A DNA stretch of 64,000 nucleotides from Mytilus californianus. Taxonomy: Eukaryota. Made by a program: the position numbers and the translations under genes. The DNA lies in NCBI RefSeq assembly GCF_021869535.1, contig NW_026262712.1, positions 90,458,001 through 90,522,000 of the forward strand, read 5' to 3'. Positions 1 through 64,000 of this stretch are shown here, piece by piece. The notes under the pieces were generated by a model. That model had not been told where the DNA came from and did not search any database. It worked only from the letters and a program-made list of their open reading frames with translations. Position 1 is the stretch's first letter. The number at the start of each line of letters is the position of its first letter.

Positions 1-999
1 CACAACAATGTATAAATTAAAGCAAATAATATTCAAACCAAATCTTTTATAAACATATAAAATGTAATTGAACGTTTGTAGTAAGTCATGACGTTATATT
101 AGACTTTTCCTTTTTTTCAAAATGGTCGCCAAAAAGTGAAAATGAACGAAACTGAGACAAGGCTTTGCTGACATTTATTTTTTCTATCGAATTGCACTCT
201 GCAGTTCACACAATATTCTAAGGATTGCGTTTCCATGATATATGGATGCTGCTTGCAAGACAATTTAATCAAAGATCCCCTAAATGGAAACATTCGAACG
301 TTTTCAGGACGCCTTTAGAATTTGTTTGACCGTTAAGTACCATCTGAGTCACAATTGATAATGGATATGTTCCACTTCTCCTTGTCACAATCCTTTCTTT
401 TTCCTCGATTGTGGTAACATCAAGATGATAAGTTAATACGAATAATCACCGAATTTCTGCTGGCAATGAGTAACATCACGTGTGCTTCCAGATGGCCAAA
501 AACTACACACCCTTCCGAGCACCTGCGTTCGCCCCTCGTTTTGATGAAAAGGGACTCGTGTTGTTTATGCTTTCAATGTTGTGATTGCTCTTTATTTTTT
601 CAATGTCTGTGCTGTCAACAAGTGAAAGTCTTATTCATCAATCTTACAGGCATGAAAAACCTTATTTCATTTCAAACGTTAACATTCGTACAAGTTTAAG
701 ATAATTGACATGTACCAATGTTCTTTACATTTTTAAAATTTTGTGATTCTAAGGGTTAGAAAACAGACATTTATAAATCCACTATTATATGATATATGCC
801 TAATTACTAATCATCTGAGATCATTCCCGGTTTTTATTGGGCTTGATGTTGCTCAATGTTTAGATTTTTGTGCAGTGATTTGTGTTAGTCCTTTTTGGTG
901 TTTTTTAGCCATATTTTTATTTGGTTTTGTTTTACTAATTATTTTTGTGTGCCTAAGTACCTTCTCTATCTTTTTATCATCTCAACAACAACATATTTC

Positions 1000-2250
1000 A
1001 CAGCAGTTTTCAAAATGTTTCTTAAGGACGGCCCATTTAGTGTTTGCCCCACTTCCTACCTCATTTTAAACAGGACCGTTCATAATATCATTGTCCTCGC
1101 TCATTTTCATCTACCTGACATCCGTTTCATATCTGTCAACCACATGTTATCACCTCATTGCAAAATGCTGATACGTTTGTGATAAATGTCCAATAGGGCA
1201 TATGCTATCCGCATTCACTCGAAGTAGCACTATGGGTAAAAGGCCGACATTCCCCGTCTAAAGCTTGCACATGCTTTGAGAATGTTGTGTTTTTGCTTTT
1301 ATACCGTTCCTGGTGTACAACGTCATGTGGATTACCTGATCACTTTATATTATTTCAAAGATTGATTGAAACTTGTTGATTACTATGGCCATTTTAGACA
1401 AAACCTTATCAAATGCTGTAGTTGCGCGATCGATTAATAAAACTGTAAATATTAGATGTTAGTATGAAACGCATGGTTATGTTTGGTTAGTATTAAGGAT
1501 ATATCTTATTCTATAGTAAAATTTATGCTACTTTATAGCAATGATACGAACAGTTGTGCTGGCGCGTAATATATTGGTTAAAGTACCAGAGATTATAAGG
1601 GAAATGTATATATTTAATAGCAAAATGATTATGACGATTTTGCCAAGTTAGACCAAGAAAATGCTGGAATATTGAAATTGTCGTACTATGTAACGATTCA
1701 TCAGCCGTAGTTGAACTCTTGTTGTTGTCAATATTGTCCACGGCTGCAGTGGTAAAACCACCAGGTTTCGAGGTAGGAACCACATATTCAATGTTGAATG
1801 TTTCATAAATGGAATCTTCTAGTACTGTAGATAAATTGATAATTGGACCATTCATAAACGACAAAGTTACGTAAACTGAACATTTTGTCATTTACATGTA
1901 GAACTTCCTTTCCTGGTCCTAGCAACCAGTAGAAGGCCTATATATATTATGAAATGGTTAAGTTCAGTTGAATATAATGTTAAAGAAACATAAAGAAATA
2001 AAACAGAAGTAACTTTGAAATGGATAGCGTCGTATTTGCCTCCATGGAATAACTCGATTACATCTGAATATTTGGCCAAACGATTATCAACTAATTTTTT
2101 TAATGACTGTTGTAAAGACTTTTGCCTATGTCGTGTCTGTTTGAACTATTTGCATGTTCAGAATTTTCAAGTATCCATGTCATTCACACAGATTGTTGCG
2201 GTTGCTTGTTTATTTGCAACACCAAAATAATCACTGAACAGAAGAAGCAA
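1000..2250 (-). mobile_element. Decayed DNA transposase relic (pseudogene), probably Academ-type
   Basis: Minus-strand frames, broken by stops and frameshifts, give IYIGLLLVARTRK..(DKMFSL)..INLSTVLEDSIYETFNIEYVV..GFTTAAVDNIDNNKSSTTADESLHSTTISIFQH (ORFs 1888-2079, 1523-1891) and, further down, LLPIV..NADSICPIGH. These match motifs I recognise from large animal transposase-like proteins (AAVDNIDHNPSSTT..SFHGTGISLFQH). The superfamily call is from memory; boundaries are approximate. Confidence 0.6.
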
Positions 2251-2599
2251 GCAACTGCCTTGTCAATTGCCTGGCAAGCCTGAGATTACTGCAATTTGTA
2301 TATCATTACTTTGTCTTCTTCCTGTTGATCACAGAGAAAACTGTTCGAGTCGAGAAGTATACATTCTAGTTAAGCCTAGCTTAAATATTGGAATAACGCC
2401 AGTGTCGATACGTAATCCCTCGTTGTAGACTAATGTTCTGCTAGAATGGTACCGTGGTTACAATTTTCTATACTTTTCTCATAAATCGTATGATGTTTGG
2501 CTTTAGTTTATAAATGTGGCATACACTTGGTATTATACAGGCACTTAGTTTTACTGAAGGTACGTCAAAACAAAACACTTTGTTACCTTCTAAAAGAGA

Positions 2600-3060
2600 A
2601 TTTTGTTGATTTTGATATCATATGGCGGCCATCATGGAAAAGGCCGCCATATTGAAATTTCAAGCTGGGTCCATAGCTTATATTGTTCGAAACAACAGCA
2701 CTACTAACATAACAAATTTGAACTAATATAAGGAATATTTGTTGATTTTGATATTTTGTGGCGGCCATCTTGGAAAAAGCCGTCATATTGAATTTTCAAG
2801 GTGGGTTCATAGCTAGTATTTTTTTAAAACACCCAGCACTACTACTATTCCAAATTTGACCTTAAATTTGACCTTATATAAGTGATATATGTTCATTTTG
2901 ATATTTTATGGCGGCCATCTTGAAAAAGTCCGCCATTTTGAAATTTCAAGGTGGGTCCATAGCTAATATTGTTTGAAACACCAAGAACTACTATCATGCT
3001 AAATTTGGTGCTTTTATCATCAAACCCACAACTTTGCCACCGATCTGTAGGACTACGTTT
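2600..3060. repeat. Non-autonomous element with three internal tandem units (136 and 150 bp periods)
   Basis: Core GGCGGCCATC(A/T)TG..AAA..GCCG(C/T)CAT(A/T)TTGAA(A/T)TTTCAAG(C/G)TGGGT(C/T)CATAGCT starts at 2624, 2760 and 2910. Confidence 0.75.
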
Positions 3061-4207
3061 TCGAAATTTGAATGCAAGTATTCATAATGTTTGTTTGGGG
3101 TTTTTGTGTCGTTTGGTTGCAGAGTCTCTGTTTATTCATTCTTGTAGTTTTTTAGTTCGGGTATTTCGCACTTTTCTAATGAAAGAAACAGTTATTCGTA
3201 AATCTGAGCATATAACTACAAAAGAAGAAAAAGTCTCTTTCCGGCAATCTGTAAAAACTTGATTTTATTTGTAGGTTATTAAACAACAAGTGTTCTCGTT
3301 AAAGTGCCAACACTTAGTATTCCATCGTGCATCTTGAGTCATTCAGTGGATTAGTCTATTAGCTAAGGTAAAAATTATTGCTTGTTTAGTAAACAAGCAA
3401 TTCTACTGGCGAGAACATTAGTATGCTAATGTATGTGTACAGAATCTATTAAAGGTATTGTACAGACCTTATTAAGTAGGATTATAATGATTCGTTGCCA
3501 CCTCAATCACACAATTTCAGTTCCAATAATGTTTCTTGGGTTGAATTTTTTTATAGATTTTTGAAATCTTTTTTTTTTACAATCATTTCATGGCCATAGG
3601 TTTTTATTACTTTTCCAATGTCGTGTAAGTGCCTTAATGCATCTTTAAAATTGTAGATATGTTTATATTGAAAAAGAAGCAACGTTGTGAAAATAAGGAC
3701 ACCCATTTCCGATCAATTTAATTTGAATTCATATATTATGTTGCTGCTTCCTTTTGGTAATTTCCTTTAACAGCGAGCAAATTTTTACAGCATGCTCGAG
3801 TTCTTGTTTTAAGGCGTTCAGAAACCTTTGCTTTTAAATCTCCATTGTAAATACAACTTTGTAAGCGGGCGTAACGGTCGAACGTTTACATGATTTAACC
3901 CAGCCAATGGATGGCCACAACTAAGCTATTTTGGATTCGATAATATGTAAGGCCCATTTTATCTTAGACAGGCAACGATCTATAGAATTTAGTGGAAAAA
4001 CACATACGATAATAGACATTTATTTCTATTTTTGGTGTTTTCCAACTTTGTGCAAATCTTCATAGAGGAACGAATGCAGAGATATTGGATAAGGAAAAGG
4101 ACGAATGCATTTAAATAAAAGAGGACAATTTTCGGTTGTATGTACTAATAATAAAGTTGTTTTTTTTTTGGGGGGGGGGATAAGATAATTTTAAAACAAA
4201 AAGATAC

Positions 4208-6554
4208 CTTGATGACGTAATTATTCCTATGACAAATAACAAATTCAATTGTCGTCAGACACGATGTAGAAAATGCCATTACTTCATTGAACATTTCCGT
4301 GGCTACAATATCTGGAGAAAATTCATGATATCCTGTCCCGACTGCAGGGAAAGCAATGGAGCGCATGTTCATGCTTTCGGCGAATCCCAAACAGGTCTGT
4401 AGGAACATTCTTAGAGCCTGGAAATTCCGTTTAGTTCAATAACGAAAACCGGACTAAAAATCTATGAATATCATTTTAATATTTGGTGTATATATTTATC
4501 TCAATTAGGTTGACAATTCGTCACCAGTTGAATAATTGTACATTTCGTTAACATACATCTTCAGATAATAAAAATATTGATCAAACCATTCAAATGCAAC
4601 TATGAAAATATTGTGTTTTTCTCTCATGGAAGTGACGATAAACACTCACTTAAAACAACAAAAAGGTTGAATGCTTTTATCTTAGAGCATACTAACATAT
4701 TTAACGAATAGACTAGATTTGTTTAATGAGTTATACCACATCATTTCTCTTTATTTTCTATTGACAAAAGAGTGATTGGTTGTGTTTTTTCTAGAAATAA
4801 ATTACGTTATAGTTATCCATACTTGACCCGAACGACGTAGGAGGGTTAATAGGTCATCCCGACCGTGCAGATTAAATGATATTTACCGATTTGATTGGTC
4901 AATAACTGTTTTAACACTTGACGCCATCAATTTACATGAACGTTTTGGAAATATTCATAATATCATAAAGTGTTCTTTATTTCAAAGGACAAAGTGTATA
5001 CATAGTTGTGTTAATTGATCAACTATGACGTAATATCTAGGTCAGTTGGGGATTCAAAAGGGACGACGAGGGTTTACGCTCCCTCCCCCCTTGACTTAAA
5101 AAAATATATAATGTGTAATCCTAAAATCGTCAAACTTTTTTTTATTGTATTACGCCCCTATGCCTTTAATCCTGGATCCACCCCTAAAGATAAGAGTACA
5201 TTTGAACTGTGCAGTATATCTGAGGTCGTTAATGCAATCCTTTAGATAGCTGTGCATTATGCAGATTATAGCACAGTAAGAACAAAGAGATTTTGCATAT
5301 GTCATGTGTTAAATTGATATTGTAAGCAATACACAGAGCAATACATTTGACTTAAGAAAACACTTGATTCAATGGAAAGACAAACAGCCCACCATTATTT
5401 TTCATTTCTAAAATGTTTCAGTGCTATTGAACAAAAAGCTGTAAAATTATTCGAGCAATTTTGAAAAAAATATGCATTTACTCCTAATCGAGAAGTTTGA
5501 ATAATTTTGACGAAAACCTGTCGGAGTTACAAATGGCATAAACTGGTTACCCTCTACAGCATTTATTGACACACATTACTTTGTTCCACACATGGGAAAG
5601 CTGAGAAAAATCATTTAAATCTGTCCAAAATAAGAAATACACATTTTCTATTAATGTTTACTCACTTAGCAAAAATGTAATTTGCTGAAGGAACAAATAT
5701 TGGAGTTAGAACAGAAACAAACTATGTACCCTCTTAAGCATTCGATGACCCCAAAAAAAAAATCCACATATATATTGGAACCTAAAAAAATATTAAAATT
5801 TGTACAACGTTAGAAGTACACGTCTTCAATATGTGTGCAATTTGTGCACCTACAACGGGTATGGGATCGTTTACGAATGTAAGAAGTTTGCTCTTTTCTC
5901 AGTTCTTTTGTTTATATTGGTTTTAGTTTTGTTCCCTTCTAACGATGAACGATACTGACTTTACGAAAAAAATTAACAAATTCTTTCAAAGTTCTCATCT
6001 CAGTTTTCGAATCTGGTATTTAACGAAACATGACATTGCATGTATATACAATAAATCACGAATATTATAAACTAACCCGAATAATTCAGTCGTGATATTC
6101 CGCCGAATTAACCTCGCAAGTAGGAGAGATCGATTACGGGGAGAAACTGAATTATTCGGGTTAAGGAATAACAAGTAATTTGTAATGATAATAATAAAAC
6201 TCATGGAAAGAAGAAATGATTACGGAAGCCATGGAGTGCCATGCAAAAATAAAATTACAACTTGAGCGCACAAGGTACTATCTAGTGCGCACAAGTTACA
6301 CAATTTGTGCGTACGAGTTGCTTACCTACCTGTATGTTTTTATCCCGTCCATCCCATTCGTGTAATACGCCATGGATTATTTTCTTACAGAACAATCGTC
6401 CACCTCCAGTCACAATAAAATCATTTTTGTCAAATGATCTATAATATCTTAACTCTGTCAAAACCTCACGACCAGCTTCATCAATTATAGATGTGGATAA
6501 TGTTCCGCTTTTAAAATCCCATCCTCTACCCATGACATTAACAATAATGTCAAC
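4208..6554 (-). CDS. Macrodomain (PARP14/PARP15/PARP9-type) coding exons; partial gene, join(6330..6554,4208..4417)
   Basis: Both exons are AG/GT-bounded and phase 0-0 (225 and 210 nt). Translation: VDIIVNVMGRGWDFKSGTLSTSIIDEAGREVLTELRYYRSFDKNDFIVTGGGRLFCKKIIHGVLHEWDGRDKNIQ|ALRMFLQTCLGFAESMNMRSIAFPAVGTGYHEFSPDIVATEMFNEVMAFSTSCLTTIEFVICHRNNYVIK. It contains the macro-fold motifs DxIVN, TxGGxLxCKxIIH and SIAFPAxGTG. Upstream and downstream exons were not identified. Confidence 0.85.
6073..6163. mobile_element. 91-bp MITE-like element with perfect 18-bp terminal inverted repeats
   Basis: TAACCCGAATAATTCAGT (6073-6090) and ACTGAATTATTCGGGTTA (6146-6163); both ends are TA. Confidence 0.7.
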
Positions 6555-7589
6555 CTATACAAAAATGATAAATAATATATTGTAATAATTTAAAGTATTT
6601 TTTTTATACTTAGTCTTTCCAAATTTCTTAAAATAAAATTAAATCCGTTATCAATAATCTCTAAAAAAAAATCTGTGATGACGAACTTAATCCATGATTA
6701 CGAATTACAGAAATTAGTGATAACTAATTATAATTCTTCAGATTTTAAATAATAAATTAAAAGGGCACGTTCATCGATTTGACCCAAATTCTCATATTTA
6801 GTTTATAACATACTTAATCGCATATTCAAATTACAAAAAGTCCTAAAGAAACAATAAATAATGCATGGACTTGATTTAATATGTTATAATACACCTTCTT
6901 ATGGTTTAACATGTTTAATATACATCTTCATACCAAATATCATAAGCAAGAGTCAAAAGCTATAAAAGTTATAGACCGGATAAGATTGTATTAGATGCAG
7001 AACCAGAAGAAGAAAAAACACAACTGAAACATAATCTCTCCTTTCGTCAAAGGGGATACAATGAACAACACGTGATACAGACAGTCAGCCATGGTATACA
7101 ATGTATAGTGTGAATTGTTTTGATAATATTCTAGTCCAGGACAATTTAATCTGCTTACCAACATATTCAACATTTGTGCTAACTTTCAATAAATACTAAT
7201 ATGAAAGAATCTTATGTCATAGTTCAAAACAAACATTCAAACAGGAATGAAACATTTGGATTACCATCAAATTCAAACACAGATACATTAAGGAGACAGT
7301 AGTTTACCGATGTTCAAATTTCGTAAATCGATTAAAAAAAGACAAATCAAGCTAACAAACAATAAGTTAGGAGTCCCAAGAGAAGCTAAGCTTTATACCT
7401 TTCCAGCTATCCTTGTATCACCTGCCATTCAAATTCACACGTAGTCGATACACCACAATTGGGAATAGAACACATCGTTTAACTGGATCATGCATGTATA
7501 ACCCTTTATGACTAAAAGCAGTGTCAAGTTACAAAATGAAAAAAAACCTTTGAAGCTTTTGAAGCACTTTTGTGAGATTTACGATTTTA

Positions 7590-7940
7590 CCGTTATGGTA
7601 TATCTGTGTCACAGATGACCAAGATATGTTCCTATTGTCGTAACCACAGCCCCTCCTCTTTTCTCCGAAATCATCGAATCAGACAAATCACCGAATGTGT
7701 ACTTACACTAACAACACGACAGGCGCCACACAAGGGGTTGTAACTGCTCACTCTTCGGGATCACCTGAATTCAACCCCGGTTTTTGATACGGTTCGTGTT
7801 GCTCAGTCTAGTTTTTTATGTTTTGTTTTGTGGAATTATTCGTATTTTAGCCGTTTTTCGTCTTTTGTCATGGTGTTGTCAGTTTTTCTTCGACTTATGA
7901 GTTGTGAAAATTCCCATGTTATCTTCCGCCTCTATTTCAC
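7590..7940 (+). repeat. Interspersed repeat family R2 (probably a retroelement 3'-tail derivative)
   Basis: Contains ..ATATCTGTGTCACAGATGACC..ACGACAGGCGCCAC..CTGCTCACTCTTCGGGATCACCTGAATTCAACCCCGGTTTTT..GCCATGG-like..TTGTCAGTTT..CGACTTATGAGT. Related copies at ~340-545, 815-965, 18795-18960(-), 25110-25220, 25245-25370(-), 28490-28680, 35285-35523, 35570-35730(-), 54365-54560(-) and 58240-58345. Confidence 0.75.
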
Positions 7941-10900
7941 GTAAATAAAACTGATATATTAGATAGAAATAACATATAAGTTAAATAAGGAGTACAATTA
8001 AATACATTTTCTGGGCAAAATAAAATAAAAGAAAGCGATCTTGATGTCTATGATAGCCACGTTTTTATATATTACCTTTTTGTATCTTAATGTGCAGGAG
8101 AACAAAAGATATCAATCAATCAATCAATCAACGCTTATTGTATTAGTTGCCAGAAGATCTGAAAAGTAAGAGGTTGATTCTATATTTTCGAAACTATAAA
8201 ATTTCTTTTGCTATGCGATAAAAATTACCTTAAATGAATTGAGTGTATAAATTGTCAAAAATATAGAAATGATATATTTCTGTTATAGGAATAACAAAGA
8301 TTGTACAAAATGTATGTATGTGTATACACTAGCCAGCAAGACCGTGGTGGAAGTTTGTAAAGGTCTTACAAAATAGTTCATGTCAAAAGGAAAAGCAATA
8401 ATGGGGCGCACTGACTCAACACATGTTTTAGATTAATTTAACTCTTACTATGTGATATTTTATTTGAATTTAATTACTACACGTATCTTAGAGAATTTCT
8501 AAATTGAAAAAATTATAACGATTCGCTGGACTTTCCTAATATGTAAGGGGAAATTAGAACTTTCCTGTTACACTAGAAATGTCCAATTTTGGCAATGCGC
8601 TATAAAATAAGTAAAACGATTCTTTGTGATCAATTTTACGCCCAGACAATTAAATGATAAAATGTTGCGATGTATCTAAAGGAGGTTTAAATGTTAAGGC
8701 GTCCTTTTGAATTAATTTAAATTTCAAACTTCTTTTAAAATCAGGCTAAGCGATCTTAAATAACGCAAAAGGTTATTCTGGTGACATTTGAAAGATTAAA
8801 TATTATTGTATGTCCTAGTGCTTATAAAAAGACACATTTTCTTCCATTATACATTATTGGAGATCTCAATCTTAAAAAAACATGGCTTTATTATTATCTC
8901 CACCAAAGGAAAACAAAAGGAAAAAACACAGTGGCAGCAGCCTCATGGTAAATAAATTTGCTTTTATTGCTTTTACTTACAAAACTGTTTGAACAGCGAA
9001 AATTATTTTAAATTCGTGTCGGAGTAGTTCAAAATTTTCATTGCAGGATTAATAAAGGAGATAATTATGAAAAGGTCATTATTTGACCCCTGAAATTGCA
9101 CATTTTATTGACAAATGAATATAACTGAATGTAACTATAAAATCTTGCAAAGTTAGTTCAGAAAGTTAATTGAAAATAAAAATTAGTATTTGCAATATTT
9201 GAAAAATATGGCCCTTTTACACAAAATTGGTAGTTACATTAGATATGAATAACAGTCTTACAAAAAGATATTTTACGTTATTCAACACCATTGTACAACT
9301 TGTGTTGTGGTAAAAATTCTTTTGACCAAAGTTGTGTTGATATTTTACCGTTGCTTGGGAGGGCTGAAAATGAGGTTCTTTTGGATATTTTTCAATTTCT
9401 CCATAAATTTAAGTTTAAGGACCCAAAACAAATACGGGAGACAAAATTTAGATATTTCTATCTAATATCAGTCCGAGTTATATCTTGCAAACGTAAAAAT
9501 GTGTCATTTTGAAAGATTTAAAAATACTTTTTGCTATGCATTTAAAGGGCAAAAAAGTCCTTACCACACCATATACTTTGAGATTTGAGACATTAAAACT
9601 GATTAACTATCTTTCAATTGTACAAAAAAGGCCGAAGGAAATCCATTTAACTAGTGAAACGTTGAATCTTAGACTGTCAATGTCAACAGCTACCTGGCAC
9701 AATTAGCCAGTGTGGTGTAATGGATCGACCTTTTACATAATCTATATTTATGTATATGATTTAAATATGCAATCTAAAAATGTTTTTCCGGATGAGTTTA
9801 TTTCAGCCGTGCTTTAAAGGGGAAAATGCATGGTGCTCTTATATAAACAAGAACAGTATATCAAGCTCTGAATTGTCCAAGAATGCAAATTCCAAATGAC
9901 AGAAGCTTTAAGAAAAATCAATTGAAAAATGCTCGAAAGGTATATTGTCGAAACGAAATTTATAGTGTAATTTTCGTTTACAAAAATATTTTGAAACAAC
10001 ATCTTTACAGACAATTACATAGAATAGGTTTGCAGTCCTCAATAATTGAATGAAAAAGACAATTAAAGGAAAATGGTTAAGCTACTATATTGTTCCTTGC
10101 ATTGTATGTCATTACTGCAATATATATACGAAGCACTTAATTGTAAAAATTCTTCTGTTTATATGACAATGTGGTCACTATTCAGAACGGACTGAACATT
10201 TAGTATGTACATATGCAAACGAAGTAGTAAGTAACATTGTAAAAACTTTCAGGCATTTTGACAATAATGTTTCATAGTAAGGTAAACACCTCGATCTGTT
10301 AGAAACAAACGGTGAAGACAACCCAGATTAACATCGACGCTTCTTGTTGTTGATAGTCTTTACTAAAACTTGTAAGGGTTTGAATAATAAAATTGAGATG
10401 TGTTGTTGATTTCGGCACACTGAGGCCTCGAGGAGTGAAAACAAATATGCAACAAATGTAATGTTTATATTTATATTGTTTGCTGGTAAGAATGTTATGA
10501 TCATTTTGCGTATAAAGAACAAGACCAATTCAATTTGTTTTTAATCGAGGCACGTGAATGCAGACTTGACATTATAACTTTTTATTTAAGAGGCTATGTT
10601 TTTGCATCGTCCAATTTCGTCGCATTATTTAGCGGCTTCCTAAGTTGTCATTGCAAGTACTTTAAAAAAATATATGGAAATAAATTTTATGCACATCTAA
10701 TAAGGATAAACTGTTTCAAACGAAAACCGTGTGAACTTTATTCGTGCTTCATGCAGGCTACATTTACAGGTATTTTAAATCAAAATTTGTTTTGATAGAC
10801 TAATTAACAAGCAATTTCGAAAGAAAGTCAGTTTGTTTCATATACCGTGAAGGTTTACGGGCAAATGAACCGTGGTAATATCTAACTAGATAACATATAT

Positions 10901-11844
10901 GTATATATATAAAAGGGGGTATTTAAAATTCAGTTTATCATCAAATTTACATTCTGCATTTAAAATATTTCATGTATGTGGTAAATGTTAATTGTAAAAA
11001 AGTTATTACATAACTGGGACATTTTTTTTTCAATTTTGTTTATTTTAGATTTATTAACATGTCATGCATGCATACATTATAATGATGAAAGTACAAGTGA
11101 ATAACAACATGTTTATAAACGTCATCATATCCTGTAGGGACGATACACATCATCAAACCCTAAATGCGAAGGTGTAAAATCGTACTTTTATTCATGTCTG
11201 GTTTGATACACTAATACCCAGCCATTCGTTTAATATATGTTTTACATCATGAAAAAGAAACTCCTTGTTTACAATGACAAATTTCAAATTTTAAACTTTA
11301 AACTCGCCTTTTCAAGTGTTTACCCATGTAAGTCTTGAACCGACACAAACGGAAATCAGATTTAAAAGAATTTCAGATGGCATTAGCGGTAGGTAAACAT
11401 TCAATTTATTTCCGTTAAATAATTTCCAGTAACCTTTCAAAAGGGGATTATTTAAAATTCAATTTATCATCAAATTTACATGTCGGATCGGATAAGATAT
11501 TATACATAGGTGAACTATTTTTTTAAAAATCACAGCAATATTGTTATAGTGTTAATCATGACCACGCCCGTTTGCAACTAAAAGTTTTATTATTCTCAAA
11601 TATCTAAAATATCACGGCGTCTCTACCAACATTATGTCGTATTTCAACATATACAAGTAACGTTATTATAAAGGAACACATCAAATTATGTAGAATATAT
11701 AGATTTTGTCAAATTTTGAATATCTTATCAAAAAACAATAACGACAACAAAAAATAACAAGAATAAAAACGATTGAGGAACCAAATTCAAAACTTCATCG
11801 GAATTATTATATCAATAATGACAATTTTTATCATGAACACAGCG

Positions 11845-12152
11845 CTTTAACCCCGCTGTATTCTGAATCTGCCTGTCCCAACCCAGGAGCCTGTACTTCA
11901 GTGGTTGTCGTTTATTGCTGTATATCATATTTGTTTTTCGTTATTGTTTTGTACATAAATTAGACCGTTCGCTTTTTGTTTGAATTGTTTTACATCTGTC
12001 ATTTCGAGGCCTTTTCTAGCTTGCTATGCGGTATGGTTTTTGATCATTGTTGAAGGCCGTAAGATGACCTATAGTTGCTTACTTCTTACGTCATTTTGGT
12101 CTCTGGTTGAGGTTTGTGTCCTTGGTGATCATACCACATCTTCTTATTTTTA
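11845..12152 (+). repeat. Interspersed repeat family R3 (abundant non-autonomous element)
   Basis: CAGGAGCCTGTA(C/A)TTCAGTGGTTGTCGTT..GTTTGAATTGTTTTACA..GGCCTTT..TAGCT..GAAGGCCGTA..GACCTATA..ATACCACATCTTC. Further copies at ~19225-19432, 22380-22600(-), 42250-42555(-), 43135-43380, 48215-48485(-) and 57350-57645(-). Confidence 0.8.
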
Positions 12153-14076
12153 TGTCAATCACTTTGTTATAAGTAGTCATTTGAGTCAAAATTTTACGAC
12201 ATAAACATGTATTTGTAATTATACATCAAATATATCTTATAAGGTCATATATAACAAGGAGCAACATTTTGATTTCTTGGATATTTCATTAAAAAAAAAT
12301 CTTCAGTGTATGTAATTTAGTATTATTTAAATTTGTTTCATCAAGAAAATAACTCTATCGTTGTATTCTATTTAAAATCACAATCTATTTTTGTAACAAT
12401 TGATTCAAATAATCCATCTACACGCTATCATGCATCATGTACTATGTACCAACTTTAGACAAACAGAGTCAGAACTATAGAAAGTTATATCTTTAGATAG
12501 CTTAGTTGATCGAGCGAAATGGGCCTTTTTTTAACAATATAAATTGGTTGTTGCCGCATAGTTTGCATGCCTTATTTATACGTGCATATTTCATGCCTTC
12601 ACTACATGCTGGCACACAAAATTTCACAATTATTTAGTAATACACAAAAAGGAATAACGGAAATACCGTAAAGCTTAAGACAAAGATTTAACCGTTAACA
12701 GCATACTCCTCCGAAAAAATCGGACAAACAACATAGAACAACACATTTAAGTTTGAATACAAGGAGATGTGGGTCGAACGTCAATAATAAAACGGCTTAA
12801 ACCGACATATGACCAAAATAAAGGTAAAAAAAAATGGAGATCACAAAACCGTCTTCGAAAAAGAACCAGTGCCAACACCATGAATCAAGTAAATTGTTAA
12901 TCGCCAGAATGAAGTCAAAGTAGTGAATCAATTCAACACAGATAACAGTAAAAGATGTGGCAATGCCAAATTCCCAATACACAAAAAAAAAAACACAAAC
13001 GAAGAAACTAGATTATTTACAGTAATAATGCTAATCTTGGTTGGTGTTTTTAAAAGTTAAAACTAGAAGGCGTTAAATTTGTGTTTTACTACTTATGTAA
13101 TAAAATAGTACTTTAATGGAAATTTTTGTCATAAACATTTCACGCTTATATTAAAGAAAAAAAAAGATGATTAATGACCTGAGAATAAATAGTTCAGGGT
13201 ATAAGACGTCTTCTGGAATCTCTTATAAATAATTCGGAATCTGTTGGTATGTCATTGACGTCCACCATACATCTTTGATGCATTCATATGGTCATTCATC
13301 CGCAACTATTCAACAATGACCGTGTATCAATATATAATATGGATTACACCTATTAATCTACCCTAGTTGCCCGTCTATCCTTTATCTTCATTTGTATGAA
13401 AATATGAAACAACTTTTGTGAGCGTGATCTGCAAATGCACAAAAAAAAGGAACACCCAAAAACCGAGCAAGAACAATTTTTTCTGAAGGATTTGCAGCCT
13501 GATTCTAGTACACTTACATAATTTAGGAACTGAAAATGAATGACGATGTATCATTTAATTCATTGGCTTGCTGATATAAAATTATTGCTACTTGGACGAT
13601 TATTTCTTCGAAGAGTACTAGTACTCCTGCAGATTATTCCTTAAACTTTGACGGTCTCAGTTGCATTAATACTAGAATAATGCAAAACTTATAAAATGTA
13701 CATGTTATTCAAATCAATAATAAGCACGAAAGTTTTAAACACTATTTAGAAGGATAGAAGTAAGTCTCGCTTTCTCGTGCATTTAAATTCACCTTTATCC
13801 TTGATCATCTTTATGATGCTGTTGGCACGAACAATGTTTATAAATGAGCTGAAGCTGTTCCCTTTGAAATGACCAATTATACGATTTGAACAAAACATGA
13901 CTTGTCCTCTTTTGAACAGATATATCATGTTCAGGCGAGGTATTTGTGAAAAATACACTTGTTATCAACCAATCAAAACCCGTGATTTTAAAATAAGGCG
14001 TAATTATGTCAGAAAACTATCTAATGTCTCTTTCAATACAACCGTATCTATATGGTTTGCCTGTCTAGACAATGAC

Positions 14077-14238
14077 CTAGTACACACTATTTTAAGGGGC
14101 CAGCTGAAGCCCGCTTTCAGGTGCGGGATTTTCTCGTTTTGTTCTAGTGAAGACCCATTGGTGGCCTTGGCTGTTTTCTGGTATTTGGTCGGGTTGTTTT
14201 CTCTTTGACACATTCCCCGTTTCCATTATCAATTTTAT
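14077..14238 (+). repeat. Interspersed repeat family R1, copy 1
   Basis: GGGGCCAGCTGAAGCCCGC..GTGCGGGATTTTCTCG..GAAGACCCATTGGTGGCCTT..GGTCGGGTTGTT.TCTCTTTGACACATTCCCC.TTTCCATT. Near-identical to 38880-39052 and 44458-44622; a partial reverse copy lies at ~56838-56900. This family explains several spurious ORFs (e.g. METGNVSKRxQPDQ). Confidence 0.85.
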
Positions 14239-14407
14239 GGTAAACAAAAATAATCGATAGTGTATTACCTGAATACCGGGAAAATGTAATATAAAGAATT
14301 GGACAGTGGAAACCTCTGACAAAGTTCTTGACATGCCTAGACAACTGTTATTAGGAAATCGTTTACTTTTATTTATTTCGTTTTTTTTTCTTCCAATTTT
14401 AATGTAG

Positions 14408-17400
14408 GCTTTAGCTGCAGGTTCTCTGTCATTTGCAAAAGTACATGCACATGATGTGGAAACTCTAGAGCAGACTGAGAAGTGTCTTGAGAAAGAAATC
14501 TGTAGAGAAAATAGGACACCTCCAAAAGGTTCGGTCGCAAAGTATGTAGCTTAAGTTTAGCTTTATGGTAAATTTCAACCTAAAAATATGCGGCAATCAA
14601 AAATGAACATGGTAGTAGTCTCTGTACAACAGTTAGCGAAGACACGAAACTAAAACAAATACAAAAAGCTTCTACAATGTTACGATGTAATTACATACAG
14701 ACTCAAGTAACAATGAATTATGTTCATCCTGCAATCAGCTAAAAATTGTGTGCACAAATAACAGGTAAACAAATAAATTCTCCTGTTATTCTACTTCTAT
14801 GTTGAGCGAACAGTACTGTAAAAATTCACGAATAATGTTCAATTATGGGGTACTTTTCGCTATTCGAGAAAAACTCATCCAAGATACTCGTCATAACTGA
14901 AGGAATTCATTGCATCAAAGGCAACTTTCGAGAATATAAAACTAAAAGCTAAAGCTTCAAGGTTAAATTGCAGAGCAAGACAATATGCTGTAATTTGTCG
15001 GAAAAATAAACGTATTTGTATTTGCTACCAAACAGGAGAAGACCTCGGCGAGCCCCTTTTCCTATTTCCAAAGCTCGCAAAAATACATCATATATTTTGC
15101 GACAATGTACATATATACATATATAGCAAAAATGATTATATTAATTGAAATTACAAACATTTACTTACTAAATGTAATGGAAAAGAAAGGACAGTGTGTA
15201 TCGATTCTGACACAAAACCACTCACGTCTTTAACTTATAGTAATCCTTGACTTTTTTCTCAGTGTTAAAGACCTTACTTTGACGTTGAGAAGACAGAAAA
15301 AAAGCACCGTTCATTTGCTTTGTGCTACGTCAAATGCGTGATGGGACTTACTGTCCGTATTTAATACATAATACCCCATTTGTTTTCTATTATATACAGA
15401 TTAATAAATAGCCTTTTTCCATATCGGTCCTGATATCACCCCGAGACCCCCATATCAGTCTGAGACGTTAGTCGAGGGCTAATATTGGTCGATGGATGAT
15501 ACCCGGGTCGATATGGAAATGTACATGTATCAATATTTTTATCATAAACTACCAATGGACGAACGAACCCAGGCTGATAACCCCATATCAGCCCGACCAC
15601 GTGACGTCACATAGGGTTGATATGGGTTATCAGCCTGGGTGTGAATGTGAATTCATGGCTAGTGTACTTCCGCTCGTTACACATATGCAAAAACTATCAT
15701 ATTAATGCTAAGTATATGATAAATATACATATATACGCAGAAAGAATATGAGGTGACCGTTCTTGAGACAAAAAGATTATAAAATAACAAGAAAGTCTTA
15801 TAACAAGTATATTTGCTAATAAGCAACTTGACAGTAACTGAAAAGTCTAAAACGTTAAAATGCACAGCTCATTTCAGACGGCTTAATTTGAAGCGAACTA
15901 AACGTTCATACTTACAGATAATCAAACAGCCTCACTTCGAGTCCGCTTTAGGCATGATAGGCGTACTTTTCTATATATTCGATATAGATGTTTAATTTCT
16001 TTAACAAACTGTGGGACAGTAACCAATTAGCTTCTAGTACTAGATTGATAAATTCATATGACAAGAAGTGGATAAGAATATAATTTTCTTGTTTGTAGGA
16101 TTAGACATCATGGCGAGAGATTTCTTCACAGTAAACAAGTACTAATGGTTGTAGTGATACTCAACATTATTGACTGTATACTGGTGATGGGAGAATTAAT
16201 TTTTGATATACATTACCTTGTTGGTATGTAAAAAAGATCATTGATCTCCATTAAACGCGACTTTTTTTCGTTCAAGGTGATTTGTCCTTTTTCAATTTTA
16301 AGTTTGTTTTGAATATCACTGATTTACCAGAAACCAACACATGACAATAAATTTGGTCACATATATTTCATAGATATCAAAGCCTTTTTCATTCGTGTCT
16401 AGTACGATGGATTTTAGCCTCTTTAATATACCCTTTAACACTATCTTTCCCGAATCCCTTCTGTCGTCTATAAATAACTTCTGCACAAATCGCCGGAATA
16501 TTGGAATCTATGACTATATGCTTTTTTTTCTAACTTGGAGCTATGTTCGAACCTGCCTAAACATGAGATATTTAGGTCTACGACCGTCCGGTTCGATTAT
16601 TCGATTTTCGACCATTTGCATTCTTAAAGTCGGTTGTAGTAAAGTGGAAGGGTTCAGGCTTTTTTATGCTTGGTATTAAATATTTTCAAATTTTTCAGAC
16701 CCGATCAGTCTGAATGAATATAAAAGAAAATTGCCCAAATGCTATCAAAATAAAAATATGAAAGAGAAAACAAAGTGTCACTTACAGGTCTGATGACCAT
16801 ATATCAAAATCACCTTGAATACTTGGTTGAATTCAGAACATAACTTTGATTATCATTTTGTACTATTTGTAGATGTTTTAGAGAAGTCAGAAAAAATATC
16901 AGACAGTTTTATGTACAAAATGGAAACCAAGTATCCAATTGATCTTGGAGGCATTGATGATATCTCAGATCTTTATGACAAAATCATGCATTCGACAATT
17001 CACTGGAATACGTCTGAAGCCAATCTGAAAACTGTGTATGACAATGAAAGAAACTTGACATACTTAACATTAACAGGCAACAACAGTAACAGCTTAAATA
17101 TTCGTCATAAACGAAGAACAGAGAAAGATAGCCAAAAAGCTTCAAACACAAAAAGACGCAAAAAACGAAACAAAGAGCATACAATCGAAGAAGATATTGC
17201 TCATGGCTTTCATAAAGCTAGCATTACAATACTGGCCATCCTTGTGGTAGAGGTACATTAGTTTAAGATAACATTATTTTACTGTGTTAAGTGTTTCATA
17301 CTCGGCTTTTTGATTTAAGAACTAAGTCTGTTTACACAATTTTAAAATAAATTTACAAAAACGAAAAGACCGCGATCCCAGTAGAAAAGTTTATTCTAAC

Positions 17401-20400
17401 ATATGAATTACAACTCATTTTGATAATGAAATTAATGTCTTATAAAAAAATATAGTTTGTATTAAGTTGACTTTTGATGCCTTACATTTATAACTTGTAC
17501 TCATTTTTTAAGAAGCATATTTTCAGACATGCATTTTTCAATACAAAAGGTATATCTGAATGGAAGATCGTAACTACATAAACTGAAAAGAAAGGAAAAC
17601 AAAAGGAATGACATGTGCATATCAATAAAAGAGCAATTATTTGTTTTTTCGCTAGATTGACAAAAATACACAATTTAAAAGACATCTATTTCACTTTGAA
17701 AACGAGTATTTACATCATAACTCATTAGGAGGGTAAATTCACGAATGGCCCAATATTTGTGTGGTTTCTTCGTTATGGAACTTATTGAAATTATGTACAC
17801 TTAGTATAAGTCAGCCAAACGCCATCTTTTGAAATTTCCCTATTTTTTAATCTATTACTCAAGCTAAGCTTCGTATTATGTCAATGAGTGCTTTGGTATT
17901 ACATTCAATAAAAAAGGACGTGACTGCTTATTTATACATCTCTCAAGCAACCAAAATGATCGTCCGAATGAAAGAAATTAAGGTAGCCATACATCTGTAC
18001 CTCAATACCCATCATATTACTTGTTCTAAGTATTTCATTATGGTGTCGAAAATACTGGATAGACAACTACTAATTGCAGAGGTCAAAGAACTTTCATTCG
18101 AAGGTGTTTAATGTCTTTTGGTTCTTACAATACAGCATATGATACAAGTTTGGTTGTATTTATTCATATAATCATTCATGAACAGAGCATAAAGTTTTAA
18201 TTGAAACTGTGCTATTTGCGCAGTCAAGTTGCATATACCGTATATTCATTTGTGATATTCAGTCAAAATTGTGTGTGGTCACTAAAATTACATGAATCAT
18301 AGTTGTATGAAACTCGTTTTTCTTTACACCTTCCTTAAATTTGCATGTGATGCAAGTCCAGAGTATCCGTTAATGTTCTAGGTTCTGAAAGAGTCATATT
18401 ACCCTAAACTTTTTAAAGTGTTTATTGTTCGTTTTTGTCTTTCCTTGTATGTCCATATTATTTTATTTTTTTGTATTTGTCCAATGGTTCATGATTTTTC
18501 TACAGAACAGTGGTTCGATATTTATTACAAATATTGTATTCATAATGAAATCCATTTACCTTTTATTTTAGACAGGGTTAAAGATGTTCTGCTTAGGAGC
18601 ACATATGTTGGAGAACAAGTTGGAGGTATTATTATATTATAGCATATTAATGAGTTAAAATGTATATAGAATTATTATTTACATTCCTTTAATCTAAATG
18701 CAAGGGTTAAGGGTAGTTTTAACAAATAATCTGACCATTGTCATTTAAGTATACTGTTTGACATCTGGAGAAAAAAATTTAAATCTACATCACAGAAAAA
18801 GGAAGAAAATATACCAAGGGGGATATTAAATCCACAAGTGAAAGAAAAACCTCACCAAAAGAAAAATGACGAAAAGACAGACAACAGTGCACAAATACTA
18901 CATACACAAAAAAGCGCGGAGTGAACTATGGTGCTAGGGAGTTAATTTTCTATTAATGGCACCCATCGTATTGCTCTTGACGACCCCATATGCAGGTTTG
19001 GCTAGAATGTTGATAACAGAAATGGAAAGTTTACAATCGGAAAGTTGAAATCATTTTTGTCATAAAGTTAAGTTCTCAAAAAACCTTCACATCGTCTGTT
19101 TTTAGATGTAAGTCGGGATATGAATCAGGCGTATATTTGTGGTTCCTATAAATTATTCTAAGTTCAAAGGGGTGGTTGCAATCTACATAGTCGCTAAACT
19201 TTGTTCAGATTGTTGTCTGCCATATTTGTTTTCATTCGTTGTTGTACTATTAATCAACCATTGGTTTTCTCTTCTGAATTGCTGGTTATATCCATGCATT
19301 GTATAGCTTACTTAACGTTTTTATTCATTGTCGAAGGCCATACGGTAAAATGTAATTGTTCACAGTTTTGACCTTTTGTCTATGAATATAGTTGTCTCAA
19401 TGGTAATTATACCACATCTTCCTATTTCTATATCAATTATTCAGTTAGAGGACATTATGCATATAGAGAAAAGTGAAGTTTTAGGATAAAGCTAGTTACA
19501 TTTCATTCTTAAAGGGAAGCTCCTGTATGAAGTCCGTCTTATATGAATAAAAGAACAAATCGTCAAGAGGAGTAGCAGGTTTGTCATACGAATGATGTAA
19601 TGTTGAAAAACACGCCCACCAAACATAACAAAACAATGTTTTCAATAAAAAAATTAAGGACACTTTTTGTTATAAATCATTACAAAAATTATAGTCTTAT
19701 ATATTTATGTGCAATTAGTTAATCTAAATTTCGTAGGATGAATCTGCCTATATTTTCAATATGTGCATTTAATATAATATCCCCATTTTGACATATTTTT
19801 GTCTTATTTTACATTTAACTAAACATGGTACAGGATGTCTATAGCAAAAAATACTATATTATTTAGTTTTAGTATGTGACAAGGATTGAATAATCGGAAG
19901 TTAATTTTAGTATACCATCTTTTAAACTATTGCAGATTAAAAAAGGTGATGAACATTTTCTTTTGTGATAAAATAAGTTCAACATTGTTTTGTTACTTCT
20001 TTTTTATTAACAGGTGTTTGATGGTTTCATAGTTTTTGCATCGTTCATCCTGGACATTGCATTCATCAAAGGAATAACGATGTACTCAATACAAGAGTTT
20101 GTCTTCATATTGGCATTTTTAGTCCCATGGAGAGTTTTGAGAGTTGTTAATAGTAAGTAGAATTGGAAATTAGATTATATTTTGAAAATATTTTATCAAT
20201 AGTATGTTTATGTTATCACACTGGTTAGAACCATCCTTTATGAAATAAATATGAAGGTTGTGTCCTTCTAATTTATTGACGGAAATGTGGACCAAATGAC
20301 ATACTCAAAATAACGAAAGATGACAACCTGTAGTTTAACATACAGATATACACGATAAATACACACCTATACTATATGAAAATTTCTAGATCACCCAAAT

Positions 20401-23400
20401 ATTAACAAATTGCTACTTTATACAAAAAAATATTAGTATGCCATGGTGCAGTCGAAAAAAATGTCAAAGATAGCAGAATTACAACATGTCAGACGCACGT
20501 TTCATCTACACGAATAGCACCAGGGGCGCTCGATTTGAAGTTGAACAGTTTGAAGGCCAAATTAATACCGAAAAAAAAAAAAAACAGATCACACCATGGG
20601 CCAAACAAGAAATTGTGGAATGACAATCACAACCAATTAAGCAACGCAAATTTCGGAGACCGGGTAGACTGATCTGGAAGGATAAATACAGGCAACAGTA
20701 GTATACCGCTGTTCGAAACTCATAAATCGATAGAGATAAAAACAAATCCGGGTTACAAACTAAAACTGAGGGAAACGCATCAAATATTAGAGGAGAACAA
20801 CGACACAACAAAAACACAACATTAAAATGTAACACACACAGAAACGAACTATAATATAACAATGGCCATTTTCCTGACTTAGGACAGGACATTTTAAGAA
20901 AAAAATAGTGGGTTGAACCTGGGTTTGTGGCATGCCAAACCTCCAGTTTTAATGGCAACGTCTAACTCAGCACCAAAACGACAACATCACATAAACAGTT
21001 CATTTTCTATTAGTGCTATCCGTCGTGTTGATAACACAAGTAAATTCTAGTAGTATGTCGAATTCGTTGGATATTATCATTAGATTATGTCTACAAGAAA
21101 TGAAACATTTCTGCTGTTATATATTACATAAATGTTCTATAACTTGCAATAAAAAAAAGTCGTGCTGGTGTTTTATTTGTTCATTCGATTAAAAACTGAT
21201 AAGGTCTACCCGTTTATGAGATAGGCAATCAACTGAAAAAAAAAATTAACAAAAAGACTCCGAGAGGTCAACACACAGTTTTTAACAAAAGACAGGTATC
21301 TATGCGATATGTGAAGCTCTGAATCGTCCATTACTTTTGAAAGTTGTAAATTAATTAAACAGAACGATCAAAGATCTGCCATGGACACCCTATTATCCAA
21401 AAAAGGACAAACATTACGATATGACGTACGACAACTACTGACGAGGTCATGTACATTTTGAGGACAATCAGTTTTCAATCAAACTAATCATAAGTAACTT
21501 TTACAACTCGTGCTTTAACATGGAATCCAACAGTTCCAGTAATCGGCGTTTGTGTGGCAATTTACGTGTTCCTTAATCTCATGGTGAAATGCCAACGAGA
21601 CAATCTTATCTATCAATATCAACATTCATGTATTATGAAGTTATCTAAATTACTTAGATTTGTCTTTTCTCAGGCCTCATTGTAGCAATCATTGATCACG
21701 AACATTTCCGAATGAAGCTTTTATATAAACAAAAGAAACAAATATCAATACAGATGAAAGACGCCAAAAAGGAATTAAAGTTATATGAGGTATGGTTTAA
21801 TAAACACGTACTAATAAAATAATTACGCCTTTAAGATATGTTCTAATAGTGTCCATTTATGCATGCTAGTTTATTGATATGTCTACAAACGATCATCATG
21901 AGATCACTTGTCGATTGACTGTCAATATTCCTGTCTTGGTACATGTTTCCAATGACAGGAGAGTTGGAATTGACACTAACTTGACAAACTACGACAGACA
22001 ACCTACTTGTATAACAGTGATTTCATTTTTAATTGTGTATTTTTTTGCTTAAAATTTATCTGTAATTCTTTGAGAAGATTTTCGATGTTTCTTGAAGCAA
22101 GCATAGACAATTTTTATTTTGGTTGAATGAAATCATATAGAGGAAATTATTTATCTGGGACAACAGATACATGAGAATATGAGATTTGAACATTGGTAAA
22201 ATGCTCTTTGACTATTACATCAGTTTGTTCTAGGGATGTGGTCTAGCTTGACTAAAGTGATGAAAAACACATAATATTTGCATCTTGTGTAGACAAATTG
22301 GTACCGTGAATGACGATATACAAAGCACAAGTAAATTTGAATTCAGTTTTTCAGATGATTGATTCATATATACTGTGTATATGAAAATAAGGAGATGTGA
22401 TTTGATTGCAAATAGCACAATTATCCACCAAAGACCAAATGAAACAAATATCAAGAACAGCGAGTAACCGCACGGCTTTCAATATTTCATCAGAACTCAA
22501 AAATATAGTAAGCTTTTGCAGACCAATGGATAACAAAATGTGAAACAATTCAAAAGAGAAACCAATGGCCTTGTTTAATCTAATAACATTATCAGAAAAA
22601 CAATTTTGTAAAAAAATCTGTTAATTTGTTAATGTAAGATTACAGTTATATGATTAGAAATTGCTTTATTTTTTAAGAAAAGCTTGCAGTCTGTTGAACA
22701 ATTATGTCTATGTGCTGGGATACCAGATTATAAAGTCAAGAACTGTTCAGGTTTGTAAAATTTAAAACAGTTCCGTAGTTTTTCTCTGTTCATTAAATTG
22801 TTGAAATAATTTGAAACAATACGGTTTTTGTTCAATGGCATATATAGCCTTAGCCAGATTTGGCAGAACCCTTTTGAACTTTTAGATTTCAATGCTCTTC
22901 AATTTCGTTATTGATTAGGCCCTTTAACTGTTTCGAGTGCCACTAAGGGTTTTATATAGACCGATATGTAGTCGTACTAATATGACTAAGGCTGACATGC
23001 TGACATAATTTTTCTGATTCATTATTAAAATCCATATTCAAATGTCTGTTTAAACCACATCGACATATTTGTTTTTTAATTGGTATAATAGAATGCTTGG
23101 CCTATCCGTTACCAGACAATGATAAAGTATTCTATTGGCATAAACAGTTTTCTTAATAATCAAAAGGAGATATACTCTATCTAATCATTTCAGTCACTTT
23201 ATTTCTAAATTACATCGCTTATGAAATTTAGCGTAATGTAATCATTTTATGATTTAACTGCAAAATGTTCATTATCATGATTATATACAAAACAATTGAA
23301 ACAAAACTGAACCCCTTTATAATTTACGATTGCGTTCAAAGCATTGATTTCCTAAAAATGTAAAGATTAAAACTAGTGTTTAAGGGCAAAACAAATATTT

Positions 23401-23779
23401 TTTCATATATTTTCTTTTATTTTGTCATTTACATATTTCACTTCACTTAACATTTACAATTGGAAATGGGACACTTGTCAATATTGTATTTATTTTGAAT
23501 GGTTCAATTCATATAAACCCGTTAGGAAATATCTTGAACAAAAAATGTTAAGATAATATTTGTGTATTGAAAATGTATACATATGTGTTTTTAGCTCATC
23601 TCAAGAGCAGAAAAAAGAAAGTTATAGGATCATGTGGGTCTTTACAACGGATTGTTACTTTCGAAGCTGAAGAACGTACACCTATGGTTAAAGATTATGA
23701 AAATAAAGATGACAATAGTGATACCTTTCAGTTGGAATCTAGTACAGCTAACAGTTTAGACGATGTATATAGACCTTGA
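14408..23779 (+). CDS. Voltage-gated proton channel (Hv/HVCN1-TMEM266 family, mollusc long-S1-S2-loop type); join(14408..14541,16099..16223,16873..17252,18572..18625,20014..20152,21674..21789,22678..22750,23595..23779); start exon not located
   Basis: All eight exons are AG/GT-bounded with consistent phases and give ~400 aa. S1 VLMVVVILNIIDCILVMGELIFD (selectivity-filter Asp position present); S2 IAHGFHKASITILAILVVE|TGLKMF; S3 VFDGFIVFASFILDIAF; S4 FVFILAFLVPWRVLRVVNSLIV; then a coiled-coil-like RMKLLYKQKKQISIQMKDAKKELKLYEKSLQSVEQL. Confidence 0.9.
15568..15639. repeat. Hairpin (~26-bp arms) within a larger repeat remnant (~15425-15660) in an Hv intron
   Basis: CCCAGGCTGATAACCCCATATCAGCCC .. 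GGGTTGATATGGGTTATCAGCCTGGG flanking the loop GACCACGTGACGTCACATA. Confidence 0.75.
20670..20960 (-). repeat. Interspersed repeat family R4
   Basis: Reverse-complement homolog of 41375-41672 (GGTTTGGC..CCA..AAACC..GTTCAACCCAC..CCTAAGTCAGGAA..AATCCGGGTTACAAAC..CGGTATA.TACTGTTGCC). Confidence 0.75.
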
Positions 23780-24450
23780 TATGTGACAATATTAATATTC
23801 TACCACATGACTGCGTAAAAGTATAAGTTCACACCATAGTAACTCGAAATACAGATACTTCATAGGAATATGTTAGCATAGAATGTTTGCACTTTTTTCA
23901 TAAATGCAAGCTGTGTTACTATGAATTCATCAAACATGTTATGATTCCTTCAAAACGGTCAAAGTGGGATAGAAATCCAGGGAAAATTTGCTATCTTTTT
24001 TAATTTGATATAAAATTAAACGTCTATTTCACAAATGCTGTGTCAAACAAGTAAACATTTTCTTTGTCGTCTTATTTTTTACAGAAAGTTTGACACATAA
24101 ATGTGTTTCTATCTTTTTGTATAATACATAGTTGTACGATATAGTATTTATTCACAATTTATTGTCTGTTTGAGTAAAATACAATATAAGGTGGTGGTTG
24201 TTGTTTTTTAATATCTTATGAGTGATGTATAGCAAAAAAATGAGTTAAGCTTACATTTAACTACAATAGCATCAAAATGTACACGAAAGTTTTTATCTAT
24301 ATTGAAAATTGAATTTAAATATTGCAAATAGAATGTTTATACTGCCTTTGATTGTTTGAAGCTGTTTAACCATTCCAAATTGAATCATCGGTTGTGTGCC
24401 TTCGAGAGTGTTGACGACAGCACATCAAACTTTGATACATTTGTTAATGA

Positions 24451-27400
24451 TTAAATATTTTCGTCGAATCCAATCCGTCCAAAATTCAAGGCAATGCCAA
24501 AGGAACTATAAAATTCCAATATAGTTTTGTTACCTAGTGGTATAAGAAGTTTTTGAATGCAAGTTACTGCTTCTGGTAGCTTAGATTTTTTATGTGTCTT
24601 GTTAAAATCCACTTCCATAGAAAAGTCGTAAGTTGGCACGTCATCCAGACCAGTTATGAACTGAAACAACCTTGATGCTTCCTTGTCTGTAAATTAAGAA
24701 TTACGATTATAATACGATTTAAAAAAATACCATTATTTTTAACGATGTAAAAATGAAGGGATGTTGGGTGTCTGCCAGTGAGACAATTTTCCACCAGGGA
24801 ACAAATGACAAAGATAGAGCATGAAATTTTAATAATTTTGCAATTTCAGAGGCCAAATAATATATCTTCTCTTATCTGAATATATTTATTGAACCACCTT
24901 ACTTGTCCTGTGGAAATTTAAGTTGTTAAACCCGCCCCCTTTCCTTATTAACATTTTGCAGATCAATTGACTTGGAGAACTTTTATTCAATCAAAGACAT
25001 TATTTTGCTAACTTTTTAAGAACACTTCATTAGTTTTCACGTGTGTGCATGTCGTGATCATCACATAATACTTAACCTCTCGTAGGACTTAAACTCACCC
25101 TTTTTCGGTTGGTAAATATTTTGTATTTTTTTTCTTTGTTTGTTTGTCTTTTGTTGTCTGTTGTTTATCTTTTATCCCCATTTTGCATATTGTTGTCAGT
25201 CCTTATTCGACTTAAAATTCTTGATTGGCCATTTTTGGATTCTTAAAAGAGAGGTAAAAAATACCAATGGGACATTCAAACTCATAAGTCGAAAATAAAC
25301 TGACAACGCCATGGCAAAAAAAGAAAAAGACCAAAAGACAAACAACTGTCAACAAAACACCACATAAATTAAATACTAATGCTGGGAATTTGATTATTCT
25401 TAGCATAAATAATGTTCAATATACCCTCTAGATCATCGAGGCACTTCAAGGTAAACTTCTTTGCTTTTTCTTCATCTGCGTTTCCTGTTTCTAACACATG
25501 CACTTGAGGTGTCAATTTTTCTTTGATGAACTGAGCAGTTGTAACACGTTTGCTCCGAACAAGAAGCAAATGTTCAAATTCAGGTAGTTGTTTAACTTTG
25601 TCTAGAAACTGGAGACAGTTAAGACCAAGTCTGATTTCGTTTAACGATGTAGATCTTTTGTCCACGAGGTCCCACTGCAGCAGTGTTTGTACATAGTATA
25701 ACCTGTTGTCGAGCTGAATTAAAAAGAGAATCTTGTATATTAAAGTCACGTGAGCGCCATATTCAATACAAGAATGACTTGTTTGTAGCAGATCTTTTAA
25801 TCATTAAAATTTCTCTTGATTAAAGTTTTGAATGTAAAGGACTAAGAATGGTTCTTCTTCAATGATTCACTTATTTTGGAAATTAAAAAATTAAATTGCA
25901 ACTGTCTTGAAAAATGTTGGAATACCAAGACATATTAATGCCTTCAAAATGGCTACTCTATACATGTTGATGTGGACATTCATGAAAAATTGGGGTCTGA
26001 TAGATACATTACAGGTAGAGGCAGAAAAGGCTTCTTTTCTAGGTACTTTTGATGGCGTGTTGTCTCGACACGACAGAAAGATGAGTAAGCATGCCTTTTG
26101 CAAATGTACTTCAAACTTGTACTACAAATCTAGAACTGTAAGTTCTGTAGCAGTAAAATAATATTACAGGTTGCACTTTGTAAATACAGCAGTTTCTCTA
26201 ACCACGCCTTTTTTGGGGAGATATTTAATATTCATAGATATGTTTTTGTTTACCTACTGGTTCCCAGATATGATCTCTATGTTTCATCTCATAGAGACAC
26301 AACTTGGGAATTTTAGCAGTATAAATACTCATGGATGGCGGCCAAATTGATTTCTGAGGAAGACCTACAGTGAAGGGAGGGTTGTACAGAATTTTAGTAT
26401 AAGTTTTAACTTTTCGAAGTTCGAGGCATATAAATATTGAAAATATGCCGCACAGCCCTTTGTTTTTACCTTTGAAAAAAAAAGTAGTGCATATGAACTT
26501 TCCATTCTAGGATATAATTTTCTACGAAACTTCCTAGTAAAAATGGCACAATTTTTGACGTAAAAGGAGTTCCTATGGGAAATTGCGTTGTCAACATTTA
26601 CAGACAGTATTTAAGCAGTTGTATATTATTTATGTGAACTACCTGTAAAATAATTTTACTAAAATGAACATATGCAAAAACAGTGTAAAATACATTTGAA
26701 TCTTAATTCCGTTTGCTTTTAGTGTTATGATACCTTTACCAATACGTATAGTGACCATGTCTGTACAAGACCATCCACAGTTGTCCATAAATCTCTCTGT
26801 ATCTTCTCCGATTGTTCTGTTTAACTCTTCCTGGGAGTCAGCAGCATTAATCTGTTTTTACAATTTTGATAAATATTATAACATTAATAAGATTTCAAAT
26901 ACTCATTTTTTCAGTTTATTTACTTGTTAAATCATATTAAAAAAAAAAGAATGAATAACATGATTTTTTTTCAGAGATTTGATTGTTAAAGCACACTTAT
27001 TACAAAATATATACAATTTAGTACAAATAGCAACAGATAAAAATTCAAACAAATTCATCACATACATGTTCTTAAGTTTGACCTGATCTATACTCAGTAT
27101 GGCATTGAAATAAAGTTTTGTAATGACACAATAAAGGAAAAATTGGTTTAATGGCATCAACATTTTATCAAAAAAAATAAATGAATAACAGCTCCTGGGA
27201 ACAAAAAAATTACCAAGATGTTTTATCAACAAATTATTCAGTGGCCTTATTATATTAATGAAACTAAAGATTTGTTGAAAGGCTCACATATAAAGTAGCT
27301 AGAAATAACGCTGAGCATTCTTTATAAATCGAAATTTATAACAATTGGGCCAAATCAGTCTGTCATTTAGGTGGCTTGTGTGTTGTCTTTTTTTTCATAA

Positions 27401-28819
27401 TCCGCTATAGCTAAATCGTTCGTGCGGGTGTTCGTTCAATCGTTTTGTTCATATCTACATGTATGAAAGTTTCAGAATTTCACTCCTGGTTTTTTGGGGG
27501 ATTCTTATTTCTCAATCATTAGCTTCTTTGATACTGTTTTGTGGTTTGATGGTTTTTCTTTTCGTGTCTTTTTTAATAAGGTTGTCTTTCCTTTGACATG
27601 TTTTGATTATGTATCATCTATATTATATATATACCTTATCAATATAATCCTTCAGATAAGAGTTTACGATGAACAATGTACTTAATTCATGCTCATACTC
27701 TCGTCCACGAAAATAACTCAAAACAAATGGCGGGAAAAATGGAAATCCTTGGCCACCATGTAACGCCGAGATAACAATTGTCTTTCCAAATCCATGGAAA
27801 ATTTCCCCGGCAATAGCAGCCTTGTTGTAAACTGGTAACAAATATCCTCCTTGCCCTTCGAACATATTCAAATCTGACTTTTTGAAATCATCCAAAAGTA
27901 AAGTGAAAAATTCTCTAGTTGGTCCCCCAAAGTCCACTACCCTTTCGCCACGTCCTCCAGAGGTAAAGTTTACATCAAAACGGGAAAACTCAATTTTGGG
28001 TGTCTTTATCAAGGGTAATGCTACTTTTCTCATCTGTGCTCTATCAATTACTAATTCTTTCTTCCTATCTGTTTGTAACATCTGTAGTTCTTCAATGATC
28101 TTCCCAAACTCATTTCGTGGTACTAAAATATGAAATATCAAAATATTTACTTGTAAAGGAACCTATAGCTACAGTGACGTATATAATTTCAGGCAGAACT
28201 TACAAAGACTGGTGTGCAAAACAATTTCAAATGCACGAATTTGTTGGTATTAAGTGTGACAATAAGGCTTTTATTTCTATGAATCTTATTAAGTTATTAC
28301 TAAGCATTCAGTAAGAATTGGTTGTGGTAGACAATTTTCATATTCTTGATATGTGTTTTTAGAATATGTTTTAGCGTGCTTTTAAATATGAATAATTGAA
28401 GTGATTTGCAAAGTTTAACGTAAGTGAGATACAGTAAACTAATAAATATAGATTTTAACATCAGTAAAGCAACTGCAGGTGTCACAGTTTAGAACTGCTA
28501 ATCCTCCAACATCACTTGAGTTCAACGCAGTGTTTTTCTGGTTTCATGTTATTCAAACTTTAGCTTTTCTGAGTAGTGTTTGTGGGCGTTTGTTTGTTTG
28601 TTTTCATATTATTTCTTTTAGTCAGGGTCAATATTATAACTGTCTTATATTTGTTTTTTGTTGTTTTTTGTTAATCTTTTTTGGTCTAAGTTTGTATTGA
28701 CAGTTGACATCTGTTGTAAGGTATTGGTTCTTATATTCTAGGTTGAAAAGAAAAACGTAACAAAATTAACTTATGAATACCTGTTTTTGTTACTGCTTTT
28801 GATTTTTCTCTGCTCCCAT
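24451..28819 (-). pseudogene. HECT-only E3 ubiquitin ligase gene A (G2E3-like HECT), lesioned; join(28781..28819,27635..28122,26750..26851,25425..25713,24451..24686)
   Basis: Exon set is homologous to gene C (102-nt and 289-nt exons, 236-nt last exon). HECT motifs: GERVVDFGGPTREFF, GGQGFPFF, LFQFITG, LPEAVTC, C-terminal GRIGFDENI*. Two lesions: ATG GGA GCA GAG AAA AAT CAA AAG CAG TAA is one base out of frame with the next exon, and the exon-3 donor reads ACT|ATACGT where the paralogs have GT. It could be a null allele or assembly errors rather than a true pseudogene. Confidence 0.75.
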
Positions 28820-30337
28820 GTTGCTGTACTAAAAAAAGAACCAGAAACTACTGTAGGCAATAAGAAACTAGCCTAATAGACAGCTTCTAATTTTCTTATT
28901 ACGCTCTAAACATTTCATGTTTTGATTAACAAATTTGTGTACCTGATGGAGGTTTTTTTCAAAAAGTAAGTTGTCGTACATCTTGAAATCGGTATCATAT
29001 GTTTAAAATAAGAATGACAACGGAAATTTCTGGATAAAACATTAAAAGGGACAACAGGAATGGCCTTCATAAGCGCACATTACAGAGGACCACATTGAAG
29101 TTGTTACCTCTAAATGTACATTATATCCGTTTAAGAAGCTTACGGTCCTAATTAAGCATGGACAGATACATTAAATCTAAAATTTTGTTAGGAACTGTTA
29201 TGATATATTATCGATTCAAAGTAATGAAATAATGTTTTAGAATATTACGTTTGCTCACATGCGTTTATTATCAGCAAAATAAAATTGTAAGGACTTTGTT
29301 GTGAGGACTTTGTTGTGAGGACTTTGTTGTGAGTAAAGAAAGCATCACATGCATAGTAGAACTTCATTTGTGCAAACAAATACAAAACAAATAATAAAAC
29401 CCACACCGAAAACAACAACAATAACAATGATTATGAACATAATGATAAACAAATATTTTTCTCGTTCGTACCAATTGTAACATAAGCCTTTTTTAGTTGT
29501 AATATAGATGTTTCAGACAAGTGTCAACTCGATTTAAAACTTTTCTTTAGGCAAATCAATCAATCAGTCAATGTTGTCATGACTTAAACCTCGTATCGCC
29601 GTTGGTTTTCGCTCCTTTAATGCTGATATAATTAGCCGTTTCAAAAGCTAAAGGACTATTATGGATAATTTTGTTGTTTGTACTCCAAAATGAAAATAAC
29701 GTCACGTAATTGGTTGAATTGCCGTTGTTTCGGACAATCAAACGTTTTGATGTACGCTTTTGGAAATATTACCCAGAATACATTATATTCTAAAACTGTG
29801 AATGTTCTGATAAAGTTTGTGTAGTTTTGAACTATTGAGACTGACTCAAATAACGCTGAGCTACTGAAGATTTCTTTAAAATGTCGATGTCCTATTATCC
29901 AATAAGGCGCTGCTTGTATTCAGTGTATCTGGTCACACAGTGAGAAGCTGGTGCTGCAATCCAAAATTCTTGATGGCCTGTTTAATGGAACTGTCCAGTC
30001 AAATGTTTGGCCAGAAGTGATTAACAAAGAGAAAATATTCCTGCTTACTATCAATATCACGTGATATTAGATACATGCACATGTATGAAGAGGTCGTACC
30101 TTCAAGCACTTTACTATTGAGCCGTGAGACATTAAAAGTATACATGTAACATGTTCACAACCATAGCCAGTCAGTATTTATACAATTGAAATTAATAATT
30201 GTCTTCTATATATCTGATAACAAAAAATAACGGTTCCAAATTCCAAGCATTTTAGCTTTTTCATATTTTCAATTTCTACTATTATAATGCTTGATAGAAG
30301 ATTTTTCTTTTAAAAGATAAAAAGCTATATACATACC

Positions 30338-30662
30338 TGCAGAATTTACCCAGAAGTTACTTAAAGGTTAATCTTTGGAGCTTTCATACCAGCCGAAAAG
30401 TCAAAAACGAATATTATTAAAACTGATTTATGTGACTTTCAAGTATTAATATCAAAACTTTCCTTCTAAATTATAATGCAATGCATATATTGCCAAGTTT
30501 TAAAATATAAACGAGATCAATCAGATGATTTCATAACTCTGAAGAGGTCTATGTAATTTAAATATCTCTGATATATCTATATATATATATATGTTTTATG
30601 TTGACGAGGAAGTGATTACTTCTTTATGGCTGGTTTCCAATAAATTATAACTAAAAGAAACA
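30338..30662. promoter_or_regulatory. Candidate bidirectional promoter / first non-coding exons of HECT genes A and B
   Basis: Outward-facing strong donors: GCAG|gtatgt on the minus strand (exon ends 30337) and ACAG|gtgagt on the plus strand (exon ends 30663). An (AT)n tract at ~30577-30592 and a GGAAGT motif at ~30607 lie between them. TSS positions are inferred. Confidence 0.5.
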
Positions 30663-30919
30663 GGTGAGTTAAACGTTTTCATGTAAATATTTGTATAAAT
30701 GTTTATATGCACGGTGAAATGTATCCCTCGCATTACTAGTTTCTGTAATGACACATGAATCAGTTGCATTTACATAAATTTTACGCTTTCAATCGTTTTT
30801 CTACGGCCTCAAACTAATTATAAGTAAAACAAACATTTTAATATGTATATAACAAAAATGAACCATGTTTAACTTGCGTACAAAAAATATTTTTATTCTT
30901 TGAACAGGGATCTAACGCT

Positions 30920-33900
30920 ATGGGGAATAAGGAGAGTAGTCTAAAATTAAAAAGTGGTACATCGTCGGAACCAAACGCCAGCAACAACAATATAGAGGCA
31001 AGTATTACATGCAAGATAAGGTTATCTAGTGTGAATGATTCCATTGAACAATGAGTTACAACCATACTCTTGGAATATTTTACAGAAACATATATTTGTT
31101 AGTATATATACTTCAATAAACGGCAACTAAACAATAAAAATTACCCATTAGACATCTAGGGAACTCAACAAAAGACAGATGTGTAAACAATATGTCGCGT
31201 TGTAGACCGTTCAAAATCAATAAAAGTTGTGCATAAATAAAACAGAAACTAGCAAAGATTTCAATTGCAACAACACCCAGTTTTCCCAAGGGAAAAGCTT
31301 CAAACAAGCAAAAACCAAAACCAAATTAAAATACACTTTAATAAGAAAACCACTAAATGCTCATATCTAAGACACGGTATATGATTGCACAGTTCTAGTA
31401 TGACTATAACATAATCGATATTATTATATAAATAACACAAGGTATTTGCATGATGGTTTCACTTATACAGGTAAAATTTTAACCCGGAAACTACTCTGGT
31501 ATAAAGTTTAAGACAAAGAACACTTGAAATTATCATTTCATATGTTATTTTTTCACCATCATGAATTGAGTGGTCGTTACAGTAATTATTTTCCCAACTC
31601 ACTAGTTAGGAGACAACTGTAATTGTAATTTAAGCTTGGCATACGTAAAACGTATATTCTATCTAGTCTTGATTTTAAAATGATTTTTTTCTGAAAATTT
31701 TAAATACACTTGACAACACTTAATTTCCGGCTAGTTTAATCTTTACATTTCAAGTTTTAGATGTTTCTGTTGTGAATTGAATGATAATTGGTAAATATTT
31801 TAAAACAAAAAAGTATTTATGCAGCATGCGAAGAGGGGATGATCAGAAAAAGACACCCGATCTACCTTACCAGCAATATTTAAATTGTATTCACATCATT
31901 TGCAATTTTCGGAAATTTAAATTGTATTCACATCATTTGCAATTTTCGGAAATTTAAATATTGTGAGTTTCATTTCAAGTTGATTTACACAACACCAAAA
32001 CAGAAAATAAGGATGATGCTGTACTATCGATTAATGAAACATAATCTGTACACTCACTCGAGAAAGAGAAAAACCATCACACATAACATACTGTAATGGG
32101 CAATGAAATCAAACAAAGACTATCATAACTGCACAAAAACTCATTGTAAAATACAGAATCAATACAAACATTTAGACATGGGACACATCAAACTATTTGT
32201 TAGATATCTAGCCAGGGAAAAAATCATGAAAAGGGCAAAAAAACAAATAGTCTACATATTAACAATTTCGATAAACATACTCACTGTAAGAGAAAAATGT
32301 GCTGTTATACACATAAAAGAAAGTGATAGCGAAGAATGTATAACTACTTGAATAAATGAGCAGATTGTGACTAATAAACTCGTCATAGATAAATGGTCCT
32401 TTGAAAAATAGCATTATCCATCTAAGGTCAATTTTGCTTGAGAGAGATGGAATCCTAGATTCTTGGTAATATTCATATCAATAAACGGCGAATTAAAAAA
32501 AAAAGATTCTTTTTTATATACAACAACTGCAAAAACTGTGTTACGTGAAACACAGATTACTTTTTAAATGGTGACACTTGTAGTATATCTCAACCTGGTA
32601 ATTTTTTTACAGAACTTGCTACGTAACGCCATTAGAATAGCATATAGCATTCCAATTGCAGGTACGTTGCTTTGCTTTTGATTCAGTTTTTGCAGTGTGG
32701 TTTGTGATATTTTATTTTTATACTGGTGGCGGTGTTCTTTTTCTATATTCGAAGTCGTGTCCGTCTTTTTTCTTTAAGAGATTGTTTTCCATTCAAATTT
32801 TCATATTCTGTCATTACCCAGGGTAAAAGAATTTGCATGTATCAATTTCCTGTACCGATGTCTGTCTTTCTCCAATTTTTTAACTTCGATTTTTGATTGG
32901 CCTTCTTATGTAATTTATGTTTCCTCATAAACTGTCCCATGCATATTCAATGCAGTATGTGTCATGTTTTAAGAAAGGTCTTTTTTTTCTATATTTTGCC
33001 TAACTTTTGAGGGAAATTTATAAACAGAACGATTTTAAGAAAGAAAAATATCTGCATCGTTATCAGAAGTAATGCGTTTTTTATATTTTCTTTCCTAAAC
33101 TTGCATCACAGGTCGTGCGATGTCCTTTTAATTCCGCTAAATATCAAATTGGTCAGGAGAGTATGTAATAATCGTCAGTAAGGTTTTACTAGCTCATTCT
33201 TGTATAAAATGATATAAAATTGCATTGAATTTACAATATAGGATTCATGATTTGCGGTTATTCAATTGAAAAACACGTGACATGTGAACGGAAAATGGTA
33301 TATGTTTTCATCGGCCAATCAGCCACCAGTTGCAAAAAATATTTTTTTTGTTTTAGTATCTCACCCTTGTCATTCGCAGACACCAATGTAATCCCAAGAG
33401 CTCTGAAATTGTCTTCTTTAGCAGTCAAAATTTTAACTATGTCGATTTCATCACTAGCATTGTAGGAAAGGTTGTAAATGATTGGTCCCTAAAATAAATA
33501 GTTAAGATCATGAAAACCTTTCAAAATTTTGTAAATTGTATTGATAAATGAACAAGTAAATATCTTATTTAGACACTTTAGTGCAAAGAGATCATTTGCG
33601 GTTAAATGATTACATTTCGACAGTTTTTGCAGCTTTGAACTAAATTCAAGAAGTTTGAAGCCGTAAAACAAATTGTAAGACAAAATTAAGAAAATATGAA
33701 TACTGATGTCTGATATACTATTGTTTTATGCATATCTAGTGTAAGTTATTTGATAGATTTTAACTGTGAATGCAAGGAGTTAAAAAAGTTGTCTGGTCGT
33801 AAATTCTCCATTTCCGAAAATGTACGTTTATTGGATCTTCATTTCAATTGCAGATTTATATGTTTATCGTGACGAAATAAAACCTTTGATTGACAAGATC

Positions 33901-36900
33901 ATTGGTAAAAGAGAAAGCATGATCAGTATAAAAATTGACAGAAATAAAATATACGAAGAAGCAACAGGTCGATTTGTTGGGAAAGTGAAACAGCTTGCTA
34001 AAATTAGCAGTCCCATGCATGAAAAACCTGTGATCACATTCAATGATACCGACGTGTTAGACGTCGATGGAAGTGGATTCCGAAGAGAGTACTATTCGGT
34101 ATACTTTCGAAAATGCATAGCTAATCTTTTTGAAGGACAAGGAAGACAAATGTTACCAAAGAAAGACTGCACCAAAAAGGATGAGTTGAAAGCTCTTGGG
34201 ATAGCCATCGTTGAATGTGTTTTGAATGGTGATTGTGGGTTTCCTTACCTACACAGAGGAATTTATAAAGCTATAATTGGATGTGATTCTGATGAAATTG
34301 ATCAGCATTGCAATTTAAAAGATATTCCGAACGGCGAGGTTCAAATGGTTGTGCAGCAAGTAAGTTTAAGGCTTCTCCCAGTCCAATTTCGTGCTGATGC
34401 CTGTTCCTCGTGAAATTTATACATAGTGACAGTAACACCTAAATGAATATGTTAAGAATTATCATTTACAGTAGAGTATGATGCTGCAATCTAGGATATA
34501 GCATATAGAAAAGATTCAAGGAGTTGACTTAGCTATATCACACTATAAGAAGCTATACTCCAAGTTGTTCAATGTGTCGGATTTAAGTGATTTCTATTTC
34601 AAAACGTTACGAGAATTAAAAGATTTCTAAAATCAATAAACATGAACAATTCTGGTATGGCTGAAAAAAAAGCCTTAGTTTTTCTTTCAGTTTCAACAAT
34701 TACTATTTTCATTTCCTCTGTAGAGACAAGATAACTCTCACTGTTGTTATTCAAATACATACAAATCAAATAAGTCTATAATCAAATCTTCAACTAAATC
34801 GGTGCTGTCTAACTTGAAATTAAGCTTTAAGCATCTAATTCGTGTTTTTGACATACCGTATTAACATGTTCCCCGCTGCTAGGGTCATGTCATTTGTTTT
34901 ATTAGTATAATTGTATAAATCATACTTTTACAAATAACTATTATTTTTTTAATTAAAGTAGAATTTGTATTTTTAATAAATTAATCATACAGGGTTTTAG
35001 TCTAGTTATGCATTTATATGTACGTGAAATTTTTATATATTTCCAAGAAAAACATAAAGTAACGGCCTTTTAAAACATTAAATTAGTTTTGTGAGATTTA
35101 TTTTTACAGATAAACGATGCAAACACTGACGGAGAAATAACCGAAATTCTCGCTAGCGATTTAGCCTCCTTCATTAGCTATGTTGGATGGCCAGTTGGAC
35201 AAACAGTAACGGTAAAAATGCTATTTGGTTATTTTCAATAAATAGATTTGATTGGCTGTAATTACATATATTAATTTTGATATCGGATATGTTCCTTATG
35301 TCGTAACTACAATACCCTCCCTTTTCTGCTTACCCTTCCGGAGTACCTGAGATCACCCCCAGTTTTTGGTGGGGTTTGTGTTGCTTAGTCTTTAGTTTTC
35401 TATGTTGTGTCATCTGTACTATTATTTGTCTGTTTGTCTTTTTATTTTTGGCCATGGCGTTGTCAGCTTGTTTTCGATCTATGAGTTTGACTGTCCCTCT
35501 GGTATCTTTCGTCCCTCTTTTAAACAGATAACACTATAAAAAGGGCTATTTCATAATACATTTAAAAAAAGAGGCAGAAGATACCAAAGGGACAATCCAA
35601 AATCATGTCGTGAGAAAACCGACAATACCATGGTAAAAAGAAAAAGGGACAAAGAGAAAAACAACAATCTACAAAACACAATACAGAAAACTGAAGACTG
35701 AGCAACATGAACTCCGCCAAAACCTTAACTAAGATGAAAAACAACCATTCGACTTCTTCAAAATCACAATAAATAAGTTTTATTGCAATTGACCAATGCT
35801 GATATATCGTTTTACAAGATATACCTAAAATATCGTACGGATATGTAACACATGAAAAAATTCAGATACAAATACAGGGGAGAGTATTTTATAGAGAGCA
35901 CTTTAAAAGCTTATAAACTATAGCATACACTAATAAACGATAGAATATTAGAAATATCGGAAAAAATAGATTTACTGGTATAACTTATATTTTGGAATTG
36001 CGCACGATCATGCTTGTCTCGGGCAGCTTTTGACCTTTTTATACACTAAAAACGTTGAATGTTTACTGATTCTTATATTAGTCTATGAAAACACAGTCTA
36101 TTTACTAGTAACTGTTGAAATTGAGCTATTGAACGAGCTTTCAGAAATTGCGACTTTTAAAAGATAAACACTTTGTGTTTTGTTTTAATTGTATAAGTTG
36201 TTTTTGTGCTTAGTTCCAATCTAATGAGTCAAACTCTTTTCGACATTTTTACTGTTTATTGTTGTTGCTGTGGTGCTGTTGCATCAGTAGTAGGACATAC
36301 TTTAATCACCAATTTCATGAAGAATTAAAAAAATGCGTGAATGTTTTTCTTCTCGGTTTTTACAAATGAAACTTTAAGTATCTTTTAAGAGTGAATTGGT
36401 GTCTCATAGACATAAATTCGAAATTTATTTCCGTTATTCATATTTAAAACTCCAAATCATCTATCAACAAATCTTACACAGTGTCATCAAATCAGAACAT
36501 ATTTTTTAGATGACTAACCGACATGTGTTGCTGCAGTATATACTCCGATGGTTTATCATAGACCACAGACAAAATGAAATAGACCAGTTACGTCACGGTC
36601 TCAGCTATATGGGATTTCTTGATGCCATTAAATCAAACGACTGGTTTGAACCTTTATTTGTTTACTCAGAACAGTACAGCATTACAGCAAGATACATGAA
36701 AGACAAGCTAAACCCAGTCCTAGAAAAACTGGAAGCCAAAACTGAGAAGGAAATTAACTGTGTAAAGTTTGCTAAAGCTTGCATTGATTCCTTAGATGGT
36801 ACGAATAATAAGTTTGTATGGTTTTTAACTCTGCAGATTGTGAGATGTTATAATTATTCAAACATGAATGTGTCCATTGAAATTTGTACAGGGTTAACTC

Positions 36901-37642
36901 TAAAGAGTAATATTTTGTTTCATATTTTAAAAATTATTTCCAAATAGCAAAATATTCCTGTATACGTTGTATTTCTATCCTCAGGCATTGGTTGCATTTG
37001 CCTAATTTGGCACACCCTTTTGGAATTTGGTATTAAATACTATTCATATTCGTTTTTTCCTTAACCTTCTGATTGGTTTGACTCGAGTATTTCTAGTCTT
37101 ATGTAGATGAATCGCGCCTCTTGTGTTCGAAATAGTAAGCCTGGTAGTGACTTTGAACAGATAGTATTCAAATAATTGAAAAAAAAAATAAATATTCAAG
37201 CTGAAAACGCTATCACTTGGACACAGTTTTCCAAAAGAAAAAATCCAAATATTTTACAGGGGTGTAGAAATATCGTCATCTATATTTCTCTTAGCAGCCG
37301 TGTTTATGGGACGTCTGTTTGAATTGCAATTGAACGTTAGGCAAACAACAACTAAAAATAAAATACACAAAGAGGTAGCTGAATTGATAGTTTTAATCTT
37401 CAATACATATGTTCACAATTTCTGTTTCAGATACACAAGCCAGATTACTTTTTGCCTTTGTCACTAACCTCAATGACCCACCATTAGAGGAAGAATCTAT
37501 GGAAATCATCTTTAATACACAAAACCCTGATAGACTTCTACCAGAGAGCTATACATGTCTGAATAGACTTCTTCTTCCACTGGGAAATAAAGATATTAAC
37601 CACTTCAAAGAATCTTTTTTCAAGGCAATAATGGAACAATGA
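30920..37642 (+). CDS. HECT-only E3 ubiquitin ligase gene B (G2E3-like HECT, ~411 aa); join(30920..30997,32613..32661,33854..34359,35110..35211,36510..36798,37431..37642)
   Basis: Phases are consistent throughout. N-terminus MGNKESSLKLKSG..NIE|NLLRNAIRIAYSIPIA|DLYVYRDE. HECT motifs: LDVDGSGFRREYY, GDCGFPYL, EIDQLRHGLSYMGFL, LLFAFVT, LPESYTCLNRLLLP; ends FFKAIMEQ*. Intron 1 requires a GC donor (GAG|gcaagt). Confidence 0.88.
31878..31959. repeat. 37-bp perfect tandem duplication
   Basis: ATTTAAATTGTATTCACATCATTTGCAATTTTCGGAA twice, plus a partial third unit, in intron 1 of gene B. Confidence 0.95.
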
Positions 37643-38373
37643 TACAGATTTCTGACATACCAAATTGTTTTTGTGTTTATTTTGTTTTTCACTTATTGTT
37701 GTTGCATGCACGAATAAAAGAGAAATCAACTGTGAATTTCCTTAGACAAAAGAATGTTATACCACTCAACACAACAGAAATGAGAGATTACTATTTGGAA
37801 ATCAAGATCATGAAATTGAAGGACGACGAAAACCATATCAGTTGAATAGTTGCAATTAATTTAACGTATAATACTGATTCCAGAGCGCACATGTAATTCG
37901 GGGATGTTTTCAAAAAGTTACGCTCGATAACCAAATGAAGGGAAATTTTGGAAGAAAAAATGTTAATGACAAAAACTTAAGATACTAATCAGTCTTAAGA
38001 CAACTCTTTGTCGATTTAAACTGTTAGATCATTTGCCTCTTATCGTTAACAATGAAATGTTTCATTAATATCCAATTTCACGGCAGGCTTATCAAAGCTT
38101 GAAAATTGGTGAAATTTGTTATCTATTACTATGAGGTCTACTCATAGATATCATGGACATTAAAGCTCACAAATGCTTTAAGGTGTGAAAAATGTGTATC
38201 AGAACGGAAAAAGGATCTTTGTAATATTAATGTTCAATTACACTTTCATAATTTGAGTATGTTTTTGAAAAAGTAATGATTTATTGCGTTTTATTAAGGC
38301 AAAATGTTGAATTAATTTCAAGACTTCACAATACAATACAATCATTGTCCGGTTGTGTCGGTTCATTTAAGAA

Positions 38374-38520
38374 TTGAATGCTTCTTTTTGTAAATCTATT
38401 GGGGTGTAAAAGCGTTGACCAAAGTACATTTTGTATGAAGCGTGGAAGCGCTTCATTCCAAAAATGTGCGCACGGTCAACGCTTTTACAACCCTATAAAG
38501 TTACTAAAAGAAGCATTCAA
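38374..38520. repeat. ~147-bp imperfect palindrome (MITE-like core)
   Basis: TTGAATGCTTCTTTT..GGTGTAAAAGCGTTGACC..ACATTTTGTATGAAGCG / CGCTTCATTCCAAAAATGT..GGTCAACGCTTTTACAACC..AAAAGAAGCATTCAA. Confidence 0.8.
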
Positions 38521-38879
38521 TACTTATAATTACATTTTTTGCTGGGAACATGAAAACACGATTTCTATCAAGTTTTTCTTTTATTTACCTGTGCACTTTA
38601 TTGTAGAAGCTAGTGTCATCATGAATTTTAAATTTCATTTTGAAATGAAGGTTAATTTTAGAATGACGCGGGATTGCTGTTAGCCAATCAAAATAACGTA
38701 TTATAATGAAACATACATGTAATGTAATTATATAAGATTAACAGACCGGTTATGTTCAGTAGATAAAAGAGAATCAATATAAGTATTAACTATGATATTG
38801 ATATGTCCTTAACTCACAGCTGATAATTTTCCTTTTTTCCCAACCTAGCATGTATCTTCCTAAACTAGCTTAGTATGAC

Positions 38880-39052
38880 GTCCATTTTCGCTGATCTAGT
38901 ATACATTTTGTTTAGGGGCAAGCTGAAGCCCGCCTCCGGGTGCGGGATTTTCTCGCTGTGATGAAGACCTATTGGTGGCCTTGGGCTTTTTTCTGCTTTT
39001 TGGTCGGGTTGTTGTCTCTCTGACGCATTCCCCGTTTCCATTCTCAATTTTA
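38880..39052 (+). repeat. Interspersed repeat family R1, copy 2
   Basis: Near-identical to 14077-14238 and 44458-44622. Confidence 0.85.
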
Positions 39053-39239
39053 AAATGACCTTCAACAGTTTTGGGTGTTCTGTTTAACCACAACTCCATA
39101 TAATTATATATATATATATATATATATATTGTTCTTTCTATACAATTGTCTGTTGAATAATGAAAATTTCAAAAATAGAAAACCTCGTTGAAAGTATTTT
39201 ACATAGATTTATTACCATTGTTTCGTTCAATACTCTTTT

Positions 39240-39520
39240 GATAACTGTTATTTCCGAGGATATCATTTGCACTGCTAGAAGCAAGTAGAATTCTAAACTT
39301 CAATACTTCTTCAGTTAAACTGTTATTTCCGATGATACCATTTGCACTGCTATAATCCATTAGTTTAACAACCATTGGCTCGTTCATTACTACTCCTGTT
39401 AAACTGTTATTTCCGAGGATATCATTCGCACTGCCAAAATCAATTAGATTTTTACCATTGGCTCGTTAAATAAGACTCCCGTTAAACTGTTATTTACGAG
39501 AATACCATTCGCACTTAACG
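39240..39520. repeat. Minisatellite, four units (periods 75, 84, 83 bp)
   Basis: Core AACTGTTATTT(C/A)CGA(G/T)GATA(T/C)CATT(T/C)GCACT recurs at ~39243, 39318, 39402 and 39485. Confidence 0.85.
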
Positions 39521-40127
39521 AATCAAAAGGGGAAGGGGGACGGTCAATTAAGAGTTATTCATTATTTATCTTATCTCGAAAATACATCCGTAAATGATTT
39601 CATCGATCTATATAAATGTCCAGCTGTTTACTCGATTACTCGAATATTGATGACGCTGTTGATGTTATTGAATTTTACAGAAATAAAACATTTGCTAGCA
39701 AGTCCTACGTTCAATGAGCTTTACGAATATTCCCTTTCTCGTCAAATGGTTTTGATCTTCGTGGTTTTAGAATTTATCAAAATTTTTATTTTCATAAAGC
39801 TCTCCCTTTTGAAGTTTTTATTAGATATTCTTTATTCAACCAGTTTGCCTCCTTTCTTCATTGGACTCTTTCTGCATTTCTGTAAGATAATTTGAGGCGG
39901 CGCTTGTACATTACCTTGGCGACTTCTTTCTTGGGGAGGGGGAGGGACGGGACCAGTCATTGTGCTGACCTGCTCCATACTTTCAAAGATTATCTGCAAT
40001 GATCACAAGGATTACATTCTGAGGTCTGAGGTAAAGAAATTGACACTTATGACATGACTATCCGATGAATAACTTAAGAAAGTTCCATTTGTTTTAAACA
40101 ATAAGAAGGTCACGCTAAGGGAAATGC

Positions 40128-43100
40128 TACGGAAGCCGATAAGGGTCATTCAAAAAAAAAATATGTCGTAATTACGACATAGTATGTCGTAATAACGACA
40201 TCGCTATGTCGTAATAACGACATATTATGTGGAAATAACGACATCGCTATGTCGTAATAAAGACATATTATGTGGAAATAACGACATCGCTATATCGTAA
40301 TTACGACATATCATCTATATTATCTATATCATCTATAACAACAACCTTAACATTGCTACTTTGTGAGCATCGAAACACTATGGGAAACAACATTTTCATC
40401 TTTATTTAAAGAACTACTTATCAGAATTGAATCAAACTTGATATACGTGTGCACTATAAGGTCCTATTCAAGTGTTATTACTAAGTTACACATTGGTTAA
40501 AACACATGACCGCCAAGGGACTTTGAAAAAATCAATGTTCAAAATCTGCTTCTCAAGATCACTGAAATGACTGAGTTTAAACTTAGTATAAATATACAAT
40601 GTGTAAATAGTATCCAGGTCCTTAAAAAGAGTTTTTACGTTTTGAGCTGATCCGAAGTTAAAAATGGCCGCCAGTGAGGGCACAGTTTGTATCAAAACCC
40701 TATCGTAAACATATTCATTTTTGAGAATGATAAACACTGAATTCAATCAAGCTTTATTAATATTGAAGTTAGTTACGCTATATGTCTGCACATAATAGAA
40801 CTTTATTTCATAATCGTGTCTAATGGGACCCATTGAAATGGTGAATGATTCAGGCTTGTTGGAGCCTCTATATTTATATTTGGCATTTATGTAGATCTTA
40901 TCAAGAAGTGTTAAGTACCAGAAGGATTATGTGTGCTATTGCAATCTCTTGTCGTCCGGCGTCGTCTGTTTTTTAACGTTAAATTTTTATTAAAGATTAC
41001 AAAAATCACAAAATGTTGATAAAAGTTTAGCCGCCGTCGCCGCAAAATCAATTCCTAAAGTTTCGCTACTTATGACGTTCATCGCAGGCGAGGTAAAAAT
41101 CTGCTATTTCGCTATGTGGTCTTTTTGTATAGTATTGTGGATATAATTGCATACAGTTCGAGATTGCATGTGAGTTACGTAAGCGCTTAACTGTTTTTTT
41201 TATATCCTGTGGTGTTTGTCGTTGATGAAATATGTTCGCTGTTGTTCTGCAGTTAACATGTTTTGCGACTATTACTATACTGTAGTATATTATATGTTTG
41301 TGCGTTTCTCTGTGATATATGATCTTGCGTGTGTTTGGTCTGTATTTCTGTCACGTAGTGTTATCATTTCAGCGCCATTTTTAACATTGTCATAAAGCGG
41401 GAGGTTTGGCTAGCCATTAAACCAAGTTCAACCCACCATTTGTTCTTAAAATGGCCTGTACCAATTCAGGAATATGACAGTTGTTATTAAAAAGTTCTTT
41501 CTATGTATGTTAAGGGTTTATTTTTGTTCACTTTAGTGTTCCTGTTGTTCGTTTATTTTCCTCTTAAAGTTGATATGTTTCCCTCGGTTTTTAGTTTGTA
41601 ACCCGGATTTGTTTTCTCTCAATCGATTTATGACCTTTGAAAACCGGTATATTACTGTTGCCTTTATTTAGTAACAGTGTCCATGCTGTTGGTTGCCGGT
41701 CAATTTCGACGGACTTCAAGTGATGACAATACATGTAGCTATCCCCAAAAAATGTTTTAGAGGACACAACTTAGATATGGGTCAAACTGATCTTTCTGAA
41801 ATTTTTGGCATAGGTCCATTTTGCCATGATGAACCCTCAACAGATTTGAGATAAATGTAACGATATTCGAGACATTATCAAAAAAACTAATGTGTGACCA
41901 TTATGTCCTATATTTTCAAGTTAATAACAGCTGCTGTGTTTTAAGGAGTCGACAATCAAAGCACGCCTTTTGTGAAGGAAACATTTAACAAGGAAAAATC
42001 AAACACGCTTACGACAGACGACGACGGACAACAAACGATAGCAATCGCTCGCATACCACTTCGAGTACGAGACACAAGTTCCTTAGGTGATAGGTGAAGA
42101 TCAGGGGACCCATTAGGCTCGATTATTAGGGGTCTAAAGTTTAACATAGGCTCCAATGGAAAAAGCTTTGAAAATCTTTTCATTAAGAACTACATGCCAT
42201 ATTGGATCAATCTTAGAGAATGGATGACCCTTATATGATGAGGATTAAATATAAAAAAAGAAGATGTGGTATGATTTCCACAAGAAACCAAATGCCACAG
42301 AAATTAACAACTATAGGTCACCGTACAGCTTTCAACAATGAGCAAAGCCCATGCCACATAGTCAGCTATAAAAGGCTCCGAAATAAGAAATGTAAAACAG
42401 TTCAAACGAGAAAACTAACGGCCTAATTTATGTACAAGAAATGAACGAAAAACAAATATGTAACACATCAACAAGCAACAACTACTGAATTACAGGCTCC
42501 TGACTTGGGACAGGCACATACATACAGAATGTGGCGGGGTTAAACATGTTAGCGGGAATCTAACCCTCCCCTAAGTTTGTAGGAATAGTTGTCCTGGGGA
42601 ACATTGGTTTAAAGAACTTGGGGTCCAACGTTTAATACAGGCTTCAATGGGGAGGACGCTGTAAGAATCTCATAAAGAACCAACAGTAGCAATGCAGTTA
42701 TAATTTGCATCAAGCATCAGTAGGCCATTGTGTACAAATGAAGGTACAGAGGTCCATGGGTCTGAGGACTAGGAGTCCAAAGTTTAACAGTCTTTATTTG
42801 GAAAAGCTTAAAATTCATCTTCTTCAGAATCTGCAATGGAAATGCAGTCATATTTTACACGAATCTGTACATGCCAAACATAACTAGAGGCTCCAAGAAG
42901 CCCGAATCGCTCCCCTGTGCAACTGGGTCTCATTTGACTTGATTATAAAATAAAGTTCTAGTATGTGCAAGTAAATAACTTTAATTAAGCTTGATTGCAT
43001 TTAGTGATCATTATTCTCCAAAAAAAGATGAATATGTTTACGCTTCAAACCTTGCCCTCACTGACGACCATTTTGAATTTTCTATCGCCTCAAAAAGTGA

Positions 43101-43558
43101 CAACGCCACGGTTGTCGTAATTATGACATAGCGATCAGGAGCCTGTAATTCAGTGGTTGTCGTTTGTTGCTGTGTAACATATTTGGTTTTTTTTCATTTG
43201 TTGTACATTAATAAAGCCGTTAGTTTTCTCGTTTGAATTAAATTGTTTAACATTTGTCATTTCGGGGCCTTTTATAGCTGACTATGTGGGGCTTTTCTCA
43301 TTTTGAAGGCATTGTGGTGACCTCTAGTTGTTAATTTCTGTGTCATATAGTCTCTTGGCAATCATAATACATACTATTATATATATATATATAGCAATGT
43401 CGTTATAACGACATAAGAATGTCGTTATAACGACATAGCGATGTCGTAATTTCGACATAGTGATGTCGTTATTACGAAATGCTATGTCGAAATTACGACA
43501 TATTTATGTCGTTATTACGACATAATTTTTTTTTGAATGACCCTTATCGGCTTCCGTA
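40128..43558. mobile_element. TIR-bounded composite element (TA termini, ~55-bp TIRs, subterminal 21-bp palindromic arrays) with nested repeats inside
   Basis: Left end TACGGAAGCCGATAAGGGTCATTC(A)10TATGTCGTAATTACGACATA; right end TATGTCGTTATTACGACATAA(T)9GAATGACCCTTATCGGCTTCCGTA. Arrays of ATGTCGT(N4)ACGACAT units at ~40162-40310 and ~43395-43525. No transposase ORF inside. Confidence 0.85.
41375..41672 (+). repeat. Interspersed repeat family R4, nested in the TIR element
   Basis: Homolog of 20670-20960 in the opposite orientation. Confidence 0.75.
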
Positions 43559-44457
43559 AAATGCCATTCGTTTTGGGTTCATTAAACTTTGCATGTCGGG
43601 TTGTCGCGTCAGGCAGAGCCTTTTGCAGATGATTGATTGACACACCATATGGTTTGAATAAACCACACTACAGAATTAGAATTAATTCAAACATTAAAGC
43701 TTATCTTAGAAAATTTTAATAGCCCTTCTTTAATGCCAGATTGATTTTGGACTTCTAATGAAGCACTTGACAGTGCCTTAGGCTTTTCATAAGGTTATGG
43801 CATATATTTCAAGGGTAGATAGGCTCATGGGTTATGACCCAAAATATTGCTTAAATGTTGTCTAATATCAAACATTACATTTTGGAGAAATATATCCAGA
43901 AATGGTATCTGTCATCTTCTGAAAGTATGAACTTAGGCATGAGAAGGTGCTGTTTCATATTGATTACAAAGGCGCGGGACACATTCTATATAAGAAGACT
44001 TCAAAATCATAGGATGTCCTGATTTTGGTCAGTCGATTAGTTCTAGAAACATAAACATTAAAGCAGAGCACGTACAAGATAAGATTAGAATAGGGTTATA
44101 GAAGGGATGTGTCATATGTGTAGTACAAGCGTAATTCGGATTGTTTGCGATTTAAAAATCGTAGGAACTGTTGTTTTTGCAGAGATATGTGTAAATAGAG
44201 GGTGTTCTTCGTCCAGTCCGTTCTTGCACGTGGGAGGAATATTTTTGACACACTTCAGTTATCATAGGGTACCCGGTTCTTTGTAATGTGTGTTTTAACG
44301 CAAGTGGTCAGTTTATTGAAAGATCTCACAAAACATGTTTAACCCTGTCGCATTTTTGCGTCTGTCCCAAGTTAGGAACATCTAGCCTTTGTTAGTCTTG
44401 TGTGTATTTTTAAAATTTTGGTTCATTTGTATGTTTCGGAGTTAAGTCTAGAATTTA

Positions 44458-44622
44458 ATTTTGCTGATCTAGTATACATTACTGTTTAGGGGCCAGCGGA
44501 AGCCCGCCTCTGAGTGCGGGATTTTCTCGCTGAGTCATTGGTGGCCTTCGGCTGTTTTGGGCTCTTTGGTCGGGTTGTTGTCTCTTTGACACATTACCCA
44601 TTTCTATTCTCAATTTTATTTG
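44458..44622 (+). repeat. Interspersed repeat family R1, copy 3
   Basis: Near-identical to the copies at 14077 and 38880. Confidence 0.85.
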
Positions 44623-44686
44623 TATTATGTATCTTATAAAGAGGTTCTCAGTATATATATTTACTTTTATCGTTTCGTATGAAATC

Positions 44687-45816
44687 AAACTAGAGGCTCT
44701 CAAGAGCCTGTGTCGCTCACCTGTATTTACTGATACTTTTATCGTTTCGTATGAAATCAAACTAGAGGCTCTCAAGAGCCTGTGTCGCTCACCTGTATTT
44801 ACTGATGCTTTGGAAATCATGTAAAATAAGGTTAAAATCATAATTAATAGTATTAGATATTAGATATTATAATAATATCTAAGATAATAACAAAAAACTG
44901 CAAAATTTTTGTAAAAAAATACTATCTCAGGGGCAGCAACCCAACAACGAGTTGTCGGATTCGTCTGAAAATTTCAGGGCAGATAAATCTAAATCTGATG
45001 AACATTGTTGCCACCTGTTAGATTTGCTCTAAATGCTTTAGTTTCAGAGATATAAACCAAAAACTGCATTTTACTCCTATGTTCTATTTTTAACCAAGTC
45101 GGCCATGATGGTTGGAAGGCAGGGTCATCGGACAAATTTTTTAAACTAGATACCCTAATAATGATTATGGCCAAGTATGGTTAAATTTGTCTCAGTAGTT
45201 TCAGAGAAGAAGATTTTTGTAAAAGATTACAAAAATTTCGAAAAATGTTAAAAATTGACTATTAAGGGCAATAACTCCTAAAGGGGTCGACTGACAATTT
45301 TGGTCATCTGATTTATTTGTAGATCTTACTTTGCTGAACATTATTGCTGTTTACAGTTTATCTCTATTTATAATAATATTCAAGATAATAACCAAAAACT
45401 GCAAAATTGCCTTAAAATTACCAACTCAGGGGCAGCAATCCAACAACGGGTTGTCTGATTCATCTGAACATTTCAGGGCAGATAGATCTTAACCTGATGA
45501 CATTTTAACCCCATGTCAGATTTGCTCTAAATGCTTTAGTTTCAGAGATATAAGCCAAAAACTGCATTTTACCCCTATGTTCTATTTTTAGCCATGTCGG
45601 CCATGTTGGTTGGCAGGCGGGGTCATCGGACACATTTTTTAAACTAGATACCCTAATGATGATTGTGGCCAAGTTTGGTTAAATTTGGCCTAGTAGTTTC
45701 AGAGGAGAAGATTTTTGTAAAAGTTAACGGACGACGACGGACGACGGACGACGACGGACGACGGACGCCAAGTGATGAGAAAAGCTCACTTAGCCCTTTG
45801 GGCCAGGTGAGCTAAT
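44687..45816. mobile_element. Helitron/Helentron-associated (HINE-like) non-autonomous element with internal tandem repeats
   Basis: Short subterminal inverted motifs GCTCACCT (left, 44715 and 44787) / AGGTGAGC (right, ~45805); a (GACG/GGAC)n microsatellite at ~45728-45768; a terminal hairpin-like TTAGCCCTTTGGGCCAGG; and a ~500-bp internal block present twice (~44860-45260 and ~45380-45725). Remnants of similar elements at ~40925-41100, 41950-42220 and 42690-42940. Confidence 0.7.
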
Positions 45817-48783
45817 AAAAATTAAAAGTCAAAGAACATTAGTAAATTACCGGAATAAGATGGCAGCATAATACCCATTGCCAAACAACTGAACAATTAA
45901 AGATATTAGACGAATCAAATAATTAAAAAAAAATGCGTTTGCACTTGTTATGACTAATATTTATTATATAGGCAGACGAAGGGATAAAAAACAAATGCTA
46001 CAAATATAAGAAATGAAAATCACTCTCAGGAGGTATGCATTGCATACTTTAAATAGTTTGAGCAATATACATTTCAACATTGTTCAATAACATTAATTTA
46101 AAAATATTGTAAAAAACGTCTAACTAAACCATTCACTTTAAAATAAATTGCCTTATTAAATCCTCTGTTGCGTGGTAAGTTACGAACAAAAAATGCAATG
46201 TAAACACGTGTACATCTTAAAATGCATTTTAACAAAGAACTGTCATCGTAAATTATACAAGTAAAGAAATACGATGTAAGCTAATTTCGGTTTAAAATGT
46301 TCAAACACTAGCACGAGTTATTTTTAGATGAGAGAATGACATCATGGAATGTTTGACAAAAAAATTATTTCGCAACCATATGCCTTGTTCAGCTTCATTA
46401 ACTATTTTAATAATATTTTCAAGGCATGTGAAATTTAAATGGCAAGGCACGTTTAGGGGTTTTTTGCCGCTAATTATGATTCGTATACCATTATACATTT
46501 ATTTATTCTGAAGGACATTTTTTATATAATGGATAGTCTCTTCATTTTAAGAAAGAACGATAGTATATTGTATATACGACACAAAAAAAAAAAAACAACC
46601 TGCATACATACAATGTACAGAAATATAGAGAGCATGCAAGAAGTAAGCAAATTTTTTTTTTACATGCATGCGCCCTTTGTTTGCAGATCCGACAAGCCAT
46701 TGAAAGGTTTGGCTTTATAAACTATAGCCTTTTTTCAAGCGTGAACAAAATTTTTATTTTCAGAGAATATGAAATCACAAAATACATCCTTCCATGGTAA
46801 ACATTGTTTCTATCTGTATCAGATTTTTCTCTCGAACTGTCAATATTTTATTATCATATTTTTAATTTCACTTAATATGTTGTTATCTTAAAAAATGTGT
46901 AACCCATGGAAACGAAAATACTTGTAACAAAAACATTAGAAACTTTTTATAAGTGTTTAAATTCAACGATGATTCTGCAAATACAATTAATATTAAAATA
47001 CATTGACATTCGGGCAAATTTGACCCCAAATTGTACCATGTCTAAACGTATTCGAATTTAAATAATAAACAAATCATATACACAACAGTGTATTGAAAAT
47101 GTTAAAGGTATATAGGTTTAAAGTAACTGTAAACAAAGACATAATATGTCATATAATATATGGCAAAGGATTGTTCTTCACTCGAACTAATTCAAAACAG
47201 GACTCTAATTACTCGGAGATTATAGATAAAAACATACGTCAATTGAGGAAGTTAACTTATTCGGTGGAAAAGTTGTGATATATCTAGAAACAAAAATTAT
47301 ATTTATTCCACAATATTATATGATGAAAGATCTACAGGTTCAAAGGTAACGGAATACTTTTTAAAGCTAAACCAGGTGAGTATAAATATAAATAAACCAA
47401 TATCTTTCACAATGTTGAATGTTTATTTGAAATTACCCTCACTGTGTATTTGAATTGTATTTGTACCGCAGGTAGTTGATTAAAACAAAACGTAATATCA
47501 TTCAAGCTTCAAAAGTCCCTGCACTGTATAATAAGTTGTTCTGAAAATGGACTAGAGGGGTAACCACTATCTGACATCTCACAGTTTTCTATACAAAAAA
47601 AAACGTGAAGAAGAGACTTCGAAGGCAGGTGACGAAGTTCCTTACTTGGGACAACAGATAATTATTCCAGATAACAACTACATTAAAGTAAGTTAGTAGC
47701 CAAACGATGTATGAACTTTTACCTATGGCAAAAAGACTTCGTACAAAGGGCTAACATGCAACAAAATGTGGACAATACCGGCTCACCCTAATATGTATTC
47801 AATACCATGTTACAATTAAAGAAATGCACAGGAGTCAGTCGAATATACTCGATACAAAAATATACCACGACGACGATACACAAGTTTTATTTGATTTAAT
47901 GCATGCTTCATATTTATTTATATACGATACCTTATTTGATTTGAATATTTATGTTGCAGGTGTTTGTTATTGTTTGATTTAAACGATAAAATATATTATA
48001 AACCAGTGTGCTTGTGCTAAAAACTAACGTAGCCATTTCTGTCGGCAAATTTGTTCATAGATGTCTAACTCTACAGACTCTTTATTTTATTCATTCTCTC
48101 AAACATTTTTTTTTATATCAAAACGTTTGGTATCGTGCGTACCTGACGAATGTCATTCAGGGAACAAGTGCTGTGCCCGTTGAAATTATAGCAAATATTG
48201 GTGGGGTGGTTTTTTTGTGTGTGTACATAGATATAGGAAGATGTGGTATGAGTGCCAATGAGACAACTCTCCATCCAAGTTACAATTTATAAAAGTAAAC
48301 CATTACAGGTCAAGGTACGGCCTTCAACACGGACCATTGGCTCACACCGAACAGCAAGCTATAAAGGGCTCCAATAAATTACTAGTGTAAAACCATCCAA
48401 ACGGAAAAACCAACGGTCTAATCTATATAAAAACAAAAAACGAGAAACACGTATGTACTATATAAACAGACGACAACTACTGTAATCGGATTCACATGTA
48501 TGTGTATGTAAAAAGTAATGCGCTCTTTTATTACATGCATTTTACTTTAATACACTTAATCATATTTTAAATTTCAAAATATACAGTGTTATCAAATTGG
48601 CTTTCCAGATGATTTATATCACCTGAGACGATATGTATTGTGCAATTTTAAGAGATTAAGATATTATCCCCCACCGATTGTTTGATATATATGTAATTCA
48701 AAAATATCATAACATTTCAGGCATGTGAAAATTTAAGAGATTACTTTTATTCATACATGTGCATGTAGTAGAAAACAACAGAA

Positions 48784-51700
48784 ATGGGACAGACTTCGTC
48801 TATACAGAGTCCTCGCATTGATGCAGTTCCTGGTACCTCTAGACGGAGAACAGGTTTGTTTTGTAAAATATTGTTATACACGTTTAGATTAACTGGTCTA
48901 AATCTTTTGGGTTGATTTAACGATTGAAAGTAATTTGATGTTCTAATTGCTAATAAAAAATGAAATATGGACAATTGTGACATCTTAGCCAATTTGATAA
49001 TTGTGCAAACATTAGATATTTATTTTAGAATAAAAAAAAAACAGCTTCCATTCGTGCATGCATGCATGCATTATCTTGTTCTTGAATAAGGAAAAGTGAA
49101 AGAATGATATATTACCAAATTGATTATTAGAATTCACACGGAGGATTTAGAAACCGTCAAAACAAGGAAAATTTCAGGTTTATATGTAAAACAAGTAACA
49201 TGGTAAATTTTCAAGCATTCAACAGGTAAAAATCGAAATGTTAATGAAATCATGTGATGTAAAGAAGTCTAAATTATATAGTTTTTTTCAATCATTTTTA
49301 CATTGATATGTATCTATATAAGTAAAAATATCATTCAGCATACAACTAAATTTGTGATGTCGCTTTACTTATCGGTTTGATATAACTGATTGAAGGTTAT
49401 TACTTCACCAAAAATTTCATATTACATTGTTGAAGTTGTTTTTTACATTCTTTCACTTACATGGTAGGACTCTATAACACATTTAAAAAAATATGACAGG
49501 AATGTATATTTTTTTTTTACAGCTTCGGTACCAGAAACAACCGATGATTTTAAAGCAACCATAGAAAACATTCGCCAACAACAGCATGGAAGGAAGAAAG
49601 TGATTTCTGTCAACAGAGATGACGTCAAAAGTGTTATGTTTCCATACTTGAAAACACCAAACAGTGAGTTTTCTCCTCTTGATATCACATTTGAATGTGA
49701 TGGTGTATCGGAAAAGGCGGTAGACCTGGGAGGACCTAGCAGAGAATTATTTACACTATTATTTCAAGAATTTTTGCAATCGAACTTGGGACTTTTTGAA
49801 GGAAAAGGTGGATTTGTGTTACCTGTGAACAATAAAAAGGCAATCGATGCTCACGTCTTTCGTGCGTTTGGCAAGGCCGTTGTATTATCGCTTAGTACAG
49901 ATCCTCATGGACCTGGATTTCCGTATTTTCCATCATTTATTGTGAGTTACCTCATTGGAAGAGAGTATATACATGAACTGAGCTCATTGTTCCTTGTCAA
50001 CGAATTTCTTAAACAGTTTATCACAGATGTAAGCTTTGAAATGTGTACCCTTTGTCTAAGTTTGATATCTTATTCTAGTTACTTCTCAATAAGCAAATGT
50101 TACTAGATTGCACGACACTTAATGCCATTGTAAGTGGTTTTGATTATCTAACTAGCCGACAACTTAAGAACAATAGGAAATGACTATTTATACAAATATG
50201 AATGGTATTTAGATTGTTATCAATGTGATCTGTCAAAATGTGGTGAAATATTTGTGAGTAAGATTTTTTCAAACGTGTCATCGTTAGCTCCATAAGTAAG
50301 ACATTGTGTTATTACCAAACTTCGTAATTTACCATAATTTTCATTTAACATGAATAATTTTATAACAATATTGTCCTCGATTTAAAACTAAGTTTTTATT
50401 GGAATCAATAATTTATTGAACATGCAGTTTGAAATGATGCATCAAAGTGCACCGAAACTGAAATGACTACCATTGTGATATTTAAATCGTAACTTACATG
50501 TTTCGGCTACTCATTTAAATATCAATTAAATTTGACCTATATTTTCAGATTACAAATGCAACCACTCAGAATGACTTAGATGATATTATGGGCAATGACG
50601 ACGAAAGATTTACAGATAATTGCGGATGGCCAGGGAATGAAAGGGTTACAGTGAGCATGAATAATTTCATTGTCTTGATAATTTACCCCCTTGAATTATT
50701 TGGGTATTTTACATTTTGAACCTATTGAATGTTTCATGTTTCCAAAACGATACAGATTTTTTCTTCAAAATATTGAATAAACAATCACACTTTTTGCAAT
50801 CATTGTCTTTTTTCAATTATGTATTATATATATGTTAAGTAATTTTGTTTCCAGCATATTTAACCTCATATGTACACCGGATATCCCAATCCAAATCCGC
50901 GGAGGGGTCCAAATCCCGAGGAGCAATTTTAATTTGTTTAGTGCAATTCGTAAATAAAATCTGGATCCGATTCCCATGTAGGATTATGCTCCTTGTGAAT
51001 CGGAATCAGATTTCAATTACCTTCCGCGTTTCGGTCTTGTGCAATTGCTCTTCATGATCCGGGTCCCTCCACGGATTTTGGATCGGGATACCCGATGTGA
51101 TGTGAAATAGTCTGATTGCATATTTATATTATCTTTTAGATGTCTAACAGATGGTCATTTGTGCAAACCTTACTACAATGGGATTTGGTTGATAAACGAA
51201 GAACTGCTCTTGATGATATGAAAAAAGGATTAAATACTTTCAACTTTCTTGATGATACAAAGTCTCTCCCCGAATTTGAACGCATATTTCTTTTGAGAAA
51301 TAAGCAAGAAACAACGGCGAATTTCATACAGAAGAAACTTATTCCAGAAGTACAAAAATTACGTACCGAAAACCAAGAAGAAGAAAAGGCACAGAAACAA
51401 ACAGTTAAATGTCTTCAAATATTAGAAGGTGCGTAGAAATGCTTGTGTAATTTGCCCTAAGCGAATTTTAAAATGAAATATTCATGATTGAATTGCATAT
51501 TATAATGTTTTAATATTCTATAAAAACGTACTAATATTTGTTTGTTTAATGTCATTGCTTTTATCATGAGCAGATACATCAAATTTAAATTTCAAATGAA
51601 ACATCATTTAAATGCTTGAGCACCAGATGTACCATAACAAAATGTAACACCGAAAAACATTAAAATACTTTAAAGAAAATTATGGAGCTTTTAAAATCCT

Positions 51701-51970
51701 TGTATGAACTTTAAAGTATTTGCTTCATTTTCAGACGAGGAGGCTGCTTATCTGTTTCAGTTTATTACCGGACTTGACGATGTACCGCCATACAACTTTT
51801 CCATCCAGGTGGCGTTTAATCGAAAGAATAAAAAAGCGACATTACCTGAAGCTATAACTTGTATTCAGAGACTTCTCATTCCTCTGGGTAACAAATCGAG
51901 ATTAGACTTTTATAAATCATTTGACATTGCAATAAAAATGGGCAGACTTGGATTTTCAGATGATTCATAG
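48784..51970 (+). CDS. HECT-only E3 ubiquitin ligase gene C (G2E3-like HECT, ~400 aa); join(48784..48853,49523..50028,50549..50650,51140..51428,51735..51970)
   Basis: All junctions are GT-AG with consistent phase. N-terminus MGQTSSIQSPRIDAVPGTSRRRT|ASVPE. HECT motifs: EKAVDLGGPSRELF, HGPGFPYF, LFQFITG, LPEAITCIQRLLIP, tail GRLGFSDDS*. The last exon is identical to gene A at 50 of 78 residues (hand count). Confidence 0.92.
50874..51098. mobile_element. ~225-bp foldback/MITE-like element in intron 3 of gene C
   Basis: ACACCGGATATCCCAATCCAAATCCGCGGAGGGGTCC..GAGCAATT pairs with AATTGCTC..GGGTCCCTCCACGGATTTTGGATCGGGATACCCGATGT; GC-rich against an AT-rich background. Confidence 0.7.
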
Positions 51971-54900
51971 CACTGTCGGACTAATGAGTATAACATGTGT
52001 AACTCAGGAGATTATCTATGACACAGATGATTTTGTTTTAATGTGATTTAACGTGAATATCATGACTTGTGAACACTTGAAAAATGTCATACAATTTTTA
52101 AATTGATATACACATCTTATATCAAATTTCTTAAGCTTAATGAATTACTAGTCGTGAATTTACGTATGCTTTAATTGAATTTTATACATTTGAGAATATT
52201 TACATATGAATATCCACGGTAATAACATTCCTATTAGTAATACATGAAATTCATGTCAGCAAATTTATCTGTGTACCAGTGTCATAATATTTGCTAATTT
52301 ATTTTTCAAACTGCGCTTTGAAATCATAATGTGATAATCGTTTTATTCTTATTTTTGTTATGTTATTTTACTATAACACATATAGCCTAAGCAAAAACAT
52401 ATTGCAGTGCAACCCCATATTGAATCATATTGTGCTATCTTACGATTGTATATAATATGGGACATGTATAGTCAGTTTGCTTGCATACTCATTCCTTGTT
52501 TGAGAGAAATAGTATTAAAAATACTTATTACATACAACAGTTGAAAAGATATAATGCAAAAAATTGAAGTTTTTTTTAATGTTTAGTGTAAGTTTTCAAC
52601 ATTTCATAGGCCCTAATTGAGCTCGGCTGGTTCTCCTATATCCCCGTCCGTTCCTTATAGGCCATATTAAAATGTATATTATCTAAAACGTTTAGACAAA
52701 AGACAGAAGCAAACAAAATGTGCAATGTATTCGAATGTCTTTTTTTTTGTTTTTTGTTGCTTGTTATCATTACATGTATAACATTATTGAATTGTGCATT
52801 AAATGTTTATAATATTTTGACTTGAGAATACATGTTAACCTCTTACTAAATCTAAAAGCTTTGCCCTTAGCCACAAATGAAAGCCTGATATCAAAAAGGT
52901 AAAATCAAAAGACGCAGAGTACCGATCTAAGAGATCTCGCAATTACTGAAAGCTCGTTTAAAGCCAGTTCCAACTTATAAATAAATCATGTTCTCCCAGA
53001 CTAACGTATCAGTATCAACCAGTTCACATACAACGGATTTAGTGTAAATGCTTCATAAACGAACTGAGAAAAGCTTGACCTTTTGCCATGCCAAATAAAA
53101 GTAAATATCATCAACAGGATGTTGGACCATACGTTTTCAAAGATGTAAAGCAATACGTATTTGATTTTGTTTAAATTATTAAGGTGCACAGCTCCATGTA
53201 TGGTATGACAAACATGCTATGTGTAAAATAGTAGCTCGACCCGAAACTAAGTGCGCAGTTTTGGTGGTTTACTAGATGTAATTTTTGTTTTTACTTTTCT
53301 CTAATGTTATATGAGATTGGCTTTCCAAACTTACGGTTTCGATTGTTTTTACAGACGATTGAGGTAAAATAAAAAACTCAAATAAGGCAACAGAAGCTAC
53401 TATTCGGCTTTACCGGAAATTAAAGAGATTATACCGAGATACATAAAATTCATGCTTGACCTCTGTTTCATAGCAGCACTGAAATAATGAATGATGTTTT
53501 TTTTTAAATTATTTCATTGCAGGGTTTGTAACGCGTACTGTGTGGATGAATAGAATGTATCCACTTACTTCTGGTGTATTCTCTCCTATTTGATATATAT
53601 CTAGGTTGCTTGCTTTTGCGCATAAATCAGGTCGTTGGTTTTCTATTTTGAATTGTTTTTCATTTTCTCATACAGTGGCCTTTTGTATCTAACATCACAG
53701 TACTCAGATTGCACCGAGTACCCAAATTGCACCCATTTAGCAAAAGTAGCTGCGGAAATTAAATATACACAATAAGTTCACAGTATATATCAACAGATGA
53801 AGTATTCAATGGAAAAAGTAAAATCTACGGAAACGTCGCCATGCGACGTCCACAAAAAGTCAACTTTTAAAAAAAAATAGCAATTTAAATATGTTACAGT
53901 CATTCATTTCTTAAAAAAATAAATAGTGAGCATGGACTTATGTTTAATTGCTATAATATTTGGAGAAATAAAACAAAACATCAGTTATTCGATTTTTAAG
54001 GATGTGAACTTAAGCATAGATGCAATTTGGGTACTCCTCATTACAGAATCATGGATTGTTTGGAGGTAGGTTCAAACCATTTTTATATGATTCAATATGG
54101 ATTCAAAACTAAATTGGTGGAACTATATAGTAAACAAGGATACAGCTACAAAATAAAAACACAGCGTGGAAACTTTTGTTTGGATCATAAATAAACATAG
54201 GTGAAAAAACTGACAAAATAGGTGCAATTTGGGTACCGTCACGATAACCATTACAGTATTGGTTTTGCTCGTTGTTGGTGTATTAATATCCTCGTTCTTT
54301 GGTTTCTGGTGGATAGTTGACAATAATTCCACATCTCCTTATTTTCATATTAAGTTGTTGAGGGGTAAGAGAGGTGGAGGATATCAAAGGAATATTCAAA
54401 CTCGAAGACAAACTGACAACGCCATGGCAAAAGCGAAAAACGACAAAAAGACAAACAGTATACAAAACACAACATAGCAAAATAAATGCTGAGCAACACG
54501 AACCCAACAAAAACCATGGGATCTCAAGAGGCTCCAGAAGGATTAGCAGATCTTGCTCTATATGCATTTAATTATTATAAGGCATAAATATGAATCAACA
54601 AATATAAAATGTGTTAAATAAGAATTTGATTTGTTCCTTACATTGTTAAAATTTAAATTGGTTTGGTAAAAAGTCAACATTTGTGAATTCATTTGAACCG
54701 AGATGGTGCATATTCCTCAACATCATGTACGACAATCACAATATAGGAAAGTCCAACTTAGCAATATTGAAATGTTTACAAATTTGTATTATTCACTTAG
54801 AAGGATTCTACATTAAAATATTAAGCCATGAACTATAATATTGCCTGCACTGGTCCATAACGACATTCTAAAAATATACCTCTACACACCATACTTAGGG

Positions 54901-57211
54901 AATTGTTCAATAGTTTCTTTAAACAATGACAGATCTTATATTGCTACAGTTACAAAAACTAGCAGATTTATACTATGAACATATTTCTGGATTTATTTAA
55001 TCACTATCTTTTATTTTAAAATGCTAGTATTCAAATGAAACTAGCATTGCATCCTCAGCAGAAGCGAAATGTCATAGCTATACCTGTGAATAATGCATAC
55101 CCTTAACACTTTCAAAATAAGAATAAAAAAAAGACCGACCCAAGGAAAATCATATGACAAAATGCATAGGACCAAACAAAATGGAGACAACCGAATACAG
55201 TTAAGTTGAACTGTTGTACAATTAATCAAATGTTAGAGACAGCGATAAATGCTAACATTTGATGATTGATAACCAATTCAATATTCATTTATTTTTGTAT
55301 TCATGAAATTATTGCCATTTAAGGAAATTCTTGGTCACATTGTTTATATCTACTACTTTGCATCGGTCTTTATATAAGTCTGGGGAATAACTGAATTGTA
55401 GGTTTAATATATGCTCCTATAATGAATTTTCCATTTATGTTGACGATTTGACTTTCCCCGCAATGACCATGACAAACTGACCGTTAAACTAAAACTCTTT
55501 TGCACTTACTGATAAGAAAAAAGTTTGCATGACATCAGTTGATACCAGTTATCATGCATAAGTTATCACTGGGTGTACATAAACTTTTAACTACGTCTTG
55601 GCAGACATTTCTTACACAGACGTTACATTTGTGGCTAAATTTCAAACGTGGTTATATGTCATTTGTGGTGTGAGCCTTGTACATTGCTAGGTTATTCAGA
55701 TGAAACGTTGTCACAAATTTAGACGTTCATAATATATAATTATTTTTCCTTCCTTCCTTCCTTCCTTCAGACAGACAGACAGACAGACAACAACAAAAAA
55801 TAAAAAAATAATATGATACATAGAGAGTAAATGATAGAGATTTATTTGTACTTTAAACGTCGAGTGTTAGTATGTTATTTGTAACGGGTCGTTATCCATG
55901 ATATGGTCTTATACACATGCATTTGAACGACTGGCTGGTTTTCTACAATTCACGTACATTAATTCTTTGATTTTTAGATTCTTCGTTTAAAATTCTTTTA
56001 TCATTGTGTATGTAACGGATTTTGGTCCGTATCTTTTATGCAACTTGCAATAATTTATGTTCTTTAAAGATAATTTGATAGCAAAAAAATACCGTCTCGA
56101 CATACATAAAAATAACAAATAAACAACTTCATTCTTCAAGATTTATCATGTTTCTCATTATTCAAACTGTATATTATTATAGACAAATATTTAAATACCT
56201 TTAAAATTTGAAGATTTGGAAAATTGTCAAATATCGATCTCACACATGTGGGATAAATCATTTTTCTAAATTTGAAAATTTAAACCCCTGTTAAATTTGT
56301 TTTTATTAATGCTACCTGTTCATTCATATGTTTACGATATATTTATACATATTGTTTATAAACACAGGTCTTATAACATGTAATGATTTCGTTCAAGGTA
56401 AGTTTAAGTTTCTTCGTTTTAATTTATGCAATGATACGTATATATAGATATAAAGTTATGCCATGGTGAGTTGGTAATTTCTAGTAGAAAAATTCCATTT
56501 TCTAGTACTTAACTGCATTTACATCTAAACAAACGAAAATGCTGAAACAATCCAGCTTTCAGTTTTATTTCTTTCGAGTTACGTACGAAACATCCAACAA
56601 AAATTAAGTGAAAGCAGTAATCCATTCTTAGTCTATTGTAGACATTTGTTTGTATTATTCGTATTTTTTAATTTATTTTGTAAAATTGAAAAAAAAAATT
56701 ATACATTCAGGTAGTCCAAACTGTGCTTTCTGGATTTACCTTCATTAGGAATGCTCAAACCCGAAAATTGAAAGCCAGGGGTGAGTCAAAATCGAAACTC
56801 AATAATAGTATATTGATATAACAAACGATGACATTTAGAATGGAAATGCGGAATGTGTCAAAGAGACAACAACCCAACCAAAGAGCAGAAAACAAACGAG
56901 TATGGTTCCGCAAAATAGATTTCTGAACTAAATACTAAAAGAATGTTTGAAAATCCATTGAAGTATTTGCTTCCTGTTATCAGTGCACAGTGGCAGGTAG
57001 GATTCTGTAATTCAAAAACAGAAGTAAACCTTGCCTGCCAAATGACAAAATTTTGTACTTGCTAAACAATATCCAATGAATATATATATATAATTCATGA
57101 ATAATTTTTATTTTTACGATATTTTCTAGGTCTATCATAATAACAAGATCATGTTATTCACATTTTAAACTTGATTCAAGAAATAAAGATTGGAGAAAAA
57201 AAATAGAGGAA

Positions 57212-60200
57212 ATGGGTAATCAACCACCAAAAGAGAAAAACCCCAGTGGTACAGTTCGTGGGCTAGAGGTACAACTACTAATTCACAAAATTATCAAGCT
57301 GCTATTTACTTAACAAAATCAGATTATTTTTCTTTTGTTTTTATATATAAATAAGAAGATATAGTATGAGAGCCAATGAGACAACTATCCATCCAAGTCA
57401 CAATGTGTAAAAAGTAAACAATTATAGGTCAAAGTACGGCTTTTAACATGGAGCCTTGGCTCACACCGAACAACAAGCTATAAAGGACCCCAAAAAGACT
57501 TGTGTAAAACAATTCAAACAGGAAAACCAACGGTCTAATCTATATAAAAAACGAGAAACACTCATGAACCACACAAACAAACGACAACCACTGAACAACA
57601 GGCTCCTGACTTAGGACAGGTGCATAAAGATGCAGCGGGTTACATGTAACGTTTTTTTTTTTGAAATTGTAAAAGTTGATTTTAGTGTATAGTATTAGTT
57701 ACACAGTCTGCTAGTGACCTAATACGATATATATGGGGTCAGTAAATTCCATATGGAGTGAGATCGAAACGAATTTATTTTACCGACTATCTTAACATGT
57801 GGCATTTAGACTATTAAAGTGATCAAGTCTTCAATATAAAGAACATACTTCCATTGGTCTATACAAAAACAAATGCCAACAATAACAACTTGTGTTTTCT
57901 GCATTTATTTCAATCGTTCATCACAAATTTCTTCATCTGTTGTCCGCGGGTGAAACGTTTCAGATTTTTCCTCAACGCCGTGTTTTTTTTTATATAGGGA
58001 CGTAACACCATTACTAACCGTGTATTAAAATAAACGACGCCTACTAACCCCATATGAAATATACAGGTCTTCACGTGGTCGCTTTTAACTAATGATATTC
58101 CTAGAAATGTATAAGAGGTAAGATAATTCTGCATACTGGATCACTGGACTATTGAGAACATCATCATCTATTCCTGATCAAGTAAATATATCGATATTGC
58201 TTAAAATAATATTGTACAATGAAACCTAATCTTTACTATGTTGTGGTTTGTAGACTTTTGTTTATCTTTTGGTCGTTTTTTGTTTTGTCAGTTTGTCTTC
58301 GATTAATGAGTTTGAACATCCTTTTTGTATCTGCCACCTCTCTTTTGCATCATATATTTGTCGTTGATTAATTTAAACACTACTTATTGTCATAACATAG
58401 AATATTGTTTTGTATTGTTATAGGATCTTTTAAAGGATGCTATGAGGTTAGCCCATGTTGCAGTATCAGGTACGAGCATTACGCATGTTAAGTATATCGT
58501 AATTTTGAAATCTTTTAACAATTATATAAATTCAATAATACCGCTTTTTAAATTCTTAAATGTCTTTGTGATATTGCACAAATGGATGTAGGTGTATTTC
58601 GTTATTATACTAATACATGAAGCAATAAAAAAAAAACTTTTTATTTTACAAATACTTATTTGCAAGTCAGAATTATCTACAAAACATTTCTATTTTCTAT
58701 AGTATTTAAAAAAACAACAACAAAATGTCATTTCGGTAAGTTTCTTTAAGATCCCGTGTGTCGTACTTTGTGAACAAAAATAATTGTAGGTTGAGACTGG
58801 TATCCGGCCGTTATTTGCCAAGTCTCATAATAGCTGTATATTCCGAAGGAATACTAAATATCTTACGGAGGGAACCAACTTAATGTAGGTTATACTTCAA
58901 TGATACAACAACCAGTGACATAAAACAAGAGTTTAGTGCATCTTCAGATGAATTCCATGGATTGTAAGCTGAGTAGTAGAAGTACCGCACAATTGCATTC
59001 ATAAAGATCTTTGGACCTTGGTGAAAATAGCAGCTAAGGGCACTGAGCTTTACTAATATACAATATCAGCTTGCAAAATTGTGTATTGTAGGATGTGACA
59101 TCCTAATGTTCGTATCTAATATATAGATATACACCAATAAAGTTTTCGGATACATTAAAATCCAATGTTATTGACATTTTGTTATTTCCTTTTCCAACAT
59201 AAGAATAGCAGTAAATTAACTATTAAGCTGGGATCATATTCTAATCTGTGTCGATTATGCAAGATGTGGCGAATAAGTCACATAACCACGTTTCAGTGCT
59301 TATCGGGGATTGCTTACTTGCGCGTTATGTGAAAAATAAATTAATTGATAGAATCTTAAATGAACAGTTGATTTACAATGAAAATTAAAACGTTTTGGCA
59401 AGAAAAGCTGTATTTGTACTATTGATAGCAGTTTGTGTGAATTTAGAATAATTTCAAAAAATTCGTGGTTATAAAAACCGCCATATGCAAAGGAATGATC
59501 CAATCCAACAATCGGTCATTTTTACCCCAAATAAATTCTAATAAGTTAATACATGACGTTGTATTTCACCTGCTCCTATACTGGCGAGCAGTGCACCAGC
59601 ATCCCAGGTAGGCTAATATAATATGAGATTTATTTGCTTTATATTGCATTTTGTTCTTTTCAAAATGTTCACTTTAGTTGTTATTTTAACAACAGATTTA
59701 TATTCCTATCGTGAGGGTATTAAACCAGCTATTGACCAAATAACTGGAAACACAGAAAAAGTTGTTCAAATGGAAGTGGACAAAAAGAAAATTTATGAAC
59801 ATGCCATGGCTCGTTACATTGGAAAGATTAGGACCATGCGCACTGGAATGAAACCTACGCATGAATGTCCTGTGATTACTTTTATTGGAGAAGATGCCAA
59901 TAAGTTTGATGTCGACGGAAGTGGATTTCGGAGACAATATTATTCAATGTTCTTTCAAGAGTGTCTGAAAAGACTTTTTGAAGGTTCCGGTAGAAACCAG
60001 CTTCCAAAACATGATATAACGAAAAAAGATGAATTTACTGCCTTAGGTATTGCGATAGTAGAGGCCATTTTGAATGGGGACTGTGGATTTCCATATCTTA
60101 ACAAAGCTGTATTTATGTTAATACTTGAAAAAAGTGATGATGAAATAGAACAAAGCCTGAACATTAGTGACATACCCCTAGGTGATGTATGGAATACAGT

Positions 60201-62776
60201 TAAAAAGGTAAGTACATTTCCCCACACTTAAAAATTAAGCTATAAATCCTATTAAGTCTAAAAAATCTTAAATGATTAACAAAAAGTATCAAATATCTGA
60301 CATCAGTACCAAATTTACCAATGGAAACATAGTATGATAACGCGATTGACTATCACTGACAAGGGTATTTACTGATCTGACTTTAAAAGGGCATACAAAC
60401 GTGTGGCGGGATTAAAGTAGCACTCAATCCTCCACCTTTTAATCTCGACCAGTATAACAACAGTTGGTTGATAGAAAAGCGTATACAAATGAGTTCATGG
60501 AATGCACTCATCATCAAAGAGTTTAGTACAGAATTAAAGAAAAAATGTTTGTCGTGTTTAAAATTATGGATAGGCGATCTAAAGGGGAAAGTCCTAAACT
60601 TGTTTGCCTGATATATCATACGATATGTACAACATAAAGCTTAGTCTATAATGCCATTTTTGTCAGATTTTGTGATTGGAATCATACTTCCACAATAAAT
60701 TCTTATATGCAATAGTGTGATAAAATTTAGAAGAATGATTCTGAAATTAATATTTATATCTTGTTGTAATTTCTAAAAGTAATACGCCCATCGCGTCTGA
60801 GACGTCACTGCAAACAAACACATATCGTACCAAATGATAAACACACACACCATCACTACTAAGGAAAGGCAAAATGTCGGCATACTCTTTTTTTTTTACA
60901 AAAAATGTGTTTATGAAGTTAAACATGAAGTTTCAGGCAAGCGTAAGCAAAATATATTTGTTAGGGGTATATATCTGAATTAATTTGTAGATTCAAGATG
61001 CCGAAAAAGAGTGCGATATGACTGATGCCGTTTCGGAAGACAGTGCAAACTTTTTGAATTTTATTGGTTGGCCGGGAGGGCAAGCAATGACGGTAAGTCT
61101 TTTTATTCTTTTATCATAGTTGTGGTGCCAGATATTAAAGTGCTTCTCAGTCAAAAATACATTGAAGTGTTGCTAGGGAAAAAAAATCAGTTTGCAAACA
61201 TTCGGTACAGTTACTGGGTAGAGAGTTATGTTATGTTATCATATATTTAGATAGACTGGAAGGATCCGTAGATGCCATCGGTAATATTTTTTATACATAT
61301 AAAAGCATTGAGATATGATTAAAGACAACCACTTCGTACAGACGAATTAACTAGTTTAGTTTTTTTTTTATTCAACTCTATCCTTGTTAAAAATCTCTAT
61401 TACTGGAACAAAAAGGTACATAGATAAAAATTAGGGAACAGAAAAAGGCACAATACTCTACGTCACCGATTGGACTAAATGACTTTCTTGCAAGTTGCTA
61501 GTATGTTTCAATATTGCCATGTACCTGCAGTCATGAAATAAATGTTTTAAAATGACAGTCAATCACCAGTTGTACCCTCGTGAGTCCTAAAAGTAAACAT
61601 AATATATGGACATTGATTTTAACAAGTCTAAATTGAAAACCTTGGACATTGGACATTGATTTTATATACACATGTATATGCTTTGAAGTTTAGTTCATTT
61701 ATTATTCAGGCTATTATTCCCTATTCACAAGTGATAAATAGACAACAAAAACACGGATACACTATTGTATTTGCATTTCTTACAACTCAGTATGCATATT
61801 AGTCTTATTTCTTGTTTTAGCTGAAAAACAAACATTCTTTGCTGCATTACATTACAAAATGGTTTGTCATAGATCAAAGACTTTCAGAGGTCGAACAGCT
61901 GAAAAAAGGTCTTAACTACATGGGGTTTCTGGACACTATTAGAACAAATACGTGGTTTGAACCTTTATTTGTGTATTCGGAACAATATAGTATCACTGCC
62001 AATTATGTGAAGCAGAAATTAGAACCACTGCTAGACAAACTGCCTACAAAAACCGATATACAAAGAAAAGCACAGAAACAAGCAAAAGTGTGCATTGGTG
62101 CCCTTGATGGTTAGTATGATTAGAATTATATGCTTTTCAGTATCAAATCATTTGATTGAATATACCATTCTTTTAAACATTTCTTAAACGGATTAGAGGC
62201 ATTATTTGAATATACCTCATACTACTGGAATATTTCGAAAACTCCATTGGTCTTTTTTCCCAGCGTTCATTTTTATTAACAATGAATGTAGAAAAACAAA
62301 CAAAAAGAATTTTGATCCACAGCAATTGGTACCTATTTCTTGTTTAATATTAGGTCTGTGATTCCTATACAAAAATAAGAAGATACCGTGCAACAATCAA
62401 TATTTTTTTATTTCAGTGGTTAAAAAAATTGTCATATGGAATACGATTCAAATTTTCACATGGTTCGTTTGAGCTGTCCGGTTGGCTCATTTAATAATCA
62501 AATTCATGAAAACAGTCCAAAAATGTTTTACGTGTTTCAATCTGTTGTTTGTTTATTTCAGAAACGCAAGCACGACTGTTGTTTGCATTCATTACAGGAC
62601 TTTATGATCCTCCTATCATAGAAGAAACCTTCTGTGTAGAATACAACATGAATCCGGATATGTGTTATCCGACAAGTTACACATGTTTAAATAAACTTTT
62701 CCTTCCATTGGGTAATAAAGACATTGACAAGTTCAAGGAATCTTTCTGGGCAGCATTATACGACGTTCAGAGATAA
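57212..62776 (+). CDS. HECT-only E3 ubiquitin ligase gene D (G2E3-like HECT, ~406 aa); join(57212..57268,58424..58469,59696..60207,60991..61092,61821..62109,62562..62776)
   Basis: All junctions are GT-AG with consistent phase. N-terminus MGNQPPKEKNPSGTVRGLE|DLLKDAMRLAHVAVS|DLYSYREG. HECT motifs: FDVDGSGFRRQYY, GDCGFPYL, LLFAFITG, YPTSYTCLNKLFLP; ends FWAALYDVQR*. Exon-for-exon paralog of gene B. Confidence 0.92.
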
Positions 62777-63742
62777 ACCCTCTCTGCCGATAAAACAATC
62801 ATTTGAATCAATTTAGTATGCAACTACTTTGTCAATTGGTCTGTTACAAAACATATGTAAGGAGTAAAATGTATTTTTATATAGTTGTAATAAGAAAATT
62901 GTTCAAACAAAAGAGGGACATCTGTTCAATATTCATATGGTTCTATCACACAGAATGTATGGTCTATGCGATGTTCTATAAGCTGTAAAGAAGGAATTAT
63001 GAATACTATTTAGTATATTGGATACTATGAAAATAGCTTTTTAAGGTAATTTATAATATGAGAGAAATTTTCCTTAGAAATATTCCTGGTTAATCATTTC
63101 AACGGACCCATTCATTTAACCAGCTCCGCTTTCATACAAATTCACACAATTTCTTTTTAGTAATAAGCGCAACGTACTCATTGAATATAGGGACGAAGAG
63201 CAATAAGGGGTTTCTGCAAATTGAAGATCTCCGCTTACAATATATAGCAATTGAAAGTTCTACAATCAAGAGGAGAACACTGAACAATCGGCGACTTTTT
63301 AATTGCACTGCTTCTGTTTTGTTTTTAGTATGCGTGTTGATATAGTGTTTTGACAAGAACAAATTCAATGTAAATACATTTATAGTTTGTTATTGTTTTA
63401 TTTGATATATATGCACAGAAATATAATTTGAAATTACTGCAGTCTTCAAATATACTGTTTATTATATGTACTCCGATTAGAAAAAAAACATTGTCATATT
63501 TCATATCAGTTTCAACAGTGTACTGACATGAGGGTTCATTCAGTAAAATTATGAAATAACAAATATGAGAATCAAAACAACAGCATCAAGCAAGGTTTTA
63601 ATTGCACACGCTGAGATGTGTTCTCCCTTATTAATATAAGGCAAAAGTGCCTTATTACATTTATATGTCGGAAATTATTTTTGGGAATGTTTGTATTCTA
63701 TATCAATTCAATATCCGACGAATCTTCCTTTTAACGTCGTGG

Positions 63743-63867
63743 TCAACATTTATTTTCAATCCTAAACTTTTTTTTCACATTTTCATCATGAGTATCATCA
63801 GAAGTGATCAAGGTTACAGTCTTGTAATTGACTGCTCCATACAAGTTACATGCAAAACAGCTGATCC
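63743..63867 (-). CDS. Possible terminal coding exon of a gene extending beyond the window
   Basis: After CAG (63868-63870), the phase-1 frame reads xISCFACNLYGAVNYKTVTLITSDDTHDENVKKKFRIENKC*. CxAxNxxG resembles an Ig F/G-strand motif. The acceptor has a weak pyrimidine tract. Confidence 0.35.
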
Positions 63868-64000
63868 CTGAATTCTTTTTAATAAAATGATACATAGAAT
63901 TTTTTTTTCATGTACATAGTTATGTCAAAATGTGATCTAATGGAGCATAAGTACCTCATAAAAATAATAAAAAGTTATGAATCCCTGAAGTCAAAACTAC

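What the first reader, a model, noticed from the sequence alone, without database searches (positions are those of the whole stretch)
24451..62776. Cluster of four stand-alone, MG-initiated HECT E3 ligases organised as two A-type/B-type pairs
Seen: four ~385-410 aa genes consist only of a short N-terminal peptide plus a G2E3-type HECT domain. They share 102-nt and 289-nt exons with identical phases. A and C form one subtype (5 coding exons, GGPxRE motif, FQFITG, Phe tail). B and D form the other (6 coding exons, an extra 46/49-nt exon, DGSGFRR motif, no Phe tail). Each A-type gene lies directly beside a B-type gene. Established: HECT ligases normally carry large N-terminal substrate-binding modules (WW, RLD, or PHD/RING in G2E3). 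Inference: these are membrane-anchored, receptor-less HECTs kept as an obligate two-gene unit, like paired immune genes. I know of no description of such a system.
Basis: partly seen in the sequence, partly recalled or inferred. Interest (0 to 1): 0.88.

Follow-up and report, generated by a model that had tools for sequence, protein, structure and literature searches.

The report
Paired lipid-tagged minimal HECT ligases, mussel
This mussel locus holds four small ubiquitin-ligase genes (three intact, one broken here) that are little more than a catalytic HECT domain with a probable lipid-anchor signal, and its two gene types have sat head-to-head in six bivalve genera from lineages that diverged very long ago, which hints that they work together but does not show it.

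Summary
The window is the Mytilus californianus reference. My spliced models of B (411 aa), C (400 aa) and D (406 aa) are letter-identical to RefSeq proteins. All four genes share the 102-nt and 289-nt exons, the subtype motifs and an invariant catalytic Cys.

Gene A is a null allele in this sequence. Its MG exon is frameshifted with a stop at codon 10, and the conserved donor of the 102-nt exon reads AT. An intact MG-initiated A transcript exists in another sample. A is a frameshifted pseudogene in M. trossulus.

The proteins are a disordered N-terminal peptide of about 25-35 residues plus a complete extended HECT domain, nearest to G2E3. Transcript-like contigs have in-frame stops just upstream of the MG codon.

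New here: the two subtypes are ancient bivalve-wide clades. One AC gene and one BD gene lie head-to-head in Mytilus, Saccostrea, Tegillarca, Potamilus, Dreissena and Mactra, while the flanks are not conserved. Most members start MG with an N-myristoylation consensus.

"Obligate" and "immune-like" are not supported. B persists without A under strong purifying selection (dN/dS 0.08), scallops pair AC with a third HECT lineage, copy number is low, and tail loss in B/D is mussel-specific.

Verdict: an uncharacterised variant of HECT-only, G2E3-like ligases; moderately interesting.

The parts
24451..24686 (-). Gene A, last coding exon (236 nt): C-lobe with catalytic Cys (LPEAVTC) and GRIGF tail
   Evidence: Pfam HECT hit. 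100% identical to RefSeq LOC127705422.
25425..25713 (-). Gene A, 289-nt exon
   Evidence: Same length and phase as in B, C and D.
26750..26851 (-). Gene A, 102-nt exon whose conserved donor reads AT (ACT|atacgt) instead of GT
   Evidence: The intact transcript protein P0175 reads VT|LD across this junction. The NCBI model is reproduced only by an AT-AC intron (108+283 nt).
27635..28122 (-). Gene A, large N-lobe exon (488 nt) with the GGPTRE motif; the NCBI model starts at an internal Met at 28081
28781..28828 (-). Gene A, damaged MG exon. Frame 0 reads MGAEKNQKQ-stop. Frame 2 reads ...REKSKAVTKT, which matches the intact P0175. This implies a deletion of about 16 nt that shifts the frame.
30337..30663 (.). 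Divergent A/B promoter region: putative first non-coding exon of A (donor CAG|gtatgt at 30337, minus strand) and first exon of B (donor at 30664, plus strand), about 330 bp apart
   Evidence: The region aligns to M. trossulus at 76%. The upstream ATG at 30591 is closed by TAA after 19 codons. Exon ends are inferred from splice consensus and orthologous RefSeq models, not from reads.
30908..30997 (+). Gene B, MG exon (ATG at 30920, 78 coding nt, MGNKESS..., GC donor GAG|gcaagt)
   Evidence: The full model is identical to XP_052065692.
32613..32661 (+). Gene B, extra 49-nt exon (NLLRNAIRIAYSIPIA)
33854..37642 (+). Gene B, core exons 33854-34359, 35110-35211, 36510-36798, 37431-37642 (DGSGFRR motif, catalytic Cys, no C-terminal tail)
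48784..51970 (+). Gene C, five coding exons 48784-48853 (MGQTSS), 49523-50028, 50549-50650, 51140-51428, 51735-51970; 400 aa
   Evidence: Identical to XP_052065696. TAG TAG lies 5-6 codons upstream of the ATG.
57212..62776 (+). Gene D, six coding exons 57212-57268 (MGNQPP), 58424-58469 (46 nt), 59696-60207, 60991-61092, 61821-62109, 62562-62776; 406 aa
   Evidence: Identical to XP_052065691 isoform X2. RefSeq also lists a 436-aa isoform X1 that starts at an upstream ATG.

Best explanation
**What it is.** The locus is the Mytilus californianus copy of a bivalve-wide gene pair that encodes two old paralogous lineages (AC and BD) of minimal HECT ubiquitin ligases. Each protein is a disordered N-terminal peptide of about 25-35 residues joined directly to a complete extended HECT domain of the divergent G2E3-like class. 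The catalytic cysteine is invariant.

**Origin of the four copies.** Ancestrally one AC gene and one BD gene sat head-to-head. The intergenic region is short (0.3-1.4 kb) in five of the six genera examined, and there it probably acts as a shared promoter. In the mussel lineage both were duplicated, giving A+C (AC) and B+D (BD).

**State of the copies.** B, C and D are intact and under strong purifying selection. A is being lost: it is a null allele in this assembly, it is intact and expressed in another sample, and it is a pseudogene in M. trossulus.

**Proposed mechanism (inferred, not shown).**
1. The initiator Met is removed and Gly2 is N-myristoylated. This tethers a bare catalytic HECT domain to membranes, so substrate choice comes from location or from partner proteins and not from a built-in recognition module.
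2. The conserved divergent arrangement keeps the two paralogs co-expressed, possibly because they act together.
3. In mussels the BD proteins have lost the C-terminal tail that other HECTs need for the final transfer step. They may therefore be altered or dependent enzymes.
For: **HECT identity and completeness**
- Pfam PF00632 scores above its cut-off over 1-303 of 306 positions.
- Alignment to crystallised HECT constructs starts at about residue 20.
- AlphaFold models have pLDDT 80.5 and 85.2. Foldseek gives G2E3 as top match (E 1e-15), then NEDD4-family HECT domains.
- The catalytic Cys is invariant in 25 sequences.

**No upstream domain**
- In-frame stops lie just upstream of the MG codon in spliced contigs L001 and L002.
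- TAG TAG lies upstream of C's ATG, and B's upstream ORF is closed.
- RefSeq models are identical to mine.

**MG / myristoylation consensus** is conserved in both clades and in all four stitched partner genes.

**Two clades:** AC 100/98 and BD 99/97, each spanning Bivalvia.

**Head-to-head AC/BD pairs** occur in Saccostrea, Tegillarca, Dreissena, Mactra, Potamilus and Mytilus. The flanks are not conserved.

**Selection:** dN/dS is 0.08 for B and 0.10 for C.

**State of A:**
Against: - No lipidation, membrane localisation, E3 activity, co-expression or interaction was measured.
- D (MGNQPP) fails the PS00008 consensus, and RefSeq lists a longer isoform of it.
- The Dreissena and Mactra BD models do not start MG.
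- Human G2E3's HECT domain is reported to be catalytically inactive (as cited in PMC3673628), so activity cannot be assumed.
- Pairing is not universal. Scallops have a third-group HECT next to AC, in tandem. In Solemya the AC and BD genes are far apart. In Mytilus, C/D are in tandem and B survives without A.
- In Potamilus the annotated CDS starts are 13.6 kb apart, so a shared promoter is not evident there.
- Whether the Logan contigs are RNA-derived is inferred from their lack of introns.
Confidence: 0.6

Rival explanations
1. The enzymes are independent, and the adjacency is historical. AC and BD arose by an ancient inverted tandem duplication. They stay together only because they share promoter elements or by inertia. 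Each ligase works alone on its own substrates, and the pairing has no functional meaning.
For: - B is retained under strong constraint while its head-to-head partner A decays.
- C and D are in tandem, not divergent.
- Scallops and Solemya lack the AC/BD head-to-head arrangement in the loci I saw.
- Potamilus has 13.6 kb between the CDS starts.
Against: - The head-to-head orientation with one member of each clade persists in six genera of Pteriomorphia, Palaeoheterodonta and Imparidentia.
- The flanking genes changed over the same span. Such persistence is unusual without constraint.
- In Mytilus an AC copy (C) remains 11 kb from B, so B is never without an AC-type neighbour.
Confidence: 0.3
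2. The proteins are pseudo-enzymes or adaptors. Like the HECT domain of vertebrate G2E3, these divergent HECT domains, especially the tail-less mussel B and D, no longer transfer ubiquitin and act as scaffolds or regulators.
For: - G2E3 is the nearest characterised relative, and its HECT domain is reported as non-functional (cited in PMC3673628).
- Mussel B, D and P0155 end right after the last C-lobe helix, with no G-F tail.
Against: - The catalytic Cys and the surrounding LPxxxTC...PLGN motif are invariant in all 25 aligned members of all clades.
- dN/dS is about 0.1.
- BD proteins outside mussels keep the tail.
Confidence: 0.15
3. This is a fast-evolving immune or transposon-associated HECT expansion. 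The cluster would be a lineage-specific, variable defence locus or a set of HECT genes captured by mobile elements, as noted for other HECT genes elsewhere in this genome.
For: - Gene A shows functional versus null variation between samples and species.
- Earlier notes report HECT genes inside transposons elsewhere in this genome (not tested here).
Against: - There are only 3-4 copies.
- 1:1 orthologs are annotated in five Mytilus species in the same 90%-identity clusters, and the same gene order is seen in M. trossulus.
- The clades mirror bivalve phylogeny.
- Purifying selection is strong.
- No transposase or integrase ORF and no HECT fragments occur elsewhere in the window.
Confidence: 0.05

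Closest known systems
G2E3 (G2/M phase-specific E3 ubiquitin-protein ligase) and the 'G2E3-like' (GL-Metazoa) HECT families of Grau-Bove et al. 2013 (PMC3673628)
   Same: - It has a divergent class IV-type HECT domain.
- G2E3 is the best Swiss-Prot structural match.
- NCBI names some orthologs 'G2/M phase-specific E3 ubiquitin-protein ligase-like'.
- Short HECT-only G2E3-like clusters exist in chordates and molluscs.
   Different: - It has none of the PHD/RING-like zinc fingers that define G2E3.
- Identity to G2E3 is only 19%.
- The catalytic Cys is invariant here.
- It has an MG start with a myristoylation consensus.
- It is organised as a conserved head-to-head pair of two paralog lineages.
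- No mollusc was in the 2013 survey, and the M. coruscus HECT survey lists G2E3 as 'not found' (PMC11353290).
NEDD4-family HECT ligases (NEDD4, Rsp5, WWP, Smurf)
   Same: - The HECT fold is bilobal and complete, including the N-terminal alpha1' extension.
- Both are membrane-directed ligases.
   Different: NEDD4 ligases reach membranes through a C2 domain and bind substrates through WW domains. These proteins have neither, and would rely on a lipid anchor and external partners.
COL4A1/COL4A2-type head-to-head paralog pairs with a bidirectional promoter (PMC12141075)
   Same: Two paralogs are kept in divergent orientation over very long evolutionary spans. In collagen IV the reason is that the products co-assemble.
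   Different: The protein family is unrelated, and co-assembly of the two HECT paralogs has not been shown. This is an analogy only.
Head-to-head paired plant NLR immune receptors
   Same: The A/B pair has a divergent orientation with a short shared intergenic region.
   Different: There is no sensor/helper domain logic, no expansion and no diversifying selection. The pair is old and conserved, not fast-evolving.

Membership tests
HECT E3 ubiquitin ligases (Pfam PF00632) | HECT domain detected above the curated threshold | tested here: met
   37.8-68.7 bits against a cut-off of 23.9 for the RefSeq A model and the M. trossulus orthologs of B, C and D; the last exons of A, B and C hit directly. 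P0175.
HECT E3 ubiquitin ligases (Pfam PF00632) | Catalytic cysteine in the C-lobe | tested here: met
   The Cys is invariant in alignments A1 (22 sequences) and A2 (25 sequences). It is present in all four window genes.
HECT E3 ubiquitin ligases (Pfam PF00632) | Bilobal HECT fold with the N-terminal alpha1' helix extension | tested here: met
   AlphaFold models have pLDDT 80.5 and 85.2. Foldseek gives probability 1.00 to NEDD4, Rsp5, WWP2 and AREL1 HECT structures. The extension concept is from PMC9547173.
HECT E3 ubiquitin ligases (Pfam PF00632) | Conserved C-terminal tail with an aromatic residue near position -4 | tested here: inconclusive
   A and C have G-F at position -5. B and D have no tail. 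BD proteins of other bivalves have G[FY]G. The functional consequence was not tested.
HECT E3 ubiquitin ligases (Pfam PF00632) | Ubiquitin thioester formation and transfer | not testable with these tools
   This needs biochemistry.
G2E3 orthologs | N-terminal PHD/RING-like zinc fingers (PHD_G2E3, zf-HC5HC2H) | tested here: not met
   Pfam finds only HECT. Only about 25-35 residues precede the HECT domain.
G2E3 orthologs | HECT domain closest to G2E3 among characterised ligases | tested here: met
   the top four Swiss-Prot hits are G2E3 (E 8.5e-16 to 4e-14), at only 14-19% identity.
N-myristoylated proteins | Initiator Met followed by Gly | tested here: met
   Met for B, C and D. Not met for A in this window, but met in the intact A transcript P0175.
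N-myristoylated proteins | PROSITE PS00008-type consensus G-{EDRKHPFYW}-x(2)-[STAGCN]-{P} | tested here: inconclusive
   B (GNKESS), C (GQTSSI) and P0175 (GAEESY) fit. D (GNQPPK) does not. 14 of the 18 database AC/BD proteins that start MG fit, and so do three of the four stitched partners.
N-myristoylated proteins | Covalent myristate on Gly2 | not testable with these tools
   This needs metabolic labelling or mass spectrometry.
Paired (sensor/helper-like) immune gene units | Head-to-head arrangement of two different subtypes | tested here: met
   A/B here, and AC/BD in five other genera. C/D are in tandem.
Paired (sensor/helper-like) immune gene units | Rapid or diversifying evolution, copy-number expansion | tested here: not met
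   dN/dS is 0.08-0.10. There are 1:1 orthologs in five Mytilus species and 2-4 copies per genome in the loci seen.

The most novel reading that the evidence does not exclude
The AC and BD proteins form an obligate two-subunit, membrane-tethered HECT machine that is very old in bivalves. Both are myristoylated and co-expressed from a shared divergent promoter, and they act as a hetero-oligomer. One paralog supplies full ligation chemistry. The other (tail-less in mussels) acts as a regulatory, chain-extending or substrate-presenting subunit. That would be a HECT architecture without a built-in substrate-binding module, and to my knowledge one without a described counterpart.
Probability: 0.2. 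Interest if true: 0.8.

Novelty: new variant of a known kind. Interest (0 to 1): 0.55.

Why it matters
HECT ligases are usually explained as a catalytic domain aimed by large N-terminal modules. This family may instead be aimed only by a lipid anchor and possibly by a paralogous partner. It has been conserved under purifying selection across bivalves, yet it is absent from the published mussel HECT inventory.

If the myristoylation and the partnership are real, the family offers a naturally minimal HECT system for studying how bare HECT domains are localised and regulated. It would also be a rare case of a ubiquitin-ligase paralog pair held head-to-head across lineages that separated very long ago. 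The ongoing loss of gene A gives a natural knockout series within Mytilus.

If neither holds, these are simply small, annotated but uncharacterised G2E3-like ligases.

Tried and rejected
Rejected for this sequence. It has a stop at codon 10 and the wrong phase, and no upstream in-frame ATG even when spliced to the putative first exon or when the 48-nt exon is skipped.
2. **A 118-nt version of A's third exon.** Rejected because it breaks the frame. Enumerating all junctions showed only three options: a 96-nt GT-AG exon, 135-nt GC-AG exons, or NCBI's AT-AC 108/283 solution.
3. **The GT donor at +82 of B's MG exon.** Rejected because it breaks the frame. The GC donor at +78 gives the RefSeq protein.
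4. **Pfam on single exons.** This found HECT only in the last exons, so full-length orthologs were needed.
5. **Treating A as simply dead.** Revised after I found the intact 389-aa transcript protein P0175.
6. **A wider conserved synteny block.** tblastx of the flanks against the window gave only noise-level HSPs of 22-27 bits.
7. **Rooting the three clades with distant long HECT proteins.** The order of AC, BD and the third group stayed unresolved (68/89).
8. **Literature searches** for myristoylated HECT ligases, head-to-head HECT pairs and G2E3-like genes in bivalve immunity. Nothing relevant came back.
9. **Pfam on the upstream neighbour gene** (first 600 residues of the merged M. edulis model). 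No family was found.
10. **Potamilus flanks of 10 kb.** They did not reach the partner gene, so orientation was taken from record coordinates instead.


Full report
**What the window is.** The sequence is AT-rich (about 32% GC) and its coding regions are split into exons. tblastn with database proteins shows that NCBI's Mytilus californianus LOC127705422 is 99-100% identical to gene A's exons. My spliced models of B (411 aa), C (400 aa) and D (406 aa) are letter-identical to RefSeq XP_052065692, XP_052065696 and XP_052065691 of M. californianus.

**Checking the observation.** Exactly four HECT-like genes lie in the window.
- All share a large N-lobe exon (488-512 nt, entered in phase 1), a 102-nt exon, a 289-nt exon and a last exon of 212-236 nt with canonical splice sites.
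- A and C carry GGPxRE, FQFITG and a G[RK]xGF tail. B and D carry DGSGFRR, an additional 49-nt or 46-nt exon, and end straight after the last C-lobe helix.
- B starts at 30920 (MGNKESS). Its 78-nt coding part must use a GC donor, GAG|gcaagt, because the nearby GT donor breaks the frame.
- C starts at 48784 (MGQTSS) and D at 57212 (MGNQPP).
- A(-) and B(+) are head-to-head, with first-exon donors at 30337 and 30664. C and D lie in tandem on the plus strand.

**Gene A is broken in this sequence.**
- ATG GGA at 28819 runs into TAA after nine codons, and its 39 nt are out of phase with the next exon.
- No in-frame ATG exists further upstream, with or without the 48-nt exon.
- The conserved donor of the 102-nt exon reads AT.
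- NCBI's 357-aa model is reproduced from this sequence only by starting at an internal Met (28081) and using an AT-AC intron of 108+283 nt. That start would cut through the alpha1' helix, which PMC9547173 describes as an obligate part of HECT domains.
- The same 90%-identity cluster holds P0175, a 389-aa protein from a 1.5-kb intron-less contig. It starts MGAEESYLQEKSKAVTKTV, reads VT|LD across the conserved junction, and is 95.9% identical to the window's A.
- The window's exon reads MGAE in one frame and REKSKAVTKT in another. The reference allele therefore carries a frameshifting deletion of about 16 nt, as well as the donor change.
- In M. trossulus the A ortholog is unannotated. Its match is split over several frames with 22 gap positions, and it lacks the ATG.
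- No A-type protein from M. edulis, M. galloprovincialis or M. coruscus sits in the cluster.

A is thus being lost in mussels: it is intact and expressed somewhere, null here, and dead in M. trossulus.

**What the proteins are.**
- Pfam finds only HECT, above threshold and nearly end to end in the AC type.
- phmmer against PDB sequences aligns residues of about 64-396 with crystallised HECT constructs from their residue of about 40-50 onward.
- The AC model (P0141) has pLDDT 80.5 with residues 1-26 disordered.
- The BD model (P0156) has pLDDT 85.2 and pTM 0.81 with residues 1-16 disordered. A low-confidence helix from the extra exon comes next, then the alpha1' helix and the bilobal fold.
- Foldseek ranks G2E3 first among reviewed proteins (E about 1e-15, 19% identity), followed by NEDD4-family ligases. 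Solved HECT domains match with probability 1.00.
- The catalytic Cys is invariant in 25 aligned family members.

These are bare extended HECT domains with a short N-terminal peptide. They resemble G2E3 only in the HECT domain and lack its zinc fingers.

- Intron-less Logan contigs that encode whole family members have in-frame stops 9 nt (L001) and 6 nt (L002) upstream of the MG codon.
- In the window, TAG TAG precedes C's ATG, and the upstream ATG in B's first exon is closed by TAA after 19 codons.
- The exhaustive search with C's first large exon found the nearest full-length relatives to be 390-400 aa, with the match starting at residues 20-27.
- Longer models exist only as alternative RefSeq isoforms that use upstream ATGs (D isoform X1, M. 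trossulus B isoform X1), or as an obviously merged M. edulis model of 1275 aa.

**The MG start.**
- Of the 26 database-held proteins listed, 18 begin MG, all from the AC or BD clades, and 14 of those 18 fit PROSITE PS00008.
- The first exons of all four partner genes that I stitched from genomes also begin MG (Dreissena AC, Saccostrea BD, Mactra AC, Tegillarca BD).
- Mya has an internal MGAVST behind an annotated extension.
- Exceptions are the Dreissena and Mactra BD models, the cut Solemya BD model and the third group.
- D's MGNQPP does not fit the consensus.

Conservation of this start in two clades that separated before the bivalve radiation argues for constraint. N-myristoylation is the obvious reading, but it is an inference.

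**Family structure and the pairing.**
- Word-index searches returned only bivalve proteins, mostly 'uncharacterized' or 'G2/M phase-specific E3 ubiquitin-protein ligase-like'.
- A maximum-likelihood tree gives two clades, AC (100/98) and BD (99/97). Each holds protobranch, pteriomorph, unionid and imparidentian members. A+C and B+D are mussel-lineage duplicates.
- With distant outgroups a third clade appears (scallops and Solemya, starting MA[CS]AQR), and the order of the three clades is unresolved.
- Fetching genomic neighbourhoods showed one AC and one BD gene head-to-head in five other genera:
  - Saccostrea: about 1.4 kb between CDS starts.
  - Tegillarca: about 0.6 kb.
  - Dreissena: about 0.4 kb.
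  - Mactra: about 0.4 kb.
  - Potamilus: 13.6 kb; consecutive locus tags, orientation taken from record coordinates.
  
  This matches A/B in the window.
- tblastx of the flanks against the window gave nothing beyond noise, so the pair itself is what is conserved.
- The exceptions matter. In Mizuhopecten and Pecten the AC gene's neighbour is a third-group HECT in tandem. In Solemya the annotated AC and BD genes are far apart on the same scaffold.

**Selection.** Between M. californianus and M. trossulus, dN/dS is 0.08 for B (409 codons), 0.10 for the first 191 codons of C, and 0.44 for A. B, C and D have 1:1 orthologs in five Mytilus species, and M. trossulus keeps the same gene order.

**Interpretation.**
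- Shown: the gene structures, the HECT-only architecture, the two clades, the recurrent head-to-head arrangement, purifying selection on B and C, and decay of A.
- Inferred: N-myristoylation and membrane tethering, a shared bidirectional promoter and co-expression, and any physical or functional partnership.

The collagen IV COL4A1/COL4A2 pair is a precedent in which head-to-head paralogs are retained across animals because the products co-assemble (PMC12141075). That is an analogy, not evidence.

Against an obligate unit: B remains constrained while A is lost, although the AC-type gene C stays 11 kb away. The immune analogy also finds no support in copy number or evolutionary rate. Loss of the C-terminal tail is specific to mussel BD proteins and might mark altered chemistry there.

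**Known or new.** HECT-only and G2E3-like families are recognised (PMC3673628), and these genes are annotated in RefSeq, so the genes themselves are not new.
- I found no paper describing myristoylated HECT ligases or conserved head-to-head HECT pairs.
- The M. coruscus HECT inventory reports 22 genes with G2E3 'not found' (PMC11353290), so this family seems to have escaped description.
- Earlier notes of this scan on the same stretch pointed me to the A/B first exons. Other notes mention HECT genes inside transposons elsewhere in the genome. I did not test those, and this locus shows no transposon features.

**Verdict.** I class it as a new variant of a known kind, with moderate interest.

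Noticed in passing
window 30998-32612 (first coding intron of gene B): This is a GC-AG intron. The only frame-preserving donor after B's MG exon is GAG|gcaagt, and it reproduces the RefSeq protein exactly.
   Followed up: yes
window 30591-30650: A short upstream ORF (MFYVDEEVITSLWLVSNKL-stop) lies in B's first exon. In M. trossulus the equivalent ATG stays open, and RefSeq isoform X1 starts there (439 aa). That would mask the MG start.
   Followed up: partly
window 25243-25379, 35300-35760, 54367-54550, 7792-7937: A dispersed repeat of about 150-450 nt (71-78% identity between copies) sits in introns of A and B and in intergenic DNA. Copies also occur in the M. trossulus locus. It is probably a SINE- or MITE-like element.
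   Followed up: partly
window about 16400-23950, plus strand: This is the upstream neighbour gene, the ortholog of a 420-aa M. trossulus gene with no Pfam family. The ORF at 16815-17261 matches the N-terminal part of the M. edulis model CAG2189597 (P0192, 1275 aa). That model wrongly merges this gene with the B and C orthologs.
   Followed up: partly
L011 3984-6958 (M. trossulus, minus strand): An unannotated, frameshifted pseudogene orthologous to gene A lies head-to-head with LOC134685308.
   Followed up: yes
L004 1-372; P0173, P0174, P0012, P0017: A third clade of short HECT-only proteins (329-368 aa, starting MA[CS]AQR in scallops) lies next to the AC gene in Mizuhopecten and Pecten. Its relation to AC and BD is unresolved.
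   Followed up: partly
window 57122-57211: No in-frame stop lies in the 60 nt upstream of D's MG codon. RefSeq lists a 436-aa isoform X1 that starts 30 codons upstream, which would prevent N-terminal lipidation of that isoform.
   Followed up: partly

What the first reader, a model, noticed from the sequence alone, without database searches (positions are those of the whole stretch)
30920..57268. Each HECT gene starts with a small exon encoding an N-myristoylation-like motif
Seen: B begins MGNKESS (30920), C begins MGQTSS (48784), D begins MGNQPPK (57212), and A begins MGAEK..SK (28819, frameshifted). The peptides are otherwise unalignable, yet Gly2 is kept in all four, and Ser6 is kept in B and C. 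Established: N-myristoyltransferase requires Gly2 and prefers Ser/Thr at position 6. Inference: lipid anchoring replaces a substrate-binding domain by targeting the ligase to membranes. D lacks Ser6 and has prolines, so it may be a weaker substrate.
Basis: partly seen in the sequence, partly recalled or inferred. Interest (0 to 1): 0.78.

Follow-up and report, generated by a model that had tools for sequence, protein, structure and literature searches.

The report
Mussel HECT ligases with myristoylation-type starts
Four neighbouring mussel genes encode bare ubiquitin-ligase (HECT) domains whose short floppy N-terminal tail starts with Met-Gly in a pattern that fits a lipid (myristate) attachment signal, and that start is kept in nearly all relatives across bivalves, so lipid attachment is a well-supported but still untested prediction.

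Summary
The window is from Mytilus californianus. My hand-built models of B, C and D reproduce the RefSeq proteins exactly, starting MGNKESS, MGQTSS and MGNQPPK.

- **Start codons:** each MG codon sits in a small first coding exon behind a non-coding 5' exon. Each has an in-frame stop upstream and a purine at -3. RNA reads confirm B's exon structure, including a GC-AG intron.
- **Gene A:** its frameshift is a 16-nt deletion in this haplotype. Another DNA run of the same species label and a transcript carry the intact MGAEESYLQEKSK.
- **Conservation:** 36 of 37 full-length homologues from six bivalve orders start MG. Variability is lowest at positions 2, 3 and 6, the positions that N-myristoyltransferase reads. 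The protein tree spans about 15 substitutions per site.
- **Tail:** it is predicted to be disordered.

Caveats:
- D and some C alleles have Pro at position 6, though they keep Asn or Gln at position 3.
- D has an annotated isoform with an in-frame upstream ATG.
- No tail has a nearby Cys or a basic patch, so stable membrane anchoring is not implied.
- Lipidation itself is untested.

I found no paper describing a myristoylated HECT ligase. The same scan noted this gene cluster before, on this same stretch.

The parts
30908..30997 (+). Gene B first coding exon. It has 12 nt of 5'UTR, then ATG at 30920 and MGNKESSLKLKSGTSSEPNASNNNIE. It ends in phase 0 with a GC donor.
   Evidence: Sequence. RNA joints 30663>30908 and 30997>32613 in runs X4, X5 and X6. 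The model equals XP_052065692.1.
30605..30663 (+). Gene B non-coding 5' exon.
   Evidence: X6 transcript contig and one X4 read. There is an in-frame TAA 7 codons before the ATG. The only uATG is out of frame, with a 5-codon uORF.
32613..32661 (+). Gene B mini exon, NLLRNAIRIAYSIPIA, ending in phase 1.
   Evidence: RNA joints.
33854..37642 (+). Gene B remaining coding exons: 33854-34359, 35110-35211, 36510-36798 and 37431-37642. They encode the HECT domain.
   Evidence: Exact match to P0206. Pfam HECT 44.6 bits.
48721..48853 (+). Gene C first coding exon. ATG at 48784, MGQTSSIQSPRIDAVPGTSRRRT, ending in phase 1.
   Evidence: The model equals XP_052065696.1. Two in-frame stops lie 6-7 codons upstream.
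47294..47375 (+). Gene C non-coding 5' exon, inferred from a near-identical transcript.
   Evidence: Logan transcript L002 maps here. The GT donor is at 47376.
49523..51970 (+). Gene C remaining coding exons: 49523-50028, 50549-50650, 51140-51428 and 51735-51970. They encode the HECT domain, with the catalytic Cys at residue 365.
   Evidence: Pfam HECT 68.2 bits covering profile positions 1-303 of 306. AF2 model plus Foldseek to NEDD4 HECT structures.
57130..57268 (+). Gene D first coding exon. ATG at 57212, MGNQPPKEKNPSGTVRGLE, ending in phase 0.
   Evidence: The model equals XP_052065691.1.
56311..56465 (+). Gene D 5' exon with two possible donors. The donor after 56397 gives an MG start. 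The donor after 56465 brings an in-frame ATG at 56458 and gives RefSeq isoform X1, MPWSIIITR...MGNQ, 436 aa.
   Evidence: L005 mapping, P0219 sequence, and the motif search.
58424..62776 (+). Gene D mini exon 58424-58469 (DLLKDAMRLAHVAVS) and HECT exons 59696-60207, 60991-61092, 61821-62109 and 62562-62776.
   Evidence: Pfam HECT 40.3 bits.
28781..28828 (-). Gene A first coding exon. ATG at 28819-28817, reading MGAEKNQKQ then stop. This haplotype lacks 16 nt that the intact form MGAEESYLQEKSKAVTKT has.
   Evidence: DNA run X1 has the 16 nt put in behind 28807. The intact transcript is P0241/L003.
30337..30462 (-). Gene A non-coding 5' exon. It lies 143 nt from the known 5' end of B's 5' exon, head to head.
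   Evidence: L003 and L004 mapping. A trace of RNA with the first mate on +.
24457..28122 (-). Gene A remaining exons: 28122-27635, 26851-26750, 25713-25425 and about 24689-24457. The exon 3 donor reads AT instead of GT in the window. RefSeq starts A at an internal Met (357 aa).
   Evidence: P0199. L003 mapping.

Best explanation
A, B, C and D are a tandem cluster of stand-alone HECT-type ubiquitin ligases of about 390-410 aa in Mytilus californianus. Each protein is a complete HECT catalytic domain behind a disordered tail of 25-45 residues.

The tail begins Met-Gly-(Asn/Gln/Gly/Ala)-x-x-(Ser/Thr, mostly). I think the most likely mechanism has three steps:
1. Methionine aminopeptidase removes Met1.
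2. N-myristoyltransferase attaches myristate to Gly2 during translation.
3. The lipid on its flexible tether places the otherwise domain-less ligase at membranes, or onto a partner protein or a pocket of its own. This binding is probably reversible and weak, because no second membrane signal is present.

What is shown:
- the gene models and start codons;
- conservation of the motif across bivalves;
- the complete HECT domain with its catalytic Cys.

What is inferred:
- that myristate is actually attached;
- what the lipid does.

Within the cluster, B, C and the intact A allele fit the classical motif. D (Pro6, Asn3) is an atypical or weaker candidate. A is a null allele in this haplotype.
For: Models and start codons:
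- Models of B, C and D equal the RefSeq proteins.
- RNA reads and contigs confirm B's 5' exon, MG exon, GC-AG intron and mini exon.
- In-frame stops lie upstream of all four ATGs, with no in-frame ATG between. All four have a purine at -3 and G at +4.
- The same holds in nine assembled transcripts, including oyster and ark-shell-like lineages.

Conservation:
- 36 of 37 full-length homologues start MG. They come from Mytilida, Ostreida, Pectinida, Arcida, Unionida and Solemyida.
- Position 3 is only N/Q/G/A/T. Position 6 is S/T in 24 and S/T/A/G in 28 of 36. Position 7 is never Pro.
- Entropy is 0.18, 2.0 and 2.0 bits at positions 2, 3 and 6, against 3.0-3.5 bits at positions 4, 5 and 8.
- The tree has two deep clades, each containing a Potamilus gene, and about 15 substitutions per site in total.
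- The Gly codon differs among the paralogues (GGA, GGG, GGA, GGT), so the conservation is at protein level.
- An RNA allele of B changes Lys4 to Thr but leaves G2, N3 and S6 intact.

Structure:
- In the AF2 model of C, residues 1-26 have pLDDT below 50, followed by a confident HECT fold.
- The profile matches whole HECT domains in the PDB.

Literature:
- Asn3 or Gln3 is reported to allow myristoylation without Ser6 (PMC4736023).
Against: - There is no biochemical evidence of lipidation, and no predictor was available beyond the PROSITE-type pattern.
- D in all Mytilus species, and the C alleles MGQTQP and MGQIQP, have Pro at position 6. The Tegillarca and Solemya homologues have Asp there.
- D has a RefSeq isoform with a 30-residue in-frame extension, and M. 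trossulus B has two. These would bury the Gly.
- No tail has a Cys near the start or a polybasic stretch. Membrane anchoring by myristate alone would therefore be weak.
- uORFs are present in the 5'UTRs of C and D.
- One divergent homologue (Ylistrum, MASAQR) lacks Gly2.
Confidence: 0.68

Rival explanations
1. Gly2 is kept for a reason other than myristoylation. Candidates are efficient Met removal and N-terminal stability, another N-terminal modification, a Gly-specific degron, or translation-start context. On this reading the proteins are soluble, unlipidated HECT ligases.
For: - Several lineages keep Gly2 although position 6 is Pro, Asp or Val.
- No second membrane signal is present.
- G at +4 is part of the favoured start context in all genes.
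Against: - Start context needs only G at +4, which Ala, Glu, Asp or Val codons would also supply. Yet Gly is found in 36 of 37.
- Positions 3 and 6 are also constrained, and in exactly the way NMT requires.
- The lineages without Ser/Thr6 mostly keep Asn3 or Gln3, the reported compensating residue.
Confidence: 0.2
2. The MG codons are not the real starts. Translation begins at upstream in-frame ATGs, so Gly is internal, as in RefSeq D isoform X1, M. trossulus B isoforms X1/X2 and several ab initio models.
For: - P0219 (D isoform X1), P0183 and P0210 (M. trossulus), and P0151 and P0203 (ab initio models) carry extensions.
- The alternative donor after 56465 brings in an in-frame ATG at 56458.
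Against: - B transcripts in M. californianus have an in-frame stop 7 codons upstream.
- All nine assembled transcripts checked have in-frame stops and no in-frame ATG before MG.
- The extensions are unrelated between species.
- One extension (P0203) reads the antisense of gene A's exon 2, so it is an artefact.
- The sister transcript of D has stops where isoform X1 reads through.
Confidence: 0.07
3. The shared MG is a chance feature, or simply inherited without constraint.
For: The four genes are paralogues, so four MG starts are not four independent events.
Against: - The tree spans about 15 substitutions per site, and the rest of the tail cannot be aligned.
- The more distant HECT relatives found in the same search rarely start MG.
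Confidence: 0.03

Closest known systems
N-myristoylated RING-type E3 ligases, such as ZNRF1/ZNRF2 and Neuralized (named from my own knowledge, not tested here)
   Same: A ubiquitin ligase whose placement depends on an N-terminal Met-Gly lipidation signal on a short flexible tail, rather than on a folded targeting domain.
   Different: Those are RING ligases, which have no catalytic cysteine intermediate. These are HECT ligases. I found no paper describing a myristoylated HECT.
NEDD4-family HECT ligases (NEDD4, Rsp5, SMURF, WWP, ITCH)
   Same: The HECT fold and catalytic Cys. These are the best Foldseek matches, probability 1.0 over about 400 columns. They are membrane-directed ligases.
   Different: The NEDD4 family reaches membranes and substrates through C2 and WW domains. 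Here there is no domain other than HECT, only a 25-45 residue tail.
G2E3, the name some sources give to homologues ('G2/M phase-specific E3 ubiquitin-protein ligase[-like]')
   Same: The naming suggests HECT-domain similarity, and G2E3 is also a small HECT-class protein.
   Different: G2E3 has N-terminal zinc-finger (PHD/RING-like) domains (my own knowledge). None is present here. The M. coruscus HECT survey lists G2E3 as absent and does not include this clade (PMC11353290).
Classical myristoyl-tail proteins, such as Src-family and Abl kinases and the PKA catalytic subunit
   Same: An MGxxxS/T-type start on a disordered N-terminal region ahead of a catalytic domain. PKA-like cases lack Ser6 but have Asn3.
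   Different: Src-type proteins add a basic patch or palmitoylated Cys as a second membrane signal. These tails have neither. That points to weak or switchable binding, or intramolecular docking as in Abl.

Membership tests
NMT substrates (N-myristoylated proteins) | Met-Gly at the true translation start | tested here: met
   RNA-supported for B. In-frame upstream stops for A, C and D and in nine transcripts. Exception: D isoform X1.
NMT substrates (N-myristoylated proteins) | Position 3 not E, D, R, K, H, P, F, Y or W | tested here: met
   N, Q, G, A or T in all 36 MG homologues, including A-D.
NMT substrates (N-myristoylated proteins) | Position 6 S/T/A/G/C/N, and position 7 not Pro | tested here: inconclusive
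   Met for B, C and the intact A allele. Not met for D (Pro6) or for the C alleles MGQTQP/MGQIQP. 28 of 36 homologues fit overall, and position 7 is never Pro. Ser6 is reported not to be strictly required when Asn3 or Gln3 is present.
NMT substrates (N-myristoylated proteins) | Accessible, unstructured N-terminus | tested here: met
   In the AF2 model of C, residues 1-26 have pLDDT below 50 and no secondary structure. This is a prediction only.
NMT substrates (N-myristoylated proteins) | Covalent myristate on Gly2 | not testable with these tools
   Needs metabolic labelling or mass spectrometry.
HECT E3 ubiquitin ligases | HECT domain (PF00632) above the gathering score | tested here: met
   68.2 bits (C), 44.6 (B), 40.3 (D) and 60.8 (intact A-like), against a cut-off of 23.9.
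HECT E3 ubiquitin ligases | Bilobed HECT fold | tested here: met
   The profile aligns positions 28-394 to the AREL1 HECT domain. Foldseek gives probability 1.0 to NEDD4, Rsp5 and ITCH HECT structures.
HECT E3 ubiquitin ligases | Catalytic cysteine in the C lobe | tested here: met
   Cys365 of C, in the context LPEAITC, is nearly invariant in the 35-sequence alignment.
HECT E3 ubiquitin ligases | Ubiquitin thioester formation and ligase activity | not testable with these tools
   Needs a biochemical assay.
G2E3 orthologues | N-terminal PHD/RING-like zinc fingers ahead of the HECT domain | tested here: not met
   HECT is the only Pfam family found. Only 25-60 residues precede it.
NEDD4 family | C2 and WW domains | tested here: not met
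   No such Pfam hits.

The most novel reading that the evidence does not exclude
Bivalves carry an ancient pair of lipid-tethered, domain-less HECT ubiquitin ligases. The pair predates the split of the unionid and pteriomorph lineages and is still adjacent in Potamilus and Mytilus. They would be the first HECT ligases whose placement is set by N-myristoylation. The signal shows living variation within a species: a Ser6/Pro6 polymorphism in C, a null allele of A, and an isoform of D that buries the Gly.
Probability: 0.55. Interest if true: 0.6.

Novelty: new variant of a known kind. Interest (0 to 1): 0.5.

Why it matters
HECT ligases are usually large, and they find substrates through added domains such as C2, WW, RLD or ankyrin.

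A family that is only a catalytic domain plus a lipidation signal would be a minimal way to direct a HECT ligase. It would also give a compact system for asking how far placement alone sets HECT substrate choice.

It corrects the record for bivalves as well. A published HECT survey of a sister mussel missed this clade, and several database models carry false N-terminal extensions that hide the motif.

The claim is cheap to test with G2A mutants and click-chemistry labelling.

Tried and rejected
- **First models of B and D were wrong.** I first joined the MG exon straight to the large HECT exon, using GT donors at 31002 (B) and 57249 (D). They kept the frame, but homologues showed an extra segment. 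RNA then confirmed B.
- **Single-exon Pfam scans** recognised only the C-lobe exons. Full-length proteins were needed.
- **Upstream extensions in database models:**
  - P0203 reads the antisense of A's exon 2.
  - P0151 and P0016 are ab initio extensions. The Tegillarca-like transcript P0192 contradicts P0016, and the B transcript L001, with an in-frame upstream stop, argues against P0151.
  - The RefSeq isoforms P0183, P0210 and P0219 are kept as a caveat, not rejected.
- **Chance explanation** rejected on the tree length and on the control set of distant HECT proteins.
- **A as an assembly error** is unlikely. The window differs from another DNA run by a clean 16-nt indel and also has a mutated donor at exon 3. 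The null state may still be haplotype-specific.
- **Literature:** searches for a myristoylated HECT ligase found nothing relevant.
- **Not done:** I could not run a dedicated NMT predictor.
Full report
**What is there**

The window is AT-rich animal DNA. A profile search with the large HECT exon of the four genes returned a protein identical to gene B, named XP_052065694.1 of Mytilus californianus. The window is therefore from that mussel.

There are four HECT genes: A on the minus strand, and B, C and D on the plus strand. A and C are one subtype; B and D are the other.

I built the gene models by hand from open reading frames, splice sites and paralogue alignments. The final models of B, C and D translate exactly to RefSeq:
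- B: XP_052065692.1, 411 aa
- C: XP_052065696.1, 400 aa
- D: XP_052065691.1, 406 aa

**The observation**

- B: ATG at 30920, MGNKESS.
- C: ATG at 48784, MGQTSS.
- D: ATG at 57212, MGNQPPK.
- A: ATG at 28819 on the minus strand, MGAEKNQKQ followed by TAA.

B's exon ends at 30997 with a GC donor (AG|GCAAGT), and D's ends at 57268.

Two details need correcting.
- Each MG exon is the first coding exon, not the first exon. Non-coding 5' exons lie at:
  - 30337-30462 for A (minus strand)
  - 30605-30663 for B
  - 47294-47375 for C
  - 56311-56397 for D
- B and D have an extra mini exon, 32613-32661 and 58424-58469. It encodes a short LLxxAxRxA segment before the large HECT exon.

**Are these the real start codons?**

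I laid RNA data of the same species label on 28100-34000. It gave spliced joints for B:
- 30663 to 30908
- 30997 to 32613, the GC-AG intron, in five reads with five different starts plus two contigs
- 32661 to 33854

B's mRNA has an in-frame TAA seven codons before the ATG. Its only uATG is out of frame, with a five-codon uORF.

For A, C and D, near-identical assembled transcripts (L002-L005) map onto the window's exons. In the window sequence, in-frame stops precede each MG ATG with no in-frame ATG between. All four starts have a purine at -3 and G at +4. Five more transcripts from distant members, including oyster and a Tegillarca-like species, show the same arrangement.

Some database models carry upstream extensions.
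- Several are ab initio artefacts. One reads the antisense of A's exon 2.
- RefSeq D isoform X1 (436 aa) is real sequence. An alternative donor after 56465 brings in an in-frame ATG at 56458.
- The sister transcript of D has stops in that stretch, so the extension is not conserved.
- I could not measure how abundant isoform X1 is.

**Gene A**

A's exon 1 is 39 nt where phase 1 is needed. A DNA run with the same species label has 16 more nucleotides at this point. A transcript, P0241, reads MGAEESYLQEKSKAVTKT through it.

The window haplotype also has AT instead of GT at the exon 3 donor. RefSeq starts A at an internal Met. So A is a damaged allele here, and an intact MG-starting form exists.

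**Conservation**

I collected 37 full-length homologues. They come from Mytilus species, oysters, scallops, an ark shell, the freshwater mussel Potamilus and the protobranch Solemya.
- 36 of the 37 start MG.
- Position 3 is only N, Q, G, A or T.
- Position 6 is Ser or Thr in 24, and S/T/A/G in 28, of the 36.
- Position 7 is never Pro.
- Entropy is lowest at positions 2, 3 and 6: 0.18, 2.0 and 2.0 bits, against 3.0-3.5 at positions 4, 5 and 8. These are the positions N-myristoyltransferase reads.

The protein tree has two well-supported deep clades, each with a Potamilus member. The two Potamilus genes have adjacent accession numbers. Total tree length is about 15 substitutions per site.

More distant HECT relatives from the same search have long, unrelated N-termini and almost never start MG. 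The Gly codon differs among the four window genes. An expressed B allele changes Lys4 to Thr and leaves positions 2, 3 and 6 untouched.

**The protein**

HECT is the only Pfam family found. The family profile aligns along whole HECT domains of solved structures.

An AlphaFold model of C has mean pLDDT 80. It gives a confident HECT fold from about residue 30 and a disordered tail at residues 1-26. Foldseek matches NEDD4-type HECT domains with probability 1.0. The catalytic Cys, residue 365 in C, is nearly invariant.

**Interpretation**

The most likely reading is co-translational N-myristoylation of Gly2 on a flexible tail.

No tail has a Cys near the start, and net charge over residues 2-20 is about -3 to +4. 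The usual second membrane signal is therefore missing. Myristate alone binds membranes weakly (established knowledge). Transient binding, a myristoyl switch, or docking to a partner protein are as likely as stable anchoring.

D and the C alleles MGQTQP and MGQIQP have Pro at position 6. The MGQIQP transcript sits next to the window's C in the tree, so it is probably an M. californianus allele. These forms keep Asn3 or Gln3, which is reported to support myristoylation without Ser6 (PMC4736023). D is therefore uncertain rather than excluded.

**Novelty**

The proteins are annotated in RefSeq as uncharacterized. Searches of the paper library found no description of a myristoylated HECT ligase. 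A survey of HECT genes in M. coruscus lists 22 genes, reports G2E3 as absent and does not mention this clade or myristoylation (PMC11353290).

I rate this a new variant of a known kind: a lipidation-directed E3 ligase, but of HECT type. It rests on strong comparative evidence and has no biochemical test yet.

The scan's index shows the same cluster was noted before, on this same stretch.

Noticed in passing
window 30337-30663: A and B are head to head. The known 5' ends of their non-coding first exons are only 143 nt apart (30462 and 30605), which suggests a shared bidirectional promoter.
   Followed up: partly
window 30997-32613: B's first coding intron is a GC-AG intron with the donor AG|GCAAGT. 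It is confirmed by RNA reads and two transcript contigs.
   Followed up: yes
window 26740-26760 (minus strand): A's exon 3 donor reads AT instead of GT in this haplotype. The RefSeq model bridges it with a non-canonical AT...AC junction (…DMVTIR|NRLYY…), whereas intact transcripts read …DMVTLDNRLYY….
   Followed up: partly
window 48793-48801; transcript L002: C appears polymorphic at residues 4-6: TSS in the window, IQP in a near-identical transcript, TQP in M. coruscus. The change spans three adjacent codons, while Gly2 and Gln3 stay fixed.
   Followed up: partly
window 29676-29872, 31646-32039, 33222-33418: DNA contig depth in run X1 is very high, hundreds to thousands of times the neighbouring depth. 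This marks high-copy repeats in the A-B intergenic region and in B's introns.
   Followed up: no
window 4148-4435 and 6285-6554 (minus strand): Open reading frames have macro-domain-like sequence (…IAFPAVGTGYHEF…). This suggests a separate gene with macro domains upstream of the HECT cluster.
   Followed up: no
Potamilus streckersoni KAK3607154/KAK3607155 (P0015, P0013): One B/D-type and one A/C-type gene carry consecutive accession numbers on one contig. The two-subtype tandem pair therefore seems older than the split of the unionid and pteriomorph bivalves.
   Followed up: partly
window 37431-37642 and 62562-62776: B and D end shortly after the catalytic Cys region (…KESFFKAIMEQ, …WAALYDVQR). 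They lack the GRxGF-type C-terminal tail that A and C keep. Another note of this scan also flags this.
   Followed up: no

What the first reader, a model, noticed from the sequence alone, without database searches (positions are those of the whole stretch)
37431..37642. B and D keep the catalytic Cys but terminate before the conserved C-terminal Phe
Seen: the number of residues after the catalytic Cys is 35 in A and C (Phe at +31, GFDENI*/GFSDDS*), 27 in B (..KAIMEQ*) and 29 in D (..ALYDVQR*, 62562-62776). Both B-type paralogs end at nearly the same place, so this is not a one-off nonsense mutation. B also has FVTN in place of FxTG. Established: the near-terminal Phe of HECT domains is needed for transfer of ubiquitin from the thioester to substrate, not for thioester formation. 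Inference: B-type proteins could be ubiquitin-charged but non-transferring (decoy, sensor, regulator or relay partner of the A-type ligase).
Basis: partly seen in the sequence, partly recalled or inferred. Interest (0 to 1): 0.72.

Follow-up and report, generated by a model that had tools for sequence, protein, structure and literature searches.

The report
Mussel HECT ligases lacking the C-terminal tail
Two mussel ubiquitin-ligase genes really do end just before the short tail that such enzymes normally use to pass ubiquitin on; this shortened form is expressed and conserved across Mytilus species, so it is a working natural variant and not a broken gene.

Summary
Window 37431-37642 is the last exon of gene B, which matches Mytilus californianus LOC127705419 exactly (411 aa). 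The catalytic Cys codon is at 37556-37558, 27 residues follow it, and the stop is TGA at 37640-37642. Gene D (LOC127705418, 406 aa) ends 29 residues after its Cys. Genes A and C keep 35 residues, including the GF motif.

RNA reads and contigs confirm all three splice junctions laid and run unspliced through the stop for about 490 nt, so no tail exon is missing. B and D orthologs in five Mytilus species end identically. dN/dS against M. trossulus is 0.08 for B and 0.13 for D. The tail-less proteins form one clade (100/100). Related proteins from scallop, a unionid mussel and Solemya keep a GF or GY tail, so the tail was lost once. An AlphaFold model of the M. trossulus B ortholog is a complete HECT fold that ends at the last helix.

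The proposed function (charged with ubiquitin but unable to transfer it) is untested and only partly supported. The Rsp5 Asp495 and Arg501 equivalents, which act in ligation, are retained. Published tail deletions in E6AP and HECTD3 still ligate. Gene A is decaying.

The most likely reading is a functional thioester-forming HECT whose discharge step is altered. It belongs to a bivalve family of about 400-aa HECT-only proteins that start with Met-Gly, which I did not find described in the papers searched. First-stage notes on this same window had already listed the gene cluster and the Met-Gly starts.

The parts
37431..37642 (+). Gene B last coding exon (HECT C-lobe end). FVTN motif, catalytic Cys codon at 37556-37558, stop TGA at 37640-37642.
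   Evidence: Translation. Pfam HECT hit, profile positions 230-297 of 306. Splice joint 36797/8>37430/1 in RNA.
37643..38132 (+). Gene B 3' UTR, contiguous with the last exon in RNA-run contigs. A contig from the same run overlapping its end reaches 38325.
   Evidence: An X1 contig of 1769 nt covers 37430-38132 unspliced and joins all the upstream exons laid. No joint leaves the exon before the stop.
30920..30997 (+). Gene B exon 1 coding part. Starts MGNKESS and has a GC donor.
   Evidence: Model equals XP_052065692.1. The GC donor is conserved in M. trossulus.
32613..32661 (+). Gene B exon 2.
   Evidence: It explains why the RNA-run contigs appear to start at 33840.
33854..34359 (+). Gene B exon 3 (N-lobe). 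Carries the equivalents of Rsp5 Arg461, Asp495, Arg501 and Glu502.
   Evidence: Joint 34359>35110 in RNA. Mapping to Rsp5.
35110..35211 (+). Gene B exon 4.
   Evidence: Joints 34359>35110 and 35210/1>36509/10.
36510..36798 (+). Gene B exon 5.
   Evidence: Joints in RNA.
62562..62776 (+). Gene D last coding exon. Cys codon at 62684-62686, stop TAA at 62774-62776, tail ..ALYDVQR.
   Evidence: The D model (57212-57268, 58424-58469, 59696-60207, 60991-61092, 61821-62109, 62562-62776) equals XP_052065691.1.
51735..51970 (+). Gene C last coding exon with the canonical tail ..GRLGFSDDS (comparator).
   Evidence: The C model is 400 aa and the M. trossulus ortholog is intact.
24451..24686 (-). Gene A last coding exon with the canonical tail ..GRIGFDENI (comparator; the gene is damaged upstream).

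Best explanation
B and D are intact, conserved HECT-only proteins of about 410 aa; B transcripts are seen directly. They belong to a bivalve family whose full-length members begin with Met-Gly, a start typical of N-myristoylated proteins.

In the common ancestor of the Mytilus B/D clade, the last 8 or so residues of the HECT C-lobe were lost. That segment is the flexible tail GRxGF plus about four residues, and it carries the '-4 Phe'. The protein now ends at the last C-lobe helix. All of this is shown.

The following is inferred. Selection keeps the catalytic Cys, the rest of the C-lobe, and the N-lobe residues that form the ligation site in Rsp5 (equivalents of Asp495 and Arg501, and Glu502 in the B line). 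So these proteins most likely still accept ubiquitin from an E2 as a thioester and still discharge it. Without the tail that normally locks the two lobes together and directs chain building, the second step is probably altered. The change could be slower or non-processive transfer, a changed linkage or acceptor, or dependence on a partner. Complete loss of transfer seems less likely.
For: Sequence and splice structure. The models equal the NCBI proteins.

RNA: all three junctions laid are confirmed, and transcripts read through the stop into a 3' UTR of at least 490 nt with no joint to a downstream exon.

Conservation: orthologs in M. californianus, M. galloprovincialis, M. edulis, M. trossulus and M. 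coruscus have identical ends. Four more divergent relatives, three of them kept in the tree and falling inside the tail-less clade, end ..MEQSSLL..VGQIQ..SDIER and ..FYDK.

Selection: dN/dS between M. californianus and M. trossulus is 0.083 for B, 0.132 for D and 0.082 for C. For the last 70 codons it is 0.105 in B and 0.065 in D.

Tree: the tail-less clade has 100/100 support. It sits inside a B/D-type clade whose scallop and unionid members keep GF or GY tails (alignment).

Fold: AlphaFold2 gives pLDDT 88 and pTM 0.84, with the last helix at residues 395-408 of 409. All top Foldseek hits are HECT domains.

Ligation residues are retained.

Literature: tail deletion alters ligation but does not always abolish it.
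Against: No biochemistry exists for any member of the family.

In Rsp5, the best-studied case read here, losing the -4 Phe or even the last residue severely impairs ligation.

I found no compensating aromatic residue specific to the tail-less clade at the Rsp5 Phe505/Leu506 positions.

In the D line the Glu502 equivalent is Gln. In the whole tail-less clade the Glu491-equivalent position is no longer constrained; an Asp two residues before the Asp495 equivalent is conserved instead. So the ligation site has been remodelled and could be inactive.

RNA evidence was laid only on B. The depth, about 7 reads, cannot exclude a rare isoform.
Confidence: 0.55

Rival explanations
1. B and D become charged with ubiquitin but cannot transfer it to lysines. 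They act as a decoy, a sensor, or a relay or regulatory partner of the neighbouring canonical A/C-type ligase.
For: The -4 Phe and the C-terminus are specific to ligation in Rsp5. A/C-type and B/D-type genes lie next to each other in Mytilus (window and L001/L002) and in Argopecten. In Potamilus they have consecutive locus tags. The split between the two types predates the divergence of these bivalve orders. Glu502 is replaced by Gln in the D line, and the Glu491-equivalent position is unconstrained in the tail-less clade.
Against: The Asp495 and Arg501 equivalents act in ligation and are not needed for thioester formation, yet they stay conserved. Tail-deleted E6AP and HECTD3 still ligate. 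Gene A, the head-to-head neighbour of B, is damaged here and is a pseudogene in M. trossulus while B stays under strong constraint. Linkage of old tandem duplicates does not prove functional coupling.
Confidence: 0.25
2. B and D are non-catalytic. The HECT fold is kept as a ubiquitin-binding, E2-binding or scaffold module at membranes, and the Cys is retained without forming a thioester.
For: The family is very divergent from characterised HECTs, with about 15% identity to solved structures. The catalytic loop reads YTCLN rather than HTCFN. The tail is absent.
Against: The Cys and its flanking motif are invariant in every tail-less sequence across at least six lineages. Constraint on the C-lobe is strong, with dN/dS of 0.07-0.10.
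Confidence: 0.1
3. Artefact or decay. The short ends reflect a missed 3' exon, an assembly error, or pseudogenes.
For: Nothing beyond the unusual length. One gene-caller ORF from an unnamed relative (P0073) reads on past ..MEQ.
Against: Spliced RNA runs through the stop. The stops are identical in five annotated Mytilus genomes. The ORFs are intact and dN/dS is about 0.1. P0073 starts inside the intron on a 917-nt contig and puts Trp where the window has TGA, which looks like a translation-table artefact of the gene caller.
Confidence: 0.03

Closest known systems
Canonical HECT E3 ligases (E6AP/UBE3A, the NEDD4 family including Rsp5, HUWE1, AREL1)
   Same: Bilobal HECT fold. Pfam PF00632 scores above its cut-off. 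The catalytic Cys sits in a TC-x3-L-x-LP context. The equivalents of Rsp5 Arg461, Asp495 and Arg501 are conserved.
   Different: There is no C-terminal tail and no -4 Phe; the protein ends at the last helix. There is no substrate-binding N-terminal domain; instead there are about 40 residues starting Met-Gly. The catalytic loop is YTCLN rather than HTCFN. Identity to solved HECT domains is only about 15%.
G2E3 (G2/M-phase-specific E3 ligase). NCBI labels one Mytilus paralog 'G2E3-like'.
   Same: These are the nearest sequence relatives outside the family. The weaker full-length hits of the exhaustive search (E about 1e-11 to 1e-3) end ..GFPNP or a similar GF tail; I take them to be G2E3-like by resemblance, since that library carries no names.
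   Different: The bivalve family is separated from them with 100/100 support. It is about 400 aa with HECT as the only Pfam domain. I recall that G2E3 has N-terminal PHD/RING-type zinc fingers; I did not check that here.
Engineered tail-deletion mutants of HECT ligases (Rsp5 F806 and C-terminal deletion mutants, E6AP delta-4 and F849A, HECTD3 delta-4)
   Same: They lack the same element that B and D lack naturally. They remain able to form the thioester.
   Different: They are laboratory mutants of tail-dependent enzymes, and the outcome ranges from severe loss of ligation to changed chain type. B and D are natural proteins that have been under selection without the tail since before the B/D duplication.

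Membership tests
HECT domain (Pfam PF00632) | Sequence match above the Pfam gathering score | tested here: met
   B scores 44.6 bits and D 40.3 bits against a cut-off of 23.9. The B last exon alone scores 26 bits.
HECT domain (Pfam PF00632) | Bilobal N-lobe/C-lobe fold | tested here: met
   The AlphaFold2 model of the M. trossulus B ortholog (93% identical to B) has pLDDT 88 and pTM 0.84. The top 50 Foldseek hits in the PDB are all HECT domains with probability 1.0.
HECT domain (Pfam PF00632) | [quoted passage not shown] | tested here: met
   The motif ..SYTC-LN-x-L-x-LP is present in B, D and every tail-less relative.
HECT domain (Pfam PF00632) | C-terminal tail with a Phe about 4 residues from the end | tested here: not met
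   B ends ..KAIMEQ and D ends ..ALYDVQR. The B last-exon match stops at Pfam profile position 297 of 306, and the full-length B and D matches at 281-282. No conserved aromatic residue replaces the Phe: the Tyr in D is Ser in close relatives.
HECT domain (Pfam PF00632) | Formation of a ubiquitin thioester and transfer to a substrate | not testable with these tools
   This needs E1/E2/E3 assays.
G2E3 | Groups with G2E3 orthologs and carries N-terminal zinc-finger domains | tested here: not met
   The family is separated from the putative G2E3-like outgroup with 100/100 support. No Pfam domain other than HECT is found in the 411 aa.
N-myristoylated proteins | N-terminal Met-Gly with a small residue, ideally Ser or Thr, at position 6 | tested here: inconclusive
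   B starts MGNKESS and relatives start MGNKAST, MGGKQSS, MGAAQSK and MGNENSS. D starts MGNQPPK, which has Pro at position 6. This is sequence only; the lipid modification was not tested.

The most novel reading that the evidence does not exclude
The tail-less B/D proteins are membrane-anchored HECT enzymes that use a different second step. Either they relay ubiquitin by transthiolation to the canonical A/C-type HECT encoded next door, working as a two-HECT module, or they discharge it onto a non-lysine or non-protein acceptor at the membrane. On this view the loss of the tail, which positions lysine and builds chains, is adaptive rather than disabling.
Probability: 0.15. Interest if true: 0.8.

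Novelty: new variant of a known kind. Interest (0 to 1): 0.5.

Why it matters
The C-terminal tail and its -4 Phe are treated as a near-universal requirement for the ligation step of HECT E3 ligases. Here is a natural clade that has lacked the tail since before a gene duplication shared by five Mytilus species, yet keeps the catalytic Cys under strong purifying selection. That makes it a ready-made natural experiment on what the tail is for. It comes with close paralogs (C) and outgroup homologs (scallop, unionid) that still have the tail and can serve as matched controls or donors for tail swaps. It also draws attention to a bivalve family of small HECT-only proteins starting with Met-Gly. This family is absent from the published Mytilus HECT survey, which lists 22 genes and reports G2E3 as 'not found' (PMC11353290).

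Tried and rejected
1. Missing tail exon. Rejected: RNA contigs and raw reads run through the stop, and no joint leaves the last exon.

2. Pseudogene. Rejected: the ORFs are intact in two genomes, the ends are identical in five species, and dN/dS is about 0.1.

3. Stop-codon read-through. The in-frame continuation after the B TGA carries no GF tail, and M. trossulus has TGA followed by TAA. The ORF P0073, which reads Trp at the stop, is a gene-caller product on a 917-nt contig.

4. The Tyr in the D tail ..LYDVQR stands in for the -4 Phe. Rejected as a conserved feature: the position is Ser in P0071, P0123 and P0124.

5. A compensating aromatic residue at the Rsp5 Leu506 equivalent. None is specific to the tail-less clade. 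The residues are Val in B and Ile in D, and the neighbouring Phe/Tyr is shared with relatives that keep the tail.

6. A scan for columns conserved everywhere except in the tail-less clade. It found only the tail itself, the Glu491-equivalent position, and a Lys-to-Val/Ile/Leu change at B residue 84 whose meaning is unknown.

7. RNA-run contigs seemed to start at 33840 rather than at the predicted acceptor at 33854. The cause is that the last 14 nt of exon 2 match the last 14 nt of the intron at 13 positions.

8. The look-up of encoding contigs with isoform X2 (P0002) found nothing, because only the longest product of a gene is indexed.

9. The word-indexed search with the family alignment reached few new full-length members.

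10. Two papers were not available: Brooks 2008 on G2E3 and Jiang 2024 on HECT C-termini.

Full report
**What is at the coordinates**

The window is AT-rich eukaryotic DNA with introns. Read in the third frame, 37431-37642 gives ..TQARLLFAFVTNLNDPP..LPESYTCLNRLLLPLGNKDINHFKESFFKAIMEQ followed by TGA. The matching exon of D, 62562-62776, ends ..SYTCLNKLFLPLGNKDIDKFKESFWAALYDVQR followed by TAA.

A (24454-24693, minus strand) and C (51695-51967) end ..GRIGFDENI and ..GRLGFSDDS. All four exons hit Pfam HECT. The B match stops at profile position 297 of 306, and the C match reaches 303.

**Gene models and identity**

Comparing all open frames of the window with each other showed four paralogous sets of HECT exons. 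With splice sites this gives:

| Gene | Coding exons | Length |
|---|---|---|
| B | 30920-30997, 32613-32661, 33854-34359, 35110-35211, 36510-36798, 37431-37642 | 411 aa |
| C | 48784-48853, 49523-50028, 50549-50650, 51140-51428, 51735-51970 | 400 aa |
| D | 57212-57268, 58424-58469, 59696-60207, 60991-61092, 61821-62109, 62562-62776 | 406 aa |

B and D are letter-for-letter identical to Mytilus californianus XP_052065692.1 (LOC127705419 isoform X1) and XP_052065691.1 (LOC127705418 isoform X2). HECT is the only Pfam domain in these proteins.

**Is a tail exon missing?**

I laid one raw-read RNA run and three sets of contigs from public runs (one on record as RNA, two only guessed to be) on 33700-39600.
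- The joints 34359>35110, 35210/1>36509/10 and 36797/8>37430/1 are GT..AG. Each is supported by 4-7 raw reads; the first and third appear in contigs of all three runs and the second in two, with the third run showing it one base over.
- One 1769-nt contig joins all the exons laid and then runs unspliced from 37430 to 38132. That takes it through the TGA at 37640-37642 and about 490 nt further.
- No joint leaves the last exon.
- Read orientation fits a plus-strand RNA.

So the main B transcript ends its reading frame at ..MEQ. Depth is only about 7 reads, so a rare isoform cannot be excluded.

**Conservation**

An exhaustive profile search with the B/D N-lobe exon found only 66 proteins at E<=1e-3 among 1.84 billion cluster representatives. 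This is a narrow family.

Cluster look-ups show:
- B orthologs in M. californianus, M. galloprovincialis and M. trossulus end ..KAIMEQ. The M. edulis and M. coruscus gene models are truncated, fused or mis-predicted at the 3' end.
- D orthologs in M. californianus, M. coruscus, M. galloprovincialis, M. edulis and M. trossulus all end ..ALYDVQR.
- More divergent relatives, known only from transcript-sized contigs or as an M. edulis paralog, end ..KAIMEQSSLL..AIVGQIQ..ALSDIER and ..AFYDK.

I fetched the M. trossulus loci. They are collinear with the window and have intact B, C and D with the same splice sites and the same stops.

Nei-Gojobori dN/dS between the two species:

| Gene | Whole gene | Last 70 codons |
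|---|---|---|
| B | 0.083 | 0.105 |
| C | 0.082 | 0 (no non-synonymous change) |
| D | 0.132 | 0.065 |

These are working genes, and the short end is itself conserved.

**When the tail was lost**

I built a maximum-likelihood tree of 23 proteins, rooted on six more distant HECT proteins from the same search that I take to be G2E3-like.
- The bivalve family has 100/100 support.
- An A/C-type clade includes a Potamilus protein (99/97).
- A B/D-type clade has 91/93 support.
- Inside the B/D-type clade, all eight tail-less Mytilus-type proteins form one group with 100/100 support.

The B/D-type proteins outside that group keep a tail: Potamilus ..ENGRRGYGLD and Argopecten ..AHVGFGKRSSE. Solemya, which the tree leaves unplaced among the three clades, ends ..GRRGFGNM. 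Two sequences of unknown species have a displaced Phe..NKFDYANV and ..KTFDKLAANKPCC.

The simplest reading is a single loss of the GRxGF-plus-four segment before B and D duplicated.

The Asn in FVTN is conserved in the B line. The D line keeps FITG.

**Fold**

An AlphaFold2 model of the M. trossulus B ortholog (93% identical to B, same tail), built with a 50-row alignment, has mean pLDDT 88 and pTM 0.84. Its last helix spans residues 395-408 of 409. All the best Foldseek matches in the PDB are HECT domains. The domain is therefore complete up to its last helix, and only the flexible tail is absent.

**What the literature says about the tail**

- In Rsp5, the -4 Phe (F806) approaches Phe505 and Leu506 of the N-lobe. 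Mutating it, or deleting the last residue, impairs ligation but not thioester formation. The F806L defect is largely rescued by L506F or L506W (PMC3738095).
- In E6AP, the F849A and delta-4 variants still form di-ubiquitin as well as wild type, but they lose chain elongation and K48 specificity (PMC6463701).
- HECTD3 lacking its last four residues still autoubiquitinates (PMC13018541).

**State of the rest of the ligation site**

I mapped the family onto Rsp5 through a profile alignment to PDB chains.
- The equivalents of Arg461, Asp495 and Arg501 are conserved in B, D, A and C. In Rsp5, Asp495 is essential for ligation and dispensable for thioester formation.
- The Glu502 equivalent is kept in the B line but is Gln throughout the D line.
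- The Phe505/Leu506 equivalents are Ser-Val in B, Ser-Ile in D and Thr-Leu in A and C. There is no compensating aromatic residue.
- A scan for positions conserved in all 15 other sequences but changed in the tail-less clade returned only four columns: the G and F of the tail, the Glu491 equivalent (now Val, Ile, Glu, Lys or Leu in the tree rows, and also Pro or Asp in short exon fragments), and a Lys-to-Val/Ile/Leu change at B residue 84.
- The acidic loop is not lost, though. An Asp two residues before the Asp495 equivalent is conserved in the tail-less clade (Glu in one paralog). It is already present in the scallop homolog and in one displaced-Phe relative (P0005).

The ligation site looks remodelled rather than abandoned.

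**The supposed partner**

A/C-type and B/D-type genes are neighbours in several species.
- In the window the order is A(-), B(+), C(+), D(+).
- M. trossulus has the same order.
- In Argopecten a B-like gene lies about 5 kb from a convergent C-like gene that has a ..GKIGFSE tail.
- In Potamilus the two types have consecutive locus tags.

This old linkage is compatible with a two-enzyme module, but it does not prove one.

Gene A is decaying. Compared with an intact 389-aa relative that starts MGAEESYLQEKSKA.. (P0165), the window copy has a frameshifting deletion in the Met-Gly exon and an AT in place of the GT donor after exon b. NCBI models it from an internal Met with an AT-AC junction. The M. 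trossulus copy has many frameshifts, and its Cys codon now reads Phe. B therefore does not depend on A. C remains a possible partner.

**Verdict**

The absence of the tail is ancestral to a clade, is present in mature mRNA, and is under purifying selection.

The functional reading is open. I give:
- 0.55 to a functional thioester-forming HECT with an altered discharge step;
- 0.25 to the charged-but-non-transferring decoy or relay model;
- 0.10 to a non-catalytic module;
- 0.03 to an artefact.

The published Mytilus HECT survey does not include this family. I class the finding as a new variant of a known kind, of moderate interest.

Earlier first-stage notes on this same window (s1-335332, s1-335355, s1-335450) had already listed the four-gene cluster, the Met-Gly starts and the head-to-head A/B arrangement.

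Noticed in passing
window 24451-28817 (-), and L001:3700-9300: Gene A (NCBI LOC127705422, modelled as 357 aa from an internal Met) is damaged in this window. Its Met-Gly exon (28779-28817) has a frameshifting deletion and an in-frame TAA compared with an intact 389-aa relative (P0165). The donor after exon b reads AT instead of GT, so the NCBI model implies an AT-AC intron. The M. trossulus ortholog is an unannotated pseudogene with many frameshifts and its Cys codon changed to Phe.
   Followed up: yes
window 30920, 48784, 57212; proteins P0005, P0007, P0057, P0068-P0072, P0091, P0105: All full-length family members, of both types and from Mytilus, Potamilus and Argopecten (the Solemya gene models do not), start Met-Gly, usually with Ser or Thr at position 6. 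This is a start typical of N-myristoylated proteins, and I know of no HECT ligase with one.
   Followed up: partly
window 35276-35669; similar copies near 25199-25415, 54286-54567 and 58210-58368: A repeat inside B intron 4 has very high depth in the RNA and RNA-guessed runs (thousands-fold word depth), and reads run on into unrelated sequence at both of its ends. Rfam gives only sub-threshold matches, on both strands, to long hairpin miRNA-precursor families. That fits a MITE-like inverted-repeat element.
   Followed up: partly
window 30998-30999 and L001:10560: The first intron of B has a GC donor (ATAGAG|GCAAGT), and it is conserved in M. trossulus.
   Followed up: partly
window 32648-32661 versus 33840-33853: The last 14 nt of B exon 2 and the last 14 nt of the following intron match at 13 positions. 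As a result, spliced contigs appear to start 14 nt upstream of the true acceptor at 33854.
   Followed up: yes
L004:10001-42450 (Argopecten irradians): A B-like HECT gene and a C-like HECT gene lie about 5 kb apart in convergent orientation. Linkage of the two types is therefore conserved outside mussels.
   Followed up: partly
B residue 84 (window about 33975-33977): A Lys conserved in all 15 tailed relatives and outgroup proteins is Val, Ile or Leu in seven of the eight tail-less sequences. It changed together with the loss of the tail, and its structural role is unknown.
   Followed up: no
window 38231-39215: A stretch downstream of the B 3' UTR has high depth on both strands in the RNA and RNA-guessed runs, with many loose ends. 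It is probably another repeat or a separate transcript.
   Followed up: no
window 2494-3081, 40100-40400 with 43300-43580, 44860-45810: Self-comparison of open frames shows internal tandem or duplicated repeats. One is a duplicated block of about 500 bp at 44860-45230 and 45380-45810.
   Followed up: no
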